From Patescibacteria group bacterium (GTDB taxonomy: Bacteria > Patescibacteriota > Patescibacteriia > Patescibacteriales > UBA12465): 64,000 nt of DNA. The DNA lies in assembly GCA_028687275.1 (NCBI GenBank), contig JAQUAK010000001.1, positions 100,213 through 164,212 on the forward strand, in the 5' to 3' direction. The position numbers and the translations under genes were made by a program. This document shows positions 1 to 64,000 of this stretch, one piece after another; positions within the stretch are counted from its first letter, which is position 1, and the number at the start of each line of letters is the position of its first letter. The notes below the pieces were generated by a model. The model saw nothing but the letters and a program-made list of their open reading frames with translations, ran no database searches and was not told where the DNA came from.

Positions 1-68
1 AAAGGGACGCTAAGTAGCATTTTATAAAAATAAGCGCCGCTAGGCGCCTATTATTAGTAAAGATTATG

Positions 69-140
69 TGCCCCCACCAGGAATCGAACCTGGATTACAA
101 GATCCGCAATCTTGCGTTCTATCCATTAAACTATAAGGGC
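69..140 (-). tRNA. tRNA-Arg (anticodon GCG as folded by hand)
   Basis: The reverse complement GCCCTTATAG...GGTGGGGGCA folds as a cloverleaf. It has a 7-bp acceptor stem with two G-U pairs, anticodon stem CAAGA/TCTTG with loop TTGCGGA, and T-arm CCAGG-TTCGATT-CCTGG. No CCA is encoded. Confidence 0.85.
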
Positions 141-172
141 AGAAAATCGTATTTCACGATAGGCGAATTATA

Positions 173-709
173 CTATAGCTTCAGTAATTTCGTCAACTGC
201 TCTGATAAAGGAGGGGCAACTCTTTCCAAGTCTTCGTCTATATAGTTAAATAAATAATTGCGAACAGTTAAGGCGTCTTGTCGGCGTAAGGGCACGTGTA
301 GGCGCGGCATCATCTTATTATTAAATTCCAAATATAGATTCTTCACGCTTTGCTTTGGTTTATAAAGCACACAGAAATTTTTAATGGAGTCGTAGTCATA
401 GAAGCGCCGACCAATATCAATTCCTTCTGGTCCTAGTTTAATGGTAACCATCCGAGCTTCTTGACTATCATGGACAATCATAATAGCGATGGAGATGATA
501 ATAATAAGAGCGAAGAGGAAATTGGAATCAGCTCCTAGGAATACAATTTTCCAGGCGCTAATAGCGAAGAAGGAAAGGAAGAGGCAAATTAAGACAAAAA
601 GGCTGGTCAAGATATACCAAGTTTTATTCCTTTTTTGCTTAGTGTATTCCGGCACCTGCCATTGAATGAAGCTCTTTTGTTCTTTTTTTTCGGACATATA
701 GTTTGACAA
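173..709 (-). CDS. hypothetical membrane protein (two TM helices, soluble C-terminal domain)
   Basis: 178-aa ORF with a hydrophobic central segment. I recognise no family. Confidence 0.6.
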   Translation of the reverse strand: MSNYMSEKKEQKSFIQWQVPEYTKQKRNKTWYILTSLFVLICLFLSFFAISAWKIVFLGADSNFLFALIIIISIAIMIVHDSQEARMVTIKLGPEGIDIGRRFYDYDSIKNFCVLYKPKQSVKNLYLEFNNKMMPRLHVPLRRQDALTVRNYLFNYIDEDLERVAPPLSEQLTKLLKL

Positions 710-838
710 GCAATAATAGATTTTATATAGTGATTATACCATAAAAATTAAAAGAAAAAAATGCTAGATAAATCTGCTTAGTAATCTGCCAGCCGTGGGT
801 TGACAAAAGCAGTTTTTGTATAAGAAATGGATAAATAT

Positions 839-928
839 GGAGAGGTGGCTGAGCGGCTGAAAGCGGCAGGTTGCTAACCTGTTATAGGGGTTTTGCTCCT
901 ATCCGGGGTTCGAATCCCCGCCTCTCCG
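839..928 (+). tRNA. tRNA-Ser (anticodon GCT)
   Basis: Acceptor GGAGAGG/CCTCTCC, anticodon loop TTGCTAA, long variable arm ATAGG..CCTAT, and T-arm CGGGG-TTCGAAT-CCCCG. Confidence 0.9.
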
Positions 929-1129
929 CACTGAGTTAAAATCGTCTTTATTTTCAATTTTAGACAGCACATCATAGGGCTGTTTAAATGAAATATTGGC
1001 GATTTTTTTGTTTTTTATCTCAGCGTTCCAAAGTAGAGATATTAGAACATTCCTCTGTTTGCCTGGAGAAAGCCTAAAAAATTCTTTTCTCCTTTGTTTA
1101 GGCTCTAAAAAGAAGTTTTTTATCCGTTC

Positions 1130-1610
1130 CAATGTCGTCGGTGCCTATCGTCGCGCCATTGATTTAATTTTTACTGGAGAAGATGAGAAGGTAATAAAAA
1201 AAGACTTGCATCATCTGCGCACAGAACTTGAATTAAAATTAAATCACCGTGTTTATACAGAGGGTTTTATGTTTCAGGGTGATGACAACCTACAAAATTA
1301 TGAAGGCAATTTTCCTTCTTCAGAATGGGAATTCTGCGGACAGGTTATTTCCTCTAAAGCCTTGGGTGATAAGTTTGCCCTAAAGATTAAAGTTCATAAT
1401 ACTTTATTGGCTAGTGATGAGGTTGAAATTATCGGACCAGGCTATAAGACCGAGAGTCTTAGCAATTTAGAGATGAAAGATGAAAAGACGGATGAGTTGA
1501 TTACTGAGGCTCATGGCGGGGGCGGCGAAAAAGAATTAATCATTACCTGCGATCAGGATTGGCCAGCACTGAGTGTATTAAGACGTAAGATACCAAAAAT
1601 AGCCTTGTAA
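1130..1610 (+). pseudogene. peptidase U32 family, C-terminal fragment only (5'-truncated)
   Basis: The last ~160 aa of ORF 996..1610 (AYRRAIDLI..RVYTEGFMF..CGQVIS..IKVHNTLLASDEVEIIGPG..) resemble the C-terminal half of U32 collagenase-like peptidases. The N-terminal catalytic half is absent. The upstream part of the ORF is low-complexity and overlaps the tRNA-Ser flank. Confidence 0.5.
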
Positions 1611-1641
1611 AAGGCTATTTTTTTAAATATTTATATATTGT

Positions 1642-2118
1642 TTATTTAAAAAAATGGGTTATATAATGTCCGACAGTGTTAGACAGTATTAAGACGATGA
1701 CGGCGACGCCGAGATGTTCGCCCAGGCTTTCCCAACGACTTTGGCCTTGGCTTTTGGCTAACCAGAAACTAAGAATACTTAAAATGCTTAAACCCCAAAT
1801 AATACTGACAATAATAGCTACATTTAGAGAAAGGAGTAATACCGGTATTAGGAAGGTTAAAGCAAAAATTAATTTAAATAGAAAGGTAAAGCCGGTTGCC
1901 GCCCAAACTTCTTTGGCAATTGCACCTTCTTCTGTTTCTTTGGATACGTGCACACCAAGGGCATCAGAGAAAGCATCGGCAAAGGCAATTGTTAAAATAC
2001 CACCAATAACGGCGAGCTTGGAGCCAGTAGAAGCATTAAGTCCAATCATTAGACCCAGGGTCGTAATAACGGCAGAGGTTAAGCCAAAGCCCAGTCCGGC
2101 TAAAAGAGATTTTTTCAT
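1642..2118 (-). CDS. VIT/CCC1-like (DUF125-type) small membrane protein
   Basis: 158-aa polytopic ORF. The motif GGILTIAFADAFSDALGVHVSKE resembles VIT-family transporters. Confidence 0.5.
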   Translation of the reverse strand: MKKSLLAGLGFGLTSAVITTLGLMIGLNASTGSKLAVIGGILTIAFADAFSDALGVHVSKETEEGAIAKEVWAATGFTFLFKLIFALTFLIPVLLLSLNVAIIVSIIWGLSILSILSFWLAKSQGQSRWESLGEHLGVAVIVLILSNTVGHYITHFFK

Positions 2119-2190
2119 AGTTTCAAATTAATTATAATTATTATAGCATTAAACTTTCTCCGCTTCCAATAAGATTTTAGATAGGGAAAG

Positions 2191-2355
2191 ATGACAATTA
2201 GATACACTGATGATAGTGATGAAAAAATGAAGCATGAGTTAAGTGATTGTTTATGGAATATTATAGTTTTGGCCGATAGATTTGATATTAATCTAGAGGA
2301 ATCATTTATTTCAAATATGAGTCTGCTGGAAAAAAGAATTAAAGGTAGCCTCTAA
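2191..2355 (+). pseudogene. MazG-like nucleotide pyrophosphohydrolase fragment (54 aa)
   Basis: My hand translation is MTIRYTDDSDEKMKHELSDCLWNIIVLADRFDINLEESFISNMSLLEKRIKGSL. It resembles only the C-terminal helix pair of MazG-type NTP-PPases. Confidence 0.4.
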
Positions 2356-2362
2356 ATATTAC

Positions 2363-2462
2363 TGTTCCAAAACGTCCCACCCTCTCAGCAGTGAGTCAAA
2401 AACAAGGTTTAGCCTTGTTTTTTGGTGTCAAAAAGTTCCAAGATTGGGTAGGGAGTAAGTAA
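2363..2462 (+). repeat. intergenic repeat A: tRNA-3'-end-like segment + terminator hairpin + conserved tail
   Basis: tgttccaaaacgtcccaccctctcagcag resembles the tRNA-Ser 3' end (ggttcgaatccccgcctctccgcac). It is followed by hairpin caagg-tttag-ccttg with a T-run, then ttggtgtc..gttccaagattgggtaggga. It aligns with repeat C. Confidence 0.7.
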
Positions 2463-2542
2463 AAATATTTTTAAAAAATCACATAATTTATTTAATATTA
2501 ATATAAAAAATAGTGGTTTCAAAGTAAATCATTTTACTTGTA

Positions 2543-2571
2543 TTGACAAATAAATAATAATGCCATACAAT
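2543..2571 (+). promoter_or_regulatory. sigma70-like promoter (TTGACA-17-TACAAT) for the relB/yafQ operon
   Basis: TTGACA lies at 2543-2548, followed by a 17-nt spacer and TACAAT. It sits about 20 nt upstream of the 2592 start. Confidence 0.6.
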
Positions 2572-2591
2572 GTGATTATAATAAAAAACAT

Positions 2592-2876
2592 ATGATTACT
2601 AAAAATAACGAACAAATTCAAATTCGTATTGACGCTGAAACTAAAAAAGAAGCAAAAAAAATTCTTGATAGCCTGGGTATTGATATGAGTTCGGCTATAA
2701 AATTATTTTTTCGTCAGATAATAAATGCCAGAAATTTGCCATTTGAATTAAGGGGCGAAAATGGCCTTACTTTACATAATGCTGAAATGTTAAGAGAATC
2801 CATTATCAGTGCTAGGAATAGCACTAAGATTTTTAAGGATGGGTCAGCCCTCATCAAAGACGCTTTAAGGGATTAA
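2592..2876 (+). CDS. dinJ: type II antitoxin, RelB/DinJ family
   Basis: N-terminal IQIRIDAETKKEAKKILDSLGIDMSSAIKLFFRQI is the RelB/DinJ ribbon-helix-helix signature. It lies 3 nt upstream of a YafQ-like toxin gene. Confidence 0.85.
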   Translation: MITKNNEQIQIRIDAETKKEAKKILDSLGIDMSSAIKLFFRQIINARNLPFELRGENGLTLHNAEMLRESIISARNSTKIFKDGSALIKDALRD

Positions 2877-2879
2877 TCT

Positions 2880-3152
2880 ATGTTTTTACTGAAATTTTCT
2901 AGTCGATTTAAGAAAGACTTAAAGTCCTATAAATATGACACAGTTTTTTTAGTTGAATTAGAAAAAGTTTTAGATATTTTAGCAAAAGGCAAAGACTTGC
3001 CAGATAAAAATCTTAACCATCCTCTTATTGGTGAATTTAAGGGTTGTTTTGAATGTCATATTAAACCTGATATTCTTCTTATCTATAAAATAGAGAAATC
3101 AGAGTTGATTGTTTTATTACTTAGGGTTGGTTCACATTCAAATCTTTTTTAA
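2880..3152 (+). CDS. yafQ: type II toxin, YafQ/RelE family mRNA interferase
   Basis: FKKDLK..LNHPLIGEFKGCFECHIKPDILLIYKIE..LLLLRVGSHSNLF matches the YafQ family pattern. Confidence 0.85.
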   Translation: MFLLKFSSRFKKDLKSYKYDTVFLVELEKVLDILAKGKDLPDKNLNHPLIGEFKGCFECHIKPDILLIYKIEKSELIVLLLRVGSHSNLF

Positions 3153-3178
3153 TGGCGAATTAAGGTTTTTCTATATTA

Positions 3179-3241
3179 CCATTCCAAAACGTCCCGCTCT
3201 CCCCGCATAGTTTAAATAGCCCTAAAATAGGGGCTATTTTT
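3179..3241 (+). repeat. intergenic repeat B: tRNA-3'-end-like segment + terminator hairpin
   Basis: ccattccaaaacgtcccgctctccccgca is followed by hairpin atagccc..gggctat and a T-run. It is a shorter relative of repeats A and C. Confidence 0.6.
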
Positions 3242-3298
3242 AGTAGAGAGAATTGAACTTTGGAACGAGTAATGCTAGTATTAAGGTAAATGTAAAAT

Positions 3299-3874
3299 AT
3301 GGAAAAATTTTCTAACAATGTTCCGCAGAATGCAGAAAAAAGAGAAAATAAAATTGAAAAACCTCAAATTAAAGAAGGGGTAGATTTTGCATTTGAGCAA
3401 AACCCAGAACTTGCACAAATTGGAACAAAAGAACAGTATTCTGAATATTTAGATACTATTTTTCCAAATAGTAAAGTAAGAGATATTGTTTATCATGCAA
3501 GTTCTAATAAAATAGAAAAGTTTAGAGATAATATGTTTGGTGCATATTTTTCATATTCCCCTATACAAGGTGTTTATGGAGATGTTATTAATAACGTGCT
3601 TTTAAATATTAAATCTCTTTTAATGAAGCCCAAACCAGAATATAGCACTGAGGAAAAAGTAATTTATGATAAGGAATATAGAAGCTACAATAATCCTTCT
3701 TTTTCGCCAGAAGGTGACCGTATATACAAATACGATGCAAGTGTAGAAAACTCTACTGTAACTAAAGAAGGTGTCCAAATTAAAGTCAGAAATCCAGAAC
3801 AAATATACATATTAGGATCTAAGCAGGATATAGAAAATTTCAAAAAGTTTGTGGCAAATGAGAACGAAACTTAA
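3299..3874 (+). CDS. hypothetical protein, possibly a polyvalent-protein-type (ART-PolyVal-like) module
   Basis: 191-aa ORF. QYSEYLDTIFPNSKVRDIVYHASSNKIEKF and the C-terminal GSKQDIENFKKFV resemble modules of large mobile-element polyvalent proteins. This is from memory and is weak. Confidence 0.3.
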   Translation: MEKFSNNVPQNAEKRENKIEKPQIKEGVDFAFEQNPELAQIGTKEQYSEYLDTIFPNSKVRDIVYHASSNKIEKFRDNMFGAYFSYSPIQGVYGDVINNVLLNIKSLLMKPKPEYSTEEKVIYDKEYRSYNNPSFSPEGDRIYKYDASVENSTVTKEGVQIKVRNPEQIYILGSKQDIENFKKFVANENET

Positions 3875-3894
3875 ATTATTTTATTATTTATAAC

Positions 3895-3996
3895 CGTTCC
3901 AAGTGCGCCCCACCCTCTCCGCAGTTAGATAAAAATAAGGCTTAGCCTTATTTTTTGGTGTCTTTTTGTTCCAAAATTGGCTAGGGATTGAGAGAA
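3895..3996 (+). repeat. intergenic repeat C: tRNA-3'-end-like segment + terminator hairpin + conserved tail
   Basis: cgttccaagtgcgccccaccctctccgcag is followed by hairpin taagg-cttag-cctta with a T-run, then ttggtgtc..gttccaaaattggctaggga. It is collinear with repeat A. Confidence 0.7.
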
Positions 3997-4077
3997 AATA
4001 ATAAAAAATATTATGACTTTTTATTTAATATTAGAATAAAAAGACATTGTTCCATAGTTGATTATGGATATCTTTTA

Positions 4078-4106
4078 TTGACATTACCCCTTGTTTTCGA
4101 TATAAT
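4078..4106 (+). promoter_or_regulatory. consensus sigma70-like promoter (TTGACA-17-TATAAT)
   Basis: TTGACA at 4078-4083, a 17-nt spacer, and TATAAT at 4101-4106. Confidence 0.6.
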
Positions 4107-4112
4107 ACTAAC

Positions 4113-4201
4113 ATGCTTGTGGGGCGTCAGCCCTATTCGGCTAAATTCATAAGCTGAAGGCAGGCATAATAAAAAAGACTTCATTTGATGAAGTCTTTTT
4201 T
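4113..4201 (+). ncRNA. candidate ~90-nt small RNA (promoter-to-terminator unit)
   Basis: It starts about 7 nt after the consensus promoter. It contains a GC hairpin gggc-gtca-gccc and ends in hairpin agacttcat..atgaagtct with a T-run. The only reading frame encodes 14 aa. Confidence 0.35.
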
Positions 4202-4212
4202 ATATTTTTTCA

Positions 4213-4599
4213 TTAATCTTTTTCTGGACATCCTTTCATGGTCGTAAAAAACTTTACGTCCCTGTATTTGTTGGTTGTCCATGCTGGCACTATACTCCAA
4301 AAATGCAAGGAACCATTGTCACCGATTTTTCTGATGATTACTTTAATTTTTCTATTATCAATGATTGCTATTATTCCCCAGTATTTTATTAACCTACTTT
4401 CTTTTACTTTTTTCTTATATTTTTTGACCGTGAAATCTCCAATTGTTTCTTCAAATTCTTGATATGTGGTGGATATTTCAGTTAACTTTTTTGCTAGAGG
4501 TAATAGTTTGAATCGTAAAATTTGAGATGGGCGCTCTCTTTCCGTTCTTGCGGTCTTGAATAATATGTGATTAAATCCTTCATTGGTGATCAGAAAGGT
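4213..4599 (-). pseudogene. start-less ORF fragment, nuclease/toxin-like C-terminal region
   Basis: The minus-strand frame is open for 128 codons with no ATG/GTG/TTG start near its 5' end. It ends ..IKYWGIIAIIDNRKIKVIIRKIGDNGSLHFWSIVPAWTTNKYRD.., which looks like genuine protein sequence. It is probably 5'-truncated. Confidence 0.35.
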
Positions 4600-5154
4600 T
4601 TAGTAAAAGTTAGGCTTGAACTTAAGAAAGTTTTTGAAAACCTAGGCTTAGAAATAAAAGATGCTAGCGTAAAAGTGCCACAATTTTTCTTAAAATATCC
4701 GACTAAAAATATTTCTAATCGCAATACTTTAAAAATAGACATTAATTTTCCCCCACCCAAAGCTAACGTTTATGAACCGATTAGACTCGTTGATATTGAT
4801 CGAGTTGTTATTTGTCAAAATGTTTCTACTATGTTTGCTAATAAATTAGTAGCCGTGCTTGATCGTTTTGAGCGTAATAATTCAATTGCTGGTCGTGATA
4901 TTTATGACATTCATCATTTTTTTATGAATGGCTATGATTATAATAAAGCTGTCATAGCTGAGAGAACTGGTTTGAATTTAATTGATTTTTTTAAGAAACT
5001 GTCTGATTTTATAAGTGAACATGTTACTGAGACTATTTTAAATCAAGATCTAAATCCACTTATTCCCTATGAGCGGTTTAATAAATTTAGAAAAGTATTA
5101 AAAAAAGAAACGCTTATATTTTTGAGCGATGAGACGGCGCGTTTAAAAATTTAA
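4567..5154 (+). pseudogene. AbiEii/AbiGii-family nucleotidyltransferase toxin, N-terminally truncated
   Basis: KIDINF..MFANKLVAVLDRFERNNSIAGRDIYDIHHFF matches the C-terminal half of DUF1814/AbiEii toxins. The N-terminal NTase motif is absent, the start is GTG, and no AbiEi partner is present. Confidence 0.55.
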
Positions 5155-5506
5155 CCTCGTTTGTGCCTGATGATGAAAATGTAGAAAGTTATTTTGAGAT
5201 GTTGCGTAAACTCGAAAAGACTTTATCTAAAAAATGTTTCGTCTTAGACACCCAGAGATTGTAACCCAGGCGGATTATCTAAGATTATTTTTAATAGATC
5301 CTAGTTAAGGAGACTTCAGAATTTGGGCAAGTGCTTGTTTTGATGAAAAACGTATACAGCATCGAAAGAGAATAGCCAAAGAAAAATATAACCTTGAGCT
5401 ATGACTATAACCCCCGTTTTACTGTTTATTTTTTATATTTTCCAGCCTGACTGCTTCGTGATATAATCTAGGTGCTAATAAAATTTATTTATTTTTTTAA
5501 TTGATT

Positions 5507-6532
5507 ATGACCTATATTGTCTTAATTGTGCTTTTGCTTTTATCAGCTTGTTTTTCTGGTTTAAACTTAGGCATGATGAGCTTAACCCCGCAGGACTTAA
5601 AAAGAAAGATGGAGATGGGGAATAAGAGAGCTCGGAAGATATATGAAGTAAGGAAAAAAGGTAATTTACTTCTGGTAACTTTACTTCTTGGGAATGTGGC
5701 TGTTAATGCCTTCATCGCTATTTTTATGGGTTCAATCGCCTCTGGTCTAATCGCTGGTATTGTGGCCACTCTACTGATTACTATCTTTGGAGAAATTTTT
5801 CCTCAGGCTATTTTTTCCAGGTTTGCCTTACAAGTAGGTTCTAGAGTCGTTTGGTTGGTTAAAATTTTTATTTTTATTCTCTATCCAATTGCGGCACCTT
5901 TTGCTTATTTATTAAATAAAATTTTGGGCGAAGAATTACCAGCAGTATATTCTCGGCATGAGTTAAGTAAAATTATTGCCGAACACTCAGAGAGTGATTC
6001 CAGTGATATTGAACGTGATGAATCAAAGATTGTAAGAGGAGCTTTAACTTTTGGTGATAAGATTGTAAGAACTGCCATGACACCTAGGTCTTTAGTAATT
6101 AGTCTAGATGTTAATGATGTTTTAAATGAAAAAACTTTACGTTTTTTGGGTAAGCACGGTTATCCACGTGTTCCTGTTTTAGATAAAGAGACCCAAGAGG
6201 TTAAGGGTTTAATTTATACTTATGATTTATTAAACTTGAAAAACTTAAATAAGAAAGCTATTGATGTTTGCCACAAGAAATTGATATATGTTCATGAAAG
6301 CGCTGAATTAGATAGGGTTTTAAAGAATTTAATAAAAAACCGTCAGCATTTATTTGTGGTTATTAATGAGTTTAAAGAATTCTCAGGAATTATAACTGTG
6401 GAAGATATTGTTGAAGATATTTTAGGCAAAAAAATTGCTGATGAATTTGATAATCCATATAAGAAGGTGGTAAAAAGAAAGAGGGCGGCCAAGAAATATG
6501 CCAGAAAGGCTAGCCATTTAGCAAAAGCTTAA
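5507..6532 (+). CDS. CNNM/CorC/HlyC-family transporter (DUF21 + CBS pair)
   Basis: The N-terminal 4-TM DUF21-like region (LLLSACFSGLNLGMMSL) is followed by a CBS-pair region (VRTAMTPR..ITVEDIVEDILG). Confidence 0.85.
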   Translation: MTYIVLIVLLLLSACFSGLNLGMMSLTPQDLKRKMEMGNKRARKIYEVRKKGNLLLVTLLLGNVAVNAFIAIFMGSIASGLIAGIVATLLITIFGEIFPQAIFSRFALQVGSRVVWLVKIFIFILYPIAAPFAYLLNKILGEELPAVYSRHELSKIIAEHSESDSSDIERDESKIVRGALTFGDKIVRTAMTPRSLVISLDVNDVLNEKTLRFLGKHGYPRVPVLDKETQEVKGLIYTYDLLNLKNLNKKAIDVCHKKLIYVHESAELDRVLKNLIKNRQHLFVVINEFKEFSGIITVEDIVEDILGKKIADEFDNPYKKVVKRKRAAKKYARKASHLAKA

Positions 6533-7539
6533 TTGTTTCTTTTTTCTAAACTTTTTAGTACCTGTAAATAAAGATTCTCTACTATTTTAGCTTGTTTTTG
6601 TCCGGCTCTAAAATAGTGATCGAGTCCGGGGGCGGCGTTAATTTCAATTATCCAATATTTATTTATTGCTTTCGTTATATCATCAGTGAGTATATCAACA
6701 CCGCAAAAACGTAGCCCCATATCTTTGGTCAATTTAATGGCCATTTTTTTATAGCTTGGATGAATAGAATTGCTAAAGTCGATAGCATCACCGCCGGTTG
6801 AAAGATTAGTATTATCAAGTAGATATATTTTTTGCCCTTTGGCTAAAATTGATTCTAGATTTAAATTTTGACGTTTAAGTCTATTACTTATACGCTGGTC
6901 ATCAATTTTTATAGTAGTATCTCTTCTTTGCTGACTAAATTCTTTTTGCTTGGCTTTTAGTAGCTTAGTTATAGTTGCTTTGCCATCACCAACAACGCTT
7001 AGAGGTAGGCGTTGATAAGCGGAAATAACTTGATTATCCAATACTACTAACCTATAATCATTGCTCTTAATATATTTTTGCACTAAGGCAATCTTGTCTT
7101 TTTTAAATATTTCTTTTAAGCCTTGTTCTAATTCTTTTTTATTATAAACCAGGGCTACGCCCTCTCCCTGACTGCCACTATTGGGCTTGATTATAAGGGG
7201 CCAGCCTAATTTTTTAGCATGAGCATAAGCTCCATCTAGGCTTTGTTTTGGTTTTTTTAAAACTTCGGCCAAGCGCGATTTAAAAAAAGTTTTTGATTCA
7301 GGAATAATTGGATAGCCAAGTTTTTGCATAAAATGATAGGCATAATCTTTGTCTTTAGCGATGTCGGCCGCTCCTACTGAATTTAAATCTAAAGTATTAT
7401 AGCGAAAATAACTGTGCTTCCCATTTTTAAAGGTAATCTGTCCAGCTACGTGCCATTGTGGCTCTAAATAAACCTCAGCGCCAATACGTGGCGCTATTTT
7501 TTTTAATATTCCCCCCATGGCTAAAAATTCTTTGTTCAT
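6529..7539 (-). CDS. ATP-grasp enzyme (RimK/cyanophycin-synthetase-like)
   Basis: PLIIKPNSGSQGEGV..YRLVVLD..GGDAIDF..WIIEINAAPGL are ATP-grasp fold motifs. Confidence 0.7.
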   Translation of the reverse strand: MNKEFLAMGGILKKIAPRIGAEVYLEPQWHVAGQITFKNGKHSYFRYNTLDLNSVGAADIAKDKDYAYHFMQKLGYPIIPESKTFFKSRLAEVLKKPKQSLDGAYAHAKKLGWPLIIKPNSGSQGEGVALVYNKKELEQGLKEIFKKDKIALVQKYIKSNDYRLVVLDNQVISAYQRLPLSVVGDGKATITKLLKAKQKEFSQQRRDTTIKIDDQRISNRLKRQNLNLESILAKGQKIYLLDNTNLSTGGDAIDFSNSIHPSYKKMAIKLTKDMGLRFCGVDILTDDITKAINKYWIIEINAAPGLDHYFRAGQKQAKIVENLYLQVLKSLEKRNN

Positions 7540-7636
7540 ATAATTAATGCTTGTGCCAATACTATTATTATAAGCTAAGTTAAGAAATAAAAAACCATCC
7601 TTTGTTATTAGAATAGTTTTTTAAATAAAATCTTTT

Positions 7637-9070
7637 TTAGGCTCGGGGCGGATTATTTTCAGCTTTAGTCTCCTCTTTTATCTGATTTGATAGTCTCTCT
7701 TCGGCTGATATTAATTCTTTTTTGTGCCAATGACTGCGCTTAAAGATAATTAAGTACATGACAACTGACAAGAAGCTACTAACAGGAAAAGCGAGCCAAA
7801 GGCCGTTTAAGCCAAGATTAGTAAAGCGAGAAAAAGCATAGATTAAAGGAATTTGAATTAACCAAGTTGAGGTGAGCGTTAGGGTCATTGAGGTCTTGGT
7901 GCTGCCAGCAGATTGTAGGGTACTGCCTATCAAAATTTGTAAAGCTATTAAGCCAAAGATGGGAGAAATAAACCGTAAATAATTAGCCCCCGCGGCAATT
8001 ACATTAGGATCGTTGGGTACAAAGAATTTAATTAGGTAAGGGGCAAAAATAAAGCTGATTAAGCCTAAAGCACTAAAAGTAAAGAAGGCAATTCTTAAGC
8101 TAATTCCAGCCATGCGGCGGGCTGTTTCCGGTTCGCCGGCGCCTAAATGACGACCGACTAAAGCGGCGTTTGCTCCAGCTAAACCAAAGCTTATCATTAA
8201 AATTAACTGAAAGATGTTAGTGCCAACGCCATAGGCGGCGACCGCTAAGGTGCCAAAGGCGGCAATGAAAGCGGTTATAACGGTCAAGCTAAGGCTACGC
8301 GCTGATTGTTCAATTGATGAGGGGATGCCTAATAAAAAAGCTCGTTTAATGAAGCTAAAATTAGGACGGAAATCGGACCAATGTAAATGGATGCCATGTT
8401 TGCCAGAGAATAACCAGCTGAGACCGATAATAGCGGCTATACTTTGAGTACCCAAGGTAGCTAAAGCAACTCCGGCAATTCCTTGGGCGGGAATAAACCA
8501 CCAGCCAAACATAAATAGAGGATCAAGGATAAAGTTTAAAATGACCGTCCCCACAACAATATAAACTGGTAATTGAGCACGTCCAATGCTACGCATAATT
8601 GACTGGAAAATAAAAAAGGAGAAATTAAACATCAGACCTAAAAAGGCAATGCGTAGATAGGCTTTAGCATCAACCAAAATTGAAGAATCAGTGCCGAGTA
8701 ATTGTAGAATATGGGGAGTAAAAATGTAGCCGAGTACACTAAAAAATATAGAAACAACTACTACCATTAAGATGGTTTGAGCAGCCGCTTGACTTAACAT
8801 TTTTTCATTTTTAGCGCCAAAATATTGTGCCGTTAAAGTCGAACCCGCGATGGCTAGTCCAATACCCATACTAATCATCACGAAAATAACGGGAGCACTC
8901 ATGGTTACAGCCGCCACAGCTTTTTCTCCTAAACGCCCCACCCAAAAAGCATCGGTAAATTGATAAGCAATCTGAAAAAGCTGCGCCAAGATTATTGGCG
9001 CCGCTAGTTTAAGTAAATTTTTTAGTAAGATTGATGATTTAGGGACAGTATTATTATTTAGAGCTTGCAT
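7637..9070 (-). CDS. MATE-family efflux transporter
   Basis: 12-TM ORF with MATE N-terminal signature LLKLAAPIILAQLFQIAYQFTDAFWVGRLG. I chose the start at MQALNNN to avoid overlap with the upstream gene. Confidence 0.85.
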   Translation of the reverse strand: MQALNNNTVPKSSILLKNLLKLAAPIILAQLFQIAYQFTDAFWVGRLGEKAVAAVTMSAPVIFVMISMGIGLAIAGSTLTAQYFGAKNEKMLSQAAAQTILMVVVVSIFFSVLGYIFTPHILQLLGTDSSILVDAKAYLRIAFLGLMFNFSFFIFQSIMRSIGRAQLPVYIVVGTVILNFILDPLFMFGWWFIPAQGIAGVALATLGTQSIAAIIGLSWLFSGKHGIHLHWSDFRPNFSFIKRAFLLGIPSSIEQSARSLSLTVITAFIAAFGTLAVAAYGVGTNIFQLILMISFGLAGANAALVGRHLGAGEPETARRMAGISLRIAFFTFSALGLISFIFAPYLIKFFVPNDPNVIAAGANYLRFISPIFGLIALQILIGSTLQSAGSTKTSMTLTLTSTWLIQIPLIYAFSRFTNLGLNGLWLAFPVSSFLSVVMYLIIFKRSHWHKKELISAEERLSNQIKEETKAENNPPRA

Positions 9071-9083
9071 ATAGTCTAATTCT

Positions 9084-9785
9084 TTAGTTGTTTTTATCAG
9101 CGGCGGCCACGTCGGCAATTACTTTTTTTCTAGCTTCTTGAAATTTAAGGATAATAAAAATAATCAGACTGCCAATAATAATTCCACCGACATTTAATAA
9201 GTAAGTAGTAATAGCGTCGATGAAAATATAATAATCTAAAGCGGCAAGGCCAATACCAGCTAAAACTAAAGGAGGCAGAAGGGTAACTGTAATAGCGACG
9301 CCAGCTAAGTTGTTGCTTAAATTTTTCTTAGCCCAAGTGAGACTAGCGGCAGCACCAGCTAAAGCGGCAATAAGCAAGTCAAAACCGTTAACACCAATTT
9401 TTTCAATCATTTCCATTTCACTGGTTTTAAAAGAAAAGACAGAACCGATAAGCATAGAAACAATGAGGGCTAAAATTGTAGTAATTAAAAATATCTTAAC
9501 TGCTCTCCAGGCAACATGACCATTCCTAATCACAATAGCTAATGAAATTGATAGAATCGGGGAGAGAAGAGGTGCAACTAGCATGCCGCCGATAATTAAA
9601 ATTACGCTATTTTTTAAGAGTCCAGCCATCGTGATAAAAATGGAAACAACTAGCAGAAAGTAAAATTCTGACTTTAAAGAAGAGCTATCAATTAATTCAC
9701 GACAAAAATTATTTCTTTCTTCTTTGCTCAGGGTAAAGATTGCTTCGGAATGGCTAGGCATTAAACGCTTGATAAAAGATAACAT
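9084..9785 (-). CDS. DUF389-family membrane protein
   Basis: ILIIGGMLVAPLLSPIL plus a multi-TM layout resemble DUF389. Confidence 0.55.
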   Translation of the reverse strand: MLSFIKRLMPSHSEAIFTLSKEERNNFCRELIDSSSLKSEFYFLLVVSIFITMAGLLKNSVILIIGGMLVAPLLSPILSISLAIVIRNGHVAWRAVKIFLITTILALIVSMLIGSVFSFKTSEMEMIEKIGVNGFDLLIAALAGAAASLTWAKKNLSNNLAGVAITVTLLPPLVLAGIGLAALDYYIFIDAITTYLLNVGGIIIGSLIIFIILKFQEARKKVIADVAAADKNN

Positions 9786-9949
9786 AAATTTTATTAAATA
9801 TTTTTAAACTGTTTTTATTTTAGAATGTTTTGCCTAAATATACAAACATTTTGAAATATTAGGCTGAATTTTAATCATTATCTCCATAAATTGTCTAATT
9901 TATGAAAGAATGCTATTATTGAAACTATATAATTCAATATTAAAGCACT

Positions 9950-10120
9950 ATGAAGAAAATTTTAAGTTTAACTTTACTCCTAATGCTGAGTTTAGCCGTC
10001 TTCACTTTTTTGCCAGCACGGGCAGAAGATAATACTAGTGTTAATATACAAACTACAGTGGACCCTATAAACAGCAGCGTTGATAGTGGTGATGTTCTTG
10101 ATTCCGCTTTAGTACAATAA
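9950..10120 (+). CDS. small secreted peptide (56 aa), hypothetical
   Basis: My hand translation is MKKILSLTLLLMLSLAVFTFLPARAEDN.., with a clear signal peptide. It is followed by hairpin ggctcgacgttagtcgagtc with a T-run. Confidence 0.35.
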   Translation: MKKILSLTLLLMLSLAVFTFLPARAEDNTSVNIQTTVDPINSSVDSGDVLDSALVQ

Positions 10121-10177
10121 ATAAATTCTTATACAATATAAGGCTCGACGTTAGTCGAGTCTTTTATTTCTAATTAT

Positions 10178-11314
10178 ATGTCAGATTTCAAACAAGAATC
10201 TTTAGAATTGCATCGTTTGCATCAAGGTAAAATTAGCACAGGAATTTCTGTGCCTATAAATAATAAGCATGATTTATCCTTAGCTTATACTCCCGGAGTG
10301 GCTGCTGTTTGTTTGGCTATTGCTGAAGATAAAGAAATAGCTCGCACTCATAGCATTAAGGGCAGGACTATTGCTGTGATAAGCGATGGGAGTGCGGTTT
10401 TAGGTTTAGGTAATATTGGACCGGAAGCGGCCTTGCCTGTAATGGAGGGGAAGTGTGCCCTATTTAAAAGTTTTGCTAATGTTGATGCCTTCCCAATTTG
10501 CTTAGACACTCAGGATGTAGAAGAAATTATTAAGACTATTAAGTATTTAGCGCCTGTTTTTGGAGGAATTAACTTAGAGGATATTGCCGCTCCTCGTTGT
10601 TTTGAAATTGAAAGACGTTTACAAGCAGAGTTAGATATTCCAGTGATGCATGATGATCAACATGGTACGGCCACGGTAGTTTTAGCCGCCCTAATCAATG
10701 CTTTGAAATTAAGAGAAAGCAAAAAAGAGGAAGTTAAGGTAGTGGTGAGCGGCGCAGGAGCAGCTGGTAATGCGATCGTGCGTTTGTTGTTAGGTTATGG
10801 CATTAAAAATATTTTTGTTTGTGACCGCCAAGGCTTGCTCTATGCTGGTCGTCCAGATTTAAGTGGTGAAAAATTTGAGTTAGCCAGTCTTACTAATTTA
10901 GAAAAAAGAGAAGGTGATTTAGCCACTGCCCTAGTTGAGGCCGATGTCTTTATTGGTGTTTCTTCGGCTGGTTTGGTGAACACGGATATGATTAAGTCTA
11001 TGGCAGCACGTCCTGTTGTTTTTGCTTTAGCTAACCCAGTACCAGAAATTATGCCAGAAGAAGCAGAGAAGGCTGGAGCTTACGTGGTGGCTAGTGGACG
11101 CAGTGATTTTAAAAACCAGATTAATAATGTTTTAATTTTCCCTGGTGTTTTTCGTGGTGCCTTAGATAATAAAGTTAAGTTAATTACTGATGAAATGTTA
11201 GTCCGCGCAGCTGAAGCCTTAGCGGGTTTAGTTGAAGATTTGAGTGTTGATAAGATTTTGCCTGATGCTTTTGATGCACGGGTTGCTCCGACAGTTGCTA
11301 AGGCAATAAAATAG
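10178..11314 (+). CDS. maeA: NAD(P)-dependent malic enzyme
   Basis: LSLAYTPGVA..VISDGSAVLGLGNIGP..PVMEGKCALFK..NLEDI..VVSGAGAAG are diagnostic malic enzyme motifs. Confidence 0.9.
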   Translation: MSDFKQESLELHRLHQGKISTGISVPINNKHDLSLAYTPGVAAVCLAIAEDKEIARTHSIKGRTIAVISDGSAVLGLGNIGPEAALPVMEGKCALFKSFANVDAFPICLDTQDVEEIIKTIKYLAPVFGGINLEDIAAPRCFEIERRLQAELDIPVMHDDQHGTATVVLAALINALKLRESKKEEVKVVVSGAGAAGNAIVRLLLGYGIKNIFVCDRQGLLYAGRPDLSGEKFELASLTNLEKREGDLATALVEADVFIGVSSAGLVNTDMIKSMAARPVVFALANPVPEIMPEEAEKAGAYVVASGRSDFKNQINNVLIFPGVFRGALDNKVKLITDEMLVRAAEALAGLVEDLSVDKILPDAFDARVAPTVAKAIK

Positions 11315-11435
11315 CTAATTTTAGTAATTTTAATTATACTTTACAAAACATTAACTTTATGTTAATGTTTTTTTATCAAATAAGTTCATTTCATAACCCG
11401 TTCTTCTTTTTAAGAAGAACACAACACCCATAAAA

Positions 11436-11879
11436 ATGGTAGAAAAAAGCAAAATTGGAAGAAGAGTTTTGAGTAAGGCTACTCAGAAAAAAAGAATTCA
11501 GAAAATGGAAGTAGCGGCTCGGGCCTGTGGGCATACAGGCAAAATTAAAAAGAGTCATATTCTTAGGATCCCAGAGATTCGGAATATTCTCCATCCTGAT
11601 CAAGAAGTGGCCTTCCATGTGCTTACTGTAAAAGTCTTGGAGGACGGCCTCATTCCTTTAGTGACTATTGACGTCTTTGTGAAGGATAAAATGATCACAA
11701 TTGATTTAGCCAAGCTACAACTTAGCCGAGCTAATAAATGTTTTCTTAACTCCCTAAACGTCTTACCAAGGCGCTACTTTAAAAACATTGAGAATACTAT
11801 ATCTAATAAGGATGTGCTATTCGGTGAGAGCCTAGTTGGTTATACAGAGGAATACTATCCCAGCTGTGCAGCTAATTAA
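11436..11879 (+). CDS. hypothetical protein
   Basis: 147-aa ORF. I recognise no family. Confidence 0.35.
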   Translation: MVEKSKIGRRVLSKATQKKRIQKMEVAARACGHTGKIKKSHILRIPEIRNILHPDQEVAFHVLTVKVLEDGLIPLVTIDVFVKDKMITIDLAKLQLSRANKCFLNSLNVLPRRYFKNIENTISNKDVLFGESLVGYTEEYYPSCAAN

Positions 11880-11937
11880 AAAAACAAAAGGAGCTTTAAA
11901 TTTAAAAAGCTCCTTTTCTATAGGCAAAATATATTTT

Positions 11938-12477
11938 TTATTCAATGCAGCAGTCAACCACCTTGCGCACTAAGTCTCCAAGTTTAGCGGCAAAACCTTT
12001 CTTCTCTTTATCTTGTTTATTTAAGGCTTCTTCATCGATCTTTTTTAAATCTCCAGTAGCTATAATTTTCATGTTTACCCCCCAGAAGAGGGAATAGAGT
12101 TCATAGGCTTTATTAAACAATTCGTAAGCCTCTTCTTTTTTGCCTTGACTGAGTTGTTTGGTGCCGACTTCCATTAAGCGGTAGCTAGCGGCGAGTAAGT
12201 GTTTAGAGATGCACCAAACCTCCCCTTCATAATCTTTAATTATTTTCTTTAATAAGCCTTTACGCATTTCGCGGACTTCATTGATCAAGTCATAATACTC
12301 AGTCTTTCCAGTTTTAGCACCGGTAAAAAACAAGTGCTCCTCAATTCCAACTAAGTTCATAATAGCAATGGTTAAATCTTGATCAGAAGATAAATCCATT
12401 TTTTCTTGCTTTTTTATGCTATCTGCCTTATCAATAAAATCTTGTAAGTTCTTGATGGGGTTATTATTTGTGTCCAT
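11938..12477 (-). CDS. hypothetical helical protein (C-terminal DCCIE)
   Basis: 179-aa ORF co-directional with two thiol-motif genes. Confidence 0.5.
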   Translation of the reverse strand: MDTNNNPIKNLQDFIDKADSIKKQEKMDLSSDQDLTIAIMNLVGIEEHLFFTGAKTGKTEYYDLINEVREMRKGLLKKIIKDYEGEVWCISKHLLAASYRLMEVGTKQLSQGKKEEAYELFNKAYELYSLFWGVNMKIIATGDLKKIDEEALNKQDKEKKGFAAKLGDLVRKVVDCCIE

Positions 12478-12481
12478 AAAT

Positions 12482-12994
12482 TTATTTAGTTAAGAAATAG
12501 AAAAGAGCTGATAATAGTATAAGCGTGCTAACTGGGATTGCCACCTTTTCAAAAGGGAAGTGAGCGTGACCACCGTTTCTTTGTTTAATAATTTCATAAG
12601 CCCTTGTGCTAAGAGCAAAAAACAAACTGCCCACAACAATGCCTAGTAACAATTTATCAAGTCCATATAATTGATTGAAGGGATTGCCGATAAAGTTTTG
12701 TGTATATAAAGGATAAAGAACCATGATGTAGTAGGCTAGGAAGATTGCGTAGTCGCGCCAGTTACGGTATTTAATTAGCCACTGTTTCTTTTCAAAATAA
12801 TTAATTGTCCAAACGCTAATACCGACAAGCAATCCTCCAATCCAAAGGCCAGCAATACTATCGTCGATACCAAGGTACTCAGATAAGCCTAAACCAGCGC
12901 CGACAGCGACGATACAGACAGGACAAATAGCTTGAGCCGGCATGGCTTTTAACAAAAGCAGAGAAGCGGCGCTAAATAAATATTTCATTTTCAT
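12482..12994 (-). CDS. membrane protein with signal peptide and CPVC motif
   Basis: MKMKYLFSAASLLLLKAMPAQAICPVC is followed by 4-5 TM helices. Confidence 0.5.
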   Translation of the reverse strand: MKMKYLFSAASLLLLKAMPAQAICPVCIVAVGAGLGLSEYLGIDDSIAGLWIGGLLVGISVWTINYFEKKQWLIKYRNWRDYAIFLAYYIMVLYPLYTQNFIGNPFNQLYGLDKLLLGIVVGSLFFALSTRAYEIIKQRNGGHAHFPFEKVAIPVSTLILLSALFYFLTK

Positions 12995-12998
12995 AATT

Positions 12999-13373
12999 TT
13001 AAGGTTGAAAGAATTCAATAATACTAACATCCCCCATTAAACAGGAGTCTCCGGTCCAGAGAAAGGGTACGCCTAAGGCTTCGGTATTGTAATTACATTC
13101 TTTAGCTTTTTTTACTAACTCAGCGCTGTTTTTTTGATTCTCCGATATTTCTAGTTCGTTAAAACTATATTTATCTTTAATATTGTTTTCCCTAATGTGG
13201 TCAGAGACATTCTGACAGTGGGGGCAAGAAAGGCTATAGAACAGTATCATCTCAGACTCTTGTGGATTATTAACACTTTCATCTTGCTGACGGGTAGAGA
13301 TAACTACAGCAATAGTGATGATAAGGATCACAATTACCGCTAAAGCGGTAATCCTAGTTTTATTTTTATTCAT
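12999..13373 (-). CDS. membrane-anchored thioredoxin-fold protein (CPHC)
   Basis: An N-terminal TM anchor is followed by LFYSLSCPHCQNV, a thioredoxin/glutaredoxin-like active site. Confidence 0.6.
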   Translation of the reverse strand: MNKNKTRITALAVIVILIITIAVVISTRQQDESVNNPQESEMILFYSLSCPHCQNVSDHIRENNIKDKYSFNELEISENQKNSAELVKKAKECNYNTEALGVPFLWTGDSCLMGDVSIIEFFQP

Positions 13374-13461
13374 ATATTATGTAAATTTTATTTTATTATT
13401 CTATTTTATCATAAAAATAGCTTAGCGGGAACCATATTAGAGATAAGGACTGAACTTATTT

Positions 13462-15198
13462 TTACTGATAATTTTTCATTTTATCCGCTACTTCTTTAAT
13501 GAAGTCGATGCGGCTAATTTCTCTAGTTTCCTGGGCCCCGCGATCGCGAACCATTAAATTAGTTGCCTCCGCTTCCTTATCCCCGATAACGAGCATATAA
13601 GGTACTTTCTCATTAACGGCTTTGCGAATCTTATTGCCGACTGTTTCATTGTTATCATCCAGTTCAACACGTATATTGGCGGCTATTAATTCTTCAGCTA
13701 ATTTTTGGCAAGCGGGAATGTGAGTTTCGGAAACAGAAATGAGTTTTACTTGTACTGGCGATAACCAAACAGGGAAAGCACCAGCATAATGCTCAATAAT
13801 AACTCCTAAGAAACGCTCGATTGAGCCTAAAATAGCACGATGAATAACAACTGGTGTTTTAGCACTGCCATCACTATCAGTATACTTTAACTCAAAGCGT
13901 AAAGGCATTTGAAAGTCTAATTGAATAGTGGCTAACTGCCATTGACGTCCGATAGCATCTTTTACTTTTACATCAATCTTAGGTCCATAGAAAGCGCCAT
14001 CACCCTCATTAATTTGATAGTTAAGTTTAGCATCTTCTAGGGCTTGTTTTAAATTATCTTCGGCCTTGTCCCAGACAGCCTTTTCGCCTAAAAAGTGTTC
14101 TGGTCGGGTGGAAAGGTGAATTTCATCAATGCTTAAGTCAAATATCTGGTAAATTGTTTTAATCTTACTAAGCAGGGTGGCGATTTCTGCCAATATTTGT
14201 TCTGGTCTGACAAAAATATGAGAATCATCTTGGGAGAGGCTGCGTACGCGAGTTAAACCATGTAAAGTACCTGATTTTTCATTTCTATAAAGAGTGGTGG
14301 TTTCGGCTAAGCGTAGAGGCAAATCTTTGTATGACTTTAAATCACGTTTAAAGATTAACATGTGGGCTGGACAGTTCATTGGTTTTACACTCAAATCAAT
14401 ATCATCTTCTACATGATGTAAACAAAACATATCTTCTTTATAGTGTTCCCAATGTCCAGAAATTTTCCAGAGTTCGGCGTTTAAAATTTGGGGGGTACGT
14501 ACTTCTTGATAGTCTGGCCCGTATGAATGTTCACGAACAAATTTAATTAATTCTTTTAATAGAGTCATGCCTTTAGGTAGAAAGAAGGGCATCCCAGCGG
14601 CGAGTTCATGATTCATAAATAAATCTAGTTCTTTGCCTAATTTACGATGGTCACGTTTTTCTGCCTCAAGCATCATTTGTAAATAAGCGTCCAATTCTTC
14701 TTTAGTGTCAAAAGCTAGCCCATAGATACGAGTTAACATGGTGTTTTTTTCATCGCCACGCCAATAAGCTCCGGCTAATTTATCTAATTTAAAACTGCCA
14801 GCCTTAATCTCTTTAGTATTTTCCACGTGCGGTCCGCGACAAAGATCGGTAAAAGCGCCAACACTATAAAAACCTAAGCTAGTTTCACCCTTGGCTTGAA
14901 GGTCGGTAATTAGCTCTTCTTTATAAGGATCTTGTTCGGCTTTAGCCCAAGCTAGTGACTCGGCGATATTTTTTTCACTGCGAGTGAAAGTGAGATTTTG
15001 CTTAACGAGATGATTCATTTTTTTCTCAATACTCTTTAATTGAGAATCACTAATACTCTCACCTTTAAAATCAATATCGTAGTAGAAGCCATTTTCAATG
15101 GCAGGACCGATAGCAAGTTGTGCTGCTGGCCACAATTCTTTGACCGCAGTCGCTAGAATGTGAGCTAGTGAGTGACGTTTAGTTTCGATATTACTCAT
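13462..15198 (-). CDS. thrS: threonine--tRNA ligase (short form, no TGS domain)
   Basis: HSLAHILA, class II core motifs (RVRSLSQDDSHIF, GAFYGPKID) and a C-terminal anticodon-binding domain. Confidence 0.95.
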   Translation of the reverse strand: MSNIETKRHSLAHILATAVKELWPAAQLAIGPAIENGFYYDIDFKGESISDSQLKSIEKKMNHLVKQNLTFTRSEKNIAESLAWAKAEQDPYKEELITDLQAKGETSLGFYSVGAFTDLCRGPHVENTKEIKAGSFKLDKLAGAYWRGDEKNTMLTRIYGLAFDTKEELDAYLQMMLEAEKRDHRKLGKELDLFMNHELAAGMPFFLPKGMTLLKELIKFVREHSYGPDYQEVRTPQILNAELWKISGHWEHYKEDMFCLHHVEDDIDLSVKPMNCPAHMLIFKRDLKSYKDLPLRLAETTTLYRNEKSGTLHGLTRVRSLSQDDSHIFVRPEQILAEIATLLSKIKTIYQIFDLSIDEIHLSTRPEHFLGEKAVWDKAEDNLKQALEDAKLNYQINEGDGAFYGPKIDVKVKDAIGRQWQLATIQLDFQMPLRFELKYTDSDGSAKTPVVIHRAILGSIERFLGVIIEHYAGAFPVWLSPVQVKLISVSETHIPACQKLAEELIAANIRVELDDNNETVGNKIRKAVNEKVPYMLVIGDKEAEATNLMVRDRGAQETREISRIDFIKEVADKMKNYQ

Positions 15199-15269
15199 AT
15201 GTTTAATTGATTATCCCGACGCAAGTGCGAAACGGTGATAATGTATTTTAATAAATTATTTAATCTTAA

Positions 15270-15470
15270 ATTAATAAAAAAGCCCCCTCCTAGCAAAAAC
15301 AATTTAACTGTCTTTGCTGGGACGGGACTATTTGTCTCGCGGTTCCACCCTGCTTCTCCAGATTTCTGGAGCTCTTTCTAGTTGTTTTCTTCCTTAGACC
15401 TCTTGATTGAGGCGATGTTAATCTCGAATTTGGTAGATTCGACAATCGGAAGCTCTCTACACTTTAGCGT
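15270..15470 (-). promoter_or_regulatory. T-box riboswitch leader of thrS
   Basis: The minus strand has an AGAGAG element, stem III ctccag-aaat-ctggag and T-box sequence AGCAGGGTGGAACCGCGAG (plus-strand 15338-15350). A terminator follows, with cccgtcccagcaaa pairing to tttgctaggaggggg plus a T-run (15275-15327). A candidate ACC-A specifier lies at plus-strand 15432-15434. Confidence 0.75.
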
Positions 15471-15512
15471 AAATGTGTAATTTTGTAAATATGTCAGCTA
15501 TTTCTAGAGTAA

Positions 15513-16241
15513 TTAAAGACTTTTGGCCGCCACTGCTACTATTATTTTCTTAGCCCCCGCTTGTTTTAAAGCTTGGGCGGCCGCGTTGGCAGTAGCGCCG
15601 GTAGTGAAGACATCGTCTACTAAAATAATAATTGTTGCGGCTAAGTTATCGCTTCCTTGATAGAAAAAAATCTTTTTTTGTCGGCGCTCGGTGCTGTAAC
15701 TTAAAGGGGCGCTTGGTTTTTGATAAGAGAGTCTTTTTAAATTATAATTTAGGGGCCAAGGGCATATTTCAGCTATGCCTTGAGCTAGTAATTGTGCCTG
15801 GTTAAAGCCTCTAGTTCGTAAACATTTTTTATGTAGAGGGATGGGCATGATAATAACTTCTTCGCTCGGATTATTTTGTAAAGTATATTGATGCCATTCT
15901 TTAACTAAGCGTCGCCCAAGTAAGCGACCGATAATTAAACCAAGTGGACGTAGGCCTCTTTGTTTTAAGGCTTGCAGGGCTATTTTTAAGTTGTTCTGTT
16001 CATATTTACCTAAGGCAAAGACTGCCTCAAAATATAGATTACTTGCTTTAGGCTGGCAGTTTGAACAAATAAAACCTAGCTTTGATTTGCGGCCGCACAA
16101 AGGACAGTGTGGAGCTAAGTATTTAATTTTTACTCGACAAGCGGGGCAGAGCAAGCTATTTACTTGATGGCAAATAAGACAGCGACTGGGTAATAGATAA
16201 TTATCAATTTTTTTTAAAAATGTTTTAAAATTTAAGCTCAT
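15513..16241 (-). CDS. comFC: ComF-family phosphoribosyltransferase protein
   Basis: N-terminal Cys4 zinc-finger-like CxxC pairs plus the C-terminal PRTase motif IIILVDDVFTTGAT. Confidence 0.85.
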   Translation of the reverse strand: MSLNFKTFLKKIDNYLLPSRCLICHQVNSLLCPACRVKIKYLAPHCPLCGRKSKLGFICSNCQPKASNLYFEAVFALGKYEQNNLKIALQALKQRGLRPLGLIIGRLLGRRLVKEWHQYTLQNNPSEEVIIMPIPLHKKCLRTRGFNQAQLLAQGIAEICPWPLNYNLKRLSYQKPSAPLSYSTERRQKKIFFYQGSDNLAATIIILVDDVFTTGATANAAAQALKQAGAKKIIVAVAAKSL

Positions 16242-16297
16242 AGATAAAATAAAAAACCGGCGTTTTGGCGCCGGTTATTTTAAAATTATTATTTAAT

Positions 16298-17566
16298 TTA
16301 CTTTAATTGGATGCTGTAGATTTGTCCGGTAATTTGATCAGTGAAATAGAGTATTTTTTGATCAGAAGCAACCATGATGTTAGAGATGTTGCTGGCATTT
16401 TCTGGAATAGCGATTAATTTTTTAATGCCAGTGGCCGTATCAATCTTATAAAGCAGATCGGAGGTTTTATTAGCTAGTTCGGGGAAGAGGCCGGATCCTT
16501 CTGGTAGATTTTCAGGGACGGCGCAATAGACTTCATTATTAGTGGCAAAAGTACACTTATTAGCCCAAGTGCTTAAGCCGATATTTGTACGATTTTGTCC
16601 GATATTATCACCTTGAGCACTAACAAACCAAAGGCTAGGGTTCATATTGTTATCGCTACTATAGACACTGTAAAGTAACTTATCACCCTGATCTGACCAT
16701 TGTGATTGAAAACCACGGCCATTGATAATAGTAGATTTAAAATTTTCATTATTAAGTCCGACAAAGAATAGCTCTTGACGGTTGAAGTCAACTCCGCGAG
16801 TGTACATGGCCGCTATTTGATTATTTGGTGACCAGATTGGATAAACATCACCTGCGTTATTACCAATTGCACTTAAAGAACTGGCTTTAGAGCCATCAGC
16901 GTTAGCAGTAATTAAATATCTATTTTCAACATCGTCGCCCATACTTTTAGCAGAGATGCTAGTGCCGGTCGGCGAGAAGGAAAAATCTTCCCAATGCTTA
17001 GGCAGGGTGACTTGTTTTTGGGTGTTGAAGTTATAATTTATCTTAGACCCATCTGGATATTCTAAAATTGCCTGATTGCCATCACCTGACCAGGTTACGT
17101 TCTGGACTTGATGAAAAACCTTATCGCTTAAAGTGACTAATTCACCACTGCTATTAAGGGTATAGAATTTGCCATCATTATTATTGTAATAGCGTAGCTG
17201 ATTATTACTAGTCATAGTTGGATTAAGCACGGGCGCGGAGGTAACTGTCTTTATTTTAGTAATACCGCCAACGGCTAAATCACTAGCCTCATTCCCGCTA
17301 GGAGCAGTTGTACCGCCATTATTACCATTATTTGGCAGCGGGTTATTGGGATTTAAATTGCCGTCACCATTAATATCTGAATAATTAGGATCGCCCGTAT
17401 CGGATAGACTTAGGCCACCAATATTCGTTGTCTCTGTATTTGTTGGTGTAGTTGTAATAACTTTTGCCTTAAAAAATGTTTGCCAAATTAAATATCCCAA
17501 TAAGGCAACTAAGGCTAAGAAAATGACAGCAATGATAATTTTTTTGTATTTACGGAAGAATTCCAT
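16298..17566 (-). CDS. TolB-like beta-propeller (PD40 repeat) protein, membrane-anchored
   Basis: An N-terminal TM anchor and low-complexity linker are followed by repeated WSPxG/WSxDG-type blades (VTWSGDGNQ, PIWSPNNQ, SQWSDQGDK). Confidence 0.65.
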   Translation of the reverse strand: MEFFRKYKKIIIAVIFLALVALLGYLIWQTFFKAKVITTTPTNTETTNIGGLSLSDTGDPNYSDINGDGNLNPNNPLPNNGNNGGTTAPSGNEASDLAVGGITKIKTVTSAPVLNPTMTSNNQLRYYNNNDGKFYTLNSSGELVTLSDKVFHQVQNVTWSGDGNQAILEYPDGSKINYNFNTQKQVTLPKHWEDFSFSPTGTSISAKSMGDDVENRYLITANADGSKASSLSAIGNNAGDVYPIWSPNNQIAAMYTRGVDFNRQELFFVGLNNENFKSTIINGRGFQSQWSDQGDKLLYSVYSSDNNMNPSLWFVSAQGDNIGQNRTNIGLSTWANKCTFATNNEVYCAVPENLPEGSGLFPELANKTSDLLYKIDTATGIKKLIAIPENASNISNIMVASDQKILYFTDQITGQIYSIQLK

Positions 17567-17736
17567 ATAATATTTTTTTATTTACAAATTTATGATATAC
17601 TAAAGACAGTTTGGAATAGTCTTTTTCGAGCTAATTTTTATAATTTTTTCTTGTCCTCTCTTCTTAAATATTATATACTAGAAAAGGAGATATGACAATT
17701 TGGTTTGTATTGTTGTAGCTATTAATTTTATTTACT

Positions 17737-18789
17737 ATGGGCTTATTTTCGGCAAATGATGATAATTTATTTTTAGGTGTTGATATTGGTGACTCATCTT
17801 TAAAGATGGTTGAATTGCGTAAGAAGAATAAAAAGATATATTTATCCAATTATGCTTTTAGCGAGAATGTTAAAGGAGTTAACTTTACTAAAATTGAAGA
17901 TACTAATTATTTAGCACAGGCAATTTTAAAAGTTAAGGCTGAGGCGGGCATTAAGGCTCGTCGCGTAACAGCTTCCTTGCCCACTTTCTCTGTATTTTCT
18001 TCTGTTATTAATTTACCGACGACTAATAGGAAAAATATGGACGCGGTTGTTGCCGAGGAGGCCAAGAAAGTTATTCCTCTGCCGCCAGAAGAAATGATTT
18101 TGGATTGGAAATTAGTGCCTGATAGCACTAGTGGTAATACTCAAGAAAGTGGTCGAGTGTTTTTAACCGGCTCACCTAAAAAATTAGTGCGTCATTACAT
18201 TGATATTTTTCGTTTGGCTAAATTGGAGCTAGCTAGTTTAGAAACAGAAACTTTTTCTTTGGTGCGAGCTCTAATGGGCAACGACTTATCAACGGTGATG
18301 ATTGTTGAAATCGGCGCTAGTAGTACCGACTTGTCCATTGTTCAGGAAAGCATCCCAGTCTTAAACCGCAGCCTAGAAGTTTGTGGCAGCACTGTTACTA
18401 CAGCCTTGTCGGAAAAATTGGGCTTAGATTTTAATCAAGCGGAACAGTTTAAATTTGATTTAAGTGCCTCACTTTCTGATAGCGCTAAAGAAGATTTGCC
18501 TCAGCTTATTATCAAAACTTTAGCTCCAGTTATTCACGAAATTGAGTATATGCGCGATTTTTTTCAGAAGAATTCTAATGGTCGCACTATTGAGAAGATT
18601 ATTTTATCAGGTGGAGGCGCTCTCCTGATGAATTTAGCTGATTATTTGTCACAACATCTTAACGTTCAGGTGATTGTGGGCGATCCTTTTAATCGCATTT
18701 CCTATCCTCATGAAATGAAATCAATCATTGCTGAGGTCGGACCAAAATTAGCCGTCGCTGTCGGTTTAGCTTTAAGAGAAATAAGTTAA
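17737..18789 (+). CDS. pilM: type IV pilus assembly protein PilM
   Basis: Actin-like ATPase fold signature LGVDIGDSSLKMVEL..IVEIGASSTDL..LSGGGA. Confidence 0.85.
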   Translation: MGLFSANDDNLFLGVDIGDSSLKMVELRKKNKKIYLSNYAFSENVKGVNFTKIEDTNYLAQAILKVKAEAGIKARRVTASLPTFSVFSSVINLPTTNRKNMDAVVAEEAKKVIPLPPEEMILDWKLVPDSTSGNTQESGRVFLTGSPKKLVRHYIDIFRLAKLELASLETETFSLVRALMGNDLSTVMIVEIGASSTDLSIVQESIPVLNRSLEVCGSTVTTALSEKLGLDFNQAEQFKFDLSASLSDSAKEDLPQLIIKTLAPVIHEIEYMRDFFQKNSNGRTIEKIILSGGGALLMNLADYLSQHLNVQVIVGDPFNRISYPHEMKSIIAEVGPKLAVAVGLALREIS

Positions 18790-18797
18790 TTTTATTT

Positions 18798-19445
18798 GTG
18801 TTTAATTTTCAATTAAAAAAGAATAATAAGAATGCCAACATAAAATCTGATTCATCACAGAATCCGAAGATTCTTGAAGTTAACCTGATTAAAAATGAGA
18901 TGCAGATTTCTTTTGATTGGAGTCAGCATTTAAGCACACTATTTTTTGCCGTCTTGGTTACCATTTTATTTGTAGCTGAAATATACTTTGGTTTAAATTG
19001 GTGGACTGATTACGAGGGTAAAAGAGTTTTAGATTCTGAAACTAAGTTTAATCAGGTGTCTCAAGATATTAGGGCTCTTAAGACAGAATCTGATCAGATT
19101 TTAGCTTTTAAAAAAAGAGCGGATGTGGCTAATTCTCTGCTCGAAAACCATATTTATTGGACTAATTTTTTAGATTGGCTGGAAAAAAATACTCTTAGCA
19201 CGGTCACTTATTCTGGTATTTCCGGCAAGAGTGATGGTATCTATGATTTAGCGGCTACCGCTAATGCCTTTAGAGAGGTTAGTTGGCAGACTCGAGCTTT
19301 TATGGCTGACCCTTCAGTGATTTCTGTGAGAGTTGATGAAGCCTCCTTGGAGAAGTCGGAGAAGGAGGATGCGGGTTTATCTACAGTCGGATTTAATCTA
19401 AGTTTAGAAGTTGATCCACAAATATTTAAAACAAATTTAAAATAA
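18798..19445 (+). CDS. PilN-like bitopic pilus assembly protein
   Basis: It has a single TM helix after EVNLIK, a coiled region, and lies directly after pilM. Confidence 0.5.
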   Translation: MFNFQLKKNNKNANIKSDSSQNPKILEVNLIKNEMQISFDWSQHLSTLFFAVLVTILFVAEIYFGLNWWTDYEGKRVLDSETKFNQVSQDIRALKTESDQILAFKKRADVANSLLENHIYWTNFLDWLEKNTLSTVTYSGISGKSDGIYDLAATANAFREVSWQTRAFMADPSVISVRVDEASLEKSEKEDAGLSTVGFNLSLEVDPQIFKTNLK

Positions 19446-19449
19446 ATTC

Positions 19450-20064
19450 ATGCCCCCAGCACCTGTTCAGAAAAATAAGTATAATGACTTCAATACAATT
19501 TTGAATGATAATTTTAATTTGGTTATCGTGGCGGTTGTTGTAGTTTTATTAGTAGCTTCTTATTTTCTTATTATTCAACCAAAGTTTGAAACTACTTTAG
19601 TGGCGATTAAAGCCAATATTGATCAGCAGGAGTTGTTCTATCAGAGCCAAAGACAGAAATTAACTGACTTACAGGCAGCGGTAGTTTTATATCGCAAGGT
19701 TGGTGCAGATAATATTGATAAAATAAATGAAATTTTACCCGATGAATATGCTAAAGAGAGATTATTTGGAGAGCTTGAAGATATTCTATCGCAGAAGGGT
19801 TTAACTTTAGATTCTTTGCAGCTATCTAAGGGTGGGGAAGACGATAAAGAGCCTTTGGCTCCAAGTGGTCAAGGCTTGCTATCATTGCCCAATGTAGGGA
19901 CAATCAAGGCGGAGTTATCTCTGTCGTCAGTTGATTATGTTGCCCTCAAAAATCTTTTACCTCTATTAGAAAAACAACTACGTTTAATCGATGTTGAAGA
20001 GCTTGACTTTGACCCGGCTGCCAACACGGTTCATCTCATTTTCTATACCTATTATTTTAAATAA
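19450..20064 (+). CDS. PilO-like bitopic pilus assembly protein
   Basis: Single TM helix plus coiled coil, at the gene-order position of pilO. Confidence 0.5.
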   Translation: MPPAPVQKNKYNDFNTILNDNFNLVIVAVVVVLLVASYFLIIQPKFETTLVAIKANIDQQELFYQSQRQKLTDLQAAVVLYRKVGADNIDKINEILPDEYAKERLFGELEDILSQKGLTLDSLQLSKGGEDDKEPLAPSGQGLLSLPNVGTIKAELSLSSVDYVALKNLLPLLEKQLRLIDVEELDFDPAANTVHLIFYTYYFK

Positions 20065-20076
20065 TTAATCTTAATT

Positions 20077-20460
20077 ATGTCATCTAAACGCAATTCCAGT
20101 ATCTATTTGCTTGTTGGACTGCTAATTATAGCGGGTATTTTGATTTTTGCGTTTAAAAATAATCTTTTATCTTATTTAAGCATGCAGGTATTTGGTGCTA
20201 ATGAAAATAATCAAGAGATACCATTAGAAGCTTCGGCTAGTAGTATTATTAATGTAGATATTCTCGAAAATCAAAAATTTAAAGATTTGTCTGATCACGT
20301 TCTTTATTTTGATTTTAATTATGTGGGCAAGGCGGTAATTAATAAAAATGCACCTGCCGGCGCCAAAGCTCCTTCCTGGGCTCCGGTATATTTAGGTAAT
20401 TCCAACCCCTTTTTTGTTCCAGTTGAGAAACCTGAAGCTATCGGAGGCGTCATCAAATAA
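20077..20460 (+). CDS. small membrane-anchored protein of the pilus cluster
   Basis: 127-aa ORF with an N-terminal TM helix, between the pilO-like gene and pilB. Confidence 0.45.
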   Translation: MSSKRNSSIYLLVGLLIIAGILIFAFKNNLLSYLSMQVFGANENNQEIPLEASASSIINVDILENQKFKDLSDHVLYFDFNYVGKAVINKNAPAGAKAPSWAPVYLGNSNPFFVPVEKPEAIGGVIK

Positions 20461-20466
20461 CTATAT

Positions 20467-22224
20467 ATGGATAAACAGGAGGAATTAATTAAAGTTTTGC
20501 AGGAAAAAAAATTTATCAGTTCCGAGCAAGCTTCCAGCTTAATCTCACAGGCTGCTGCCGCTAAAATGGAGCTGCCTAATTTTATATTGCACAATAAATT
20601 ACTGAGTGAAGAAAAATTAACAGAAGTTAAGGCCGAGCTTTATAATTTACCTTATTATTTACACGCTGATGATGAGATACCAGAAGAGGTCCTCAATTTC
20701 TTACCTGAAGAAATTGCTCGTACTTATCATATTATTTGTTTTGCTCGGGAGAATAAGATTCTCAAAATAGGTTTAGTTGAGCCTAACTTAAAGGCAATGG
20801 AGGCAGTTAATTTCTTGGCCTTGGATGAAAAACTATCAGTTCAGTATTATCTAATTTCTAATTCCAGTTGGGACCGCATCTTTAAACAATATCAAAAACT
20901 GGAAGAAGAAATTTCTAGCGCCTTAGAAGTTAAGGCTCAGGAAGAGGGGGATGATATTATTTCTATTAATACCGACGAAAGTGCCTTGGTTGATGATAAG
21001 GATATTAACAGTGCCCCAGTTTCTCGTATCGTGTCTGTTATTATTCGCCATGCGGTTGAAGCTCATGCCAGTGATATTCACATTGAGCCATATGATAAAG
21101 AAAGCCGGGTGCGTTATCGTATCGATGGCATTTTACACACTTCCTTAACTCTACCTAAAACTATTCATAACGCCATTATTGCTCGTATTAAAGTGTTGGC
21201 TAAATTAAAGTTAGATGAAACTCGTATTCCTCAAGATGGACGTATTCGTTTATTAGTTAATAGTCGTCCAGTCGATTTTCGTATTTCCACCCTACCTTTA
21301 GCTAATCAAGAAAAAGTAGTAATGCGTATTTTAGATAATTCCAGGGGCGCGCCAAAATTAGAGGACTTAGGCTTTAACCTTAATTCTTTAAAGGTTATAC
21401 ATGAGGCCATTAAAAAAACTAGCGGTATTATTCTCGTTACCGGTCCAACCGGTTCTGGTAAGACAACTACTTTATACTCTTTGCTCGGTATTTTAAATCA
21501 AGATGGAGTTAATATTTCTACTCTTGAAGATCCAATTGAATATGAAATGAAGGGAGTTAATCAGTCCCAAGTTCGTCCTCAAGTTGGCTTTACTTTTGCT
21601 AGTGGCTTGCGCTCTTTACTTCGTCAAGATCCAAATATTATCATGGTGGGAGAAATTCGTGATGAAGAAACGGCTGAATTATCTATTCACGCTTCTTTAA
21701 CTGGTCACTTAGTAGTTTCCACCCTGCATACTAATGATGCTATCGGAGCTGTGTTTCGTCTTTTAGATATGAAGATTGAGCGCTTTCTGCTTTCTTCTAC
21801 TTTAAAAACAGTTGTGGCCCAGCGCTTGGCTCGCCGTCTATGTGATCGCTGTAAAAAGGAGGTAAAATTATCTGCAGCCGAATTAGAGACTTTGGCCAGC
21901 GATTTAAAAGGTATCCCAGAAAATATTTTAAGAGCCGAGTTGCCTAATCTAATTAATTTAGATGACTTAAATAATTATAAATTCTATCATCCAGTTGGTT
22001 GTGGCCACTGTGAAAATACAGGCTTCTCGGGACGAGTAGCTGTCTCAGAGGTGATTGATATTAATGAAACGTTGAAAGATATTATTAATCAAGGTGACCA
22101 GAAATTTAGTTTAGAGACAGTTAAAAAAAGTCAGGATTTTATTTCCATTAAGCAAGACGGGGCGGTTAAGGTTCTTAAGGGGCTGACGACTATCGAAGAA
22201 ATTTTACGTGTAATTGAGAGTTAA
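20467..22224 (+). CDS. pilB: type IV pilus assembly ATPase PilB/GspE
   Basis: Walker A GPTGSGKTTT, Asp box, Walker B IIMVGEIRD, His box STLHTND, and tetracysteine CDRC..CGHC. Confidence 0.95.
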   Translation: MDKQEELIKVLQEKKFISSEQASSLISQAAAAKMELPNFILHNKLLSEEKLTEVKAELYNLPYYLHADDEIPEEVLNFLPEEIARTYHIICFARENKILKIGLVEPNLKAMEAVNFLALDEKLSVQYYLISNSSWDRIFKQYQKLEEEISSALEVKAQEEGDDIISINTDESALVDDKDINSAPVSRIVSVIIRHAVEAHASDIHIEPYDKESRVRYRIDGILHTSLTLPKTIHNAIIARIKVLAKLKLDETRIPQDGRIRLLVNSRPVDFRISTLPLANQEKVVMRILDNSRGAPKLEDLGFNLNSLKVIHEAIKKTSGIILVTGPTGSGKTTTLYSLLGILNQDGVNISTLEDPIEYEMKGVNQSQVRPQVGFTFASGLRSLLRQDPNIIMVGEIRDEETAELSIHASLTGHLVVSTLHTNDAIGAVFRLLDMKIERFLLSSTLKTVVAQRLARRLCDRCKKEVKLSAAELETLASDLKGIPENILRAELPNLINLDDLNNYKFYHPVGCGHCENTGFSGRVAVSEVIDINETLKDIINQGDQKFSLETVKKSQDFISIKQDGAVKVLKGLTTIEEILRVIES

Positions 22225-22228
22225 ACTT

Positions 22229-23437
22229 ATGCCAATTTTTAAATATAAAGCTAAAAATAATACCAGCGGACGTTCTAAATCAGAACTGACGGTGGCTTTA
22301 AATCAGTCTGAATTAGTGGCCAGTTTACGTCGTCGTGATTATAATGTCGTTTCGATGTCCGATATTAGTGATAGCCTGGAGGCTAAAATTCATTTAATCT
22401 TAAATCCAATTAAGGTTAAGGATTTAGTTATTTTTTCACGTCAGTTTTCAGTTATGATTGCCGCCAATATGCCCGTGGTTGAGTCTTTGTTAATTTTAAT
22501 TGATCAGACCAATAGTTTCTCTTTAAAAAACATGATTGCCAATATCGCCTTCGAGGTGGATAGCGGTTCTTTATTATCTGATTCCTTTGCTCGTCGTCCG
22601 GCTGTCTTTTCGGAGTTTTTTATTAATATTATTAAGAGTGGAGAAACCTCTGGTAAGTTGGACGAAGTACTTACCTACTTAGCCGATGAAATGGAGAAGA
22701 GTTATGATATGTCCTCAAAAATTAAAAGCGCCATGATTTATCCGTCTTTTATTTTAGTGGCCTTAACGGGCGTGGGCGTGATGTTAATGGTTTATGTTAT
22801 TCCTAATCTTACTGCCATGTTAACGGAAACGGGCATGAAGTTACCAATTTCAACTCGTATTATTATTGCGATTTCCACCTTCATGCGTGATTATTTAATT
22901 TTAATTGTTTTGGTTCTTATCGGCTTGGCCATGGGTGCACGTTATTACTTGAAAACTGATATGGGTAAACGGCAGTTAGATAGCTTTAAATTAAGGATGC
23001 CAATTTTTGGCAAATTATTTAAGTATATTTATTTAATGCGTTTTACCAGATCTCTTTCTACCTTGCTTAAGGGTGGAGTGACGATTACACACTCTCTAGA
23101 AATTACAGCTAATGTGGTGGGTAATGTGATTTACCGTGATTTGATTTTACAAACCTTAAAGGCAATTAATGATGGTAATTCACTGGCTTCAGTTTTTGAA
23201 ACGAGCGACGATGTTCCCAAGATGGTGCCACAGATGATTAGTATTGGTGAACGCACCGGTCAACTGGATAATGTCTTGGATAAAATTACTGATTTTTATT
23301 CACGCGAATCAGCCGCCATGTTAGCTAATCTAAGCTCTTTAATGGAGCCGATGATTATGGTGATTATGGGGTTAGGGGTAGGAGTGATGGTCGCAGCTAT
23401 TTTAATGCCTATGTACAATATGGCTAGTCAGTTTTAG
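22229..23437 (+). CDS. pilC: type IV pilus platform protein PilC/GspF
   Basis: Two GspF-type repeats (SGETSGKLDEVL / IGERTGQLDNVL) and three TM segments. I chose the ATG at 22229, just after the pilB stop. Confidence 0.9.
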   Translation: MPIFKYKAKNNTSGRSKSELTVALNQSELVASLRRRDYNVVSMSDISDSLEAKIHLILNPIKVKDLVIFSRQFSVMIAANMPVVESLLILIDQTNSFSLKNMIANIAFEVDSGSLLSDSFARRPAVFSEFFINIIKSGETSGKLDEVLTYLADEMEKSYDMSSKIKSAMIYPSFILVALTGVGVMLMVYVIPNLTAMLTETGMKLPISTRIIIAISTFMRDYLILIVLVLIGLAMGARYYLKTDMGKRQLDSFKLRMPIFGKLFKYIYLMRFTRSLSTLLKGGVTITHSLEITANVVGNVIYRDLILQTLKAINDGNSLASVFETSDDVPKMVPQMISIGERTGQLDNVLDKITDFYSRESAAMLANLSSLMEPMIMVIMGLGVGVMVAAILMPMYNMASQF

Positions 23438-23647
23438 AAAAGATAAAAAGTATTGCCCCACCTTTTGTTTTATGTTAAAATAATAATAGTTCAGTTATTA
23501 CCGTATTATTAATTAGCTAGGGCTTGCTGAAGTTTGCTCTTAATGCTAATATTAACAATGTAAGTTGTATTGCTGCTTATAGAAATTAAATCAATTTTAA
23601 AATATATTATTTTTCCGCTGTTTAGGCGGTTGCTAAGTTCAAAATTT

Positions 23648-24085
23648 ATGAATAAAAAAGGTTTTACTTTAATTGAATTGTTGGTAGTAATCGCCATCAT
23701 TGGCTTGCTATCCACACTATCAGTTTTAGCTTTAAACAGTGCTCGTGCTCGATCTCGCGACGCTAAACGTATTACCGACATTAAGCAGATTCAAACTGCT
23801 TTAGAAATGTATTACAATGACGCTGGTGTATATCCATCAACTCTTGGGACTCCTATTGCAACAGGGAGCATTGCAACCAGTGGTAATATTTATATGATGA
23901 AGATTCCAACAGCACCTACTCCAGTTGATGGAGATTGTTCTGGCACAAATGATTATAAGTATACTTACATTGGCACTTCTGGCACTGGTGGTTCTTACAC
24001 TCTTACCTATTGCCTTGGTGCAAATACTGGTGGCGTGCTTAGTGGCGTTAATACCGCTACTCCAGCCGGTATTACTAGCAAATAG
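23648..24085 (+). CDS. major type IV pilin
   Basis: Prepilin leader and cleavage motif MNKKG/FTLIELLVVIAIIGLL. I took the start at the ATG rather than the longer ORF-track start. Confidence 0.9.
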   Translation: MNKKGFTLIELLVVIAIIGLLSTLSVLALNSARARSRDAKRITDIKQIQTALEMYYNDAGVYPSTLGTPIATGSIATSGNIYMMKIPTAPTPVDGDCSGTNDYKYTYIGTSGTGGSYTLTYCLGANTGGVLSGVNTATPAGITSK

Positions 24086-24104
24086 TTTAAAACAAATATT
24101 GTTT

Positions 24105-24137
24105 AAACCTTCCTCTTTGAAAGAGGAAGGTTTTTTG
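24105..24137 (+). terminator. rho-independent terminator after the pilin gene
   Basis: aaaccttcctct-ttgaa-agaggaaggttt followed by a T-run. Confidence 0.8.
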
Positions 24138-24169
24138 TTTGCGTCCTGGCCTTATGCTATAATAAGTTT

Positions 24170-25159
24170 ATGAATTTAGAGGTAATCGACAATTTGAATG
24201 ATTCTATTTGGGACAAATCTTTGGCTTGTTTAGAAGATGGAGCTGAATTATTGCAATCTGGTATTTGGCGGGAAATGATTCAAAAAGAAGGCTCTACTAG
24301 CCTGCGTTTTGCCTGGTCTAAAGAAGGGAAAATAGTAGTTTTAGCTCAAGTTATTGAAACAACTAAGTTTGCTTTTAAATTCTGGTATTTACCACGAGGG
24401 CCTTTAGCGCTAGTTGCCAGCTTAGGGGAGTCAGAGTGGAAACGGGTACAAGCTGATTTAATAGTAGCAGCTAAGAAAAATGGAATCGTGAGCATTAGTC
24501 TTGAGCCAGAAAATTGGAGCTTAAAAACTTCTTTGTATGGTCAAAAGATTAAGCATGTTCAGCCAGAAAAAAGTTTATTTTTAAATTTAAATTTAAGTGA
24601 GACTGATTTACTAAAAGCAATGCACGCCAAGACTCGTTATAATATTCGTTTAGCGGACAAGAAGGGGGTTGAAATTGTGCAGGGGAGCGAAGACGATTTA
24701 AAAACTTTTTGGCAACTACTTAAAACAACTACTAGCCGTGATGGTTTTTCTGGGCATAGTTTAGTTCATTATCAAAACCTATTAGCCTCAGGGAGGTCGG
24801 TAATTGAATTGTGGTTAGCAAAAAAAGAGGATAAGGTTTTGGCGGCGGGTATATTTTCTTTCTACCAGGGCAGGGCTGTTTATCTTCATGGTGCCTCGGG
24901 TGATTTTGGTAGACAATATATGGCTCCCTATTTATTGCAATGGCAGATGATTTTACGAGCTAAAGAAAAAGCTTGTCGTTATTATGATTTCTACGGCATT
25001 GATGCTTTAAAATGGCCAGGAGTTACTCGTTTTAAATTAGGCTTTGGTGGGGAAGAGCGTAATTATCCCGGCACTTATTTAATTATTTTAAAAACTAGTC
25101 ATTATTATTTATATAAAACCTTAGTTGTTATTAAGAGGTTTTTAAGAAAGATTTTTTAA
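24170..25159 (+). CDS. FemAB-family peptidoglycan interpeptide-bridge aminoacyltransferase
   Basis: MHAKTRYNIRLADKKGVEI..YLHGASG resemble the FemX/FemAB family. Confidence 0.75.
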   Translation: MNLEVIDNLNDSIWDKSLACLEDGAELLQSGIWREMIQKEGSTSLRFAWSKEGKIVVLAQVIETTKFAFKFWYLPRGPLALVASLGESEWKRVQADLIVAAKKNGIVSISLEPENWSLKTSLYGQKIKHVQPEKSLFLNLNLSETDLLKAMHAKTRYNIRLADKKGVEIVQGSEDDLKTFWQLLKTTTSRDGFSGHSLVHYQNLLASGRSVIELWLAKKEDKVLAAGIFSFYQGRAVYLHGASGDFGRQYMAPYLLQWQMILRAKEKACRYYDFYGIDALKWPGVTRFKLGFGGEERNYPGTYLIILKTSHYYLYKTLVVIKRFLRKIF

Positions 25160-25165
25160 TTATTT

Positions 25166-25621
25166 ATGATATCTCTTGGCATTACAAATTTTACCAAGCA
25201 GTCAGCTCCTCTGAAAACTATGGAAGCGGTTGCTATTTTTGTGGCTAAAAAATTAAAGCTGACTGGCGAATTGTCTGTGGTTTTGGCAGGAGATAGACGT
25301 TTGCATAGTTTAAATAGAGAGTTTCGTGGTTATGATAAAGTGACTGATGTTTTAACTTTTTCCGCGCCCGAGGAAATGAAGAATGCTCTGGGCGAAATCT
25401 TTATCAATTTAAATGATTGTCATCGTGGTTATAAGTATAATGAAGTTTTTAGTGAAAAAAAGTCTTTTAAGTATATCCTTATTTTTTTACTTATCCACGG
25501 TCTACTACATTTAGCTGGTGATGATGATAAATCTGAAAAAGAGCGTTTACAAATGGTGGCTCGGGGTGAAAAAATAATGCAGGAATTATTTAAAAATGAT
25601 ATAATTAAAGCAAATTTATAG
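25166..25621 (+). CDS. ybeY: rRNA maturation endoribonuclease YbeY
   Basis: Metal-binding motif LLIHGLLHLAGDDD. Confidence 0.85.
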   Translation: MISLGITNFTKQSAPLKTMEAVAIFVAKKLKLTGELSVVLAGDRRLHSLNREFRGYDKVTDVLTFSAPEEMKNALGEIFINLNDCHRGYKYNEVFSEKKSFKYILIFLLIHGLLHLAGDDDKSEKERLQMVARGEKIMQELFKNDIIKANL

Positions 25622-25624
25622 CTT

Positions 25625-27010
25625 ATGCGTATTAAGCATCTATTGTTTTTACTTCTGCCTCTGGCCGCTTTAGTGCTGTCGTCTTTTTTAAATTCAGTGA
25701 AAGCTGCGGACTCTGATAATATTAGAGGTCGAGCTTATAATAGTACTTATGGTTATATAAGTTTTAACTGTCTTGACGATGATGGGGCTGGTCGCTTTCC
25801 CTTTACCTTTCCTTTTTTCTTCAATCTTCCTCCTTGTGATTTTTCTCAGCATGGCGTTAATTTGAAAGCTGATAATAATTTTGAAGGGATGGCTTGGAAT
25901 CCTTCTTTAGGCTTCATTGATTTTTCTTTAAATAACCCTCTGGATTTACCTCCAGATAATTATGCTTTTAATTCCCATTGTCCAACTTGTACGGCGGCTA
26001 ATAGCTGCACCGCTTGTTATAATGAGGCTGATCAGCGTATTTATGGCTGGGGGCAAGTGGTAATTGGCGGACGTTGGCTTGAGTTAAACGGCAGTATTAG
26101 CCCGCAGACAACCATGACTAATTACACTAATCCTCAGCCAGGTATTTTTTCTGGCTATGCCTCCACTAATTATATCCCGGCCGATGATTTCGGTTCCATC
26201 AGTTTTAATTGTAGTAATGATTCTAGCTGTTATACTGATAACTACTATGTCTGGTTGTGGAGATTAGAATTAAAAGAAATGTCGGCACCAAACTGGAGTT
26301 TTGATGATGCTTGTAATACGGGGGCACGTAAAGCAGTTTTTAAATGGCTGCGTCGGGGCGGTATTCAGACCGCTTATCGAGTAATTATTAATACAAGCAA
26401 TAGCACTTCTACTCCGGTGTCTTTTGATTCTGGCAAGATTGTTGGAGATGCTAACCAGTTTAGTTGTCCTGGGCCTTGGTGCACTGGCTTTACCTTTAAT
26501 TATAATACCAGCTATTATTGGTGGTTACAGCTGTGGGATGAGAATGATCAAGCAACTGATTTTTTTCAATTTGATACTGATGCCACTGGAGTTTTAACTG
26601 ATAATATTGACCATAACCAGGCTAATAATCCTGGAAATTACAAAAAAACCTTTACTACCTATAAACATGAGTTTCCTAGCCCTTATTTTTCTTGGGATCC
26701 ATTGGATATTATAGTTGGCTCAAGCACTGCCTTTACCAGCAACTCTCGCTACTATACAATTGCTTCGCCTAATACTAATTCTCAGTTGTGCATTGATGGT
26801 GTTTGCGGTTTTTCTTGGTCAGCTAGTGACGCTCTCGCCACTATCAGTAGTACCAGCACAGCTACTACTACTATTATTTTTGGTAATAATAACAACCAGA
26901 GTGTTTATCTATCAGTTACTGATCCGGATGCATACACTTGTTCAACCTCATCGCCAATTCTATCTATTAATTATCAATTACCAATTTGGAAAGAAGTTAA
27001 AGCGGATTAA
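25625..27010 (+). CDS. secreted Cys/aromatic-rich protein with G-x-A-W..G-[YF]-I-[SD]-F repeats
   Basis: A signal peptide is followed by recurring RAYNSTYGYISFNC, GMAWNPSLGFIDFS and DFGSISFNC motifs. It lies directly upstream of the minor pilins. Confidence 0.7.
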   Translation: MRIKHLLFLLLPLAALVLSSFLNSVKAADSDNIRGRAYNSTYGYISFNCLDDDGAGRFPFTFPFFFNLPPCDFSQHGVNLKADNNFEGMAWNPSLGFIDFSLNNPLDLPPDNYAFNSHCPTCTAANSCTACYNEADQRIYGWGQVVIGGRWLELNGSISPQTTMTNYTNPQPGIFSGYASTNYIPADDFGSISFNCSNDSSCYTDNYYVWLWRLELKEMSAPNWSFDDACNTGARKAVFKWLRRGGIQTAYRVIINTSNSTSTPVSFDSGKIVGDANQFSCPGPWCTGFTFNYNTSYYWWLQLWDENDQATDFFQFDTDATGVLTDNIDHNQANNPGNYKKTFTTYKHEFPSPYFSWDPLDIIVGSSTAFTSNSRYYTIASPNTNSQLCIDGVCGFSWSASDALATISSTSTATTTIIFGNNNNQSVYLSVTDPDAYTCSTSSPILSINYQLPIWKEVKAD

Positions 27011-27021
27011 TTATCTATTTA

Positions 27022-27552
27022 ATGTCTAAATTTTTTAAATACAAAAGAAATAATTTAAATTTACCTGCCTTTAGTCTGGTTGAAATTATGGCGGTCATGT
27101 TAATTGTATCTTTGGGTTTAGTGGGGACAGTTAATTTAGCTATTCAAAATATTCAAGCTCAGACTATTAATAATGATAATTTAGTTGCCTATCAATTATC
27201 CCAAGAGGGTTTAGAATTAGTAAGGCAAATAAGAGATACCAATTGGTTGCAAGGCAATGATTGGTTAGATGGCCTCGGTTCTAATCGCTATTGTCTTGAT
27301 TATCGCAACTTACCACCGGTAGTAGTGGCGGCAGTTAATAGTTGCTCTTTGTATTTAGACGAAAATAATTACTATTATAGCCCAACTATTGACGGCAGCT
27401 TATCAACTGCAAATGGTAGTAAATTTTCTCGCATCTTAGAAATTAATGCTGCCACTTCTAGCGCTTCGGTGAAATCAATTGTGAGTTGGGTGGGTAGAAA
27501 TAATTCGGTGCACAGTTATACTGCCGAAACTCAGTTGTATGATTGGTATTAA
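27022..27552 (+). CDS. minor (pseudo)pilin
   Basis: Prepilin-type N-terminus LPAFSLVEIMAVMLIV. Confidence 0.75.
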   Translation: MSKFFKYKRNNLNLPAFSLVEIMAVMLIVSLGLVGTVNLAIQNIQAQTINNDNLVAYQLSQEGLELVRQIRDTNWLQGNDWLDGLGSNRYCLDYRNLPPVVVAAVNSCSLYLDENNYYYSPTIDGSLSTANGSKFSRILEINAATSSASVKSIVSWVGRNNSVHSYTAETQLYDWY

Positions 27553-27564
27553 GTCTATATTTTT

Positions 27565-28128
27565 ATGAAAAGAAACAGATGTAATTTAGGTTTTTCTTTA
27601 ATTGAATTGATTGTTAGTATTAGTATTATCACTTTGTTAACTACAATTTTTTTAGCCAACTATCATACCATTAATCGACGTACTGATTTAACTATGACTG
27701 CTCAAGTGTTGGTAACGGATATTAGAACGGCTCAATCTAACGCTCTGGGACTTATTCAATATGATGGTGAAATACCAGCCGGCGGTTGGGGGGTATTTTT
27801 ATCTCGTTATGATGATGAAAATGATAAATATATTATTTTCGCGGATGTTGATGGTACCCAGGATTATTCTGGCGATGAATCGGCCACACAGTTTGGAGCG
27901 AAGACAGTTAATTTACCTCCAAAAATTACTATTGATAGCTTGCGTACACAAAACAATCAAGAGGTGGAAAAAGTTAATATTATTTTTCTGCCCCCCGATC
28001 CATTAACCTATATTATTACTGAGTTTGGTACTACTACGGCTATAAATATTCGCTTGAAAGAATCTTTGAATAATACTACCAAAACAGTACGGATTAACTT
28101 TCTTGGTTTAGTTGAGGTGATTGATTAA
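27565..28128 (+). CDS. minor (pseudo)pilin
   Basis: Prepilin-type N-terminus NLGFSLIELIVSISIITLL. Confidence 0.8.
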   Translation: MKRNRCNLGFSLIELIVSISIITLLTTIFLANYHTINRRTDLTMTAQVLVTDIRTAQSNALGLIQYDGEIPAGGWGVFLSRYDDENDKYIIFADVDGTQDYSGDESATQFGAKTVNLPPKITIDSLRTQNNQEVEKVNIIFLPPDPLTYIITEFGTTTAINIRLKESLNNTTKTVRINFLGLVEVID

Positions 28129-28135
28129 TTGAAAT

Positions 28136-28699
28136 ATGAAAAAGTCTAAGCAGCAATATTCCAAACAGGGAAATACTTTAATTGAGGTGATTGTCTCTAC
28201 CGCTCTTTTCGTTGTGATTATGCTTTCAATGACCCAGATTTTTAAAATGATGCTTGATTACCAACGTCAGGCAATTGCCACTCAGAATGTTCAGGAAAAT
28301 TTAAAATACTTTTTCGAGGTGATATCTAAAGAACTAAGAACCGCTAAACGGGCGAATAGTAGTTGTGCTAGTTTGCCGGCTAATGCTCGCTTTCTGCGAG
28401 AGAGTAATACCTATGGTGAGGTTCTGCATTTAAAAAATTATCATGATGAGTGCGTTACCTATTCCTTAGATGATGATAACGGAGTGATTCGTTTTAAAGT
28501 AGAAAGAGGTGGTTATGGTGGTTATCTATCGCCCGCCCAAATAAATATTAGTGACCTACATTTTCTTGTTCGTGAGGAAAATGACCAACAGGCTTTTATT
28601 ACCATTAATATGGGCGCCCATTCAGTTGGTCGAGAGGCTAGTTACTCACAGATGTATTTGCAAACCACCATCACCTCACGTTATTATCGCGATAATTAA
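28136..28699 (+). CDS. minor (pseudo)pilin
   Basis: Prepilin-type N-terminus QGNTLIEVIVSTALFVV. Confidence 0.75.
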   Translation: MKKSKQQYSKQGNTLIEVIVSTALFVVIMLSMTQIFKMMLDYQRQAIATQNVQENLKYFFEVISKELRTAKRANSSCASLPANARFLRESNTYGEVLHLKNYHDECVTYSLDDDNGVIRFKVERGGYGGYLSPAQINISDLHFLVREENDQQAFITINMGAHSVGREASYSQMYLQTTITSRYYRDN

Positions 28700-28700
28700 T

Positions 28701-29075
28701 ATGAAAATAAGGATAAAGGTTAAAACTAGCGGTAGCGCCTTAATGTTAACTCTTTTTATTTTGAGTGCGGTTATGTTGATTGTAATTGGTGGCGCGACGA
28801 CGATTGCGGCTGGTTTAAGAATGGGGACTATCCAGGCTCAATCTACACGTGCTTATTTTGCGGCTGAGGCGGGCGCAGAAAAATTGTTGTATGAAGTCAG
28901 GCAGGGTGGTAATTTTACCGATTTATCTCATCCTGGTGAGCAGAATATTTTTGGCACCACCACCCTCTCAATTGGCGCTGGCTATATTGTTAATTATGAC
29001 TCCTTTCCACCTTTTGTCTTTACTAGTATTGGTCACTATCGAGGTACACAGAGAAGTGTAGAATTAGATTTTTAA
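28701..29075 (+). CDS. PilX-like minor pilin / pilus-associated protein
   Basis: I chose the start at ATG 28701 (MKIRIKVKTSGSALMLTLFILSAVMLIVIGG), which gives a hydrophobic N-terminal helix. The longer ORF-track start would overlap the previous gene. Confidence 0.55.
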   Translation: MKIRIKVKTSGSALMLTLFILSAVMLIVIGGATTIAAGLRMGTIQAQSTRAYFAAEAGAEKLLYEVRQGGNFTDLSHPGEQNIFGTTTLSIGAGYIVNYDSFPPFVFTSIGHYRGTQRSVELDF

Positions 29076-29099
29076 CATATTTTTAAATCTTATAGAAAC

Positions 29100-29122
29100 G
29101 CCTCTTCTAAGAGGCTTTTTTT
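29100..29122 (+). terminator. rho-independent terminator ending the pilus cluster
   Basis: gcctc-ttctaa-gaggc followed by T7. Confidence 0.65.
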
Positions 29123-29301
29123 ATTGCTGATAATTGATAAAATTTATCACTTTTAAGACTTTCCTTGATTTAAAAAAAATGATATAATTCTATTATAAAA
29201 TCAGATGTTTGAATTCAAGGATTTACCTTTTTTTCTTAATAAAAATTACAGTTAATTTTAACTGTAATTAGACATTGATTATAAGCATCTTGCTTGTGCA
29301 G

Positions 29302-32300
29302 ATGAAATTAAAAGCAACAAAAAAAAGTATTTTGAAGCTTCCTTTAGAGTTGCTATTTTTTGTTATCTTGTTTGCTTTTATTTTTATCGCTTATACTCCA
29401 GCTCAAGCTATTATTAATGATTATAATAAAATTACCGGTAGTCGTTTGGAGGCAGGCGAATGGAATATGCTAATACAGGATTTTGTCACTAAAAATAATG
29501 GTGGTGATGTTATGATTGGTAATTATGGTATTAATACCGCCACCTCCTCAGCTTTTGCTTTAGATATTAATGGAAGTTTAAGAGCTAGTAATATAACGGG
29601 TGCTTATACTGGCACCATCAGTGCTGATAATGTTTCAGCCGGTGACTTTGGCTCTGAAACTATGGGTGGTGATTATACTTTTTCTGGGAAGGTGGGGATT
29701 GGAACGACAGCACCTTCAACGAAATTACATATTACTGGGGACACAAATACTATTGGCCAAATAGAAACAACTGTAAATGGTGGGACCGCTGTTTTAAGAT
29801 TAGATGCAAATCCTAATTATTGGGATATTAAGAATTATGGAGCGTCTGCTTCTTTAGGATTTATAAGAGGAACGACGGAGCATATGACTATTTTAAGTTC
29901 CGGCAACGTCGGTATTGGGACGACTAATCCTGGACAGAAATTGGATGTGAATGGTCAATCTATTTTTAGGGGGCAAATGAGAATTGGCGATTCTTCTGAT
30001 GGAATGGCTTATTCATATTCTACAGGGAAAGCTACCATAGTAGGAATTGATAATGGATTAAGTGGATATAATGATTTGGACATTCGTTCTCAGGGAGCAA
30101 CACAGCTATATTTATCAACGAACGGCAACGTTGGGATTGGGACGACTAATCCAAGCGAAAAGCTAAGCGTTATAGGCAATATTGATTTTCCAAAAGCTAC
30201 CAGTGGTTCAAAAATAAGTTTTGAGGGCTCCTATAATCAGCAGATGTATTTAGATTATGATTATAATAATGTTTCTGGGTTTGATGTCTTTGCTATTAGG
30301 TCAAATGGTGGAACAAATAGACTGCATATAAGTAATAACGGTACTACTAGTTTGGTTCCAAGTGGTGGCAACGTCGGTATTGGCACTACCACCCCGGCTT
30401 CTACCCTAGATGTTAATGGTTTAATTAAAATGCGTAGCGCAACTATTACTCAGGGTGAGGATGTAATTAACAAAGATTATTTAGATGCTTCTTTGGCTAG
30501 CACCACTGCTGGAATTATTTATGAGATGGCAACTAGTAGTATTTGGCAGGGAAGTCTAACTGGTAATGTCTATAATGCTAATACTGGCAATGTTGGTATT
30601 GGAACGACGAATCCACAGCAAACTCTTCATATTTCTGGCTCTGCTAGTGGTAGTTATATCGCTGGAAGAATTGAGAATACTGCAGCAAGCGGTGCAGCAG
30701 ATTTTGATTTTAAAAATGGTGCGCAAATGTGGAAAATGGGGGTTAATACATTAAATCAATTCCGTGTACGTGATGATACAAATGCTGCAAATGTTATGTT
30801 GATAGAAAGTGGCGCCGGGGCAAATGCATTTTTTATAAAATCTGGAGGCAATATAGGGATTGGGACGACGAATCCGTCAGCAAAATTAGATATTCAAGGC
30901 ACAACTGGTGGCACGGCAGCCTGGTTTAGAGGAGGAAATTCGGCTTTTAATATTCAAACAAAGGATAATTTAATTGAGTTGGTTAGTTTTAATGGTTCTA
31001 CTTATTCTCCTATTAATATTAGAGCTGCTGGCTCAGGTTTAACTATTGATACTTCCGGTAATATTGGCATTGGCACAACCAACCCAACCACTAAATTATT
31101 TGTTAATGGTGGCACTGGTGATGCAGTTAATGTTGGAGGAGGAAGAATTCGTGGTTTAAATACTACTCCAGTTAATGCTGATGAAGCCGTACCTTTAACT
31201 TATCTACAAAGTAATTATGCCCCTATTGGTTCTGGAGCTGGCTCTGCCTTTGTTCAAGGTGGTAATTCTTTTGGATCTATTGCTAACTTAGGTACTAATG
31301 ACAATTATCCTTTAAATATTGAAACTAATAATGCTATTAGAATGACAGTATTGGGTAATGGTAATGTGGGGATTGGGACTACTAACATATATACTAATGT
31401 AGTTGGACTACAAGTAAATGGAGTAAAAAGTAATCAGAATAAAGGCATTATTGGTGTGATGGACTCCACTTCTTTTGCGACAGGAGTCGGTGGACGAATA
31501 ATATTTGGCGGTAAGTATAATGCTTCTGGCGCAGAAATAGTGTTTGGTGGAATTGAAGGTTCTAAAGAAAATGCGACTGATGGTAATTATGCTGGAGCTC
31601 TTGTTTTAAGCACTGTTCCTAATTCGGGAAATGTCACTGAAAGAATGAGAATAACTAGCACTGGCAACGTCGGTATCGGCACCACTAACCCCACCACTAA
31701 ATTATATGTTAATGGTGGCACTGGTGATGCAGTTAATGTTGGAGGAGGTAGAATTCGTGGTTTAAATACAACTCCAGTTAATGCTGATGAAGCTGTACCT
31801 CTAACTTATCTACAGAGTAATTATGCTCCTATTGGTTCTGGAGCTGGATCTGCCTTTGTTCAAGGTGGTAATTCTTTTGGATCTATTGCTAACTTAGGTA
31901 CAAATGATAATTATCCTTTAAATATTAAAACAAACAACGCTACTCAGATGACAGTTTTGGGTAATGGTAATGTCGGGATTGGCACCACTGGGCCTACAGC
32001 TAAATTACATCTCGGAAGTGTTTCTCAAGATAGTTATGTTTTAAGAGCGGACTCTTCTCAGGGGCTTAGTTTATTTAGTATATATCAATCTGGTTCAACT
32101 GGTAGGGCGGTATTTAATTTAGCCAATGCGGGAACAACTACTATTAAGTTAGATACAAATGGTGATTCTTATTTTAATTCAGGCAACGTCGGTATCGGGA
32201 CGACGGCACCAGTTAGTGCATTAAATATTGTTGGAACAACTGATATTAGTTGGATTGATGGAACTAGTTATGGATTAGTTACAGTTGGCTCTCGAGGTGT

Positions 32301-35300
32301 AGGTGGAAGTTCGTTTTTTCTAAATACTCCTTCTGTTGCTTCTGCTGCTTCTGGTTTAGGATTAAAAGGGACATATGCCGCTGCTATCTCTACAATCAAT
32401 ATAAATGCATATGGTGTAAAGTATGCTGGATATGGTTCAAATTTGGCATTTTCTACTTCAAATGGTACCACTTTATCTGAGGCAATGAGAATAGATAAAA
32501 ACGGCAATGTCGGTATAGGCACCACCAACCCAACCACTAAATTATTTGTTAACGGTGGCACTGGTGATGCAGTTAATGTTGGAGGAGGAAGAATTCGTGG
32601 TTTAAATACTACTCCAGTTAATGCTGATGAAGCCGTACCTCTAACCTATCTACAAAGTAATTATGCTCCTATTGGTTCTGGAGCTGGATCTGCTTTTGTT
32701 CAAGGTGGTAATTCTTTTGGATCTATTGCTAATTTAGGCACCAACGACAATTATCCTTTAAATATTAAAACAAACAATGCTACTCAGATGACAGTTTTGG
32801 GTAATGGTAATGTTGGGATTGGAACGACTGCCCCAACAGCCGAATTACAAGTCAAGGGTACCGGGGGGACAATAAGTTTTGATGCAAGTTATAGTGCAAA
32901 TGGAGAAATTCCTGCAGGTTCCGCATTTTGGAATGTAGGTGGAAATTTTACAATGTTAGGAGACCCAACAGGAGTAGCTGGAAATAAATTAACTCTGGCT
33001 TATTATACAAATGGCAATGGCTGGAGATCGGCCTTGGATATTGCTAATACTGCAGAAGGAGCATATGGTAATTTATTATTAATGAAGTCTGGTGGTAATG
33101 TAGGGATTGGAACGACTAATCCAAGCGAAAAATTAACGGTAAGCAATGGAAATATAAAAATTGGGTCTCACGCAACAATAGGCAATGCTATTCTCGCTCC
33201 GTATCCATTAGGAGGATTAATAATAAAACCGGAATTTAATATTAATGATACAACTTCGGCTGTTTTGCAGATTCAAAAAAATGATAATAGTCCTTTGGTT
33301 ACATTCCAGGAAGATGGCAACGTCGGTATTGGCACAACGGCACCGGGAGCGAAGTTAGAATTAGCACAATCTGGTGACACGGAACAAAGCGGATTAAGAT
33401 TTACAAGAGTTGGGGCGACGAGAGCAAGTATCGCCTTAAGTGCAGCTTCTGGAAATTTGGAAATTGCAAGAGGAGGAACGTCAATAATATCAGTGGGCAC
33501 GAGTAACGTCGGCATCGGTACTACTAACCCAACTACTAAATTATATGTTAATGGTGGCACTGGTGATGCAGTTAATGTTGGAGGAGGAAGAATTCGTGGT
33601 TTAAATACTACTCCAGTTAATGCTGATGAAGCCGTACCTCTAACCTATCTACAAAGTAATTATGCTCCTATTGGTTCTGGAGCTGGATCTGCTTTTGTTC
33701 AAGGTGGTAATTCTTTTGGATCTATTGCTAATTTAGGCACCAACGACAATTATCCTTTAAATATTGAAACTAATAATGCCATTAGAATGACAGTATTGGG
33801 TAATGGTAATGTGGGGATTGGAACGACGAATCCAGAGGTAGATTTGGACATTCATAGAACTGGTCAGGGCTCAGCTTTTATTAGATTGTGGGACACAAGA
33901 AGCACCACTGGAGATACAGTGGGAATAAAAATGAGTACAGGCATTTCTACTCCAGATAAAACTGCTATTTTTCACAAAGAAACAGGCACTTATGGCGCTG
34001 GAGATATTGTTTTCGCTTTAAGTGGAAATACTGTTGACCCAGTTGATTTGATAAATGATGAAAAAATGAGGATTACAAAAGAGGGTAATCTTGGCATCGG
34101 CACTACCAACCCAACCACTAAATTATTTGTTAACGCTGGCACCGGTGATGCAGTTAATGTTGGTGGTGGTAGAATTCGTGGTTTAAATACTACTCCAGTT
34201 AATGCTGATGAAGCCGTACCTCTAACTTATCTACAAAGTAATTACGGTACAAGTGCGAGTGAATTATGGAAAGGAACTATTAATGGAAATATCTGGAATG
34301 GTGACAGCGGTGCGGGAAATGTTGGTATTGGGACGACGAATCCAGGGGATAAGTTGGAAGTTAATGGAGACGTCGGAATCATGAATGCAAGTAAATTAAA
34401 TTTTGGCTCGCAGTTACAAAATCCTCCCTATATTAAGGCTATCTGGAATGACAATAATAATACTGGCTTAGAGTTCCATACTTTTGCTGGCGCTGTTGAT
34501 ATCACTGCTTTAACATTAAGCAAAACAAGTGGTGCAATTACTGCCGCCGCAGAACTAAGGGTAAATGGAACAGGTAACTCTTCAATAGCAGGCAACGTCG
34601 GTATTGGCACTACCAATCCAGGCACCTATAGATTAAATGTGAATGGTAATACTAACATTAGTGGTGATTTAAACGTGACTGGGACAACAACTTCTTCAAG
34701 TTTTGTTGGTCCAATTGTGGGTACGATTTCGGCTGAGAATGTGTCCTCGGGTGACTTTGGGGCTGAGACTATGGGCGGTGATTATAGTTTTCCAGGGAAG
34801 CTGGGCATTGGGACCACTAACCCAAATGAAAATTTACAAATACATTCAAATTCTGGCTCAAAATCTCTAATTAGACTCACAAATGATTCTGAGTTAACTG
34901 GATTTGTGGCCGGCATTGATAATAGCGAAAGCGGATATTTTGGAACAGAGGGCCCGAGACAATTAAAAATAATAGCAAATAACGCAGAGGTTATTAGAGT
35001 TTCAACTTCAGGTAGCGTTGGGATTGGGACGATTAATCCTTTAGAAAAATTGGATTTAAGGGACGGTAATTTATATATCTCCGATTCAGATTTAGCAACT
35101 AATGGCGCCGGTGGATCCATAAAATTTGGTAGGCCGGAAGGCTATGCTTCCAATTGGCTGGCATCAATAGGTTCCTACGCTACTACAGGTTATGATCGTT
35201 TAGGTTTAACTTTTAATACTTCTTATGGAGTTACTCAAGAGAGAATGCGGATTACGCCAGAGGGCAATGTCGGCATCGGCACCACCAACCCAGGATCATA

Positions 35301-35745
35301 TCGCTTAAAGGTAGCTGGCGATGTGGCTATTACTGGAACCCTACAAACTCAAACTGGTTCTGACTTTGCTGAAGAATTTAGTGTTTCTGAAGATATATTA
35401 CCTGGCACGGTTGTAGTTATGTCAAATAAAGGGTATAAATCTGTACAGGCATCTAGTCGAGCCTATGATCAGACTGTGGTGGGTATTGTTTCTGATAATC
35501 CTTCAATTATTGCTGGTCGTGTTGATAGTGCTAAGAAAGTTGTGGTTGCTATGGTTGGAGTTGTGTCTGTTAATGTTAATAATAGTAATGGTAGTATTAA
35601 GCGGGGTGATCTTTTAACTACTTCTGCTGATTTAGGCATAGCCATGAAGTCAAAGGAATTTAAACCAGGTACAGTTATTGGTAAGGCGCTAGAAGATTTA
35701 AGGGGCAAATCTGGTCAAATTAAAGTACTGGTTAATTTGCAATAA
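29302..35745 (+). CDS. giant secreted repeat protein 1 (tail-fibre/adhesin-like, ~2147 aa)
   Basis: Uninterrupted ORF with signal peptide MKLKATKKSILKLPLELLFFVILFAFIFIAYTPAQA. It has dozens of GN[VI]GIGTTxPxxKL modules, five copies of the 162-bp cassette and a distinct C-terminal domain (GSDFAEEF..GDLLTTS..GKALEDL). Confidence 0.9.
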   Translation: MKLKATKKSILKLPLELLFFVILFAFIFIAYTPAQAIINDYNKITGSRLEAGEWNMLIQDFVTKNNGGDVMIGNYGINTATSSAFALDINGSLRASNITGAYTGTISADNVSAGDFGSETMGGDYTFSGKVGIGTTAPSTKLHITGDTNTIGQIETTVNGGTAVLRLDANPNYWDIKNYGASASLGFIRGTTEHMTILSSGNVGIGTTNPGQKLDVNGQSIFRGQMRIGDSSDGMAYSYSTGKATIVGIDNGLSGYNDLDIRSQGATQLYLSTNGNVGIGTTNPSEKLSVIGNIDFPKATSGSKISFEGSYNQQMYLDYDYNNVSGFDVFAIRSNGGTNRLHISNNGTTSLVPSGGNVGIGTTTPASTLDVNGLIKMRSATITQGEDVINKDYLDASLASTTAGIIYEMATSSIWQGSLTGNVYNANTGNVGIGTTNPQQTLHISGSASGSYIAGRIENTAASGAADFDFKNGAQMWKMGVNTLNQFRVRDDTNAANVMLIESGAGANAFFIKSGGNIGIGTTNPSAKLDIQGTTGGTAAWFRGGNSAFNIQTKDNLIELVSFNGSTYSPINIRAAGSGLTIDTSGNIGIGTTNPTTKLFVNGGTGDAVNVGGGRIRGLNTTPVNADEAVPLTYLQSNYAPIGSGAGSAFVQGGNSFGSIANLGTNDNYPLNIETNNAIRMTVLGNGNVGIGTTNIYTNVVGLQVNGVKSNQNKGIIGVMDSTSFATGVGGRIIFGGKYNASGAEIVFGGIEGSKENATDGNYAGALVLSTVPNSGNVTERMRITSTGNVGIGTTNPTTKLYVNGGTGDAVNVGGGRIRGLNTTPVNADEAVPLTYLQSNYAPIGSGAGSAFVQGGNSFGSIANLGTNDNYPLNIKTNNATQMTVLGNGNVGIGTTGPTAKLHLGSVSQDSYVLRADSSQGLSLFSIYQSGSTGRAVFNLANAGTTTIKLDTNGDSYFNSGNVGIGTTAPVSALNIVGTTDISWIDGTSYGLVTVGSRGVGGSSFFLNTPSVASAASGLGLKGTYAAAISTININAYGVKYAGYGSNLAFSTSNGTTLSEAMRIDKNGNVGIGTTNPTTKLFVNGGTGDAVNVGGGRIRGLNTTPVNADEAVPLTYLQSNYAPIGSGAGSAFVQGGNSFGSIANLGTNDNYPLNIKTNNATQMTVLGNGNVGIGTTAPTAELQVKGTGGTISFDASYSANGEIPAGSAFWNVGGNFTMLGDPTGVAGNKLTLAYYTNGNGWRSALDIANTAEGAYGNLLLMKSGGNVGIGTTNPSEKLTVSNGNIKIGSHATIGNAILAPYPLGGLIIKPEFNINDTTSAVLQIQKNDNSPLVTFQEDGNVGIGTTAPGAKLELAQSGDTEQSGLRFTRVGATRASIALSAASGNLEIARGGTSIISVGTSNVGIGTTNPTTKLYVNGGTGDAVNVGGGRIRGLNTTPVNADEAVPLTYLQSNYAPIGSGAGSAFVQGGNSFGSIANLGTNDNYPLNIETNNAIRMTVLGNGNVGIGTTNPEVDLDIHRTGQGSAFIRLWDTRSTTGDTVGIKMSTGISTPDKTAIFHKETGTYGAGDIVFALSGNTVDPVDLINDEKMRITKEGNLGIGTTNPTTKLFVNAGTGDAVNVGGGRIRGLNTTPVNADEAVPLTYLQSNYGTSASELWKGTINGNIWNGDSGAGNVGIGTTNPGDKLEVNGDVGIMNASKLNFGSQLQNPPYIKAIWNDNNNTGLEFHTFAGAVDITALTLSKTSGAITAAAELRVNGTGNSSIAGNVGIGTTNPGTYRLNVNGNTNISGDLNVTGTTTSSSFVGPIVGTISAENVSSGDFGAETMGGDYSFPGKLGIGTTNPNENLQIHSNSGSKSLIRLTNDSELTGFVAGIDNSESGYFGTEGPRQLKIIANNAEVIRVSTSGSVGIGTINPLEKLDLRDGNLYISDSDLATNGAGGSIKFGRPEGYASNWLASIGSYATTGYDRLGLTFNTSYGVTQERMRITPEGNVGIGTTNPGSYRLKVAGDVAITGTLQTQTGSDFAEEFSVSEDILPGTVVVMSNKGYKSVQASSRAYDQTVVGIVSDNPSIIAGRVDSAKKVVVAMVGVVSVNVNNSNGSIKRGDLLTTSADLGIAMKSKEFKPGTVIGKALEDLRGKSGQIKVLVNLQ
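31057..31218 (+). repeat. 162-bp cassette copy 1 (FVNGG variant)
   Basis: Encodes GNIGIGTTNPTTKLFVNGGTGDAVNVGGGRIRGLNTTPVNADEAVPLTYLQSNY. Followed by extension A, NIETNNAIR subtype. Confidence 0.95.
31663..31824 (+). repeat. 162-bp cassette copy 2 (YVNGG)
   Basis: In-frame near-identical copy. Followed by extension A, NIKTNNATQ subtype. Confidence 0.95.
32503..32664 (+). repeat. 162-bp cassette copy 3 (FVNGG)
   Basis: In-frame near-identical copy. Followed by extension A, NIKTNNATQ subtype. Confidence 0.95.
33502..33663 (+). repeat. 162-bp cassette copy 4 (YVNGG)
   Basis: In-frame near-identical copy. Followed by extension A, NIETNNAIR subtype. Confidence 0.95.
34084..34245 (+). repeat. 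162-bp cassette copy 5 (FVNAG)
   Basis: In-frame copy. Followed by extension B (YGTSASELWKGTINGNIWNGDSGAGNVGIG). Confidence 0.95.
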
Positions 35746-35757
35746 TTAATGTTATTT

Positions 35758-36036
35758 ACAATAAATATTTAAAGTATCATCCTCAAAACTCGCAAGAGGT
35801 ATTAACAGCCAGCGGGTTCTCATTATTTTAAACCGCTAATACCGGTTATGAGCAAATGAGCTGGTTATATTAGTCAGACGGGCGCTAAACCACTTTCGCA
35901 GTCGCGTTGACCACTGTTTATCACATTGCTGTGAACTAAAAGTCAAACACCATCACATGAAGACTCATTGTCAATAAAATTGTCTTTGGTTATATAATAC
36001 AAAGATCTTGAGGGTGATACTTTAAATATTTATTGT
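35758..36036 (+). ncRNA. candidate RT-associated structured ncRNA closed by a 29-bp stem
   Basis: Left arm 35758-35786 (acaataaatatttaaagtatcatcctcaa) is complementary to right arm 36008-36036, with 28 Watson-Crick pairs and one U-G pair. Internal hairpins lie at 35798-35843 and 35983-36005. No ORF is present. The unit starts 12 nt after the giant gene 1 stop and ends 14 nt before the RT ATG. Confidence 0.55.
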
Positions 36037-36050
36037 GTGCTTAAGAGCGG

Positions 36051-37286
36051 ATGACGCTCTTTTATATGTTCAAAAAGATTATTTCCAAAAAGAATTTAGA
36101 GGCGGCCTATTTAAAAATAGCGCAAGATATGGAACTCGATGGACGTTCCTATCGTTATCGTGGTTGGGATAATTGGAAATTGTCAGATTTAGAATTAAGG
36201 TCATCTGAAGTATTAGCAGAAATTCAACTTGAATTAAAAGAGTTTAAAGCCTTGGTGCCAGCTATATTGTTAAAGATTCCCAAGAAGAGTAATCCGCAGA
36301 AAGTTAGAGAAATTTACATTTATAACCTAAGAGAAAGAATTAAGGCGCAAGCAATATATCAAATCATTGAACCGATATTCGATCAATATTTTTCACCTTA
36401 CTTGTACTCATATCGTTCTTCTCATGCCAGCTATTTTGCCGCACGTAGCGTGGCACGTCATTACAAGAAATATCATCAACGTGATTATGTTTTAATTGGC
36501 GATTTATCTGATTACTCTAATTATATTGAGCATGAAAAGTTAAGAGAGAAAATTAGAATTTTAAATTTAGATAAAGAGGTAGAGAAATTATTATTCTTAT
36601 TTATAGGCAACGAAGTTGTACGCGATGGTGCTATTACTAAGCCAAAAGTGGGTTTAGTGCAGGGAGTCCCCTTAATTGCCTTGTTTAATAATTTGTATTT
36701 AGATGACTTTGATAAGTATGTTGGTCCGAAAACTGATTTCTATCGTCGTGTTGGTGATGATTTAATTATGTTTGCTTCTGACAAGGAACGCTTACTACCC
36801 TTACAACAGCATCTAATCGAAGAAGCTGATAATCTGGGCTTAAAAATTAATCAAGAAAAAAGCGCTTTACATCAACCAGATGAGGCTTTTGATTTTCTGG
36901 GCTACCATTTTTTTAAGGGTTTAATCTCTTTGCCGGATAATTATCAAAAAGCCTTAAAACTGAAATGGCGACAACAATTTTCATATTATTATAGACGTCA
37001 TGAAGATAGCAAAAAAAAGTATTTACAAAGAGTTATTCATCGTGATCGTCAGAACCTCAGAGAACAATTTGATCAATTGGCAGAACAAAAGAAGTTTGTT
37101 AATGATGAGAAGCAATTAAGGGATTTATCGGAAAGTTTTTTTCGTATTCTAACACGCTATTTTTTTAAAGATTATACGCCTAGAAATAGGCGTTTATTAC
37201 CAGCTAAGTTAAGGAAGATGGGGCTTACTTCTGTTTACAAACATTTTGTGAATACTCGTTATGACGCTTTCAAAGGAAAAAATTAA
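36051..37286 (+). CDS. reverse transcriptase (orphan; group-II-intron-like motifs; VGDD catalytic box)
   Basis: RT motifs 1-7 are present: IPKKSNPQKVREIYIYNLRERIKAQAIY, YSYRSSHASYFAA, VLIGDLSDYSNYIEH, GLVQGVPLIALFNNLYLDDFD, YRRVGDDLIMFA, GLKINQEKS and FDFLGYHF. A helical thumb-like C-terminus follows. There is no endonuclease domain. Confidence 0.9.
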   Translation: MTLFYMFKKIISKKNLEAAYLKIAQDMELDGRSYRYRGWDNWKLSDLELRSSEVLAEIQLELKEFKALVPAILLKIPKKSNPQKVREIYIYNLRERIKAQAIYQIIEPIFDQYFSPYLYSYRSSHASYFAARSVARHYKKYHQRDYVLIGDLSDYSNYIEHEKLREKIRILNLDKEVEKLLFLFIGNEVVRDGAITKPKVGLVQGVPLIALFNNLYLDDFDKYVGPKTDFYRRVGDDLIMFASDKERLLPLQQHLIEEADNLGLKINQEKSALHQPDEAFDFLGYHFFKGLISLPDNYQKALKLKWRQQFSYYYRRHEDSKKKYLQRVIHRDRQNLREQFDQLAEQKKFVNDEKQLRDLSESFFRILTRYFFKDYTPRNRRLLPAKLRKMGLTSVYKHFVNTRYDAFKGKN

Positions 37287-38964
37287 ATTAATGCAAAAGA
37301 GGCGACAGACGCGTTTAGACGATCGTCCTTTGTGGCCCTCAAAAGAGAATTTAAATTATCTACGTAATTTTTTTATCAAGGAAAAACGTCTACTTATTTT
37401 TAGTTTACTAGCCTTATTTGCACAAGGACTGCTGGAAGTGGCTTTAATTTTAATTAGTCATCGCTATTTAAAAACTAGTTCAGCTTTAGGGGCGATGACC
37501 AGCCAGGGCGGTCTTCTGGTTTTACTATTAATTTTTTCTCTACTCTATTTATTATCAGCTTATCGGGCTATTAAGGGTGAGCGTACTTTAATTGTTCGTT
37601 TGATTAATGATTTGCGTGAACGTTGGTTTCGCTTATTTGTGAATAAGCGCCCAGAAGAACATAATCTAGAGGGGAAGAGCATGGTGTTATCAAAAATTGC
37701 TTATCATTTACCTTTGTTAAGTACGGGCTTAAGCGCTTCTTTAGCTGGCCTAGTGCGTTGGTTGTTGTTGGTAGCAATTTTATTATTTTTATCTTTTACT
37801 TTTGGTTATCAATTATTATTATTTACTTTAGGGGCCGTTATTGTTGGTATTTTAATAGCCATAGGGGCGGGGCTAGTTTCCTATCGTTATGTGAGTAAGG
37901 AAACTACTTTCTATTCCCAGATTCTACGTTTCATTGATTTAAATTTATCTGATTGGCGTTTTGTGAAGTCATTTAGACGAGAGCGACCAGTGGTGGATGA
38001 ATTTAGAAAACTGGTTGATCTTGATTCTTTTTTTCGGGTACGTCGAGATTTATGGCTACGCTTTAGTGTGAGTTTAGTTTTTATTTTATTAATTTTTATT
38101 AGCTTTGGGGCAGGGGCAATGGGCACACAATTAGAATATTATTTTGGTACGGCTAGTAATGACGCCCGTTTTATTTTTATTATCGCACTGGTGTATTTTT
38201 CTCGTCTTTTATATGAAAGCTTACGTATTGGTTTATACTCAGTTCCTTTTGCTCTCGGTTTAAAGTTATCAGTACCAGAATTTATAGCTAGAAGATTGGG
38301 GAGAAGACAATTATTTAAAGCAGATAAATTAATTTTTAGTAGTAGTAAATCAAAGTTATTTAAACAGGCTAAAAGTTATCGCGCCTTTAGGTTTGAATTT
38401 GATAAAGGTGGTCGTTATCTATGTAGCGGTGTCGTTCGTTCAGGTAGAAGTTTATTGGCAAAATTGTTATGTGGGGAAGGGGTTTATGGTCGTCGAGCCT
38501 GGCTGTTAAAGGCGGGTGATAAGAAATATTTTTATAATGAATTCTTTGAGAAGTATGCTGGTTTTTATTATCTAGACCCTAATTTTACCAGCAGTCGTTC
38601 ATTACTAGAGACAGTTGTGGGCAAGGAAAAAACCGCTATTAATGAATTAGAATTTGCTCGTGCTTCAGGGCTTATAAATGAGCATAAACTTTTGCGAGAT
38701 ATATTTTCAGTTAAAGAAGATTGGCGTTTACGCGCTGATAAGTTTTTGGTAAATAGCAAGAACATCTTATTAATCCAGATCGTCTACTGTCTATTAAATA
38801 AGCCTTATTTAATTGCCCTAGATAATGCTTGGACTGATCGTCGGGATAAAGAAGTTGAAGACTTGTTATTATTGCTAGAAAAATTATTACCCGATACAAT
38901 TATCGTTGTGATGGCTGATAGGGAAAATAAATTATTTAATTACCGGGAGCACTATGAGATATAA
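37261..38964 (+). CDS. ABC-exporter-like membrane protein with degenerate nucleotide-binding domain
   Basis: An N-terminal ~6-TM region is followed by a C-terminal NBD-like region. In the NBD, Walker A reads GVVRSGRS (K to R), the signature position reads LVNSKN, Walker B reads LIALDN (E to N) and the H-loop position reads MADRE. An alternative ATG lies at 37291. Confidence 0.7.
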   Translation: MTLSKEKIKLMQKRRQTRLDDRPLWPSKENLNYLRNFFIKEKRLLIFSLLALFAQGLLEVALILISHRYLKTSSALGAMTSQGGLLVLLLIFSLLYLLSAYRAIKGERTLIVRLINDLRERWFRLFVNKRPEEHNLEGKSMVLSKIAYHLPLLSTGLSASLAGLVRWLLLVAILLFLSFTFGYQLLLFTLGAVIVGILIAIGAGLVSYRYVSKETTFYSQILRFIDLNLSDWRFVKSFRRERPVVDEFRKLVDLDSFFRVRRDLWLRFSVSLVFILLIFISFGAGAMGTQLEYYFGTASNDARFIFIIALVYFSRLLYESLRIGLYSVPFALGLKLSVPEFIARRLGRRQLFKADKLIFSSSKSKLFKQAKSYRAFRFEFDKGGRYLCSGVVRSGRSLLAKLLCGEGVYGRRAWLLKAGDKKYFYNEFFEKYAGFYYLDPNFTSSRSLLETVVGKEKTAINELEFARASGLINEHKLLRDIFSVKEDWRLRADKFLVNSKNILLIQIVYCLLNKPYLIALDNAWTDRRDKEVEDLLLLLEKLLPDTIIVVMADRENKLFNYREHYEI

Positions 38965-40168
38965 GTTTAAAAAATGGCGCCTATTAGTTGGGGTAGTGCT
39001 TTTTATACTTGCTCTTTTTATATTATCTCTATTATCACGTTGGGGTGCTCGTCTAATCGGTGATTGGTTGACTATAAAAAGCAAGCCGGCCTATTCAGTT
39101 GTTTCACCTACACCTCTAGAGGCAGATATTCTATTTAATGATGAGCCTGGGACAGAGATATTTTCTGAGCGCATAATTAAAGAGCTTAATTCTGCTAAAA
39201 AAAGTGTGGAAGTTGCCATGTATACCTTTAGTTCAGAAAAACTCAAGCAAGCTCTCTATCAGGCAAGTGACAGGGGACTTAAGGTAACTATTATCAGTGA
39301 TGTTAGTAACCATAATAGTAGTAGCTTATTCTTTGCTGAAGCTCCGGCTGATTTAATCTGGTTGGAAGCTGGTTCAAATAATGGTGGCAGAACTACTTTT
39401 ATGCATCATAAGTTTGCTATTATTGATCGCGGTGAAAGTGAACAAAAATTAATCTTCGGTTCTTATAATTGGACTGATTTACAGGAAAAGTATGACCCCA
39501 GTTTTCTAATGTTTAGTGCTAATGGGGATTTAATTAATAGTTTTGGTCGTGAGTTTGAGCGTCTAGTTAATGGTGATATGGGAATAAAGAAGCTAAATAG
39601 CCCAAATTATCATCCCTGGGATTTATCTTTACAAATAGAAGAAAATAATTATGAAGTTTGGTTTAGCCCTGGTCGTTTAGGTGATAGTGTGACTGCTCGT
39701 CTTGATTCTTTGATAAATAGTGCGACTAGCACGATTGATATTATGATTTGGGACTTTACCGATAAAGACTTAGCCCTAGATATTGTGCGACAAGCTCGAG
39801 CGGGCATTAAAGTGCGTTTGATTACTGATACTTGGAATTTTAACAATCAAAACTCAGTCTTTCGTTATCTATTAAGTGCTAAAGAGCGCTATAGTTTAGA
39901 TAACTTTGAGCTGATTTTAGATAAAGGTAATGGACTAGCTGTTAGCCAGATAAAGACGGACGCAGATTTAGAAGCTGATTTTGATCCCTTTCTGCATTAC
40001 CATGTTTTAATTGTTGATGATGCTCAAGTCTTGTTTGGTACTAATAATTGGAGCCGATCCGGTGCTTATTATAACGATGAATCAATTATAGTAACTAATG
40101 ATCAAGTTATTATCTCTAATTTTAAAGAGGCTTTTGCTAAGCAGTATAGGAATAATAAGCTTCAATAA
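38954..40168 (+). CDS. membrane-anchored phospholipase D-superfamily protein (two HKD-type lobes)
   Basis: N-terminal TM anchor. The first lobe is canonical (HHKFAIID..GSYNWTD). The second lobe is degenerate (HYHVLIVDD..GTNNWSRSG, K to H). Confidence 0.8.
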   Translation: MRYKFKKWRLLVGVVLFILALFILSLLSRWGARLIGDWLTIKSKPAYSVVSPTPLEADILFNDEPGTEIFSERIIKELNSAKKSVEVAMYTFSSEKLKQALYQASDRGLKVTIISDVSNHNSSSLFFAEAPADLIWLEAGSNNGGRTTFMHHKFAIIDRGESEQKLIFGSYNWTDLQEKYDPSFLMFSANGDLINSFGREFERLVNGDMGIKKLNSPNYHPWDLSLQIEENNYEVWFSPGRLGDSVTARLDSLINSATSTIDIMIWDFTDKDLALDIVRQARAGIKVRLITDTWNFNNQNSVFRYLLSAKERYSLDNFELILDKGNGLAVSQIKTDADLEADFDPFLHYHVLIVDDAQVLFGTNNWSRSGAYYNDESIIVTNDQVIISNFKEAFAKQYRNNKLQ

Positions 40169-40237
40169 TTATTGTTTTTTTAGAGAGGCAATGCTATAAT
40201 ATTATTAATTATTAAATAAACAACTAATTTAAAATCT

Positions 40238-40828
40238 ATGAACAGGGGGTTTAAGCAATACGTATCTAGTCATGGGCGCACTCTTCTAATGTCGGCTTTA
40301 ATTTTTCTATTGTTAGCAGTAGTGGCCGTCGGACCTTTGGTCTATAAAGTAATGGCTGATTTAAGTTCGGCTGAAGCCGAAGCGGTGCAGGCAAAGAATG
40401 CCGCTATTAGCCAAGCTATTATCAACGGAGATTACAACACTTGGAGCTCATTGGTTGATGATGATAAATTAAAAGCAGAGATTACCGCTGAAAATTTTGG
40501 CGCCTTTGCTCAAGCCTACGCTCTTTTAGAAAAAGGAGAAGTAGAGGTAGCTAATATTTTCAAGCAGCAGTTAAATTTGAAGCGTACTTATGATATTTCT
40601 ATGATGAAATCAGCTATTATTAGCTCTGCTATTGCCGAAGGTAATTATGATAAGTGGCGTAACGCTGTTGGCCAAGATTATGCTCCTGAAGTTACAAGTG
40701 GTAATTTTAAAGGCTATGCCGATATTTTACAAAAGATAAATAGAGGTCTTTTAAATAGATCTTCTAAAATACAGATAAATATGGGGCTTAAACAAAATTT
40801 AAATAGCTATTATAGCTCCAGTCATTAA
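40238..40828 (+). CDS. membrane-anchored helical protein with internal duplication
   Basis: It contains two related ~60-aa units, AISQAIINGDYNTWSSLV..ENFGAFAQAY and AIISSAIAEGNYDKWRNAV..GNFKGYADIL. Confidence 0.6.
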   Translation: MNRGFKQYVSSHGRTLLMSALIFLLLAVVAVGPLVYKVMADLSSAEAEAVQAKNAAISQAIINGDYNTWSSLVDDDKLKAEITAENFGAFAQAYALLEKGEVEVANIFKQQLNLKRTYDISMMKSAIISSAIAEGNYDKWRNAVGQDYAPEVTSGNFKGYADILQKINRGLLNRSSKIQINMGLKQNLNSYYSSSH

Positions 40829-40853
40829 TTTTTTAATTATACTTAAAGCCTTT

Positions 40854-41450
40854 ATGTCTAGGAAAAAAATTATAATTTTATTTATTTTGGCTATTTTTGT
40901 GGCCATCATATCTTTGTTCGCCTATTCCTTTTGGTTGGCACCGGAAACAGCTCTAGAAACAGATAAAGTTAATACACCGGTTAGTCAAAATAAGAACATG
41001 CAAGAAGCCGCCGCTATCGCAGTATCGGAGGCTACAGTTGTTATTCCGGGAGCTGATTTGATTAATAAGGAGCAACAAGTTATTTCTGATTTAGGCGTAC
41101 CAGTGCAGAGCTCGGTTATGCCTAATGCTCCGGACGCTCCTAAGGCGGTGGTGGTAAATAAGGGTAAGATGCCGGAGCAGGTAATTAACATTACTGTAGC
41201 TAATAACGAATTCACCCCTAAAAACTTCACCGTTACCGCTGGAGCTCCAGTTTCATTAGCCTTTAGTTCTGGTGATAACAAGACGCATATTATTTCTTTT
41301 CGTGAGGCCAGTATGGCAGCGGTAGCTTTTGGTATTTCCCCTAATCAAACTAAGGCTATGACTTTTAATGCTCCTTCTGAGCCGGGTGAATATGAGTTTT
41401 TTTGCGGCGTGCCTGGTCATGAAGAGACGGGCATAATGAACGTATATTGA
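40854..41450 (+). CDS. membrane-anchored cupredoxin-like protein (paralog 1; H-C-H-M ligand set present)
   Basis: The C-terminal domain reads ITVANNEFTPKNFTVTAGAPVSLAF..KTHIISF..YEFFCGVPGHEETGIMNVY. Confidence 0.75.
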   Translation: MSRKKIIILFILAIFVAIISLFAYSFWLAPETALETDKVNTPVSQNKNMQEAAAIAVSEATVVIPGADLINKEQQVISDLGVPVQSSVMPNAPDAPKAVVVNKGKMPEQVINITVANNEFTPKNFTVTAGAPVSLAFSSGDNKTHIISFREASMAAVAFGISPNQTKAMTFNAPSEPGEYEFFCGVPGHEETGIMNVY

Positions 41451-41464
41451 ATAAATATAAAATT

Positions 41465-42094
41465 ATGAATAAATTTTTTCTTAAAAACACTAAAGGCAGT
41501 CAAAAGACAATTATGATTGCCCTACTCGCTGTCGCTATTATTCTCGTTGTTTTAGTTGCCATTAGCTTATTTAAAAAACCGGTGGTTGATAAGCCGATTA
41601 CAAACCTTAATAATGGAGCTCCAGCGGAAGTTGTAGATAATATGGTAGGGGACTTGGAGCCTAATACTCCAGTAGCCGACCCAGTAGATGCATTTAGAGC
41701 CGAAGTTCCGGTCAACACTGTTGTGCCCGGTGTTGATACTCAGTTATCGGAGGAAGAAAAGAAAGAGATTGCTTTGCCGGGCATAGTCGTGCCTGCCGCT
41801 CCCGGATCAAATAATAGTTTTAGGAATTTCAAGATTAGTATTGAAAATGATGTTTTTAGTCCTAGCAAGGCCATTGTTAATGTCGGTGATACCGTTCATA
41901 TTGATTTTACCGCTGTTGATAAAGCCTATGACCTCTCTTTTCCTAGCTATAATATGAAGTCGACATTTGTTCAAGGTCAAACTAGAATCATGGAATTTAA
42001 AGCTAAAAAAGAGGGTAGTTTCACCTTCTATTGCCCTAGTTGTGGTGGTCCTGAAGCTGGTCCAGTTGGTAATATCATAATTGTGGCCAAGTAA
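41465..42094 (+). CDS. membrane-anchored cupredoxin-like protein (paralog 2; ligands lost, CPSC motif)
   Basis: Same domain layout (FKISIENDVFSPSKAIVNVGDTVHIDF..FTFYCPSCGGPEAGPVGNIIIV). I chose the ATG at 41465. Confidence 0.65.
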   Translation: MNKFFLKNTKGSQKTIMIALLAVAIILVVLVAISLFKKPVVDKPITNLNNGAPAEVVDNMVGDLEPNTPVADPVDAFRAEVPVNTVVPGVDTQLSEEEKKEIALPGIVVPAAPGSNNSFRNFKISIENDVFSPSKAIVNVGDTVHIDFTAVDKAYDLSFPSYNMKSTFVQGQTRIMEFKAKKEGSFTFYCPSCGGPEAGPVGNIIIVAK

Positions 42095-42121
42095 TATCTA
42101 GAAATATTTTTTATCTCACTA

Positions 42122-42153
42122 AAAGCGCTTATCAATTTAGATAAGCGCTTTTT
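42122..42153 (+). terminator. rho-independent terminator
   Basis: aaagcgcttatc-aattta-gataagcgcttt followed by a T-run. Confidence 0.8.
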
Positions 42154-42293
42154 GATAACAAAAAATCTTGCTCTAAACAGAGTAATTCTATCATCTGTAT
42201 TTAGATTTAAATACTATCTAAAAATATCTCTTTAGTTACTTAAAAAAGTGTTGCGATGATTCTGAAAATAAGCTATAATTAGCATATAGAATT

Positions 42294-45200
42294 ATGCTTA
42301 AAATAACTCTCAGAACGACCATAAAAATGTTGGGATTATTATTTATTCCAATAGTTTTTTGTTTTCTTTTTGTACCACAAACATTGGCTGCGGTTGGTTT
42401 AAGTGTGGGTAGCGGCACTCTAAACTTAGGCTCAGCCGAAAATCTTTTCTATGGCAATATTGGTAGCGCTAGTCATGCCTCTAGTAGTTTTTTATTATTA
42501 CAAAAAAATAGTGCTAATATTTTTAAAATTGATAACTTTGGAAATGTAAGTACACCGGGTGTAATTACCGCTACTGGTGGCTTTGTCGGTTCAATTACTG
42601 GCGGCGTTGTTAATGCCGAAAATGTTTCAGCCGGTGACTTTGGTGCGGAGACTATGGGTGGTGATTATAGTTTTCCTGGGAAGGTAGGGATTGGGACGAC
42701 TGATCCAGAATATAAGTTAACTATTAGGAGTGATAATTTAGGAATATCTTCAACGCCAGTAATGAGTTTAAGAAACTCTGCTGCTGCCACCTTATCCCTA
42801 CAACAGAGGTCACCAGCGATTATTTTAGAGGGGCAAGGTTGGAATTATTTGTCACAAACATCAGCGCCTATAAAAGCTTTGATAGATATTTTACCTTTGA
42901 AAAAAAATACTAAACAAGATGTGACAAATTTTACCGAGTCAACTCCATTATTTGTATTTAAGTCTTTGACTGGAGAGGCTGGAGAGGTTACAAACCTAAC
43001 TATTGGAACTGATCCAAGATGGGATAGGTATACTAATTTTTGGGCTGGCGAAGTAGTTCCTAATGAAAATAATTTTTCTTGGCAATTAAAAAACAGCGGA
43101 GCAGAACAATGGTTTAATAGTACTGGGGTAACTTTGTTTACTATTAACAATGTCCCTAAATTAAATGTTAAGACACAGGGGATATTAATTGGATCATTTT
43201 CTTGGAACGCTACCGCTTCTCAGGCTTTACACGTGATCGGTAATGCTAGGGTCACGGGAGCTTATTACGATAGCTCTAATAGCGCAGGTTCTAGTGGCGC
43301 AGTGCTAACTTCTACAGGAACAGGCACAAGTTGGTCTGATATTGATATGACAGATAAGTGGACAAAAGGCGGTGATACTTTAGGAGAAAAGGACACTCTT
43401 GGTTCTATTGATTTAAGGGATATAGGATTTAAAACTAATAATCAAGAGAGACTAACAATATTAAGTGATGGCAACGTCGGCATTGGCACTACCAACCCAA
43501 CTACTAAATTATATGTTAATGGTGGCACTGGTGATGCAGTTAATGTTGGCGGAGGTAGAATTCGTGGTTTAAATACTACTCCAGTTAATGCTGATGAAGC
43601 CGTACCTCTAACTTATCTACAAAGTAATTACGGTACAAGTGCGAATGAATTATGGAAAGGAACTATTAATGGAAACATTTGGAATGGTGATAGTGGTGCG
43701 GGAAATGTGGGGATTGGGACGACTGAGCCTTCAACTAAATTAGATATTCAATCAGTTAAAGCGGCAGTTAGAATTAAGTCTACAACTGGAACAAATTATT
43801 CAACTTTTTATTTGAATAATGCTGGTGGAGATTTTTATGTTGGTAGGAATAATAGTGTTGGTACTGGTTTGGTTACCACTGGCGGGTTACCTTATGCAGG
43901 TACATTAAACGCACAAGGTGTATATCCGTTACAATTCGCCACAAATAATTCAGTTGCAATGACGATAATAAATGGCGGCAACGTCGGGGTGGGGACAGCT
44001 ACTCCTGGAGTAAAATTAGACGTTGCTGATGGTTTAATCCGACAATCTGGATTTTTAGTTTCTGATGCAATCAGCGATAATATGCTTGTGAATGGTGATT
44101 TTGAAATGAATAGCACATTGGGTTGGTCTGGTTTAACTGGGATTGCAACAGAAGGTGTGTCGGGTAAATATGCCGCCGAAATTGTTGGATATCGATCAAT
44201 TTCTAGTTATGATTATATTCCGGTTAACCCCACTGAGGATATCTTTCAACTGGAGGCCTGGGTAAAAAAATCGTATACAGGAACTAATCCGGGATTAATT
44301 TATTTTGGCTATTATGCTTATGACGGTGATAAAAATTTAATAACATCAGCTCCGTGTGGAACCTATTGTTATTTTGCCGCCTCAGGTTATACTATTCCCG
44401 ATAATGGAGCTTGGCATAAATTATCCTCTGTTACTACAGGTGAGGGAACATCGTATCCTAATTTTCCAGTTGGAACCAGGTATGTTAAAATTATGGGCTT
44501 AATTAACTATAATTCTACTGGTAATTCTATTACTCTTTTAGACCATGTTACCTTAAAAAGAATTTATAAAGGACCGTTAATTGCGGGTAATAATTTTTCT
44601 TCTTCAAATAGGGTCGACAATTATCAATATTCTACTTTATACACCACGGCTAATAATCTTATTATTGATACAGTCGGCAACGTCGGTATCGGCACCACCA
44701 ACCCAACTACTAAATTATATGTTAACGCTGGTACTGGTGATGTAGTCAATGTTGGAGGAGGTAGAATTCGTGGTTTAAATACTACTCCAGTCAATGCTGA
44801 TGAAGCCGTACCTCTAACCTATCTACAAAGTAATTATGCTCCTATTGGTTCTGGAGCTGGTTCTGCCTTTGTTCAAGGTGGTAATTCTTTTGGCTCTATT
44901 GCTAACTTAGGTACTAATGACAATTATCCTTTAAATATTGAAACTAATAATGCCATTAGAATGACAGTATTGGGTAATGGGAATGTGGGGATTGGGACGA
45001 CAGCGCCTAATAATTTATTACAAGTTGCTGGATTAATTAATTTTAATGATACAGATTTTAATACATTTATAGGAAGAAATGCTGGTTTAAATGTAGTAGC
45101 TGGTGCGCAATATAATACATTCTTAGGTTATGAGGCTGGAAGATCGGCAGGAGGAACAGGCGCGGCTGATTTCAATGTAGCCGTAGGAAGAAGAGCTTTA

Positions 45201-47144
45201 TATAGTAACAGTACTGGAAGCTATAACGTGGCGCAGGGGGTTAATTCTCTCTATGATAACACCACTGGAATCTACAACGTAGCGCAGGGGTCTAATGCTC
45301 TCATATATAATATTACAGGCAACTATAACTCTGCATTAGGTTCTGGCGCTGGTTCATTTATTACTGATGGAACAACAAAAAATACTACAGGAGATTATAA
45401 TTTATTTTTAGGAGTAAACACTAAGGCGCTTGCAGATAACGACCAGAATGAAATAGTTATTGGTTATAATGCTACTGGCCTAGGAAGCAATACTGTCGTT
45501 TTAGGAAATGATTCAATCACTAAAACAGCTTTAAAGGGCAACGTCGGCATTGGCACCACCAACCCAACTACTAAATTATATGTTAATGGTGGCACTGGTG
45601 ATGCAGTTAATGTTGGAGGAGGAAGAATTCGTGGTTTAAATACTACTCCAGTTAATGCTGATGAAGCTGTACCTCTAACTTATCTACAAAGTAATTACGG
45701 TACAAGTGCGAGTGAATTATGGAAAGGAACTATTAATGGAAATATCTGGAATGGTGACAGCGGTGCGGGAAATGTGGGCATTGGCATCACGAACCCAACT
45801 GCTAAACTACAAGTTTCTGGCAATATTACTTCAACTGATAATGTGCATGTTGGAAAAGATTATGCGCGCCTAATCTTAGGACAGCTCGGCACTGATGGCA
45901 GTGTTACTTTTGGAAGCTCCGGCAATTCTGTCCCGACAAATGGCACTCAAGATTATGGTTTTTATGCGGGCTATAATGCATATAGAGCCGATGACGGTTA
46001 CTGGTATCATTATAGAACCAATGCAGTTAATGCATATCGGTTTAGTGGCGGTCATCATCAGGCTGGTTTCACTTGGTCATATGCCCCTAATCAAGGCGCC
46101 GCGGCAATCTCCTGGACCGATTTAATGTATCTAAGTGCTGTTGGTAATTTAGGCATCGGCACTACCAACCCAACCACTAAATTATATGTTAATGGTGGCA
46201 CTGGTGATGCGGTTAATGTTGGAGGAGGTAGAATTCGTGGTCTAAATACTACTCCAGTTAATGCTGATGAAGCCGTACCTCTAACTTATCTACAAAGTAA
46301 TTATGGTACAAGTGCGAGTGAATTATGGAAAGGAACTATTAATGGAAACATTTGGAATGGTGATAGTGGGGCTGGCAATGTGGGGATTGGGACGACTAGC
46401 CCAGTTAGTAAATTGGATGTTGTTGGTAGTTCAGGCGATACTTATATAACCGTTCAGCAAAATAGCGGGGGCGGCGCTGGTCTTAGATTTCTTAGAAACC
46501 CGACTGGCTATGACAATGGATTTAAGAATAATGCTGGGATATTTTATATAACTACCAGTCAGAATAATTTTACATCAGAGAATAATAGAATGGCGGTTGA
46601 TTATAATGGTAATGTCGGCATTGGTGGTGATATTACCGCTGGCACAGATTTTACTGGCGCTAGCATGGTTATAAAATCTGGCAACGTCGGCATCGGCACC
46701 ACTAACCCAACCACTAAACTATTTGTTAATGGTGGCACTGGTGATGCAGTTAATGTTGGAGGAGGTAGAATTCGTGGTTTAAATACTACTCCAGTTAATG
46801 CTGATGAAGCCGTACCTCTAACTTATCTACAAAGTAATTATTCACCAACTTTAAATACTCATAAGTCAATTAATGATGCCAATTATACTGTGTTGGCTTC
46901 TGATTATGTAGTTGGTTATAGCGCTATCACTGCTAATCGCACCGTTACCCTTCCTGACGCTTTATGTGTGCCTGGAAAATTCTTTGTTATTCTTGATGAA
47001 AGTGGCCAGGCTGGCATTGGTAAAACAATTATTGTTGATCCAGAAGGCTCAACTCCAATTATTGGACAACCTACTTTTAATCTGATGGGTCCCTATAATT
47101 CTATTTATGTTTTCTGTGGTAATTCTGCTTGGTTTATACTATAA
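42294..47144 (+). CDS. giant secreted repeat protein 2 (~1616 aa)
   Basis: Uninterrupted ORF with a hydrophobic N-terminus, GNVGIGTT modules, five cassette copies, an Asn/Gly/Tyr-rich repeat block near 45000-45540 and a unique C-terminal domain (ANRTVTLPDALCVPGKFFVILDESG). Confidence 0.9.
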   Translation: MLKITLRTTIKMLGLLFIPIVFCFLFVPQTLAAVGLSVGSGTLNLGSAENLFYGNIGSASHASSSFLLLQKNSANIFKIDNFGNVSTPGVITATGGFVGSITGGVVNAENVSAGDFGAETMGGDYSFPGKVGIGTTDPEYKLTIRSDNLGISSTPVMSLRNSAAATLSLQQRSPAIILEGQGWNYLSQTSAPIKALIDILPLKKNTKQDVTNFTESTPLFVFKSLTGEAGEVTNLTIGTDPRWDRYTNFWAGEVVPNENNFSWQLKNSGAEQWFNSTGVTLFTINNVPKLNVKTQGILIGSFSWNATASQALHVIGNARVTGAYYDSSNSAGSSGAVLTSTGTGTSWSDIDMTDKWTKGGDTLGEKDTLGSIDLRDIGFKTNNQERLTILSDGNVGIGTTNPTTKLYVNGGTGDAVNVGGGRIRGLNTTPVNADEAVPLTYLQSNYGTSANELWKGTINGNIWNGDSGAGNVGIGTTEPSTKLDIQSVKAAVRIKSTTGTNYSTFYLNNAGGDFYVGRNNSVGTGLVTTGGLPYAGTLNAQGVYPLQFATNNSVAMTIINGGNVGVGTATPGVKLDVADGLIRQSGFLVSDAISDNMLVNGDFEMNSTLGWSGLTGIATEGVSGKYAAEIVGYRSISSYDYIPVNPTEDIFQLEAWVKKSYTGTNPGLIYFGYYAYDGDKNLITSAPCGTYCYFAASGYTIPDNGAWHKLSSVTTGEGTSYPNFPVGTRYVKIMGLINYNSTGNSITLLDHVTLKRIYKGPLIAGNNFSSSNRVDNYQYSTLYTTANNLIIDTVGNVGIGTTNPTTKLYVNAGTGDVVNVGGGRIRGLNTTPVNADEAVPLTYLQSNYAPIGSGAGSAFVQGGNSFGSIANLGTNDNYPLNIETNNAIRMTVLGNGNVGIGTTAPNNLLQVAGLINFNDTDFNTFIGRNAGLNVVAGAQYNTFLGYEAGRSAGGTGAADFNVAVGRRALYSNSTGSYNVAQGVNSLYDNTTGIYNVAQGSNALIYNITGNYNSALGSGAGSFITDGTTKNTTGDYNLFLGVNTKALADNDQNEIVIGYNATGLGSNTVVLGNDSITKTALKGNVGIGTTNPTTKLYVNGGTGDAVNVGGGRIRGLNTTPVNADEAVPLTYLQSNYGTSASELWKGTINGNIWNGDSGAGNVGIGITNPTAKLQVSGNITSTDNVHVGKDYARLILGQLGTDGSVTFGSSGNSVPTNGTQDYGFYAGYNAYRADDGYWYHYRTNAVNAYRFSGGHHQAGFTWSYAPNQGAAAISWTDLMYLSAVGNLGIGTTNPTTKLYVNGGTGDAVNVGGGRIRGLNTTPVNADEAVPLTYLQSNYGTSASELWKGTINGNIWNGDSGAGNVGIGTTSPVSKLDVVGSSGDTYITVQQNSGGGAGLRFLRNPTGYDNGFKNNAGIFYITTSQNNFTSENNRMAVDYNGNVGIGGDITAGTDFTGASMVIKSGNVGIGTTNPTTKLFVNGGTGDAVNVGGGRIRGLNTTPVNADEAVPLTYLQSNYSPTLNTHKSINDANYTVLASDYVVGYSAITANRTVTLPDALCVPGKFFVILDESGQAGIGKTIIVDPEGSTPIIGQPTFNLMGPYNSIYVFCGNSAWFIL
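43470..43631 (+). repeat. 162-bp cassette copy 6 (YVNGG)
   Basis: In-frame copy. Followed by extension B (SANELWKG variant). Confidence 0.95.
44676..44837 (+). repeat. 162-bp cassette copy 7 (YVNAG, DVVNV)
   Basis: In-frame copy. Followed by extension A, NIETNNAIR subtype. Confidence 0.95.
45537..45698 (+). repeat. 162-bp cassette copy 8 (YVNGG)
   Basis: In-frame copy. Followed by extension B. Confidence 0.95.
46143..46304 (+). repeat. 162-bp cassette copy 9 (YVNGG)
   Basis: In-frame copy. Followed by extension B. Confidence 0.95.
46680..46841 (+). repeat. 162-bp cassette copy 10 (FVNGG), last module before the C-terminal tip
   Basis: In-frame copy with no extension. The unique C-terminal domain starts right after SNY. 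Confidence 0.95.
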
Positions 47145-47236
47145 TATTTACAGTAGTTATTATATTTTTTATTTATTAATCATAAAATAATTTAATTAAT
47201 CGACTTAGGAATTATCATTCCACGGTCAGCAAATTT

Positions 47237-47998
47237 ATGAACAAAACACTAAAAATTGCCGGCATCGCATTGCTGGCTGTGGTCGTAGTAGGCCTACTCG
47301 TTTGGGTCTACATGAATCAGTCAGGCTCAAATATGATGGGTACTGATAACAAGGTAAATAAAGTTGAAGGTGTGCCAGATGCAATGTTGGAGGATCAAAC
47401 TCCTGAAGCAGCTCAGGCTACTCAAGATTTAATCAATGACTTAGTTGTTGATGGTAATCAAGAAATGCAAACCATCCAAACTGCTGGTGACATGGATGCT
47501 GAGGGTATGGTTGATGAGAATGGGGAACCAATCCCTGCTACTACTAAGGAAATAAAAATGGTAGTAGTTTCTCCTGGTACTAGTGGTATCAATGTGGATA
47601 CTGGCAAAGTCATTACTCAATCAGGTGATGCCGTTGCTAATGATGTTAGCGCTGGCTCACAAGCAGCTCCTCAATCATCTTTTCCGATTGACGTAGCTGA
47701 ATTACCAAAATCAACTATTAAACTAGCTGTTAACAGCACTAGTTTTACTCCAAATGAATTTACCGTTAATCGCGGACAAGCCGTTAGTTTGGCGGTAACT
47801 AATACTAACACTAATACTTTTTCTGCAATTTTCCGTTTTGATGATCCATCTTTATCAAGTGTAGTTATAGGTTTATCTAAGGATGAAACTCGCTCCATTA
47901 CATTTAACGCTCCTGATAAGGCTGGTGAATATACTTTCTATAACGCTATGTTTGACCATCGTTCTCAAGGTGCGGCTGGCAAGATGATTGTAAAATAA
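47237..47998 (+). CDS. membrane-anchored cupredoxin-like protein (paralog 3; Cys ligand lost)
   Basis: IKLAVNSTSFTPNEFTVNRGQAVSLAV..YTFYNAMFDHRSQGAAGKMIVK. Confidence 0.65.
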   Translation: MNKTLKIAGIALLAVVVVGLLVWVYMNQSGSNMMGTDNKVNKVEGVPDAMLEDQTPEAAQATQDLINDLVVDGNQEMQTIQTAGDMDAEGMVDENGEPIPATTKEIKMVVVSPGTSGINVDTGKVITQSGDAVANDVSAGSQAAPQSSFPIDVAELPKSTIKLAVNSTSFTPNEFTVNRGQAVSLAVTNTNTNTFSAIFRFDDPSLSSVVIGLSKDETRSITFNAPDKAGEYTFYNAMFDHRSQGAAGKMIVK

Positions 47999-48020
47999 GT
48001 CAGAGTTTCTATTGATTTTT

Positions 48021-48068
48021 GGGCGGGCCTTATTGGTCTGCGGACAAGGGCCCGCCCAGTCAATTTTT
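48021..48068 (+). terminator. GC-rich hairpin terminator
   Basis: gggcgggcc..ggcccgccc forms a 9-bp GC stem followed by agtcaatttttt. It lies inside the ORF-track N-terminal extension of the next gene. Confidence 0.7.
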
Positions 48069-48078
48069 TAAAGAGAAA

Positions 48079-51000
48079 ATGATTATGAGAAATGGTGTAG
48101 TAATTCGTGGATTGTTCTTGATGCTACTTGTAGCTGGTCTTTTTGTTTTTGGCGTTAATTCAGGCTCAGCTGCCTATATTACCGCTGGCAATAGTCAGTG
48201 GCTCCAGAATGCATCCTCGATTTATTACGATTCTGGTAATGTTGGGATTGGAACGACTAACCCAACTTCTAAATTGCATGTTAATGGCACGTCTTATTTT
48301 GGAGGTACTAGATTTGCGACCGCACCAGAAGTTATAAACACTACTGATAGCGGTATAACTGTATTAAAAAATCTGGCTACTTTAAATGATGCCGTTAGCA
48401 GTGATTTAGGGGCTATCGTTGTAGACACTACTATTCCTTTTGTATCTAATCTTTATAATCAGCATACAATGAAATTTTCTGGTTATAATGGATCTGCGTT
48501 TGAATTTAGAATTGGTGGTTATTCTTATGGCGCACCTGGCTCAGAGATTTATACTGAAGGAAGATACTATAATACTTCTGTTGAGCAATTTGCGGGATCA
48601 TATAGAGCTTACAAGAATAATACTACTGGTAATTTGTCTTTTGCTTTTGGGTCTGTTGATGCATCATATGGTAAAATTAAATTTTCTGTAGACGAGTGGA
48701 TAAGCGGTCACAATACTCTTGCAGGTAATTATTCAGAAGGATGGACGGTTTCAACAAAATCTGACTTGTCTGGTTATACGTTATTAGCCACACTAACAAA
48801 TGGTAATTATTTTAACACTATTAATACTGCTTATTTTGGTGGCTCCGTCGGCATCGGTACCACCAACCCCACCACTAAATTATTTGTTAATGGTGGCACT
48901 GGTGATGCAGTTAATGTTGGAGGAGGTAGAATTCGTGGTCTAAACACTACTCCAGTTAATGCCGATGAAGCTGTGCCTCTAACCTATCTACAAAGTAATT
49001 ATGCTCCTATTGGTTCTGGAGCTGGATCTGCCTTTGTTCAAGGTGGTAATTCTTTTGGATCTATTGCTAACTTAGGCACCAACGACAATTATCCTTTAAA
49101 TATTAAAACAAACAATGCTACTCAGATGACAGTGTTGGGTAATGGTAATGTGGGGATTGGGACTACTAATCCTTTGAGTTTATTACATCTTTATGGAGCA
49201 ACTGGGGCAACTACTGAATATATAAAATTTACTTCCGCTGATGGTGGTGATATCAGGTTTGGTAAACAGACAGGAGTTAACAATGATGCCATTATTGGAA
49301 CCTGGACTAATAATAATTTATCTTTTTATACAAATACAGGAGAGAGAGTGAGAATAACAAACACGGGCAACGTCGGAATCGGAACGACGAATCCTCAAAC
49401 CAAATTAGATGTAACAGGGCCAGTCAATATTATAGGACAAACTATTAATGGGATTAGTCATTATCAGTTTGAAGGAGCGACTTATCGGAATCCTGGAGAC
49501 TTTACTCCATCTCTGTTAATTAGACAAGATAACCCCAATCCAAATCCTAGTGGCTTTAAGCCTGCTTTATCTTTATACAATAATGATGGCTCGCTAAATA
49601 CAACAGTAGGTCTATCTTTTGTTTCAAGAGGGCTCAACACAGGAACGGTTGCCGTAGAGTTAGGTGGAATAATGGCAATTAATGAAGTTAATGGTTCTGC
49701 TGGAGGTTGGGCCGGCGGGGGATTACTTCTGTATACTCAAAACCTTGGCACTAGAGTAGACGCTTTAAGAATTTTAACTGGCGGCAACGTAGGCATAGGC
49801 ACTACTAATCCAACTACTAAATTATATGTTAACGCTGGCACCGGTGATGCAGTTAATGTTGGTGGTGGTAGAATTCGTGGTTTAAATACTACTCCAGTTA
49901 ATGCTGATGAAGCCGTACCTCTAACTTATCTACAAAGTAATTACGGTACAAGTGCGAGTGAATTATGGAAAGGAACTATTAATGGAAATATCTGGAATGG
50001 TGACAGCGGTGCGGGAAATGTTGGTATTGGAACGACGAATCCTGGGGCTTATAGATTGAATGTTTCTGGAAATGGCCTTTTCTCTGATACATTAACTGTT
50101 AACAAAGGCGTTAAGTATGCCACACCAGCGGCTGTTTATTTTGAAAACATTGCGCTACAAAATAATAGTTCTATTCCTAGCGGCTTTATTAAATTTGTAA
50201 CTCCTATTAGAACAAGTCATAATCAAATGTTCTCTGTGGACATTACGGGTTATGATTATAACACTGGCAAGAGCATTGATTTTACTGTTGTTGGTTACGC
50301 ATATTCTGGTACGGACTCTATTATTAATCTTGGCTTTTCAAATCGTTCAAGTTTTAAAAGAGAAGTGAGGGCCGCGTTGGAGGATAGAGGTGATGGTTAT
50401 CGCGTTTTAGTTATTGCCTTAGGCGCTAGTGATGTTGATGGAAATTGTAGCGAAGCTTGGTATTTTCAGAAATTTGGAGCAACGGTAAGGTTGTGGGCAG
50501 GGGCCTCAACAAGTTATACTGCTGACCAGTTTTCTTGGGTTAACGGGGAAGCCTCTTTAGCCGCTGGACACTTAAAAAGTAGTAATTTAAATAATCAACA
50601 ATTAGACGGAGCCTTGGGAACAATTATAACCACAGGATCCGTCGGCATCGGCACTACTAACCCAACCACTAAATTATATGTTAATGCTGGCACTGGTGAT
50701 GCAGTTAATGTTGGAGGAGGAAGAATTCGTGGTTTAAATACTACTCCAGTTAATGCTGATGAAGCTGTGCCTTTAACTTATCTACAAAGTAATTACGGTA
50801 CAAGTGCGAGTGAATTATGGAAAGGAACTAAGAATGGAAACATTTGGAATGGCGATAGTGGTGCTGGTAATGTTGGGATTGGGACGACGAATCCGGTAGG
50901 CAAGTTGACTGTGGCGGGATCTGCTAATCAAGTGGATGTTTTAGTTGATGGTAATTTAAGAATATCTGGTGCAAGTAATCAATATTTGAGGTTTAATGAC

Positions 51001-51900
51001 AATACTCATAGTTATATTGATATTGTTGGAGATAGTGGTATTTTGAAATTTAACAATCAAAACGTTGGGACAGCCATGTCAATTCTTTACAATGGTAATG
51101 TTGGTGTCGGTACGGACGCTCCGGTTGCAAAATTGACAGTTTATCAAGGCATGTCTGATTACAGCACTTCATTCACAGCACCTCATATTAGATTACAGGC
51201 TAGTACGGCGGTGGATAATACTGGTTTTGTCGGCATCACTTATGCCGGCAGTACTTCTGATACTTATGGTTGGTCGTCTGGAGCTTTAAGAAGTAATAGT
51301 GGGCAATCAAGTTTCATTTGGAAACATCACAGTGCTAGCGCTGCCGGTACAGAATGGATGAGAATTACTAATACTGGTGATATTGGCATCGGCACCACCA
51401 ATCCAACCACTAAATTATTTGTTAATGGTGGCACTGGTGATGCGGTTAATGTTGGAGGAGGCAGGATTCGTGGTTTAAATACTACCCCAATTAATGCTGA
51501 TGAAGCCGTACCTCTAACTTATCTGCAAAGTAATTATACTCCAACTAGTATGAGTGCTAGCGTTTATGCTACTTCAACTCCTTCTAGTTATAATGGTAAT
51601 CAGGGAGGGTATACCAGCGCTAATGCTTTTTGTAGCGCAACTTTAGCTGGCACCCATGTCTGTACTTCGGAAGAAATATTGCAAACGATAAATGGTGGCA
51701 GTATTAGCTTGCCCGCCAATACTACTCTTTGGATAAATAGTGGACCTCCCGGTTATACGGTTAATGCTAATGATTGTATTGGTTGGACTAGTGCTAGTGC
51801 AACTAGTTACGGCACTGTTTGGGTTAGATTAGCCAGTGGCGATGGCTTTGGTGCTTTGAATAAGTGTGATGGTAGTCGCCGTTATGCTTGTTGTAAGTAA
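48079..51900 (+). CDS. giant secreted repeat protein 3 (~1273 aa) with Cys-containing lectin-like C-terminal domain
   Basis: Start at ATG 48079 (MIMRNGVVIRGLFLMLLVAGLFVFGVNSGSAA). It has four cassette copies and a C-terminus reading CSATLAGTHVCTSEEIL..WINSG..CIGWTS..CDGSRRYACCK. Confidence 0.9.
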   Translation: MIMRNGVVIRGLFLMLLVAGLFVFGVNSGSAAYITAGNSQWLQNASSIYYDSGNVGIGTTNPTSKLHVNGTSYFGGTRFATAPEVINTTDSGITVLKNLATLNDAVSSDLGAIVVDTTIPFVSNLYNQHTMKFSGYNGSAFEFRIGGYSYGAPGSEIYTEGRYYNTSVEQFAGSYRAYKNNTTGNLSFAFGSVDASYGKIKFSVDEWISGHNTLAGNYSEGWTVSTKSDLSGYTLLATLTNGNYFNTINTAYFGGSVGIGTTNPTTKLFVNGGTGDAVNVGGGRIRGLNTTPVNADEAVPLTYLQSNYAPIGSGAGSAFVQGGNSFGSIANLGTNDNYPLNIKTNNATQMTVLGNGNVGIGTTNPLSLLHLYGATGATTEYIKFTSADGGDIRFGKQTGVNNDAIIGTWTNNNLSFYTNTGERVRITNTGNVGIGTTNPQTKLDVTGPVNIIGQTINGISHYQFEGATYRNPGDFTPSLLIRQDNPNPNPSGFKPALSLYNNDGSLNTTVGLSFVSRGLNTGTVAVELGGIMAINEVNGSAGGWAGGGLLLYTQNLGTRVDALRILTGGNVGIGTTNPTTKLYVNAGTGDAVNVGGGRIRGLNTTPVNADEAVPLTYLQSNYGTSASELWKGTINGNIWNGDSGAGNVGIGTTNPGAYRLNVSGNGLFSDTLTVNKGVKYATPAAVYFENIALQNNSSIPSGFIKFVTPIRTSHNQMFSVDITGYDYNTGKSIDFTVVGYAYSGTDSIINLGFSNRSSFKREVRAALEDRGDGYRVLVIALGASDVDGNCSEAWYFQKFGATVRLWAGASTSYTADQFSWVNGEASLAAGHLKSSNLNNQQLDGALGTIITTGSVGIGTTNPTTKLYVNAGTGDAVNVGGGRIRGLNTTPVNADEAVPLTYLQSNYGTSASELWKGTKNGNIWNGDSGAGNVGIGTTNPVGKLTVAGSANQVDVLVDGNLRISGASNQYLRFNDNTHSYIDIVGDSGILKFNNQNVGTAMSILYNGNVGVGTDAPVAKLTVYQGMSDYSTSFTAPHIRLQASTAVDNTGFVGITYAGSTSDTYGWSSGALRSNSGQSSFIWKHHSASAAGTEWMRITNTGDIGIGTTNPTTKLFVNGGTGDAVNVGGGRIRGLNTTPINADEAVPLTYLQSNYTPTSMSASVYATSTPSSYNGNQGGYTSANAFCSATLAGTHVCTSEEILQTINGGSISLPANTTLWINSGPPGYTVNANDCIGWTSASATSYGTVWVRLASGDGFGALNKCDGSRRYACCK
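48841..49002 (+). repeat. 162-bp cassette copy 11 (FVNGG)
   Basis: In-frame copy. Followed by extension A, NIKTNNATQ subtype. Confidence 0.95.
49783..49944 (+). repeat. 162-bp cassette copy 12 (YVNAG)
   Basis: In-frame copy. Followed by extension B. Confidence 0.95.
50635..50796 (+). repeat. 162-bp cassette copy 13 (YVNAG)
   Basis: In-frame copy. Followed by extension B (TKNGN variant). Confidence 0.95.
51376..51537 (+). repeat. 162-bp cassette copy 14 (FVNGG, PINADEAV), last module before the C-terminal tip
   Basis: In-frame copy with no extension. The lectin-like tip follows. Confidence 0.95.
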
Positions 51901-51939
51901 ATTATTTTTTAAATCTTTTTGATATATAACTTTTTAAAT

Positions 51940-54900
51940 ATGAAATTATCAAAATTACTTCTAGTGTTAGTCGGATTTGGTCTCTTTATGGCTATCCCAG
52001 CCTTAGCAGACACCTCTACCCGTGGTTGTGAGACTAACACTTTAAAAAATGGCGAGTATTGTAACTGGCTGGAAGGGAAATCATGGTGTGCCGGCAATAC
52101 TACTGTTTGTGCAGTTGAATCAACGACTGCTTGCCCCAGCAATCCTAGTAACGGAGCTTATGCCTTTAGTTGTAATTCTAATAATTGTGTTTTAACCTGT
52201 AATTCTGGTTATACGAATTGTTCGGGCACTTGTACGGTAACTGGTAGCTCAGCTAATTGTGCTACTTATAATACTTGTACATCGACTTGTACTGCCTGTA
52301 ATTCTGGTTATACCTTATCAGGCGGTGTTTGTATCGCCGCTACTTTAAAGCTCGGTTCAGGCTCAGTTTCTGGTAATACGGTCATACAAGATTTAGCTAG
52401 TCCTCATGTGTATGTGTCTGGGAATAAATTAGGAGTTGGTGAATCTAATCCTAGTGCCAATCTACACATAACTTCTTCAACAGGCACAGAAGGTCTAAGA
52501 ATTATCTCTAGTAATTACTCTCCTTTCATCATTCGTAATTCTGCTAATAATGCTGATTTATTTCGTATTGATCAAAATGGTAACATCACTGCTTTAGGTC
52601 TATTATCCGGATCAAATAATTATTGGAATTTAAGTGGTAGTAATTTATATGCCTCTTCAACTTCTTGGAATTTAGGTATTGGCACCACCAACCCAACTTC
52701 TAAATTAACAGTCCTAGGTACAGTTAACTCTAATAGCACTGTTACCGCCACTGGTTTCTGTATTGGTGCTGAGTGTAAAACAAGTTGGAGTGGTGACGGT
52801 TGGTCCTTAGATGGTAATACTGTTGGCAGGGTAACCTCAATCGGTACTCTAGATAATTATGATATGCCATTTTTAGCCAATGGTGTTGAAAGAATGCGTT
52901 TAATGAATAATGGTAATCTAGTAATCGGAGCAGCCACAACTGGTGTCAGATTACACGTTGAAAGTCCTCAAGGAGCAGTTGCTTTCTTTAAGAGCACTTT
53001 AAACGGAGGTAGCTATGCTGGTTATATCGGTAATGGACAAACATTCTCTGCTGAAGAATTTGGTTTATACTATGCCTTAAATGATACTCGTTTAGCCACT
53101 TATGATGTCACTAACTCCTTATTACTCTATGGTGGACATCTAAATACAGACGCTCGTTTAGTTATTAAGGAAAGCACTGGTAATGTGGGTATTGGGACAA
53201 CCGCACCTAATAAAAAATTGGAAGTTAATGGGGACATCGGAATTACAAGAGGAAAGAGTATTATTGCTCAATATTCTGGCAGTGATAGAGCATATATTAA
53301 GTTTACAGATACAAATGATATTCAATTAAGTAATTATTATTCAACCGTTCTTCATATTGGAGGGGATTCAAATAGAGGCAACGTCGGTATAGGCACTACT
53401 AACCCAACTACTAAATTATATGTTAATGGTGGCGTTGGCGATGTAGTTAATGTTGGAGGAGGTAGGATTCGTGGTTTAAATACTACTCCAGTTAATGCTG
53501 ACGAAGCTGTACCTTTAAGTTATTTACAAGGTAATTATGCTCCTAGTGGCGCTGCTTTTGTTCAGGGTGGTAATTCTTTTGGCTCTATTGCTAACTTAGG
53601 TACAAATGATAATTATCCTTTAAATATTGAAACTAATAATGCTATTAGAATGACAGTGTTGGCTAATGGAAATGTGGGAATTGGGATGACGAACCCAACT
53701 TCAATATTAGATATAAAAAGTCCAGTTACTCCAATCCTAACTTTATCATCTGGCTCCGGCACTATTCTTGCCGGCGATATTGTTTCATCACTTAATACTT
53801 ATATACCAAATGAGGGGTCTGGAATAGCGAACAGGATAGTATCTTCAATTCAGTCTATTGCTGATGTTAATTATGAGGGAGCTCAAGCACCCACGGCATT
53901 AGCTTTTTTAACTCAGCCAGTAGGGGGTGTTGCAGTTAGTGAAAAAATGAGAATTACTGCTAGTGGTAATGTGGGTATTGGTACAACTAATCCAGGGACA
54001 AAATTAGAGGTCGTTGGTACATCAAAGTTTAATGGCCAAATTACTAATTCAACATTAGCAGGAACTGGTAATCGTTGTTTATATGTTGATGCCTCTGGTA
54101 ATGTTTCCGCTAAAGGAGTTGACTGCGGAACATCTACGGGCGGAGATGATATGGGTAATCATATTGCTACTCAAAATATCAGACTAGGAAATTACTGGTT
54201 GTCTGGTGATGGCGGTAATGAAGGGGTCTTTGTAAAAGCAGACGGTAATGTCGGTATTGGCACGACGAATCCATCTTTCAATCTAGATGTAAACGGCTCC
54301 GCTAACATCAAAAATGTTCTTAGGTCTGATAATTGGCGTCATGTGTTATCCAAAAGCTTTACTTCTTCCGCTACTAACGGTTATTTGTTGACCACAGCCA
54401 TACCTTATGACGGAGTGGCAAACAGAGGTATGCATTCGGTTAGAATAACTGGTTATGCTTATGGCAATCAAGAGCCTATTGATTTTGTGGTTAATTTTTA
54501 TCTTTATTCTGGCTCAATTGGCCGTGGTTGGACTAATTTTGGCGCTTATGATCCGGGAACAGTTAGAATTTCTTACGAAGGCGGCTTTGTTAAAATTTGG
54601 TGGTCTAATATAATTTATTATCCTAACTTCGAAGTTTTTACTAGTACTAATGGCGCCCTTACTAATACAGACTCATATTTTGAAGGATGGAATATTACCG
54701 ACGCCGTCTCACCAAGTACTTATGTAGACACTACTTATAAAAATGCTCAACCACAAGGGTTGACCATGGGAGGAAATATTATATTAAATAGTAACTGGTT
54801 AAGTGGAGATGGGGGCAACGAAGGAATCTTTGTGAATTCATCTGGCAACGTTGGCATCGGCACTACCAACCCAACTACTAAATTATATGTTGACGCTGGC

Positions 54901-56013
54901 ACTGGTGATGCAGTTAATGTTGGTGGTGGTAGAATTCGTGGTTTAAATACTACTCCAGTTAATGCCGATGAAGCCGTACCCTTATCTTATCTACAAAGTA
55001 ATTATGGCCCAAGTACAGCTGACTTATGGTCTGGCACTAAGAATGGAGATATTTGGAATGGAACTGCTGGGGTGGGTAATGTAGGCATTGGGACTAATAA
55101 TCCTGCTGGCTATAAATTAAATGTTTCTGGTACAACTTATCTTAATGGTGCTGTGACTGTAAATGGCATCGCTAATGTTAATTCTAGCTTGGACTTCTCC
55201 ACAGGCAGTAATAAGGCTATAAGTTATTATGGTCCTCTAGCCAATGGTTATTTTACTCAAATGCAAACTACTGCTACCTCTGGTTATGGAACCTATGGTC
55301 CGGTAACTTCTGATTGGGCTTTGTATAATAAGTTTAGTGGCACCAACACTAGAGGTTGGATTTGGCAGTTTGCTACTACTAACGTCGCTGCTTTAAGTGG
55401 GCAGGGAAATATGCAGATTGCTGGTAATTTCAATAGTCAAGGAAGTGGTACTAATTATTTTGCTGGCAATGTTGGAATTAATACAGCTAGCCCTGGAGCC
55501 TATAAATTAAATGTGGCTGGTTCAATTTATGCAACTGGTTTAGATATGGCTGGTAATATTACTATGAGTAATAATAATATTACAGGAGTAAATAAATTAA
55601 CTGTTAATACAATTGATCCTCTCTATAATATCAAAGGAACAAATTATTCCACTTTTGCCTCAGCTATTGTTGGCGGCGTGAAAGAAGAATATATTGGTCG
55701 AGGCACTTTGCGCAGTCGCACAGCTTCAGGTGAATATGAGCTAGTGCTTGATTTCGACAAGTTTAAGGAGGGAAGTGACTTGTGGGTTTGGCATAAGGTG
55801 GTTGATTTTAGCCCAGAAAATGTTGAAGCGATAATCACTCCTTACGGTAATTATGCCCAAGTATATTATTTGATTAAAAATAATAGTATCGTTTTCCGTT
55901 CTGATAGAGTTGTTGATATTAGCTATCGTCTGTCTGGTAAGCGCAATGACTGGCAGCAGTGGCCAACTAAAGCAATTGATCAGGCTGAAAAAGCGGGTTT
56001 CATTATTGAATAA
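51940..56013 (+). CDS. giant secreted repeat protein 4 (~1357 aa) with Cys-rich N-terminal region
   Basis: Start at ATG 51940 (MKLSKLLLVLVGFGLFMAIPALA). It has N-terminal CxxC/CNSGY repeats, two more diverged cassette copies and its own C-terminal domain (IDPLYNIKGTNYSTF..GSDLWVWHK..SYRLSGKRNDW). Confidence 0.9.
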   Translation: MKLSKLLLVLVGFGLFMAIPALADTSTRGCETNTLKNGEYCNWLEGKSWCAGNTTVCAVESTTACPSNPSNGAYAFSCNSNNCVLTCNSGYTNCSGTCTVTGSSANCATYNTCTSTCTACNSGYTLSGGVCIAATLKLGSGSVSGNTVIQDLASPHVYVSGNKLGVGESNPSANLHITSSTGTEGLRIISSNYSPFIIRNSANNADLFRIDQNGNITALGLLSGSNNYWNLSGSNLYASSTSWNLGIGTTNPTSKLTVLGTVNSNSTVTATGFCIGAECKTSWSGDGWSLDGNTVGRVTSIGTLDNYDMPFLANGVERMRLMNNGNLVIGAATTGVRLHVESPQGAVAFFKSTLNGGSYAGYIGNGQTFSAEEFGLYYALNDTRLATYDVTNSLLLYGGHLNTDARLVIKESTGNVGIGTTAPNKKLEVNGDIGITRGKSIIAQYSGSDRAYIKFTDTNDIQLSNYYSTVLHIGGDSNRGNVGIGTTNPTTKLYVNGGVGDVVNVGGGRIRGLNTTPVNADEAVPLSYLQGNYAPSGAAFVQGGNSFGSIANLGTNDNYPLNIETNNAIRMTVLANGNVGIGMTNPTSILDIKSPVTPILTLSSGSGTILAGDIVSSLNTYIPNEGSGIANRIVSSIQSIADVNYEGAQAPTALAFLTQPVGGVAVSEKMRITASGNVGIGTTNPGTKLEVVGTSKFNGQITNSTLAGTGNRCLYVDASGNVSAKGVDCGTSTGGDDMGNHIATQNIRLGNYWLSGDGGNEGVFVKADGNVGIGTTNPSFNLDVNGSANIKNVLRSDNWRHVLSKSFTSSATNGYLLTTAIPYDGVANRGMHSVRITGYAYGNQEPIDFVVNFYLYSGSIGRGWTNFGAYDPGTVRISYEGGFVKIWWSNIIYYPNFEVFTSTNGALTNTDSYFEGWNITDAVSPSTYVDTTYKNAQPQGLTMGGNIILNSNWLSGDGGNEGIFVNSSGNVGIGTTNPTTKLYVDAGTGDAVNVGGGRIRGLNTTPVNADEAVPLSYLQSNYGPSTADLWSGTKNGDIWNGTAGVGNVGIGTNNPAGYKLNVSGTTYLNGAVTVNGIANVNSSLDFSTGSNKAISYYGPLANGYFTQMQTTATSGYGTYGPVTSDWALYNKFSGTNTRGWIWQFATTNVAALSGQGNMQIAGNFNSQGSGTNYFAGNVGINTASPGAYKLNVAGSIYATGLDMAGNITMSNNNITGVNKLTVNTIDPLYNIKGTNYSTFASAIVGGVKEEYIGRGTLRSRTASGEYELVLDFDKFKEGSDLWVWHKVVDFSPENVEAIITPYGNYAQVYYLIKNNSIVFRSDRVVDISYRLSGKRNDWQQWPTKAIDQAEKAGFIIE
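53377..53538 (+). repeat. 162-bp cassette copy 15 (YVNGGVGDVVNV, diverged)
   Basis: In-frame copy. Followed by a shortened extension A, NIETNNAIR subtype. Confidence 0.9.
54055..54224 (+). repeat. 170-bp segment shared with giant gene 5 (copy a)
   Basis: Encodes LAGTGNRCLYVDASGNVSAKGVDCGTSTGGDDMGNHIATQNIRLGNYWLSGDGGNEG. By hand count it differs at 8 of 170 nt from 58967-59136. Confidence 0.9.
54844..55005 (+). repeat. 162-bp cassette copy 16 (YVDAG, LSYLQSNY, diverged)
   Basis: In-frame copy. Followed by a diverged extension B (YGPSTADLWSGTKNGDIWNG). Confidence 0.9.
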
Positions 56014-56123
56014 TTTGAGCTACAATAGTATTAACTAAATTTAAAAAATAAAAGCTTATTTAAATTAATAAGCATTAGTCAAAAGGGATTAGTAAATAAT
56101 TTTATTAGTTCCGACCTAAAAAT

Positions 56124-56819
56124 ATGGACAATAAAAACATGTCGAATGGGTCCAAAAACAAAAATCTTTTAATTATTTTGGGCTTAGTGGTCATTGTGGC
56201 AATTATTGTGGTAGCCGCTTTAATGACTCAAAAAGATGAAAGTGATGTTGTAAATAGTGATGTAGAAAATTCTTTAAATGTGGGCCCAGCTAGCGCCGAT
56301 ATTCCGGCAGATGCTCAGGCTTATGTGCCTACAGAGTTATCCCTAGATGAAAATGGTGAGCCGATTATACCTGACGCTTTAATTGATGCCATGGTAACTA
56401 TTGAAGGTGCTAATCCAATTGCTAAGAATGGCATTGTAGTTACTCCGGCTGGTGAGGCCGTGCAAAATGACGCTGTGCCTATGTCACCAGAAGCTCCTAA
56501 ACAGACATCTTCAGTTGTAGTTGAAGAATTGCCAGACAGTGTTATTAAATTGTCTGTTTCTGCCGCTGGTTTTGAGCCAAATCAAATTAGTGTCAAAGCG
56601 GGAGCTCCAATAACGATTGCTATTACTTCTACCGATAATTTCACTCATGTCTTTATGTTTGATGATAGTGCTTTAGGGGCGGTAGCAGTCGGTGTTTCTC
56701 CTTATGAAACTAGGGCCATTACTTTTAATAGTCCTAAGGAGGCTGGTGAATATACCTTCCGTTGTGATGTTCCTGGCCATGCTGGTCGAGGTGAAGTTGG
56801 TAAGATGATTGTGCAATAA
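56124..56819 (+). CDS. membrane-anchored cupredoxin-like protein (paralog 4; H-C-H-M ligand set present)
   Basis: IKLSVSAAGFEPNQISVKAGAPITIAI..FTHVFMF..YTFRCDVPGHAGRGEVGKMIVQ. Confidence 0.75.
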   Translation: MDNKNMSNGSKNKNLLIILGLVVIVAIIVVAALMTQKDESDVVNSDVENSLNVGPASADIPADAQAYVPTELSLDENGEPIIPDALIDAMVTIEGANPIAKNGIVVTPAGEAVQNDAVPMSPEAPKQTSSVVVEELPDSVIKLSVSAAGFEPNQISVKAGAPITIAITSTDNFTHVFMFDDSALGAVAVGVSPYETRAITFNSPKEAGEYTFRCDVPGHAGRGEVGKMIVQ

Positions 56820-56860
56820 TTATTTCAGATTAAGGTCGTATATATAATTAATATTTTAAA

Positions 56861-56894
56861 ACAGCCACCCTCGGAATCGGGAGGCTGTTTTTTT
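56861..56894 (+). terminator. rho-independent terminator
   Basis: acagccaccc-tcggaat-cgggaggctgt followed by T7. Confidence 0.75.
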
Positions 56895-56949
56895 AGACAA
56901 ATTAGGTAATTTATATTAGAATATAAGTAAGATATATTGAAAAATATTT

Positions 56950-58731
56950 ATGTCCAGCAAAGAAAATAAGTCAAAGGAAATACTTAAAACTATTAAGTCC
57001 ACAGACACTTCTTGGTTAAATAAACGTCTCGCCCCAAAATATTTTTGGCCTATTTTTGGGGTTTTGTTTTTTTTGTTTTTATTAAGTATTTTTAACTTGC
57101 TTTCACTATTACAGATTAGGCAGGAGATGAATAGAAATTTAGAAGACTTAAGAACAAATATTAGTTTAAGTCAGGATATGGCTACTAAAAAAAATAGTGA
57201 TGAGTCATTATTTAGTACTTCCACGGCGCTTGATAATAATATTCCTACAGAAATATCCTCCTCATCGTTTGAAAATATACAAAATGACGAAGCTTCCTTG
57301 TCATCAGCTTTAATAAATATAGAAACTGGTGCTACTGATCTCGCTACGGCGAGTTCAGCGGCTACGCAGGTTATTCTAGTTAAGCCCATTGATAGCATTC
57401 TAGCCGCTATATTTGGCTCTAGTCCTCAAGTATCTAACAGTGATCCAAATGTTAAAGAAGTTAAGGTTGATAAGACAGTTTCAGTCCCAGCTCCTGATCC
57501 CTTGAAGATTAGTTATTCGAATGACTTTATCCCACCCATCTCTGAGCAATTACTCAGCGGCCGTTTAAGTAGTGTGAGCGACACCTTTTCTAGCCTGTCT
57601 AACATTAATCAGTCGGAAACTGATATGTTTTGGGATGAGAATATGACTGTTTTTGTTTTTCCCCCCGTGTATGAATTAAAAAAGCAAAGTGATTGTTCTG
57701 CTCCAGATTGTGGACTATCACGAGCGATGACTGATATTCAATCTAGCTGTCTTAGTCCTGGCTGTCTATCCAAGTCTAGTGAGAGCAAGTTGTCATTTGC
57801 TGGCAAAGAATTACAATTGCCACCAGTTTTTAAAGATAGAAAAATTAGTAAAATCAATATTTTCCCTTTAGCTAATTCCTGGTTGATTGGTATTGTGACA
57901 GGACCAAGTACAGCTGAGCAAGGCTGGGTTTATCGTTTTGATGGACTATCTTTCTCTCCTTTAATTACCAATGAAACTGAATATCAAATTAAGCCTCTTT
58001 TCCAAAAAGGGGGTGGAGAGATTGCTTTTGGTGGTGACAGCAAAGATTTTCTAGTTTTATATTCTGGTTATGATGCTATAGCTTATCGTTTCCGTGAGGG
58101 TGGAATTGAAGATGTTAGTAAATATTTTGGTTTGCGTGTTAGCGGTGGTGGGTTTAAGGCCCAAATATTGAGAATCGGAGAAGGGCAGTCCAGTATTTAT
58201 TATGTTTGTGGCTTAGATGAGAATGAAGCTAAGATAATTAAGATTTGGTCAAAAGATGCTTTAAATAGTGCTGGCGCTCTGGATTTTAGCACTGTTTTTG
58301 CCGACTCTTCTTTTTATCCACAAAGTATTTTGTGTGGGATAAGCGATGTCCAAACGAAAAAATTATTGATAGCCGCTAAAATAAAAGATAGGTATGAGTT
58401 GTGGAATTTTCAAGATAAGGGCTTTGATAATAGTTCTTCGCGTCAAGTAACTTCCATTAATTTAAAGGATAATAATACAGAGCTAGTTAAAGCAGCCGTT
58501 ATTTCTGATGTAGGGGTAGAAACTAAGTCTGGTTGTCCTGGTTCGAGCGCTAGTGTTTATTTAGCCAATGAAAGGGGGGCCTTTAATTATGTGAATACTT
58601 ATTTATGGCATGGTTTTGCTAAATTAGGTTCAGAGTTATATTGGCGTTTTGTTTTTCAACCAGAGAATGACCCTTTTTATTCCCCCTGGTTTAGCCATAT
58701 CAATCGTTTAAGCTATTTGTCCCCTGAATAG
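56950..58731 (+). CDS. membrane-anchored hypothetical protein (593 aa)
   Basis: Long ORF with an N-terminal TM anchor and Ser-rich linker. I recognise no family. Confidence 0.7.
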   Translation: MSSKENKSKEILKTIKSTDTSWLNKRLAPKYFWPIFGVLFFLFLLSIFNLLSLLQIRQEMNRNLEDLRTNISLSQDMATKKNSDESLFSTSTALDNNIPTEISSSSFENIQNDEASLSSALINIETGATDLATASSAATQVILVKPIDSILAAIFGSSPQVSNSDPNVKEVKVDKTVSVPAPDPLKISYSNDFIPPISEQLLSGRLSSVSDTFSSLSNINQSETDMFWDENMTVFVFPPVYELKKQSDCSAPDCGLSRAMTDIQSSCLSPGCLSKSSESKLSFAGKELQLPPVFKDRKISKINIFPLANSWLIGIVTGPSTAEQGWVYRFDGLSFSPLITNETEYQIKPLFQKGGGEIAFGGDSKDFLVLYSGYDAIAYRFREGGIEDVSKYFGLRVSGGGFKAQILRIGEGQSSIYYVCGLDENEAKIIKIWSKDALNSAGALDFSTVFADSSFYPQSILCGISDVQTKKLLIAAKIKDRYELWNFQDKGFDNSSSRQVTSINLKDNNTELVKAAVISDVGVETKSGCPGSSASVYLANERGAFNYVNTYLWHGFAKLGSELYWRFVFQPENDPFYSPWFSHINRLSYLSPE

Positions 58732-58810
58732 TGATTAGTTAAATATTATTGTTATCTTTATTTAAAAAGTGCTATAATAAAGTTATATTAGGAATTAATT
58801 TTTAAATTTT

Positions 58811-61120
58811 ATGTCTTTTTTAAGGAGAAAATTTTTCGTTTATTTTACTCTAGCTCTAGCCCTATCCCTCTCTTTCTATCCTTTCTCAACAACCCAAGCA
58901 AAAACAATTAGTGCCGGCACCGCCTCGGACATTTTCTCTGTACCTGGTCAATTATTAAATGGTAAGTTAGCAGGAACTGGTAACCGTTGTTTATACGTTG
59001 ATGCCTCTGGTAATGTCTCCGCTAAAGGAGTTGACTGCGGAACATCTACGGGCGGAGATGATATGGGTACTCATATTGCTACTCAAAATATCAGATTAGG
59101 AAATTACTGGTTGTCTGGTGACGGCGGCAACGAAGGTATAGCGGTTAGTAGCATTGGTCGCGTTGGTATAAATACTAATAATCCTGGAGCAGAATTACAG
59201 ATTAGCACTCCTGCCTCGACTGAAGGTTTGCGCATTATTTCCGCTTCTGATTGGAGTCCATTAAATATCATGAATAGTGCTGGTACTGTTGATATCTTCA
59301 GAGTTGATCAAACTGGTTCTTTGGCGGTTGGTATTATACCAGGAGCAAGAGTTAGTGGGGCGGTTGGCTCGGCTACTACAGCTACTACTGCTACTACAGC
59401 TACATCTCTCGCTGCTAATGGCGCTAATTGTAGTTCTGGTTACTACCCTTTGGGTGTTAATGCCTCGGGTGCAGTTGAAAATTGTATGGCTATTCCTGCA
59501 GACTCTGATATTTATTGGAATGGATCCTCTGTCAGCTTAAATGCCTCTACGGGTCGCACTTCTTTAGGACTTGGCGCTTTAGCAACTATAAATTCTGTGG
59601 CTAATGCACAAATTACCGATGTTGCTTGGTCTAAAATCACTGGTTTTCCAACTGCTTGTTCGGCTGGACAGTATGTATCCGCTGTTGGCGGCACTTTAAC
59701 TTGTTCTACCCCAGCTACCGGTTCTGATATTTATTGGAACGGATCTTCTACCGGTTTAAATGCTACTACTGGACGTTCTTCTTTAGGTCTTGGTGCTTTA
59801 GCAACTATAAATTCTGTGGCTAATGCACAAATTACCGATGTTGCTTGGTCTAAAATCACTGGTTTCCCAACTGCTTGTTCGGCTGGACAGTATGTATCCG
59901 CTGTTGGCGGTACTTTAACTTGTTCTACCCCCCCCTCAGGTTCTGATATTTATTGGAATGGCTCCTCTACTGGTTTAAATGCTTCCACTGGACGTTCTTC
60001 TTTAGGTCTTGGCTCTTTAGCAACTCAAAGTAATCTTGCCTGGTCACAATTAACTTCTTTCCCAACTGCTTGTTCGGCTGGACAGTATGTATCCGCTGTT
60101 GGCGGTACTTTAACTTGTTCTACTCCCCCCTCAGGTTCTGATATTTATTGGAGTGGTTCCTCTACTGGCTTGAATGCTACTACTGGACGTTCTTCTTTAG
60201 GTCTTGGCTCTTTAGCGACTCTAAGCACAGTTACAAGCTCACAAATAAGTAATGGAACTATTGCCGACATTGATGTTAGTTCCTCCGCTAATATTTCTGC
60301 TTCTAAAATTCAAAATGGTACTTATTTTATTACTTCCGCTGGAACTAATGGTCAGGTTTGGACTTCTGATGGGTCTGGAGCAGGTAACTGGGCGACTGCT
60401 GCTGGTGGCATTTCCGGTTCTGGTACAGCTAATTATCTGAGTAAGTGGACTGGTTCTAGCTCACAGGGAAATTCAATTATCTACGATAATGGCACTAATG
60501 TTGGTGTCGGTTTAGTGCCTACAGCTAAGCTAGATGTAAATGGTAGTTTTAGAGCAAACTCTTCTATTTCTTTTCCGCTTTTAGCCGCTGCTAGAGGTGA
60601 AACTTATGCCGTAACGATTGATGAGTCAGGAACCTTAGGCAGTACGGCTATTTCAGGAGGCTCAGGCTTACCTAGTGGCACTCAACATCAAACTATGCGT
60701 TATAACGGTTCAGCTTGGGCCGCGACTTCTAATCTATGGAATAATGGAGTAGTTGTTGGTATTAATACTACGCCAACTAGTTTGTGTGATATGACTACCA
60801 AATTAAGTGTAAATGGGACTATAAACACCTCTAAATTACACCTTACTAGAACTGATAATACGTCTTGCTATACGAGTGCCGACATAGCATATGATACGGG
60901 GACGGGCTATCTAAATTTTACTACATCGGGTAATGGTTATGTTTTTGATAGTCCTATACGAGCCGCTTATAAGTCTGCTGATAATTCTACTGGTATCACT
61001 AGCACCTTATATCTTATGGGTTGTAATAGCTTAGAATGCCACATGACTATTAAGAACGGAATTGTTACCGCTAATACTTGCCCTACTACTACTTGTGGAG
61101 CCCCGATAATAAAAGATTAG
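58811..61120 (+). CDS. giant secreted repeat protein 5 (769 aa) with internal tandem repeats
   Basis: Signal peptide, the segment shared with gene 4, about 3.5 tandem repeats of a 65-73-aa unit, and a unique C-terminus. Confidence 0.9.
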   Translation: MSFLRRKFFVYFTLALALSLSFYPFSTTQAKTISAGTASDIFSVPGQLLNGKLAGTGNRCLYVDASGNVSAKGVDCGTSTGGDDMGTHIATQNIRLGNYWLSGDGGNEGIAVSSIGRVGINTNNPGAELQISTPASTEGLRIISASDWSPLNIMNSAGTVDIFRVDQTGSLAVGIIPGARVSGAVGSATTATTATTATSLAANGANCSSGYYPLGVNASGAVENCMAIPADSDIYWNGSSVSLNASTGRTSLGLGALATINSVANAQITDVAWSKITGFPTACSAGQYVSAVGGTLTCSTPATGSDIYWNGSSTGLNATTGRSSLGLGALATINSVANAQITDVAWSKITGFPTACSAGQYVSAVGGTLTCSTPPSGSDIYWNGSSTGLNASTGRSSLGLGSLATQSNLAWSQLTSFPTACSAGQYVSAVGGTLTCSTPPSGSDIYWSGSSTGLNATTGRSSLGLGSLATLSTVTSSQISNGTIADIDVSSSANISASKIQNGTYFITSAGTNGQVWTSDGSGAGNWATAAGGISGSGTANYLSKWTGSSSQGNSIIYDNGTNVGVGLVPTAKLDVNGSFRANSSISFPLLAAARGETYAVTIDESGTLGSTAISGGSGLPSGTQHQTMRYNGSAWAATSNLWNNGVVVGINTTPTSLCDMTTKLSVNGTINTSKLHLTRTDNTSCYTSADIAYDTGTGYLNFTTSGNGYVFDSPIRAAYKSADNSTGITSTLYLMGCNSLECHMTIKNGIVTANTCPTTTCGAPIIKD
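58967..59136 (+). repeat. 170-bp segment shared with giant gene 4 (copy b)
   Basis: See 54055-54224. Confidence 0.9.
59504..60230 (+). repeat. in-frame tandem repeats (219, 219, 195 bp and one partial unit)
   Basis: The unit SDIYWNGSSxxLNAxTGRxSLGLGxLAT..FPTACSAGQYVSAVGGTLTCSTPxxG starts at 59504, 59723, 59942 and 60137. Confidence 0.9.
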
Positions 61121-61152
61121 GAATATTATCGGTTATAAAAATATTATTTTAT

Positions 61153-61179
61153 AAAGGCTGTCTATTAAGACAGCCTTTT
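61153..61179 (+). terminator. rho-independent terminator
   Basis: ggctgtct-atta-agacagcc followed by tttt. Confidence 0.75.
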
Positions 61180-61305
61180 GTTTATAGTTAAAATTTAGTA
61201 TAATTTGCTTGTGGATATCTTAGTATTGACAAAAGTAATTAAAAGTACTAATCTTTAGATAATTCTTTAACATTATTAATTCGCAACCCCAAAAAAACAG
61301 ATATC

Positions 61306-61653
61306 ATGAAAAAAAACTTTTTTATTATCGCGACATTCGCAATGATGGCCTTATTTTTTGGCTCTTGCGATAAGGAGAATTCCTTAACTGAAACCACCTT
61401 TACCATCGATGCATCGGCTTTTCCAACGGCAACGGACCTCATGGTCCATTTAGTGTCTTCGGAAAGTACCGACGAAGCTATCACTATTGATGCCCGTATT
61501 GGTGAAAATGTGCTTAACATCACTGAAGGGGAAAAATTATCCCTGCAAGCGGACGCCTATTATTCTGTAATTTTATTTGACCATAATGGTCAGTATCTTG
61601 TACAAAATTTTTTTCCGGCGTCTGCCAACAAAATGTTAATTCAAGCTGAATAG
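61306..61653 (+). CDS. small lipoprotein, Bacteroidota-style signal (FFGSC)
   Basis: MKKNFFIIATFAMMALFFGSCDKE is a lipobox. The gene lies in a visibly GC-richer segment. Confidence 0.65.
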   Translation: MKKNFFIIATFAMMALFFGSCDKENSLTETTFTIDASAFPTATDLMVHLVSSESTDEAITIDARIGENVLNITEGEKLSLQADAYYSVILFDHNGQYLVQNFFPASANKMLIQAE

Positions 61654-61803
61654 TTATGGAAAACGCTCCCAAGGACCAAACTGATTTATGCACAAAGCAT
61701 ATTATCCGTTTGGTCCTTTTAATTTGTCTTGACATTTATCATTTTTTATTTTATATTAGTCCCATAACTTCTTTAACAATTTTAACCCTTAAAACTATAC
61801 ATC

Positions 61804-62925
61804 ATGAAAAAGCTTGCCATTTTTACCTTTCTGCTCATAATGAGCATAGGACACCTTGTTTCAGCCCAGACTTGGGCGGAGTATGACACCCCTGCTTCAG
61901 CCACGGCTATTGCCGTGACAGATAATGCAATTTTTGTTTTTACGCCCGACCAATACTATCAGGTCGGATTTCCTCTCCCTGCTTCGGGCAGCACTTTACC
62001 CTGGGCACAAATGATAGTGCCTGGAACCGGCAGCATTAAGGCCGGAGTTGTTACCCCTGATGGCATCGTTTTTGCTCTAAGGGAAAACGGTGACCTATGG
62101 CGCTTAATTAACGGTCAATGGGAAAATATTTTTCCTGATCAAGTAATTGAGGGCCTGTCTGGCATTGCCGGCAATCGTTTTTTTGCCTGGTCAAGGTATA
62201 ATATCTATGAATATCTTGGCGGTTTTACGCAGATGCCATTTGATGGCGCTAAAGTAATTACTTTCAATGAAGACCATGTCATGGTATTTACCGAAAGTTC
62301 TGGAAATTATTCTGGTTCAAATTCTTGGACATTGAGTCCAGCCGAGGACTTAAATAATTTCTATCCTACTGATGCCGCTATGACCGATGACGAATATGTT
62401 GTGGTTGGTAGTGTAATCAATAGTTTAGCTGCCTGGCATCAAAGTCCGCCGGACGCTTGCGTGCCCTTTACCCATGTATTAACGGAAGGAATAGTCAACT
62501 CGGTGGCTGCCACTAAGGATACAGCTTGGGCGGTTGGTCGTATCGGGCCAAAAGGCATGTTATTTAACACCTCAGATATGTCGGAAATTTATATTGTTCC
62601 GGAAAATGTTTGGCAGGTGAGAAATAATAATGTTGGTCTGGTAGCGGCTGTTAGTAGCAGCAAGTTGTATGTTCATGGTAGTACTATGATTGTTGGCTCA
62701 CAAAAAACTTCTACCTCTACTGCCCCTCTTATTATCGCCCCGAACCCCATTGAAGATGGTTGCTTACGCATTATTGCTTCCGAGGCTTGTGAGGCTCGTT
62801 TAACTGATTTAACTGGCCGTCAGCTGGCTGGTGCTCTCTTAGAGAAAGGAAGTAACAATATTAATATCAGTTATTTGCCGACTGGTATGTATCTGTTAAA
62901 TGGTACGAAAATAATCGTGCCTTAA
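61804..62925 (+). CDS. secreted protein with T9SS type-A C-terminal sorting domain
   Basis: A signal peptide ending VSAQ and a C-terminal ~75 aa reading APNPIEDGCLRI..ARLTDLTGRQL..GSNNINISYLPTGMYLLNG.KIIV match the Por/T9SS CTD pattern. Confidence 0.75.
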   Translation: MKKLAIFTFLLIMSIGHLVSAQTWAEYDTPASATAIAVTDNAIFVFTPDQYYQVGFPLPASGSTLPWAQMIVPGTGSIKAGVVTPDGIVFALRENGDLWRLINGQWENIFPDQVIEGLSGIAGNRFFAWSRYNIYEYLGGFTQMPFDGAKVITFNEDHVMVFTESSGNYSGSNSWTLSPAEDLNNFYPTDAAMTDDEYVVVGSVINSLAAWHQSPPDACVPFTHVLTEGIVNSVAATKDTAWAVGRIGPKGMLFNTSDMSEIYIVPENVWQVRNNNVGLVAAVSSSKLYVHGSTMIVGSQKTSTSTAPLIIAPNPIEDGCLRIIASEACEARLTDLTGRQLAGALLEKGSNNINISYLPTGMYLLNGTKIIVP

Positions 62926-62948
62926 TACTTGCTTGTTCTTGTGTTTAC

Positions 62949-62981
62949 GCCCGTTGCTAATTTTTGCAGCGGGCTTTTTTT
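62949..62981 (+). terminator. rho-independent terminator
   Basis: gcccgttgc-taattttt-gcagcgggc followed by T7. Confidence 0.8.
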
Positions 62982-63172
62982 ATACAAAATACAAACAGAG
63001 ATGTTGGGGATTTTAAACTTTAAGATTGCAGTCATTTTTTGAATATGTTATAATATTTTTATCACTCAGCAGGGTGAAATATTTAATTATTTATTTAATA
63101 TTTATTATGCTAACTACGAAGCGGCGAAGTACTCGCCTAAGTGGACGAAGTACTCGCCCCTCAAGCTCTAAT

Positions 63173-63379
63173 ATGAAAAAAATTTCAATCGGTCCTTTGT
63201 TGGCTATTGTTGTGCTAGTTATTTTAACTGCTACTTATGTCTACATGACCTATCAGGTAAGTAGCCAGCAGAAAAAAATAGAAACTTTGCAAACAACAAT
63301 CGCCCAGGACTCACAAACAGTTTCTGAGGTGGTTAATTTTATCAACGCTAGTGTAGCTGATACTCAAGCAGCTAGATAA
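63173..63379 (+). CDS. small membrane-anchored protein (paralog of 63446..63685)
   Basis: I chose the start MKKISIGPLLAIVVLVIL. QTVSEVVNFINASV is paralogous to QAVTEIVSFINQAT in the next ORF. Confidence 0.55.
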   Translation: MKKISIGPLLAIVVLVILTATYVYMTYQVSSQQKKIETLQTTIAQDSQTVSEVVNFINASVADTQAAR

Positions 63380-63445
63380 TAATAAATAATTTCTCTTTAA
63401 ACCGTCTTGCTCATTTAGCAGCGGTCAAGAGCTACATTAAATCAT

Positions 63446-63685
63446 ATGAAAAAAGAATTAGTTTTCCCTTTAATCGTCGGTTTAGTTTTAGGTGTTTTAA
63501 TAATGTTATTCTGGCAGCTAAATGTTAAGATGAATAACGGCTCTGCTCGTTTAGCTCAGTTAGAGCAGGCTACTAACGCTAATACTCAAGCTGTTACTGA
63601 AATTGTTAGCTTTATTAATCAGGCTACTGGTCAGACTGGTGCTAATGGTGCTGCTCAAACTCCAGAGGCAACTCCAGCTCAATAA
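63446..63685 (+). CDS. small membrane-anchored protein (paralog)
   Basis: 79-aa ORF with a TM anchor, sharing its C-terminal motif with the previous ORF. Confidence 0.6.
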   Translation: MKKELVFPLIVGLVLGVLIMLFWQLNVKMNNGSARLAQLEQATNANTQAVTEIVSFINQATGQTGANGAAQTPEATPAQ

Positions 63686-63705
63686 TTTTAAATTATCACT
63701 CTTTC

Positions 63706-63735
63706 AAAAACGCCCCAATTTAAGGGGCGTTTTTT
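63706..63735 (+). terminator. rho-independent terminator
   Basis: cgcccc-aatttaa-ggggcg followed by T5. Confidence 0.8.
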
Positions 63736-63817
63736 GGTGTAATCTTTTTAAAGCGTCTGGTAGGGGCGTTTTTTATCCTCTTTTTAATGTGCTATAATAA
63801 GCATATAATTTATCCTT

Positions 63818-64000
63818 ATGAATAAAATAGAGGCAAAATTAAGAATAGAAAAATTAAAGCAGGAGATTGATTATCACCGACGTGAATATCATGTTTTTGA
63901 CCGGGAGACAATCTCGCCGGCAGCTTTAGATAGTCTAAAAAATGAATTATTTTCTTTGGAAAATGAGTATCCTGAATTTATTAGTGCCGACTCACCTACC
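63818..64000 (+). CDS. ligA: NAD-dependent DNA ligase, 5' end (runs off the window)
   Basis: My hand translation MNKIEAKLRIEKLKQEIDYHRREYHVFDRETISPAALDSLKNELFSLENEYPEFISADSPT matches the LigA Ia/adenylation N-terminus. Confidence 0.8.
   Translation, partial: MNKIEAKLRIEKLKQEIDYHRREYHVFDRETISPAALDSLKNELFSLENEYPEFISADSPT

What the first reader, a model, noticed from the sequence alone, without database searches (positions are those of the whole stretch)
29302..56013. Sixteen near-identical in-frame 162-bp cassettes with two alternative extensions, distributed as a mosaic over four giant surface-protein genes
Seen in sequence. The cassette encodes GNVGIGTTNPTTKL[YF]VN[GA]GTGDAVNVGGGRIRGLNTTPVNADEAVPLTYLQSNY and occurs 5+5+4+2 times in genes 1-4; coordinates are in the features. 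By hand alignment, copies 1 and 3 plus their extension differ at 10 positions over roughly 240 nt, and all differences are synonymous. Each cassette is followed by one of three things. Extension A (APIGSGAGSAFVQGGNSFGSIANLGTNDNYPLNI..MTVLGNGNVGIG) comes in two subtypes, NIETNNAIR and NIKTNNATQ. Extension B is YGTSASELWKGTINGNIWNGDSGAGNVGIG. Copies 10 and 14 have no extension and lead directly into the C-terminal tip domain. The variant states (Y/F, G/A, A-E, A-K, B) are scattered across genes rather than grouped by gene. Every module boundary carries the ~20-nt GNVGIGTT-coding microhomology. Inference: there is ongoing gene conversion or cassette shuffling among paralogous adhesin or tail-fibre-like genes. 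This would be a recombination-based surface-variation system for a likely episymbiotic cell. It would also make the region prone to assembly collapse.
Basis: partly seen in the sequence, partly recalled or inferred. Interest (0 to 1): 0.75.

Follow-up and report, generated by a model that had tools for sequence, protein, structure and literature searches.

The report
Recombining fibre-adhesin genes of a Patescibacterium
Four giant secreted fibre proteins of an ultrasmall Patescibacteria bacterium share 16 copies of one conserved "neck" segment that gene conversion keeps alike, and a closely related strain carries different variable blocks between these conserved joints, which looks like a modular way of changing what the cell can stick to.

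Summary
Sixteen in-frame 162-nt cassettes (5+5+4+2) lie in four giant Sec-secreted genes of a Patescibacteria MAG. Each is followed by extension A, extension B or the C-terminal tip. The copies are near-identical as protein but only 84-97.5% identical as DNA (mean dS 0.34).

The genes resemble Bdellovibrio MAT (mosaic adhesive trimer) fibres and phage tail fibres. GNVGIGTTNPxxKL matches the MAT capping-loop motif.

Gene conversion is supported:
- Homology drops to random level at the unit edges.
- PHI and GENECONV-like tests are significant (p about 0.0005-0.007).
- There are perfectly identical tracts of 213 and 204 nt, one of them between g1 and g3.
- All 16 copies are closer to each other than to the copies in a related genome.

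The cassettes are the constant joints, not the variable part. A sister strain, about 98.5% identical in the flanks, has five modules of g1 and one of g3 replaced by sequences only 20-38% identical. The breakpoints fall at the capping-loop codons or at a cassette.

I found no silent donor copies, recombinase or DGR, so this is recombination-driven diversification rather than a demonstrated programmed system.

Verdict: a new variant of a known kind, of moderately high interest.

The parts
29302..35745 (+). g1: giant fibre gene (2147 aa, NCBI PHE20_00620). It has a signal peptide, about 23 capping-loop motifs and cassettes 1-5. Its C-terminal domain resembles that of homologue P0010, which carries PF11962.
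42294..47144 (+). g2: giant fibre gene (1616 aa, PHE20_00655). It has a signal peptide, cassettes 6-10 and its own tip domain directly after cassette 10.
48082..51900 (+). g3: giant fibre gene (about 1271 aa, PHE20_00665; the start codon is uncertain: 48019, 48082 or 48088). It has cassettes 11-14 and a Cys-rich tip directly after cassette 14.
51940..56013 (+). g4: giant fibre gene (1357 aa, PHE20_00670). It has the more diverged cassettes 15-16 and its own tip.
31057..31383 (+). Unit 1: cassette (31057-31218), extension A subtype E, and the terminal capping-loop codons.
31663..31989 (+). Unit 2: cassette plus extension A subtype K.
32503..32829 (+). Unit 3: cassette plus extension A subtype K. 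Positions 32554-32766 are 100% identical to 33553-33765 in unit 4 (a 213-nt conversion tract).
33502..33828 (+). Unit 4: cassette plus extension A subtype E. It shares the 213-nt identical tract with unit 3.
34084..34338 (+). Unit 5: cassette plus extension B (DNA subtype B1). Positions 34128-34331 are 100% identical to 49827-50030 in g3 (a 204-nt conversion tract between genes).
43470..43724 (+). Unit 6: cassette plus extension B (DNA subtype B2).
44676..45002 (+). Unit 7: cassette plus extension A subtype E.
45537..45791 (+). Unit 8: cassette plus extension B (B1). The cassette part is closest to unit 6 (4 differences), whereas the extension groups with units 5 and 12, so the unit is a mosaic.
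46143..46397 (+). Unit 9: cassette plus extension B (B2).
46680..46841 (+). Cassette 10, with no extension, directly before the g2 tip. It differs from copies 2, 3 and 8 by 7-8 nt. Against its positional orthologue in the related genome (L081 3355-3516), dS is about 1.0 and dN about 0.18.
48841..49167 (+). Unit 11: cassette plus extension A subtype K.
49783..50037 (+). Unit 12: cassette plus extension B (B1). It is the partner of unit 5 in the 204-nt identical tract.
50635..50889 (+). Unit 13: cassette plus extension B (B2).
51376..51537 (+). Cassette 14, with no extension, directly before the g3 tip.
53377..53691 (+). Unit 15: diverged cassette plus a shortened E-type extension A.
54844..55098 (+). 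Unit 16: diverged cassette plus a diverged extension B.
29709..30366 (+). g1 modules 1-3. In the sister strain (SRR9030901 contig L084) they are replaced by sequences of 35-38% aa identity, although the flanks are 98.4% nt identical. The breakpoints lie at the capping-loop codons.
30609..31056 (+). g1 modules 5-6, replaced in the sister strain (20-25% aa identity). They lie between the conserved module 30367-30608 (97% nt identity) and cassette 1.
48261..48840 (+). g3 module 1. In the sister strain (contig L083) it is replaced by an unrelated module of about 325 aa. Homology ends right after the GNVGIGTTN codons at 48235-48260 and resumes at cassette 11.

Best explanation
The four genes encode long secreted fibres that are probably homotrimeric. 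They are of the same kind as the Bdellovibrio MAT (mosaic adhesive trimer) fibres and phage tail fibres. Each is a string of beta-helix or beta-prism modules, and each module is delimited by a capping loop (GNVGIGTTNPxxKL). Every fibre ends in a different tip domain, presumably an adhesive one.

The 54-aa cassette is a conserved 'neck' module: a capping loop, then an extended region, then a short helix at PLTYLQS. It always precedes a restart of the fibre (extension A or B) or the tip.

Two recombination processes act on these genes.
1. Non-reciprocal homologous recombination (gene conversion) moves tracts of up to about 200 nt among the 16 neck units, within and between the four genes. This keeps them a genome-specific, nearly uniform family, i.e. 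concerted evolution.
2. The conserved neck units and capping-loop codons act as homology anchors. Between them, whole variable modules are replaced by divergent ones. Closely related strains therefore carry fibres with the same scaffold and tips but different interior modules.

What is shown: the repeat anatomy, the similarity to MAT fibres, the conversion signatures, and the module differences between strains and between species.

What is inferred: trimerisation, surface display, a role in host or prey recognition by this likely episymbiont, and the route by which donor DNA arrives. Natural transformation is plausible because a type IV pilus locus lies adjacent, but it was not tested.
For: Family:
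- PHROG tail-fibre families match with E values from 2e-72 (g1) to 1e-20.
- Part of g1 (aa 1155-1298) aligns to the Bd3182 trimeric beta-helix (8OJN) at E=6e-7. Bd2133 and Bd1334 also match.
- The AlphaFold model of cassette plus extension A has pLDDT 78.5. Its best Foldseek PDB hits are all MAT fibres, with local rmsd of 0.6-3 A over 33-50 residues.
- The MAT capping-loop consensus V-G-G/N-pi-x-x-P-x-x-x-L (PMC10769870) fits VGIGTTNPTTKL.
- All four proteins have Sec signal peptides. Many homologues end in Peptidase_S74.
- The context is cellular: PilM, PilB, PilC, a pilin and ThrRS, with no phage head or terminase genes.

Gene conversion:
- Unit edges are sharp, with random-level flanks.
- dS within genes equals dS between genes (0.335 vs 0.341).
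- PHI gives p=0.0005-0.0035 for A units and 0.0015-0.0065 for B units at windows of 40-80 nt.
- The GENECONV-like test gives a global p=0.0005. There are identical tracts of 213 nt (copies 3 and 4) and 204 nt (copy 5 in g1, copy 12 in g3).
- The nearest neighbours of all 16 copies are copies in the same genome. Mean differences are 14.6 within the window and 27.1 against a related genome, whose orthologous flanks have dS of 0.6-1.0.
- Cassette 10 against its positional orthologue has dS 1.0 and dN 0.18, yet it differs by only 7-8 nt from its closest paralogues, copies 2, 3 and 8.
- The pattern is family-wide. Among 235 cassettes in 84 proteins, within-protein identity is 0.62 and between-protein identity is 0.39.

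Module replacement:
- Sister-strain contigs L084 and L083 are 98.4-98.8% identical in the flanks. Their g1 modules 1-3 and 5-6 and g3 module 1 are 20-38% identical or unrelated. Breakpoints fall at motif codons.
- In the same strain the g4 C-terminal region is 99.1% identical to the window.
- One sister-strain module is 87% identical to the module in the more distant relative, but the corresponding window module is only 34% identical.
- In that relative, a single gene combines the N-terminus of g3 with the tip of g4.
Against: - No experiment or multimer model shows trimerisation, surface display or adhesion.
- Pfam finds no domain in any of the four proteins.
- The AlphaFold model of cassette 14 plus the g3 tip failed (pLDDT 36).
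- Most copy pairs are fairly diverged (mean dS 0.34). PHI on the 162-nt cassette alone is not significant (p=0.11-0.26). Conversion is therefore episodic or short-tract, not continuous homogenisation.
- The strain comparison rests on short-read Logan contigs from one other sample. A chimeric join at a repeat cannot be formally excluded. It is unlikely, because the shared stretches are shorter than the usual k-mer and L084 would need four consecutive mis-joins.
- No donor for the alternative modules is present in the window.
- The homogeneity of the cassette could partly reflect selection for a common interaction partner rather than conversion alone.
Confidence: 0.7

Rival explanations
1. The cassettes come from an ancient duplication and are held constant only by purifying selection. 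They are old paralogous modules under strong structural constraint, with no gene conversion or exchange.
For: - dN/dS is about 0.08 at dS 0.34, which is what ordinary purifying selection gives.
- PHI on the cassette alone is not significant.
- At this dS, recurrent synonymous changes can produce many incompatible sites.
Against: - The flanks are at random identity while the units are about 90% identical, so units and flanks have different ages.
- The copies cluster by genome, not by position.
- The positional orthologue of cassette 10 is 26% different in protein, so the cassette is not intrinsically invariant.
- Perfect tracts of 204-213 nt lie inside otherwise diverged pairs, with permutation p=0.0005.
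- The derived K subtype of extension A is found in two genes.
Confidence: 0.05
2. The region is a programmed antigenic-variation or diversification system. It would have dedicated machinery such as a pilE/pilS-like silent cassette archive, a site-specific recombinase, or the adjacent reverse transcriptase acting as a DGR or retro-transfer engine.
For: - A reverse transcriptase gene (36051-37286) with a strongly structured upstream RNA lies directly after g1.
- Strain-level variation exists.
Against: - All 16 copies are in frame inside four full-length, signal-peptide-bearing genes. No silent copies exist in the window, and only these four family members were seen on the 593-kb contig.
- No recombinase or invertase was found.
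- No template/variable repeat pair with adenine-specific mismatches was found.
- The RT is group-II-intron-like or UG26-like, not DGR-like. It sits next to a PLD nuclease, so it looks like a defence island.
- Substitutions among the copies are not adenine-biased.
Confidence: 0.07
3. The repeats are an assembly artefact. Repeats were collapsed or mis-joined in the MAG, creating false chimeric giant genes.
For: - Short-read contigs do end inside cassettes: L080 at both ends, and L083, L084, L085 and L087 at one end.
- The region is therefore hard to assemble.
Against: - All four ORFs are intact. Every copy is distinguishable, with 4-27 differences.
- Logan contigs assembled separately from run SRR22315507 match the window at 100% between cassettes 10 and 11 and from cassette 16 onwards.
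- A related genome from a JGI metagenome has the same architecture.
- Thousands of database proteins share this architecture.
- The order of the modules across each cassette was not independently verified.
Confidence: 0.04
4. These are tail-fibre genes of a prophage, tailocin or other phage-derived particle, not cellular adhesins.
For: - PHROG tail-fibre families are the best profile hits.
- The C-terminal domain of g1 resembles that of homologue P0010, which carries PF11962. From my own knowledge, that family is the phage-type autoproteolytic chaperone.
Against: - No capsid, portal, terminase, sheath, tube or baseplate genes lie nearby. The neighbours are type IV pilus, cupredoxin and housekeeping genes.
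- All four proteins have Sec signal peptides, which phage fibres normally lack (my own knowledge).
- The MAT precedent shows that cellular fibres of this type exist (PMC10769870).
Confidence: 0.06

Closest known systems
Bdellovibrio bacteriovorus MAT (mosaic adhesive trimer) fibre proteins (Caulton et al. 2024, PMC10769870; PDB 8OJN, 8ONC, 8OND, 8OML and others)
   Same: - They are secreted, about 1000 aa or longer, and beta-rich fibres.
- The capping-loop motif is the same.
- There is direct sequence similarity (E=6e-7) and local fold similarity.
- One genome carries several paralogues with different C-terminal tips.
- Family members include forms with and without Peptidase_S74.
- They are proposed to recognise other cells.
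   Different: - The host here is a Patescibacterium, which the MAT paper's tables do not list.
- These proteins are up to 2147 aa long.
- A genome-specific 54-aa neck cassette is interleaved 2-5 times per protein. The text and supplementary files of the MAT paper that I searched do not mention this.
- In MAT, 'mosaic' means a conserved N-terminus plus a variable tip. Here the interior modules are the part that varies between strains.
- Similarity to the conserved MAT N-terminal domain was not established.
T-even phage distal tail-fibre genes (gp37/gp38), in which conserved motifs ('His boxes') act as recombination sites for swapping adhesin segments (Tetart, Desplats and Krisch 1998; recalled from my own knowledge, not checked here)
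   Same: Short conserved sequence motifs separate variable segments of a fibre adhesin. They serve as crossover points, which produces mosaic genes with altered specificity.
   Different: - These are cellular genes with signal peptides, not phage genes.
- The conserved element is a 250-330-nt unit repeated 16 times across four paralogues and homogenised by conversion.
- Changes in specificity are not demonstrated.
Gene-conversion antigenic variation systems (Neisseria pilE/pilS, Mycoplasma genitalium MgPa/MgPar, Borrelia vlsE; my own knowledge)
   Same: Surface-protein variation arises from homologous recombination, and conserved segments flank the variable cassettes.
   Different: - There is no archive of silent donor cassettes and no single expression site.
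- No high-frequency switching has been shown.
- All four genes appear to be complete and expressible.
Diversity-generating retroelements, which are common in Patescibacteria (my own knowledge)
   Same: - They target surface ligand-binding proteins in the same phylum.
- A reverse transcriptase gene is adjacent here.
   Different: - No template/variable repeat pair and no adenine-specific mutation pattern were found.
- The RT is not of the DGR type.

Membership tests
MAT (mosaic adhesive trimer) fibre superfamily | Capping-loop motif V-G-G/N-pi-x-x-P-x-x-x-L delimiting beta-helix or beta-prism segments | tested here: met
   There are 53 motif occurrences in the four genes. The motif definition comes from PMC10769870.
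MAT (mosaic adhesive trimer) fibre superfamily | Sequence or structure homology to solved MAT fibre segments | tested here: met
   g1 aa 1155-1298 aligns to Bd3182 (8OJN) at E=6e-7, and Bd2133 and Bd1334 also match. The 11 best Foldseek PDB hits are MAT fibres, but with weak E values (0.01-0.3) and only local matches.
MAT (mosaic adhesive trimer) fibre superfamily | Signal peptide followed by the conserved beta-rich N-terminal domain of about 130 aa | tested here: inconclusive
   Signal peptides are present in all four proteins. The N-terminal regions of g1 and g2 are related (40% identity over 158 aa), but those of g3 and g4 are not clearly related. No comparison with the Bdellovibrio N-domain was made.
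MAT (mosaic adhesive trimer) fibre superfamily | Diverse C-terminal tip domains, of S74 or non-S74 type | tested here: met
   The four tips are unrelated to each other. The g1 tip resembles that of homologue P0010, which carries PF11962. Many family homologues carry PF13884, Peptidase_S74.
MAT (mosaic adhesive trimer) fibre superfamily | Homotrimeric intertwined fibre displayed on the cell surface | not testable with these tools
   Only monomer prediction is available. No experimental data exist.
Silent-cassette gene-conversion antigenic variation (pilE/pilS type) | Promoter-less or truncated donor cassettes separate from an expression locus | tested here: not met
   All 16 copies are in frame in four complete genes. 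There are no further copies in the window, and only four family members were seen on the 593-kb contig.
Diversity-generating retroelement | Template repeat and variable repeat that differ at adenines, next to a DGR-type RT | tested here: not met
   A scan for adenine-tolerant repeats around the RT found only ordinary cassette pairs. The RT matches group II intron-like and UG26 models.
Prophage or tailocin tail-fibre module | Adjacent phage structural or assembly genes | tested here: not met
   The neighbours are type IV pilus, cupredoxin, FemAB-like, RT/PLD and housekeeping genes.

The most novel reading that the evidence does not exclude
The homogenised neck cassette may be an evolved evolvability device. 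By keeping 16 junctions alike in DNA across four fibre genes, and also alike between strains of the species, the cell would maintain ready-made crossover sites. Variable binding modules taken up from relatives, for example through the adjacent type IV pilus or competence machinery, could then be slotted in frame into any fibre. That would give an episymbiont with a tiny genome a combinatorial, phage-like way of changing host range. The family-wide pattern of lineage-specific uniform cassettes would then be a general feature of the surface fibres of Patescibacteria and predatory bacteria.
Probability: 0.25. Interest if true: 0.8.

Novelty: new variant of a known kind. Interest (0 to 1): 0.62.

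Why it matters
How Patescibacteria (CPR) episymbionts recognise and attach to their hosts is largely unknown beyond their type IV pili. The fibre genes described here are annotated only as 'hypothetical protein'.

Three results make them worth attention:
- They belong with the Bdellovibrio MAT fibres and phage tail fibres.
- Their interiors differ between strains that are about 98.5% identical elsewhere.
- The exchanges happen at defined conserved joints.

Together these give concrete candidates for host-range determinants and a testable model of how they diversify.

There is also a practical warning. Short-read assemblies break or may mis-join at these cassettes, so catalogues of such genes in MAGs are probably incomplete or chimeric.

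Tried and rejected
- **Pfam on the four giant proteins:** nothing significant.
- **DGR hypothesis:** an adenine-tolerant repeat scan around the RT found only cassette pairs. The RT is not DGR-like.
- **Group II intron:** no Rfam intron RNA in the window.
- **Tandem-repeat origin:** TRF finds no array of the cassette.
- **PHI on the cassette alone:** not significant. At dS 0.34 with 16 copies, recurrent synonymous changes make site incompatibility uninformative, so I used the longer units and tract-length tests instead.
- **AlphaFold of cassette 14 plus the g3 tip with a 6-sequence alignment:** unusable (pLDDT 36).
- **Word-indexed homologue search with the 109-aa unit:** only 5 hits. The exhaustive HMMER search was needed to see the family.
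- **Exact-protein look-ups of the RT and of g1:** not on record.
- **Donors for the sister strain's alternative modules:** none in the window, the fetched loci or the representative proteins. The exception is one module shared with relative M.
- **Literature searches:** no prior description of this cassette, or of MAT-like fibres, in Patescibacteria.

Full report
**Observation**

The window holds four very large ORFs on the + strand. The starts of g1 and g4 are refined using the NCBI proteins, and the start of g3 using its NCBI protein.
- g1: 29302-35745
- g2: 42294-47144
- g3: about 48082-51900
- g4: 51940-56013

BLASTN with one cassette finds exactly 16 full copies, all in frame, distributed 5+5+4+2. 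After each cassette comes one of three things:
- Extension A. Subtype NIETNNAIR follows copies 1, 4 and 7, with a shortened version at copy 15. Subtype NIKTNNATQ follows copies 2, 3 and 11.
- Extension B. It follows copies 5, 6, 8, 9, 12 and 13, with a diverged version at copy 16.
- The C-terminal tip directly (copies 10 and 14).

The copies are dispersed, not tandem. Averaged over all pairs, nucleotide identity is 0.8-0.97 inside the unit and falls to the random level of about 0.3 immediately before the cassette and after the extension. The core observation is therefore confirmed.

Four details need correction:
- The copies are near-identical only as protein. DNA differences are 4-27 of 162 nt. 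Mean dS is 0.34 (range 0.10-0.67), dN is 0.028 and dN/dS is about 0.08.
- Copies 1 and 3 differ at 15 positions in the first 240 nt, with one amino-acid change.
- The GNVGIGTT motif occurs 53 times in the four genes, so it is a general module boundary.
- At DNA level the motif comes in two synonymous codon dialects. The cassette-start form is GGC AAC GTC GGY ATC GGC ACY ACY. The extension-end form is GGW AAT GTK GGG ATT GGR ACG ACK. The two are only 71% identical to each other, against 85-87% within each class.

**Source and context**

The sequence comes from an NCBI MAG named 'Patescibacteria group bacterium'. The contig is 593,020 bp, the locus tags are PHE20_00620 to PHE20_00670, and all four giant proteins are annotated as hypothetical.

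The neighbourhood is cellular:
- Upstream lie PilM, PilB, PilC, a pilin, pseudopilin-like genes, a FemAB-like gene, ThrRS and a MatE transporter.
- Small cupredoxin-domain membrane proteins sit next to the fibre genes.
- No phage head, terminase, tube or baseplate genes were found, and no recombinase.
- All four giant proteins start with Sec-type signal peptides.

**What the genes are**

Pfam finds nothing. PHROGs places all four in tail-fibre families (phrog_9942 and phrog_18345, E down to 2e-72).

A sequence search of the PDB hits only the Bdellovibrio bacteriovorus fibres Bd3182, Bd2133 and Bd1334. The segment g1 aa 1155-1298 comprises the end of extension A, one variable module and the next motif. 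It aligns to the Bd3182 trimeric beta-helix at E=6e-7.

These are the MAT (mosaic adhesive trimer) proteins of Caulton et al. 2024 (PMC10769870). They are surface-exposed homotrimeric fibres with diverse adhesive tips, related to phage tail fibres. Their beta-helix segments are bounded by 'capping loops' with the consensus V-G-G/N-pi-x-x-P-x-x-x-L. Supplementary examples such as AVGIGTTNPSGILH match VGIGTTNPTTKL here.

An AlphaFold model of cassette plus extension A, built with a 35-sequence alignment, reached pLDDT 78.5. It shows an extended N-terminal part, a short helix at PLTYLQS and beta-strands in extension A. Its 11 best Foldseek PDB hits are all MAT fibres, with weak E values but local rmsd of 0.6-3 A.

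The four tips are unrelated to one another. The g1 tip resembles that of homologue P0010, which carries PF11962. Many family members end in Peptidase_S74.

The exhaustive HMMER search found 3436 cluster representatives at E<=1e-3. Most of the top hits are proteins of 1000-5700 aa with up to 31 matching stretches. Those that carry a source name are mostly from Patescibacteria. The genome scan also hit MAGs labelled Bdellovibrionales, Bacteroidota and DPANN archaea. The MAT paper's table of other lineages does not include Patescibacteria.

**The grammar is old**

In other genomes the homologous cassette is likewise followed by an A-like extension, a B-like extension or a tip. An example is the Patescibacteria MAG contig L005, which has 19 diverged copies. 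Extension B also resembles the mature N-terminal start of g3 (W..N...IY...GNVGIGTT). The cassette therefore looks like a neck that precedes either a restart of the fibre or its head. The three-way choice is not a product of recent shuffling in this genome.

**Gene conversion among the 16 units**

Five lines of evidence support it.
1. Units and flanks have different histories. The units are about 90% identical, whereas the flanks are at random identity.
2. dS within genes (0.335) equals dS between genes (0.341).
3. PHI is significant for the cassette+A units (p=0.0005 and 0.0035 at windows of 40 and 80 nt; 0.08 at 120 nt). It is also significant for the cassette+B units (p=0.0015-0.0065). It is not significant for the 162-nt cassette alone (p=0.11-0.26), where recurrent synonymous hits remove the power of the test.
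   - The informative sites show clear mosaics. The 5' half of extension A groups copies {3,4} and {1,2,7}, whereas the E/K block groups {1,4,7} against {2,3,11}.
   - Extension B has two DNA subtypes, {5,8,12} and {6,9,13}. These are discordant with the cassette haplotypes, for example {6,8}.
4. A GENECONV-like permutation of variable sites gives a global p=0.0005.
   - A perfect 213-nt tract links copies 3 and 4 (32554-32766 = 33553-33765). All 22 differences of that pair lie outside the tract.
   - A perfect 204-nt tract links copy 5 in g1 and copy 12 in g3 (34128-34331 = 49827-50030).
   - At least some exchanges are therefore recent and cross gene boundaries.
5. Comparison with a related genome. 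A DNA-pattern scan of JGI metagenomes retrieved two contigs from Ga0307992, L081 and L082.
   - They are syntenic with the window, with orthologous flanks at 76-80% nt identity and dS of 0.6-1.0.
   - The nearest neighbours of all 16 window copies are other window copies. Mean differences are 14.6 within the window, 27.1 between the genomes and 27.4 within the relative. Nine positions are nearly fixed between the two genomes.
   - Cassette 10 and its positional orthologue both sit directly before orthologous tips. They differ at dS 1.0 and dN 0.18, yet cassette 10 is only 7-8 nt from its closest paralogues, copies 2, 3 and 8.

This is concerted evolution in the window lineage. The same pattern holds across the family. 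In 84 representative proteins with 235 cassettes, within-protein identity (excluding the motif) averages 0.62 against 0.39 between proteins. Eight of the 38 multi-cassette proteins have a mean of 0.8 or more. DNA from other genomes shows every degree of homogeneity, from 0-2 differences to about 45% divergence.

**Module replacement between strains and species**

Exact-protein look-ups of neighbouring small genes recovered Logan short-read contigs. Those from run SRR22315507 are 100% identical to the window. Those from a second sample, SRR9030901, come from a sister strain.

The sister strain compares with the window as follows:
- 98.4% identical over 24110-29708 (contig L084)
- 98.6% over 39165-41727 (L086)
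- 98.8% over 46812-48260 (L083)
- 99.1% over 54948-58941 (L087)

Inside g1, homology stops right after the first capping-loop codons (29686-29712). Modules 1-3 are only 35-38% identical in protein. The next module (30367-30608) is again 97% identical in DNA and 100% in protein. Modules 5-6 are 20-25% identical. The contig then rejoins at cassette 1.

In g3, homology stops right after the GNVGIGTTN codons at 48235-48260. An unrelated module of about 325 aa follows until the next cassette. None of the alternative modules has a counterpart in the window.

Three further observations fit the same picture:
- One sister-strain module is 87% identical to the module at that position in the more distant relative, whereas the window's module is only 34% identical. 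Here the window lineage is the one that was replaced.
- Between the window and that relative, DNA-level orthology is confined to the N-terminal regions, the tips and the flanking genes. The HSP edges fall within about 40 nt of a motif or cassette.
- The relative has a single 1857-aa gene that combines the N-terminus of g3 with the tip of g4.

However, the variable elements are the modules, and the cassettes and motif codons are the constant joints.

**Caveats**

- The sister-strain evidence rests on short-read contigs from one sample. Chimeric joins are unlikely, because the shared stretches are shorter than a typical k-mer and L084 would need four consecutive mis-joins. Long reads are still needed.
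- The module order across each cassette in the window is not independently verified.
- Trimerisation, surface display and adhesion are inferred from homology.

**Assembly**

Six short-read contigs were recovered. Five terminate inside a cassette: L080 at both ends (46812 and 48900), L083 at both ends, L084 at cassette 1, and L085 and L087 at cassette 16. L086 lies entirely between g1 and g2. Even so, the window sequence between cassettes is reproduced exactly in Logan contigs assembled separately from run SRR22315507.

**No dedicated machinery**

- There are no silent copies. Only four family members appeared on the 593-kb contig.
- No DGR repeat pair was found and no Rfam intron RNA.
- The RT at 36051-37286 is group-II-intron-like or UG26-like. 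It lies beside a PLD-type nuclease and downstream of a strongly folded RNA. It looks like an unrelated defence island.

**Verdict**

These are real, ordinary-looking protein-coding genes of a known but recently described fibre class, in a phylum where that class has not been described. A genome-specific neck cassette is kept uniform by gene conversion, and there is module-wise allelic replacement at conserved joints.

The recombination logic resembles the mosaicism of phage tail fibres at conserved motifs (my own knowledge). It differs from silent-cassette antigenic variation and from DGRs, whose defining features were tested here and not met.

I rate the finding a new variant of a known kind, with interest 0.62.

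Noticed in passing
window 35746-40168: An island centred on a reverse transcriptase lies between g1 and g2. The RT gene (36051-37286, 411 aa) gives its best hits to PADLOC 'RT' and RT_UG26 and to a group-II-intron-like model below cutoff. Upstream of it, a 305-nt intergenic region folds with a long-range inverted repeat of about 30 bp that encloses a structured core (MFE -86.4 kcal/mol, z = -5.8). Downstream are two overlapping genes: an ABC_membrane-like protein (37261-38964) and a PLD/DrmC-like nuclease (38954-40168). This looks like a retron- or DRT-like defence system with a non-coding RNA. There is no Rfam match.
   Followed up: partly
window 40854-41450, 41447-42094, 47237-47998, 56124-56819; L081 3954-4751 and 10531-11253: Small membrane proteins with a C-terminal cupredoxin domain are encoded next to the giant fibre genes: two before g2, one after g2 and one after g4. 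The pairing of fibre gene and cupredoxin gene is conserved in the related genome. They may be anchoring or assembly partners.
   Followed up: partly
window 58811-61120: A fifth secreted protein (769 aa) contains 219-nt and 195-nt tandem repeats (about 2.4 copies, 90-94% identity, at 59504-60225). It also shares a 106-aa segment at 66% identity with g4 aa 706-809 (LAGTGNRCLYVDASGNVSAKGVDCG...). It has no neck cassette.
   Followed up: partly
window, 53 sites in g1-g4 (e.g. 31663 vs 31966): The GNVGIGTT capping-loop codons come in two synonymous dialects. One opens the cassettes and the other closes the extensions, and they are 71% identical to each other. This leaves little exact DNA homology between the two ends of a unit and might protect the units from being deleted by recombination.
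   Followed up: partly
L081 4792-10365 vs window g3 and g4: In the related Ga0307992 genome, a single 1857-aa gene has the N-terminus of g3 and the C-terminal tip of g4 (72% aa identity). The window has two separate genes instead. This is a fusion, fission or deletion between paralogous fibre genes.
   Followed up: partly
window 17737-28699: A type IV pilus cluster lies directly upstream of g1. It contains PilM, PilN/O-like genes, PilB, PilC, a pilin and three pseudopilin-like genes with N-terminal methylation-type leaders. The MAT paper also raises possible interplay between such fibres and type IV pili.
   Followed up: no
window 51538-51900 (g3 tip) and L005: The Cys-rich g3 tip (…YNGNQGGYTSANAFCSATLAGTHVCTSEE…CIGWTS…) recurs directly after a neck cassette in a distant Patescibacteria genome. 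It has a few close homologues (52-72% identity) but no Pfam domain. Its structure prediction failed for lack of sequences.
   Followed up: partly

Follow-up and report, generated by a model that had tools for sequence, protein, structure and literature searches.

We are highly confident that the reverse transcriptase (RT) encoded at positions 36066 to 37286 of the analysed DNA (the window, 64,000 nucleotides of a Patescibacteria contig) belongs to a genuine four-part RT-RNA system, in which it is accompanied by a structured non-coding RNA (ncRNA), an ABC-exporter-like membrane protein and a PLD-superfamily protein. This module is known from about 80 loci, for the most part in Patescibacteria, and its four parts are co-inherited and occur only together. 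The observation made in the window thus holds well beyond it. The features of the window copy, with the evidence for each in brackets, are the following:

35757..36037, + strand: structured ncRNA unit, 281 nt, closed by stem P1 (fold, covariance model R1, covariation)
35757..35786, + strand: P1 5' arm (complementarity, arm covariation across loci)
35789..35798, + strand: P2 hairpin, CUC-GCAA-GAG (helix 1, 92% paired)
35799..35804, + strand: pseudoknot 5' strand, GUAUUA, pairing with 35837-35842 (covariation)
35807..35866, + strand: P3, 35807-13 with 35860-66, enclosing P4 and P5 (91% paired)
35819-23 / 35848-52, + strand: P4 (74% paired)
35832-35 / 35843-46, + strand: P5 (79% paired)
35867..35961, + strand: variable central region (alignment A5)
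35962..35975, + strand: conserved single-stranded motif GACUCAUUGUCAAU (alignment of 3' domains)
35982..36006, + strand: P6 hairpin, directly before the P1 3' arm (fold, 3'-domain alignment)
36008..36037, + strand: P1 3' arm (complementarity, arm covariation across loci)
36043..36070, + strand: terminator-like hairpin and T-tract between ncRNA and RT start (ATG 36051 in its loop)
36066..37286, + strand: RT, 406 aa, alternative upstream ATG 36051 (profiles, homologues, NCBI record, predicted fold)
37261..38964, + strand: ABC exporter-fold half-transporter, 567 aa (Pfam, motif inspection, homologues, predicted fold)
38954..40168, + strand: predicted tandem two-lobe PLD-superfamily nuclease, Nuc/NucT/Zucchini type, 404 aa (profiles, motifs)

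Co-inheritance and distribution of the module

Using tblastn on 76 genome loci with RT identities from 69% to 30%, the ABC-like gene was found beside the RT in 74 of the 74 loci with room for it and the PLD gene in 71 of 71. Clustering of 813 flanking ORFs from 77 loci (the 76 homologous loci and the window) identified only the RT, ABC-like and PLD families as universal (77, 73 and 69 of 77 loci, respectively), the next commonest family being present in 17. The same triad was recovered when the search began from the ABC-like protein or from the PLD, in the latter case even for an outlier of 28% identity (P0288). In L069, L072 and L076 the ABC/PLD pair is divergently oriented yet still linked, and the ncRNA keeps company with the RT where the operon is rearranged. 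In the window the reading frames couple by overlap, exactly as first described: the overlap is 26 nt between ATG 37261 and the RT stop, and 11 nt between the PLD ATG 38954 and the stop of the ABC-like gene. The first-pass annotation had proposed a four-part system outside the described families, and this proposal is supported by the conservation of RNA and neighbours, homologous RTs as little as about 30% identical still having the ncRNA upstream and the ABC-like and PLD genes as neighbours. Its description of the RT as an orphan has to be abandoned, since the RT belongs to a family of hundreds. We found no published description of the four-part module and no described RT system matching it.

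The distribution of the module is patchy and its genomic contexts are varied. Several genomes contain two to three divergent paralogues, the phage collections are essentially devoid of it, and one copy lies on a 2.96 Mb Longimicrobiales contig of 62% GC (L063). The module is flanked by housekeeping genes and by genes for type IV pilins and giant surface proteins; close relatives share these neighbours, a sign of vertical inheritance. No known defence genes were found among the neighbours, nor does the module lie in defence islands.

The structured RNA upstream of the RT

Structural selection acts strongly on the ncRNA, and it does so on the RT strand. A long closing stem encloses five internal helices and a pseudoknot that covaries, in the 5' to 3' order P1, P2, pseudoknot with P3, P4 and P5, variable centre, conserved single-stranded motif, P6 and P1. 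The 301-nt ncRNA region folds at −86.4 kcal/mol, with z = −5.3 versus shuffles. The 29-bp stem noted initially was recovered, with arms at 35758-35786 and 36008-36036 (29 nt, 97% complementary, one U.G pair), and a terminal U.G (35757/36037) lengthens it to 30 bp. The arm sequence has no other occurrence in the window, 0 chance matches being expected, and the G.U wobbles of the 3' arm work only in the + strand RNA. Across loci the arms covary, with 59 distinct 16-nt arm sequences, 57% of them with at least 15 of 16 complementary positions downstream versus 0 of 1400 shuffles.

Among the internal helices, compensatory changes were observed at two of the three P2 pairs and in each of P3, P4 and P5, for which slid controls were 33-44% paired at most. 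The pseudoknot helix, whose 3' strand is the P5 loop (35837-35842), was left outside the covariance model; across 69 distinct sequences its pairing reaches 99.0%, and all six of its pairs covary. Over the ncRNA alignment 87.7% of cells are paired and the covariation score is 0.69, whereas shuffled controls give 0.29 and slid ones no more than 0.16. The covariance-model check suggested in the first-pass annotation thus yielded strong covariation, including that of the pseudoknot. The model itself (R1), built on the 5' half of the ncRNA, scores 81.1 bits at 35777-35867, its sole match in the window. It matches upstream of the RT and on the RT strand in 65 of the 76 homologous loci, as well as in 11 of 11 further loci; the 70 matches in 1.01 Mb without exception precede the RT on the + strand.

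Units measure about 180-330 nt across loci and occur in one to three tandem copies per locus (three in L078, two in L083). Their variable central region (23-122 nt) shows no relationship from one tandem unit or locus to another and matches orthologous units only. In the shortest units this cassette is nearly absent, so a retron-like payload hairpin is no general feature. The conserved single-stranded motif reads CCUCRUUGGAUUUAAU in other subgroups, and the P6 stem varies in sequence between loci with its complementarity kept. The concatenated unit contains no stop-free frame, and a DRT2-type gene-synthesis mechanism is therefore unsupported for the whole unit.

The unit had been placed 14 nt before the ATG of a 411-aa RT. 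That ORF (36051-37286; RVT_1 match 2.4e-18) is present and the distance is correct for ATG 36051, a codon that falls in the loop of the terminator-like hairpin at 36043-36061. RT homologues and the NCBI record, however, have 406 aa and begin with MFKKI. We therefore consider ATG 36066 the most likely start, which puts 29 nt, not 14, between stem end and start codon.

The RT and its partner proteins

In an alignment of 30 homologues the catalytic box RVGDD is invariant, as are D146, G230, D231, D232, K265, L278, G279 and Y280; the VGDD and FLGY motifs first reported are thus as claimed, and judged by these residues the RT appears catalytically intact. Its predicted fold superimposes on the full-length group II intron RT GsI-IIC with a TM score of 0.81, and its closest PDB matches are group II intron RTs, with G2L4 among the structural matches. 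TIGR04416 gave 1.5e-35; its 123 bits fall short of the curated cut-off, which is 300. In agreement with the first-pass annotation, the RT has no endonuclease domain, group II intron RNA families were not detected at E up to 10, and Cas1 was not found. A DGR-type repeat was not found either. None of the retron, UG/DRT and CRISPR-RT profiles fits any of the 30 family members. We would describe the RT as free-standing and group-II-intron-like, probably of a new kind.

With retrons the module shares an ncRNA that directly precedes the RT on the RT strand, with a conserved 5' part, a variable centre and a long inverted-repeat stem formed, as by a1/a2, from its two ends; it also shares the co-inheritance of one or two effector genes. 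It differs in an RT outside the retron clade (profiles about 1e-7 at best; Ec86 44th by fold), in a near-invariant A after the 5' arm instead of the conserved branching G, in the pseudoknot and in the tandem arrays. To our knowledge, none of the 13 described retron effector types consists of an ABC-exporter-like protein with an outward PLD. The intron-type fold with N-terminal extension, thumb and C-terminal domain is common to G2L4/G2L5, related clades and CRISPR-associated RTs, and the absence of intron RNA and endonuclease is common to the free-standing group-II-intron-like RTs, a lineage of domesticated intron RTs gaining new partners (PMC8632793). Unlike these, the module RT has RVGDD and not YADD or YIDD, a dedicated structured ncRNA and obligatory ABC-like and PLD partners. 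Described G2L associations are with queuosine-cluster genes, DNA repair and Cas1 (PMC8632793 among the sources).

In DRT2 and DRT9 (UG2, UG28), too, a structured ncRNA adjoins the RT on its upstream side; it acts there as template or scaffold, a role that we infer to be probable for the module ncRNA as well. DRT9 is the best non-intron structural match. Their profile scores are nevertheless weak (Drt9 5e-18, Drt2 about 1e-9), concatenation of the module unit yields no never-ending ORF, and DRT2 and DRT9 need, as far as we know, no separate effector proteins. UG26 and UG17/DRT10 (class 2 UG/Abi RTs) have a similar RT size of about 400 aa. UG26 is the top named PADLOC profile (126 bits; best E-value across the 30 family members 8e-38), but it aligns over only part of its length (positions 56-314 of 398), and a generic RT profile does at least as well. 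PMC9226505 couples UG17 with a membrane (SLATT) effector and reports a Vsr-like endonuclease in 9 of 35 UG26 members; its main text makes no mention of ABC or PLD.

The second protein is ABC-exporter-like, as proposed. The exporter membrane domain is recognized in Pfam (1e-9), the whole protein models as a half-transporter of MsbA/BmrCD/TAP type with MsbA and PglK as top fold matches, and M1 (ATG 37261) is retained in at least 90% of homologues. That every ATPase motif is substituted applies to the window copy, in which Walker A reads G390-x4-G-R396-S (R396 replacing K), D521-N522 replaces Asp-Glu and the H-loop His is absent, but not to the family, most members of which keep GxxxxGK[ST]. Walker-B Glu, H-loop His and LSGGQ are lost in almost all of 23 representative members inspected, one of which keeps Asp-Glu. 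Thus, in spite of the full-length exporter fold shared with MsbA/TAP-type exporters, the ATPase site lacks the catalytic Glu, the His and the signature and is predicted to be catalytically dead; most members probably still bind nucleotide.

The PLD consists of two PLDc_2 lobes (5e-38) behind a single N-terminal signal-anchor membrane helix, which bears out its initial description. Lobe 1 contains H151-x-K153-x4-D158 and lobe 2 H348-x-H350-x4-D355, the Lys-to-His change being conserved across the family. As in the dimers of Nuc, NucT and Zucchini, two lobes build an HKD-type active site; here, however, a single chain, anchored in the membrane, contains both, and the second has HxH in place of HxK. 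Of the nuclease or phospholipase character suggested earlier, the profiles favour the former (1e-26 for nuclease models, 7e-4 for cardiolipin synthase), so that the PLD is classed by sequence as nuclease-type (NucT/Zucchini), not lipase-type. In 67 of 68 PLDs a strongly positive N-flank precedes the one membrane helix, which by the positive-inside rule places the nuclease domain outside; from charge bias alone, the catalytic domain is probably outward, or extracytoplasmic. The family boundary is sharp: scores drop from 212 bits to 134, still within a triad, and then to 64 bits for generic PLDs.

Possible roles

The most likely role, which we put forward tentatively and by analogy with characterised non-mobile bacterial RTs that come with an ncRNA and an effector, is a retron/DRT-like anti-phage defence with membrane effectors. 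The module RT would bind its ncRNA as dedicated partner, as group II intron RTs do with the intron, retron RTs with the msr-msd RNA and DRT2/DRT9 RTs with an ncRNA; it would copy part of this RNA into cDNA. The ribonucleoprotein or the cDNA would then control or feed the ABC-like/PLD pair at the membrane. Infection may alter cDNA synthesis, a signal that the degenerate nucleotide-binding domain would read to open or lock the exporter-like channel, resulting in membrane failure or in coupling to nuclease attack on DNA at the envelope. Patchiness, two to three divergent paralogues, varied contexts and near-absence from phage collections are defence-like traits. An outward nuclease would, however, be an odd abortive-infection effector, since host and phage DNA are inside the cell, and an exporter fold with an external phosphodiesterase would fit export plus processing more naturally.

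Nucleic-acid export or a cell-surface function serving episymbiotic Patescibacteria is a serious competitor of defence, although we regard it as less likely. The RT-RNA particle would make DNA or RNA-DNA, to be moved by the ABC-like protein and trimmed or released by the PLD; in a variant, the pair would handle incoming nucleic acid that the RT then copies. Host interaction, extracellular DNA and nucleotide or DNA acquisition are conceivable uses. The MsbA/PglK/TAP-type fold over the full length, the predicted outside location of the nuclease and its NucT/Nuc type agree with export (NucT is linked to DNA uptake in Helicobacter), as do the absence from defence islands and the neighbours: type IV pilin-like genes in the flanks of 17 loci, often directly upstream, DprA and ComM adjacent to the module in L078, and giant surface proteins in the window, L078, L081 and L085. 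These genomes abound in pilins and giant surface proteins, though, whose adjacency may be due to chance. Moreover, the ATPase meant to power transport appears dead, we know of no precedent for the export of an RT product, patchiness and divergent paralogues per genome suit conflict systems better than a core lifestyle function, and the module also occurs in Longimicrobiales.

It is improbable that the ncRNA is merely a cis-acting leader, an RT-binding autoregulatory or riboswitch-like 5' UTR, of an RT with a cellular role such as DNA repair that has nothing to do with copying this ncRNA. Group II intron RTs do autoregulate via RNA binding at their own start site, the DNA-repair RT G2L4 is among the structural matches, and more than 20 loci have a P1 3' arm whose end lies 0-10 nt from the RT start codon and whose GGAG/GAGG-like sequence might serve as ribosome-binding site. 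Tandem arrays of two to three complete units argue against a leader, and so do the 29 nt and terminator-like hairpin before the start codon in the window and the arrangement in L024, where the ncRNA has a strong intrinsic terminator of its own in the same place and two genes, with pilin-like genes there, stand before the RT. Five helices and a pseudoknot far exceed what occlusion of a ribosome-binding site needs, and the obligatory ABC/PLD partners would be left unexplained. A group II intron that has decayed or been miniaturised, or some other mobile retroelement with cargo genes, would account for the closest RT relatives by sequence and fold; it is made very improbable by the lack of a detectable intron RNA and of an endonuclease, the sub-threshold TIGR04416 score, the replaced YADD tyrosine, an RT gene wholly outside the ncRNA, a single copy in the window, and conserved neighbours and vertical inheritance in close relatives. 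The least probable reading by a small further step, lipid remodelling or scavenging by unrelated ABC-like and PLD genes sharing a transcript with the RT, had been offered in the first-pass annotation and would be in keeping with the lipid-flipping MsbA and PglK and with the JGI annotation of the PLDs as cardiolipin-synthase-like. Mere co-transcription is largely refuted by the co-occurrence data: across about 80 loci, at identities as low as 28-30%, the genes are linked exclusively and reciprocally, and they remain linked in the three divergent loci, where the pair is inverted with respect to the RT. Both the sharp PLD family boundary and the preference of the PLD for nuclease over cardiolipin synthase models point the same way.

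The four parts of the module are inherited jointly

The three protein genes of the module follow one another on the forward strand of the window, downstream of a structured non-coding RNA (ncRNA; 35757-36037). The overlaps of 26 nt (RT/ABC-like) and 11 nt (ABC-like/PLD) described in the first-pass annotation are borne out by the ORF coordinates:

36051-37286, + strand, reverse transcriptase (RT) ORF
37261-38964, + strand, ABC-like ORF (exporter-fold protein)
38954-40168, + strand, PLD ORF (phospholipase D-superfamily nuclease)

At about 4.4 kb the module is compact, and it is self-contained. The source of the window is a Patescibacteria MAG, and the three proteins carry only generic names in NCBI (MDD2680589-91). 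The RT ORF as originally called stands, with a match to RVT_1 in Pfam, but its start codon most likely does not: in NCBI and in all homologues the protein begins at the second ATG, at 36066, giving 406 aa. Between the RNA and the RT start lies a terminator-like hairpin followed by a T-tract (36043-36061). The upstream ATG at 36051 falls inside its loop, which further supports 36066 as the start, and the hairpin itself suggests partial termination downstream of the RNA.

The RT had been called an orphan. This did not hold, as its homologues number in the hundreds, mostly of 400-425 aa, and the few with a source name are labelled Falkowbacteria, Magasanikbacteria or Patescibacteria. A scan of one genome per species yielded 76 homologous loci, in which RT identity ranged from 69% down to 30%. 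The proposed co-occurrence of the ABC-like and PLD genes with homologous RTs was found by tblastn in all loci with room for them, 74 of 74 and 71 of 71, respectively. In three of the loci (L069, L072 and L076) the ABC-PLD pair is divergent and upstream, yet still adjoins the RT. When the 813 flanking ORFs of 77 loci (the 76 and the window) were clustered, only three families proved universal, with 77, 73 and 69 of the 77 loci represented; the next commonest family, type IV pilin-like, was present at 17.

The linkage is reciprocal. The remotest ABC-like homologues, at 32% identity, are likewise encoded between an RT gene and a PLD gene. Scores within the PLD family drop from 212 bits to 134 bits and then to the 64 bits of generic PLDs, and the 134-bit outlier (28% identity) again lies in a triad of RT, membrane protein and PLD. 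In several genomes the module is present as two or three divergent copies. One complete module, with a GC-rich 27-bp closing stem and a match to the RNA model described below, was found outside Patescibacteria, on a 2.96 Mb contig of 62% GC from Longimicrobiales (L063, CBDFMQ010000002.1). The family is therefore not strictly limited to Patescibacteria, and this locus implies horizontal spread past that radiation. A phage-borne system was considered and rejected: a search of 2.9 million viral contigs gave 1 match, and no close relative turned up among GenBank phages, so that viral collections essentially lack the family. The four parts are thus inherited jointly and found only jointly.

Predicted properties of the three proteins

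Sequence comparison placed the RT closest to the RTs of group II introns (TIGR04416, 1.5e-35), and in the PDB it matched 5hhj, 6ar1 and 7uim with E-values of about 1e-17 to 1e-18. Its structural model (pLDDT 90) aligned to the full-length GsI-IIC RT with a TM-score of 0.81, followed by DRT9, G2L4, group IIC intron RTs and a DGR RT; retron Ec86 and DRT2 scored far lower. The unusual VGDD catalytic box was confirmed, the motif reading RVGDD instead of the usual R-Y-A-D-D. Residues D146, G230, D231, D232 and K265 are invariant in the RT alignment and the enzyme therefore looks active.

The PLD protein contains two PLDc_2 domains in Pfam. Profiles for NucT scored 1.3e-26, against only 7e-4 for cardiolipin synthase, and NucT, Zucchini/MitoPLD and Nuc were the matches in the PDB. 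The first lobe carries H151-x-K153-x4-D158 with GSxN and the second H348-x-H350-x4-D355 with GxNNW, in which His replaces the Lys; the motif residues of both lobes are at least 95% conserved across 68 sequences. The protein is accordingly predicted to be a Nuc/NucT-type nuclease whose two motifs form one active site. A single hydrophobic helix is present at the N terminus of 67 of the 68 PLDs, preceded in most by a strongly positive flank, and by the positive-inside rule the nuclease domain would lie outside the cytoplasm.

Pfam recognized only the ABC membrane domain in the ABC-like protein, and PF00005 was matched by distant members of the family. In Foldseek searches the AlphaFold model (pLDDT 82.8) aligned over about 570 columns to MsbA, BmrCD, PglK and TAP; the match to these and to TmrAB runs end to end. 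The predicted fold is that of a type IV exporter, with a six-helix membrane domain and a nucleotide-binding domain. The earlier statement that every ATPase motif is substituted applies to the window copy (GRS in Walker A, D-N in Walker B, a degenerate signature and Ser/Ala at the H-loop) but not to Walker A across the family: GxxxxGK[ST] is kept in most members, and Arg replaces Lys in the window copy and in its homologue at L001. Of 23 representative members, all but one have Asn or another non-acidic residue after the Walker-B Asp; Ser or Ala stands in place of the H-loop His, and LSGGQ is lost. We infer that the protein binds nucleotide without hydrolyzing it. At two loci (L087 and L088, 5324-7029) the gene calls divide the ABC-like gene into ORFs of 210 and 352 aa, either through a frameshift or as a natural division between the membrane and nucleotide-binding parts.

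The RNA is under structural selection and tied to the RT

The 29-nt inverted repeat reported upstream of the RT is present at 35758-35786 and 36008-36036, with 97% complementarity, and a terminal U.G pair lengthens the closing stem (P1) to 30 bp. Within the window the arm sequence is unique, the chance expectation being 0 matches, and the region folds with z = -5.3 relative to shuffled sequences. A stem search in each locus revealed uninterrupted stems of 12-33 bp upstream of the RTs, closing units of about 170-330 nt. The 3' ends of the units lie mostly 0-60 nt before the RT start, and the stem sequences are very unlike between loci. An alignment resolved a common layout of the 5' half: P1, a small hairpin (P2), a six-nt strand, and helices P3/P4 enclosing P5, the loop of which pairs with the six-nt strand to form a pseudoknot. 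In the 3' half lie three elements: a hairpin that varies, a single-stranded motif that is conserved (GACUCAUUGUCAAU in the window) and P6, a last hairpin that abuts the 3' arm of P1.

In a 36-sequence alignment, 85% of cells were paired and covariation reached 0.67, compared with 0.31 after shuffling and at most 0.19 in slid controls. A covariance model of 92 positions that left out the pseudoknot was then run against the window and the 76 loci, 1.01 Mb in total. It gave 70 matches, all on the + strand and all 5' of an RT; the single window match spans 35777-35867 (81 bits). The pseudoknot, although outside the model, was 99.0% paired in the resulting 70-sequence alignment, with compensatory changes in 6 of 6 pairs. 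For P1, arms were anchored on the model matches: among 59 distinct 16-nt arms, 57% had at least 15 of 16 complementary positions downstream, compared with 0 of 1400 shuffles. Many P1 pairs are G.U on the + strand, which indicates transcription in the direction of the RT. At 11 further loci, reached through the ABC-like or PLD protein, the model matched upstream of every RT. Strong structural selection thus acts on the RNA, which is tied to the RT.

Six loci contain tandem units, each unit being one P1-closed RNA, upstream of a single RT:

L004, 915-1520, two units
L064, 6385-7000, two units
L028, 6529-6927, two units
L035, 6630-6910, two units
L083, 4438-4715, two units
L078, 9148-9857, three units

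The 5' and 3' cores of tandem units are near-identical, their central regions are unrelated and their P1 arms differ compensatorily. In L004 and L064 the RNA had seemed circularly permuted, but this was an artefact of the stem finder, as both hold two complete tandem units. In L024 (3794-6992) a strong intrinsic terminator and two pilin genes separate a complete unit from the RT downstream, and in the loci with inverted ABC-PLD genes the stem-closed unit remains 5' of the RT on the RT strand. These arrangements argue against the RNA being a mere cis-acting leader of the RT mRNA. At the loci with a short P1 (L030, L040, L048, L070 and more than 20 others), the 3' arm ends 0-10 nt from the RT start codon and contains GGAG- or GGGG-like sequence, so that the stem may also mask the ribosome-binding site. 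The window is exempt, its stem ending 29 nt before the RT start. A promoter scan returned matches no commoner than chance.

The central region varies from 23 to 122 nt and is GC-richer than the core. It is nearly missing in the shortest units and is therefore an insertion-tolerant site and not a universal payload. When 28 of these central cassettes were compared by BLAST with all fetched loci as possible targets, they matched orthologous units only.

Relation to known RT systems and possible roles

The proposal that the RT lies outside the described classes was supported by PADLOC, in which no class fitted any of 30 members; their best scores were to a generic RT profile (6e-43) and, partially, to UG26 (8e-38). 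UG26, the best named class among the UG/Abi/DRT defence RTs, covered the protein only in part and at 126 bits did no better than the generic profile; the 2022 UG/Abi survey ties UG26 to a Vsr-like endonuclease only (PMC9226505). Synthesis of a gene from the whole unit in the manner of DRT2 is not supported: a stop-free frame was absent from 53 of 53 concatenated units, and unit lengths are not multiples of 3. The RT does not belong to the retron clade: retron profiles were weak on it (RT_III-A, 2.3e-8; retron_St85, 1.7e-6 and 27.5 bits against a cut-off of 235), group II profiles reach 1e-35, and motif 7 reads FLGY. The RNA has a conserved terminal stem and a structured fold, but differs from a retron msr-msd in its pseudoknot and in having no obligatory long template hairpin. 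Retrons prime their branched multicopy single-stranded DNA from the 2'-OH of a conserved G; no such G adjoins the stem here, where position 12 of the 5' domain is instead an almost invariant A.

The RT fold remains intron-RT-like, but the unit, at only 281 nt, is not a group II intron RNA. An Rfam scan of 34500-41000 with E up to 10 returned no intron family, only three chance snoRNA-like matches inside coding sequence. Nor does the protein qualify as an intron-encoded RT/maturase, since it lies wholly downstream of the RNA and scores 123 bits with TIGR04416 against a cut-off of 300. With the free-standing group-II-intron-like (G2L) RTs it shares a group II-type fold and sequence without intron RNA; G2L4 ranks behind GsI-IIC and DRT9 in structure and has YIDD where the module has RVGDD. 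ABC-like and PLD genes are not among the G2L associations listed in a 2021 review, which also puts the share of DGRs among the RTs of this radiation at about 80% (PMC8632793). For the module, a DGR was rejected: no 50-nt stretch of the unit recurs on either strand of the 64 kb window with at most 3 non-A mismatches, an Avd-like family is absent from the clustered flanks, and the DGR RT sequence match was only 1.2e-4. Among the recurrent neighbours in the clustered flanking ORFs, Cas1, Avd and known defence genes were not found. A miniature transposon with terminal inverted repeats is incompatible with the single occurrence of the arm in the window, the constant position of the unit 5' of the RT, and internal helices that covary with + strand-specific G.U pairs.

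Domesticated bacterial RTs produce retron DNA, carry out DRT2 gene synthesis or template-independent and homopolymer synthesis, and have yielded genome-editing tools. The module described here can be classed with combinations of a domesticated RT, a dedicated ncRNA and effectors; its RT lineage, RNA fold and putative effector pair are each new. It adds a group-II-intron-derived RT lineage with an unusual RVGDD active site and a new class of RNA with strong covariation and tandem arrays. We know of no other RT system whose partners are an ABC exporter with a dead ATPase and a nuclease predicted to face outward. In the literature searched, which covers few subscription journals, no account emerged that pairs an RT with ABC-like and PLD proteins or describes this RNA or a VGDD RT; such an absence is not proof.

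By analogy with group II intron RTs, retrons, DRT2 and DRT9, the RT would bind the module RNA and copy part of it. As to what such a product would serve, we tentatively place a retron- or DRT-like defence role first, because the architecture, patchy distribution, paralogy and mobility of the module fit it; no enrichment of defence genes was seen in the clustered flanks. Export of nucleic acid or a role at the cell surface ranks second and seems rather unlikely to us; in its favour are the exporter fold, the outward-facing nuclease and the repeated presence of pilins and surface proteins nearby. A further reading, which we consider improbable, is RT-driven secretion or surface display, in which a defined DNA or RNA-DNA product of the modular RNA array would cross a non-hydrolyzing ABC-exporter-like channel and be processed by the exofacial PLD nuclease. 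Were this the case, ultra-small episymbionts would act in this way on hosts, competitors or incoming phage at the surface; to our knowledge, the use of reverse transcription outside the cytoplasm is without precedent. The module occurs mostly in Patescibacteria, an understudied group whose defence and host-interaction biology is barely known, and it is testable, since the RNA structure, the active-site residues and the mutants of interest already follow from the comparisons made here.

The surroundings of the module show several recurrent features. Positions 40238-40828 of the window encode a 196-aa protein that has a membrane helix at its N terminus and is assigned to no family. It adjoins the module in 14 closely related loci, usually just 3' of the PLD gene and in L006 and L017 just upstream of the RNA, and may be a clade-specific fifth component. 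Further downstream (40854-42094), two adjoining cupredoxin-like proteins of 198 and 215 aa, membrane-bound or secreted, are conserved across about 10 loci related to the window. Type IV pilin-like genes with a prepilin N-terminal motif occur in the flanks of 17 loci, often directly 5' of the RNA. In the window the module is flanked by predicted giant surface proteins of 2156 and 1616 aa (29275-35745 and 42294-47144), whose genes share many near-identical internal repeats, GNVGIGTTNP...VNVGGGRIRGLNTTPVNADEAVPLTYLQSNY, within and between them. In L078, L081 and L085, too, the module has giant surface proteins beside it, which carry DUF2341/Laminin_G_3 or PKD domains, and in L078 DprA and ComM adjoin it as well.

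Follow-up and report, generated by a model that had tools for sequence, protein, structure and literature searches.

A conserved, pseudoknotted RNA encoded directly upstream of a reverse transcriptase, akin to that of group II introns, in Patescibacteria

What is the role of a long inverted repeat that lies immediately upstream of a reverse transcriptase (RT) gene in a member of the Patescibacteria? The window, by which we mean the whole stretch of 64,000 nucleotides that was analysed, contains such a repeat, and the original prediction, made from the letters of the sequence, had read it either as a non-coding RNA comparable to those of retrons or DRT2 or as a miniature inverted-repeat element (MITE). 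The two arms, at 35758-35786 and 36008-36036, are each 29 nt long, 97% complementary and separated by 221 nt, exactly as had been described, and U35780-G36014, their sole non-Watson-Crick position, is a U-G wobble pair on the + strand. The 315-nt region folds with an energy of -93.6 kcal/mol, compared with -62.4 +/- 4.6 kcal/mol for shuffled sequences (z = -6.8), and none of 100 shuffles was as good. The helix formed by the arms, here called P1, is far beyond chance. The enclosed core is free of open reading frames, as claimed, with 3-8 stops per frame in all six frames. The features of the locus are as follows.

35758-35786, + strand: 5' arm of the closing helix P1, pairing with 36008-36036
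35787-35798, + strand: A-rich linker (AA) and small hairpin P2 (CUC-GCAA-GAG), from sequence conservation and pairing
35799-35804, + strand: pseudoknot 5' strand GUAUUA, pairing with UAAUAC at 35837-35842
35807-35866, + strand: extended hairpin P4, whose terminal loop is the pseudoknot 3' strand (35837-35842)
35807-35813/35860-35866, + strand: P4a, a sub-helix of P4
35816-35824/35847-35857, + strand: P4b, a sub-helix of P4
35832-35835/35843-35846, + strand: P4c, a sub-helix of P4
35867-35961, + strand: variable central insert ("cargo"), free to vary in length and sequence between loci
35962-35982, + strand: conserved block GACUCAUUGUCAAUAAAAUUG, predicted single-stranded, near-invariant in close relatives
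35983-36005, + strand: hairpin P6, with compensatory changes at 7 of 8 pairs and 96.6% pairing
36008-36036, + strand: 3' arm of P1, pairing with 35758-35786, with U35780-G36014 as the lone wobble
36043-36065, + strand: terminator-like hairpin (36043-36061) and U-rich tail, from a consensus scan, ending at the RT start codon
36066-37286, + strand: RT (RVT_1, 2.4e-18; group II RT model, 123 bits)
37261-38964, + strand: ABCB-type half-transporter-like protein of 567 aa (ABC_membrane, 1.1e-9), overlapping the RT stop
38954-40168, + strand: membrane-anchored PLD-family (NucT-like) protein of 404 aa (PLDc_2, 5.4e-38, in two stretches)

On the + strand, the repeat arms form helix P1 of an RNA with a conserved structure, in which P1, P2, P4 with its pseudoknot, the variable insert, the CUCAUUG block and P6 follow one another in this order. 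Covariation was assessed among 22 related loci whose RTs share 47-69% identity with that of the window. Over these loci, 95.3% of the cells in the structure are paired, as against 81.4% in shuffles and 31-47% with slid partners, and compensatory changes occur at 51 of 62 pairs, with none of 500 shuffles reaching any of five measures; RNAalifold, run independently, recovered double changes in 46 of 56 pairs. The structure had been proposed to be preserved at the RNA level, with compensatory changes in orthologous loci as the test, and that test bears the proposal out. The paired cells hold 124 G·U and 23 A·C combinations, an excess which indicates that the RNA is read in the sense of the RT.

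Taken element by element, P1 is paired in 94% of cells across the 22 loci, with compensatory changes at 23 of 25 aligned pairs. An AAAAC linker that runs from the final bases of P1 into the opening bases of P2 is near-invariant together with the CUC/GAG stem (alignment A2), and because P2, at 95.5% paired, barely varies, covariation is uninformative on it either way. Compensatory changes are found at 17 of 20 pairs of P4, whose cells are 93.5-97.7% paired, and the domain is pseudoknotted because its terminal loop (35837-35842) pairs with 35799-35804. All cells of the six pseudoknot pairs are paired (100%), and four of these pairs have changed on both sides (e.g. C-G 15, U-A 7). A bulged hairpin had been drawn at 35798-35843; its GGUAUUA/UAAUACC pairing is real and co-varies, whereas gcgg/ccgc is not a conserved pairing and gives way to P4 and the pseudoknot. 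The second internal hairpin that had been drawn, at 35983-36005, is P6, and it too is real and co-varies. The central insert of the window has a fold stability within the range of shuffles (z = 0.94). Further 3', CUCAUUG with at most one mismatch is present at 35 of 81 loci, compared with 7 of 81 when shuffled, at a median of 44 nt ahead of the P1 3' arm; a search by eye for a tertiary partner of this block found none that was convincing. A hairpin just 5' of the block, P5, is visible in many sequences, and we left it uncounted owing to a register shift of the alignment at this point. The RNA yielded no identifiable template region, priming site or motif that would generate repeats.

The closing helix extends well beyond these relatives. 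At a score of at least 18, a P1-type helix was detected at 65 of 101 unique loci versus 1 of 101 shuffled controls, and at a score of at least 15 at 81 of 101 loci versus 8-10 in controls. Its family-wide medians are a length of 22 bp, 172 nt enclosed and a gap of 8 nt from the 3' arm to the RT start codon; this gap is below 22 nt in 60 of 81 loci. An inverted-repeat layout directly upstream of the RT, of the kind formed by the a1/a2 repeats of retrons, is therefore present family-wide and with covariation, and the notion that a long helix joins both ends of the core as those repeats do has held up. A covariance model of the 5' domain (R1, with P4 as its core), built from close relatives only, scored the window locus at 86.7 bits (E = 5e-16) and detected this domain on the + strand ~100-300 nt upstream of RTs only 35-45% identical. 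All significant model matches in 1.4 Mb of related loci are on the RT strand and upstream of an RT, and all but one lie less than ~600 nt from its start. The covariance-model search of the window and 135 loci (1.4 Mb) found no orphan copies of the RNA, in keeping with the single RT-linked copy on the RT strand that had been anticipated, and there is no second copy of the arms or core within the 64-kb window. These data show that the base pairing is under selection across the whole RT family, and that the RNA accompanies the RT instead of moving as a repeat of its own. Rfam gave no match at E <= 1 on either strand of window positions 34000-38000, and, in five diverse loci at E <= 0.1, only two sub-threshold chance matches elsewhere in the loci. 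INPHARED contained no DNA match to the RNA, and no description of the cassette or the RNA was found in the searchable literature.

Several loci depart from the simple arrangement of one RNA and one RT. Tandem copies of the RNA are found at L006/L074, L063/L075 and L033, where the scaffold is almost identical between copies and the central insert differs; a two-copy arrangement is common to two different genomes. The RNA of locus L022 comes with a terminator of its own and, with two inserted genes in between, is found 2 kb upstream of the RT. A hairpin and T-run of different sequence occupy the site equivalent to the window's terminator-like hairpin in the six closest relatives, and most of the family is without such a hairpin between P1 and the RT. 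Together, the layout of L022 and the terminator of the window subfamily indicate that the RNA can be a separate transcript. As for initiation, the promoter TTGTCA-17-TATATA that had been proposed within the unit did not withstand comparison: it is not conserved, it is absent from the consensus scan and its "-10" falls in the variable P6 loop. TTGTCA is part of the conserved RNA motif GACUCAUUGUCA. Hexamers resembling a -10 box occur upstream of P1 at 77 of 91 loci, at positions spread over 45 nt of AT-rich DNA.

We consider the RT to begin most likely at the ATG at 36066, and not at 36051 as first suggested, because family members are 401-406 aa long and 36051 lies in the loop of the hairpin at 36043-36061. 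Judged by its sequence and predicted fold, the enzyme is group II intron-like and is not a retron, DRT2 or UG17 RT. It scores 123-128 bits against group II-type and generic RT models, of which 123 bits are against the group II model TIGR04416 (cut-off 300), and matches GsI-IIC at 111 bits by sequence and as a full-length fold (TM 0.81) that includes the thumb and C-terminal region. Group II RTs rank best by fold and DRT9 second-best, with retron RTs far lower, below the group II, DRT9, G2L4 and DGR RTs. The retron and DRT2 families that had been suggested do not fit: the RT scores 27.5 bits against NCBIfam retron_St85_RT (cut-off 235), 29 bits against Ec86, 26-31 bits against the PADLOC retron RT models and 36-39 bits against the Drt2 models (39 bits where the cut-off is 390). 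The NAxxH and VTG motifs, which define retron RTs, are not visible in the protein. Scores were 63 bits for the Drt9 model and 83 bits for RT_UG17, the latter below the generic RT and UG26 models; with the UG17-type SLATT-5 partner also absent, DRT10 (UG17) was rejected. The UG26 model reached 126 bits, over positions 56-314 of 398 only, a score roughly level with those of the generic RT and group II models and obtained with a model that has no cut-off; some UG26 members are associated with a Vsr endonuclease (PMC9226505), and no Vsr-like neighbour of the RT was found. G2L4 is distant (37 bits), and Cas6-RT-Cas1 (PDB) and PADLOC Cas1_IIIb score 100 and 97 bits, respectively. The next-best database proteins are 600-970 aa long with the match confined to the RT domain, and from this length and RT position we infer that they are multidomain fusions. 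G2L RTs are closest to group II intron RTs and are without the intron RNA structure (PMC8632793), and, judged by its sequence and fold matches, the RT fits this definition of a free-standing group II-like enzyme. Its catalytic motif is [V/C]GDD with invariant catalytic aspartates; as a full-length group II-type RT that retains them, it is presumably active. The RT family is discrete, with about 45-55 clusters at 50% identity. IMG/VR holds no relatives and INPHARED only distant RT-domain matches of 24-31% identity, so a phage origin was rejected.

Two further genes accompany the RT. The ABC-like gene adjoins it in 123 of 135 loci, and its product matches PglK over residues 119-566 and the ATPase domain of PCAT1 over 335-565. 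Among the matches listed, most of the 135 loci have the PLD gene on the downstream side of the ABC-like gene, as do three long contigs examined; the PLD protein has an N-terminal hydrophobic anchor, scores up to 93 bits against NucT models, below their cut-off, and contains two HKD-type motifs, an invariant HxK(x)4D and a second HxH(x)4D. On sequence grounds, the RT, the predicted ABC half-transporter and the predicted membrane-anchored PLD nuclease form a conserved cassette found mostly in Patescibacteria. Several genomes have 2-3 paralogous cassettes, and the within-genome paralogues are highly diverged, so that they do not reflect recent transposition. The gene neighbourhoods of the three long contigs showed no defence islands. 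Both in the window and among close relatives of it, the cassette is located at type IV pilus, DNA-uptake or surface-protein loci; a giant surface-protein gene ends 12 nt upstream of the RNA unit, an adjacency confined to close relatives. At 18 of 75 loci, genes resembling prepilins precede the cassette on its strand, a raw count without a genome-wide baseline that is suggestive of a pilin association, though not of a general one.

The explanation that we favour, at a probability of roughly 60%, is that this structured non-coding RNA of ~280 nt is the dedicated partner RNA of the RT and probably its template. By analogy with retrons and class 2 DRT systems, the RNA and RT would form a ribonucleoprotein, with the constant scaffold (P2, pseudoknot, P4, CUCAUUG block and P6) as a putative RT-binding platform. 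P1 would fix and protect both ends of the RNA and, as a near-perfect duplex of 22-29 bp, is a plausible RNase III processing stalk that would free the RNA from the operon transcript. In the window subfamily, the terminator after P1 may give rise to short RNA-only transcripts, and read-through to the RT mRNA. By the same analogy, the RT would copy part of the RNA into DNA, most likely the variable insert or the adjoining conserved single-stranded block, and the ribonucleoprotein or its cDNA may work together with the ABC half-transporter-like membrane protein and the membrane-anchored PLD-family nuclease. As the neighbourhoods examined are not defence islands, the analogy with retrons and DRT systems may not extend to function.

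Readings in which the unit is a DNA element or the residue of one fared poorly. Inverted repeats around ~220 bp have the shape of a MITE, and a MITE, or another DNA transposon whose terminal inverted repeats measure 29 bp, would be expected in several dispersed copies with target-site duplications and to be conserved as DNA; here the arms differ between loci yet keep pairing through compensatory changes and G·U pairs, the latter in excess on one strand, the copy in the window is single and the significant matches in 1.4 Mb are all RT-linked and on the RT strand. As had been observed before, the window copy is without a target-site duplication or other flanking direct repeats, and, for the window and the 1.4 Mb of related loci, we reject the MITE alternative. 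The giant surface-protein gene followed by an RT likewise gives the locus the shape of a diversity-generating retroelement (DGR), with the unit as a template repeat targeting that gene. However, the gene adjoins only in close relatives, BLASTN of the unit finds no match to it, no 40-nt stretch of the window matches the core with adenine-only mismatches on either strand, and the RT matches group II RTs better than DGR RTs; in the absence of a target within the 64-kb window by either scan, the DGR was discarded, and the transposon and DGR readings taken together appear extremely improbable. We also regard as very unlikely that the RNA is a non-functional remnant of a group II intron or other retroelement, kept by linkage to the RT gene. 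The affinity of the RT to the RTs of group II introns and the paralogous cassettes of several genomes speak for such an origin, but the Rfam search for group II intron domains was negative on both strands of the window region and of the five diverse loci, the overlap of the RT gene with its downstream neighbour leaves no room there for domains V-VI, the abundant compensatory changes signify ongoing selection on the fold, and the trio of RT, ABC-like and PLD genes is kept intact throughout the family. A mobile group II intron was rejected on the score below the TIGR04416 cut-off, the absence of ribozyme domains and the lack of downstream room. The msr-msd RNA of a retron lies upstream of the RT and is transcribed together with it. 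A true retron, in which P1 would be a1/a2, the 5' domain msr and the insert msd, with priming from the 2'-OH of a branching G to yield msDNA, shares with our locus the inverted repeats, the upstream RNA on the same strand and the conserved 5' stem-loops followed by a variable segment. Against it stand the preference of the RT for group II-type and generic over retron models (123-128 versus 26-31 bits) and for GsI-IIC over Ec86 (111 versus 29 bits), its best fold match to a group II RT, the missing retron motifs and the linker after the 5' arm, which is a conserved AAAAC with no conserved unpaired G; there is little chance that this is a retron. A never-ending open reading frame of the DRT2 type over the whole core was likewise rejected, as a stop-free frame spans it at only 8 of 81 loci, in no consistent strand or frame, and at least three stops interrupt every frame of the window's core; a shorter sub-template would be compatible with these counts.

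A different case can be made for a purely cis-acting 5' leader of the RT operon that controls read-through or translation and is neither template nor separate RNA, for instance one that is bound by its own RT, in the way that the DIVa stem, which contains the RT start codon, is bound by the RTs of group II introns. DIVa-mediated autoregulation is established for the group II RT lineage, to which the RT here is akin. The proximity of the P1 3' arm to the RT start in most loci implies that the RNA is mostly the 5' leader of the RT mRNA, which could act only in cis, and that the translation initiation region is buried in or beside a very stable helix; the window subfamily, moreover, has its terminator-like hairpin between the structure and the ATG. 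Conversely, tandem copies that differ only in the central insert are hard to explain in this way, as is the RNA of L022, with its own terminator and two genes between it and the RT. Occlusion of a start codon would need far less than 180-300 nt of pseudoknotted fold with an insert that varies freely, and a closing helix of 22-29 bp is too stable for switching of the kind seen in riboswitch P1 helices. We consider an exclusively cis-acting leader unlikely, although a cis role and a role as partner and template are compatible and not mutually exclusive. A more speculative extension, which we hold to be distinctly improbable, is a non-immune system of RNA-templated DNA synthesis across Patescibacteria, in which a domesticated group II-type RT would copy an exchangeable cargo insert carried on the constant scaffold, sometimes from two tandem RNAs with different cargos. 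Handling of the resulting DNA at the envelope would fall to the ABC exporter-like protein and to the NucT-like PLD nuclease with its membrane anchor, and a functional link would connect the system with type IV pilus, DNA-uptake or surface-protein loci.

Should the RNA be the partner and template of its RT, its interest would reach beyond this locus. The pairs of an RT and a dedicated non-coding RNA (retrons, DRT2, DRT3, DRT9 and DRT10) each make DNA in a way of their own that had not been expected, and several now serve as tools of genome engineering. To our knowledge, these pairs all come from the retron or UG/Abi lineages; the present one would join a group II intron-type RT to a pseudoknotted RNA of its own and to two constant partner proteins associated with the membrane, in a cassette spread through the candidate phyla radiation. 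Because the genomes of this radiation are tiny, a conserved and sometimes multi-copy cassette of 4 kb is unlikely to be idle. The analysis delivers a well-supported secondary-structure model with testable parts (P1, the pseudoknot, the CUCAUUG block and the variable insert), and the natural variants, with tandem RNAs or separated RNA and RT loci, point to the probable site of the RNA's information-carrying part. It would add an RNA family missing from Rfam and an intermediate case in the domestication of group II intron RTs.

Among known systems, retrons resemble the cassette in having a structured RNA immediately upstream of the RT on its strand, inverted repeats that join its ends, conserved 5' stem-loops followed by a variable structured segment, and extra effector genes in the operon. 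They differ in that the RT here appears to be of a group II-like lineage, no priming G is conserved after the 5' arm, P4 is pseudoknotted, P1 has a greater length (median 22 bp) than the retron repeats, and an ABC half-transporter and a PLD nuclease act as the partners. Class 2 DRT systems, among them DRT2, DRT3, DRT9 and DRT10, offer a second parallel. DRT10 (UG17) combines a structured non-coding RNA and an essential basal stem with a membrane effector and templated repeat cDNA (bioRxiv 10.64898/2026.04.29.721553); the RT copies part of the RNA, the membrane protein is the presumed effector and the basal closing stem, essential there for RNA accumulation, has its counterpart in P1. UG17 was formerly classed as group II-like (G2L3), and DRT9 is the second-best fold match of our RT. 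Unlike DRT10, however, the cassette has no SLATT protein and instead has ABC-like and PLD partners, and its RNA is about twice as long and unrelated in sequence; the RT scores low against UG17, Drt2 and Drt9 (83, 36-39 and 63 bits), and, in contrast to class 2 DRT systems, the hosts are Patescibacteria and the neighbourhoods are not defence islands. CRISPR-associated RTs (RT-Cas1 and Cas6-RT-Cas1) are among the nearest sequence relatives of the RT, but it has no Cas1 or Cas6 domain and there is no cas gene among the three cassette genes. The closest likeness is to group II and G2L RTs, which provide the best match in both sequence and fold and, in the case of G2L, share the lack of an intron ribozyme. 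The RT here nevertheless scores below the group II cut-off, carries [V/C]GDD in place of YADD/YIDD and, unlike those enzymes, is accompanied by a dedicated structured RNA and two fixed partner genes.

The original prediction placed a long inverted repeat directly upstream of the reverse transcriptase (RT) gene, and both 29-nt arms are present exactly there (35758-35786 and 36008-36036), being 97% complementary, spaced by 221 nt and with a U-G pair on the + strand as their sole non-Watson-Crick position. The enclosed core is, as predicted, free of ORFs, every one of the six frames containing 3-8 stop codons, and no second copy of the arms or core was found elsewhere within the 64-kb window. The 315-nt region folds at -93.6 kcal/mol, compared with -62.4 +/- 4.6 kcal/mol for dinucleotide shuffles (z = -6.8). 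A terminator-like hairpin (36043-36061) followed by a U-rich tail lies 5' of the RT; as family members are 401-406 aa in length, the RT start was placed at ATG 36066, the listed start at 36051 falling in the loop of this hairpin. The elements of the structured RNA and the genes 3' of it are as follows.

Structured RNA and adjoining genes in the window
35758-35786 / 36008-36036, + strand: P1, the closing helix formed by the inverted repeat
35789-35798, + strand: helix P2
35799-35804 with 35837-35842, + strand: pseudoknot
35807-35866, + strand: helix P4
35867-35961, + strand: variable insert
35962-35982, + strand: conserved block GACUCAUUGUCAAUAAAAUUG
35983-36005, + strand: helix P6
36066-37286, + strand: RT
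37261-38964, + strand: 567-aa ABC half-transporter-like protein with an ABC exporter transmembrane domain, overlapping the RT
38954-40168, + strand: 404-aa PLD-family protein with an N-terminal hydrophobic anchor and two PLD-type motifs, overlapping the ABC-like gene

In 24 unique loci with RT identity to the window copy of 50% or more, the 300 nt upstream of the RT comprise strongly conserved blocks with a variable insert in between. RNAalifold predicted 56 pairs from a trimmed 22-locus alignment, 46 of which exhibit compensatory double changes. For pair counting we specified a fuller structure consisting of P1, P2, P4 (a hairpin in three parts), P6, and a pseudoknot in which the UAAUGC terminal loop of P4 pairs with GCAUUA immediately 5' of that hairpin. 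Standard pairs occupied 95.3% of 1353 cells across the 22 loci, compared with 81.4% in column shuffles, and sliding the partners by 1-3 columns reduced pairing to 31-47%. Covariation across related loci, which the original prediction had proposed looking for, was found, with changes on both sides at 51 of the 62 specified pairs, and none of 500 shuffles equalled the observed value on any of five measures. Pairing in the pseudoknot is 100%, with covariation at 4 of its 6 pairs. The paired cells include 124 G·U versus 23 A·C, which places the structure on the + strand, in the RT sense. The outer pairing of a bulged hairpin noted previously is real and corresponds to the pseudoknot, but its inner gcgg/ccgc stem is not the conserved pairing; an internal promoter proposed at the same time does not hold, as TTGTCA is part of the conserved block of the RNA and the '-10' falls in the P6 loop, which is variable.

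When a closing helix was required to end no more than 90 nt from the RT start, 81 of 101 unique loci had a helix score of at least 15 (shuffled sequences, 8/101; intragenic segments, 10/91) and 65 of 101 scored at least 18 (1/101 and 1/91, respectively). For the 99 loci with a score of 12 or more, median values were 22 bp for the length of the closing helix, 172 nt for the enclosed sequence and 8 nt for the gap to the RT start. P1 arm sequences diverge widely from subfamily to subfamily. A covariance model of the RNA 5' domain, trained on close relatives only, recovers this domain on the + strand approximately 100-300 nt upstream of RTs that are just 35-45% identical. All significant matches in 1.4 Mb of sequence lie upstream of an RT and on its strand, no further than about 600 nt from its start in every case except one, locus L022. 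Given these RT-linked matches, the single window copy, compensatory substitutions at paired positions, the excess of G·U on the RT strand and the failure to find direct repeats flanking the window copy, the MITE that had been offered as an alternative is rejected as far as the data reach. No Rfam 15 family matched the RNA, and no description of the RNA or the cassette was found in the searchable literature.

The ORF directly 3' of the RNA contains an RT domain that, at the sequence level, most closely matches those of group II introns. It scores 123 bits against the NCBIfam group II model (cut-off 300), and matches to PDB sequences include GsI-IIC (111 bits) and Cas6-RT-Cas1 (100 bits); scores are far lower for other lineages, including DRT2 and DRT9 (~49 bits), G2L4 (37 bits), the retron RT Ec86 (29 bits) and the NCBIfam St85 retron model (27.5 bits, cut-off 235). 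An AlphaFold model (pLDDT 90.3) superposes over its full length on the GsI-IIC RT (TM 0.81), with DRT9, group II RNP structures, G2L4, the DGR RT and retron RTs ranked below. The family is discrete, comprising ~45-55 clusters at 50% identity with a full-length match amongst 1.84 billion cluster representatives, and beyond it scores fall to ~130-160 bits for RT-domain-only matches in 600-970-aa proteins. Reverse transcriptases usually carry a YxDD catalytic motif; here it reads Y-R-R-[V/C]-G-D-D (residues 226-232), with the glycine invariant in the family. Also invariant is the aromatic residue Y150, located where the steric gate is expected, and one homologue, P0094, carries a precomputed RdRP_1 Pfam match. 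By record annotation the hosts are mainly Patescibacteria (Falkowbacteria, Magasanikbacteria, Parcubacteria and Peregrinibacteria); 'uncultured Gammaproteobacteria' labels on several AT-rich contigs appear to be placeholder taxonomy. No relatives were found in viral contigs or phage genomes. One clear member resides on a 2.96-Mb Longimicrobiales contig (L062). This locus is GC-rich, lies outside the Patescibacteria, and has a 27-bp P1 of entirely different sequence, suggestive of horizontal transfer of the whole RNA and RT unit.

An ABC half-transporter-like gene is found 3' of the RT in 123 of the 135 fetched loci, followed in most by the PLD gene. The ABC-like family profile matches whole ABCB-type half-transporters, nucleotide-binding domain included (residues 119-566 against PglK; 335-565 against the PCAT1 ATPase domain). 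Walker A is SGKT in the family consensus, degraded to SGRS in the window copy, and the Walker B position is IDN across the whole family; the missing catalytic glutamate suggests that the protein binds nucleotide without normal hydrolysis. The PLD-family protein is similar to the NucT and DrmC nucleases, with scores below cut-offs, and given its N-terminal membrane anchor may face outwards. In 16 of 16 aligned sequences the second HKD motif of this protein reads HxH(x)4D, not HxK(x)4D. A 196-aa membrane or secreted protein without a family match, encoded 3' of the PLD gene (40238-40828), is kept at that position in 27 loci of closer subfamilies, where it may be a fourth cassette member.

The window cassette is located within a same-strand cluster of type IV pilus genes and giant secreted proteins (17737-35745 and 40238-62925).

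Genes of the surrounding cluster
17737, same strand as cassette: PilM-like gene
20467, same strand as cassette: PilB-like ATPase
22214, same strand as cassette: PilC-like gene
23570 and 27565, same strand: prepilin-motif proteins, with pilin-like neighbours at 27022 and 28136
Within the cluster: giant secreted proteins of 2156, 1616, 1293 and 1364 aa
40854-42094: small secreted cupredoxin-like proteins

The giant gene upstream (29275-35745) adjoins the cassette only in close relatives. Defence islands were not seen in the three long-contig neighbourhoods examined, which comprise a type IV pilus operon in which the cassette comes directly 3' of PilC (L136), housekeeping hydrolases (L138), and giant surface proteins with IS200, DprA and a ComM-like gene (L140). 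In 18 of 75 unique loci, prepilin-like genes are encoded 5' of the RNA in the same orientation. The product of the gene just 5' of the RNA, as in L022, L035 and L103, often has a similar peptide at its C-terminus (...SDHF[VL]NxV.A.C...C).

The main rival explanation remains a cis-regulatory leader of the RT, which could coexist with a partner role. P1 lies less than 22 nt from the RT start codon in 60 of 81 loci, so that most family members have the RNA as the physical leader of their RT mRNA, an arrangement shared with retron msr-msd RNA; this position is compatible with cis regulation, but the size and complexity of the fold are hard to reconcile with it, as are two natural variants. In L022 (3803-6000) the RNA (3803-3975) has its own terminator, and two inserted genes (4070-5065 and 5093-5992), whose products have prepilin-type N-termini, lie between it and the RT, so that the RNA can be a separate transcription unit. 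The interval between P1 and the RT start also holds a terminator-like hairpin, differing in sequence, in the window and its six closest relatives. The other variant consists of two tandem RNA copies 5' of a single RT (L006 905-1523, same in L074; L063 5375-6000, same in L075; L033 5600-6000). These copies are near-identical in P1, P2, the pseudoknot, P4, the CUCAUUG block and P6, and differ in the central insert and by compensatory changes; the RNA looks like a constant scaffold with variable cargo. The two-copy arrangement is common to two different genomes, and the similarity of copy 1 in L006 to copy 1 in L063 indicates that the duplication is old and retained. Single MAGs also harbour two or three diverged paralogous cassettes (L006/L009, L007/L018, L035/L043, L017/L045 and L051/L056/L058); every such cassette has an RNA of its own, and the P1 sequences differ. 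We consider it likely that the RNA is a partner of the RT and not a leader alone.

Membership of known systems was weighed against the same evidence. The layout of RNA and RT is that of a retron, as the original prediction had suggested, but the RT falls outside the retron clade and the RNA lacks a conserved priming G after the 5' arm. The suggestion of a DRT2-type rolling-circle gene fares no better, as no frame is open across the window core, any open frame across the core occurs in just 8 of 81 loci without consistency, and the DRT2 score is ~49 bits versus 111 for GsI-IIC. No window stretch matches the core with mismatches confined to adenines, as a DGR would have it, and an intron remnant is unlikely given that no group II intron domains were detected and there is no room for them 3' of the RT. 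The evidence strongly supports reading the inverted repeat as RNA; it does not support a MITE or a DGR, nor membership of the retrons or of DRT2.

Collectively, the data show that selection maintains a pseudoknotted RNA on the strand of the RT, and that this RNA is co-inherited with the group II-type RT and with the genes for the ABC half-transporter-like protein and the PLD nuclease; we are nearly certain that this is a functional structured RNA tied to the RT. A dedicated RT partner RNA that is a probable template is our best overall explanation, with a probability of roughly 0.6; use of the RNA as a template, judged separately and by analogy, has about an even chance. If retrons and class 2 DRT systems, including DRT10/UG17, are a guide, the scaffold would bind the RT, P1 would define and protect the RNA ends, possibly as an RNase III processing stalk, the RT would copy part of the RNA into DNA, and the RNP or its cDNA would act with the two membrane-associated partner proteins. 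In DRT10/UG17, the ncRNA requires a basal stem and the RT produces templated repeat DNA (bioRxiv 10.64898/2026.04.29.721553). The pairing of an RT with a dedicated structured RNA is a known theme, and what differs here, in hosts from a poorly studied part of the bacterial tree, is the RT lineage, the new RNA fold and the new partner proteins.
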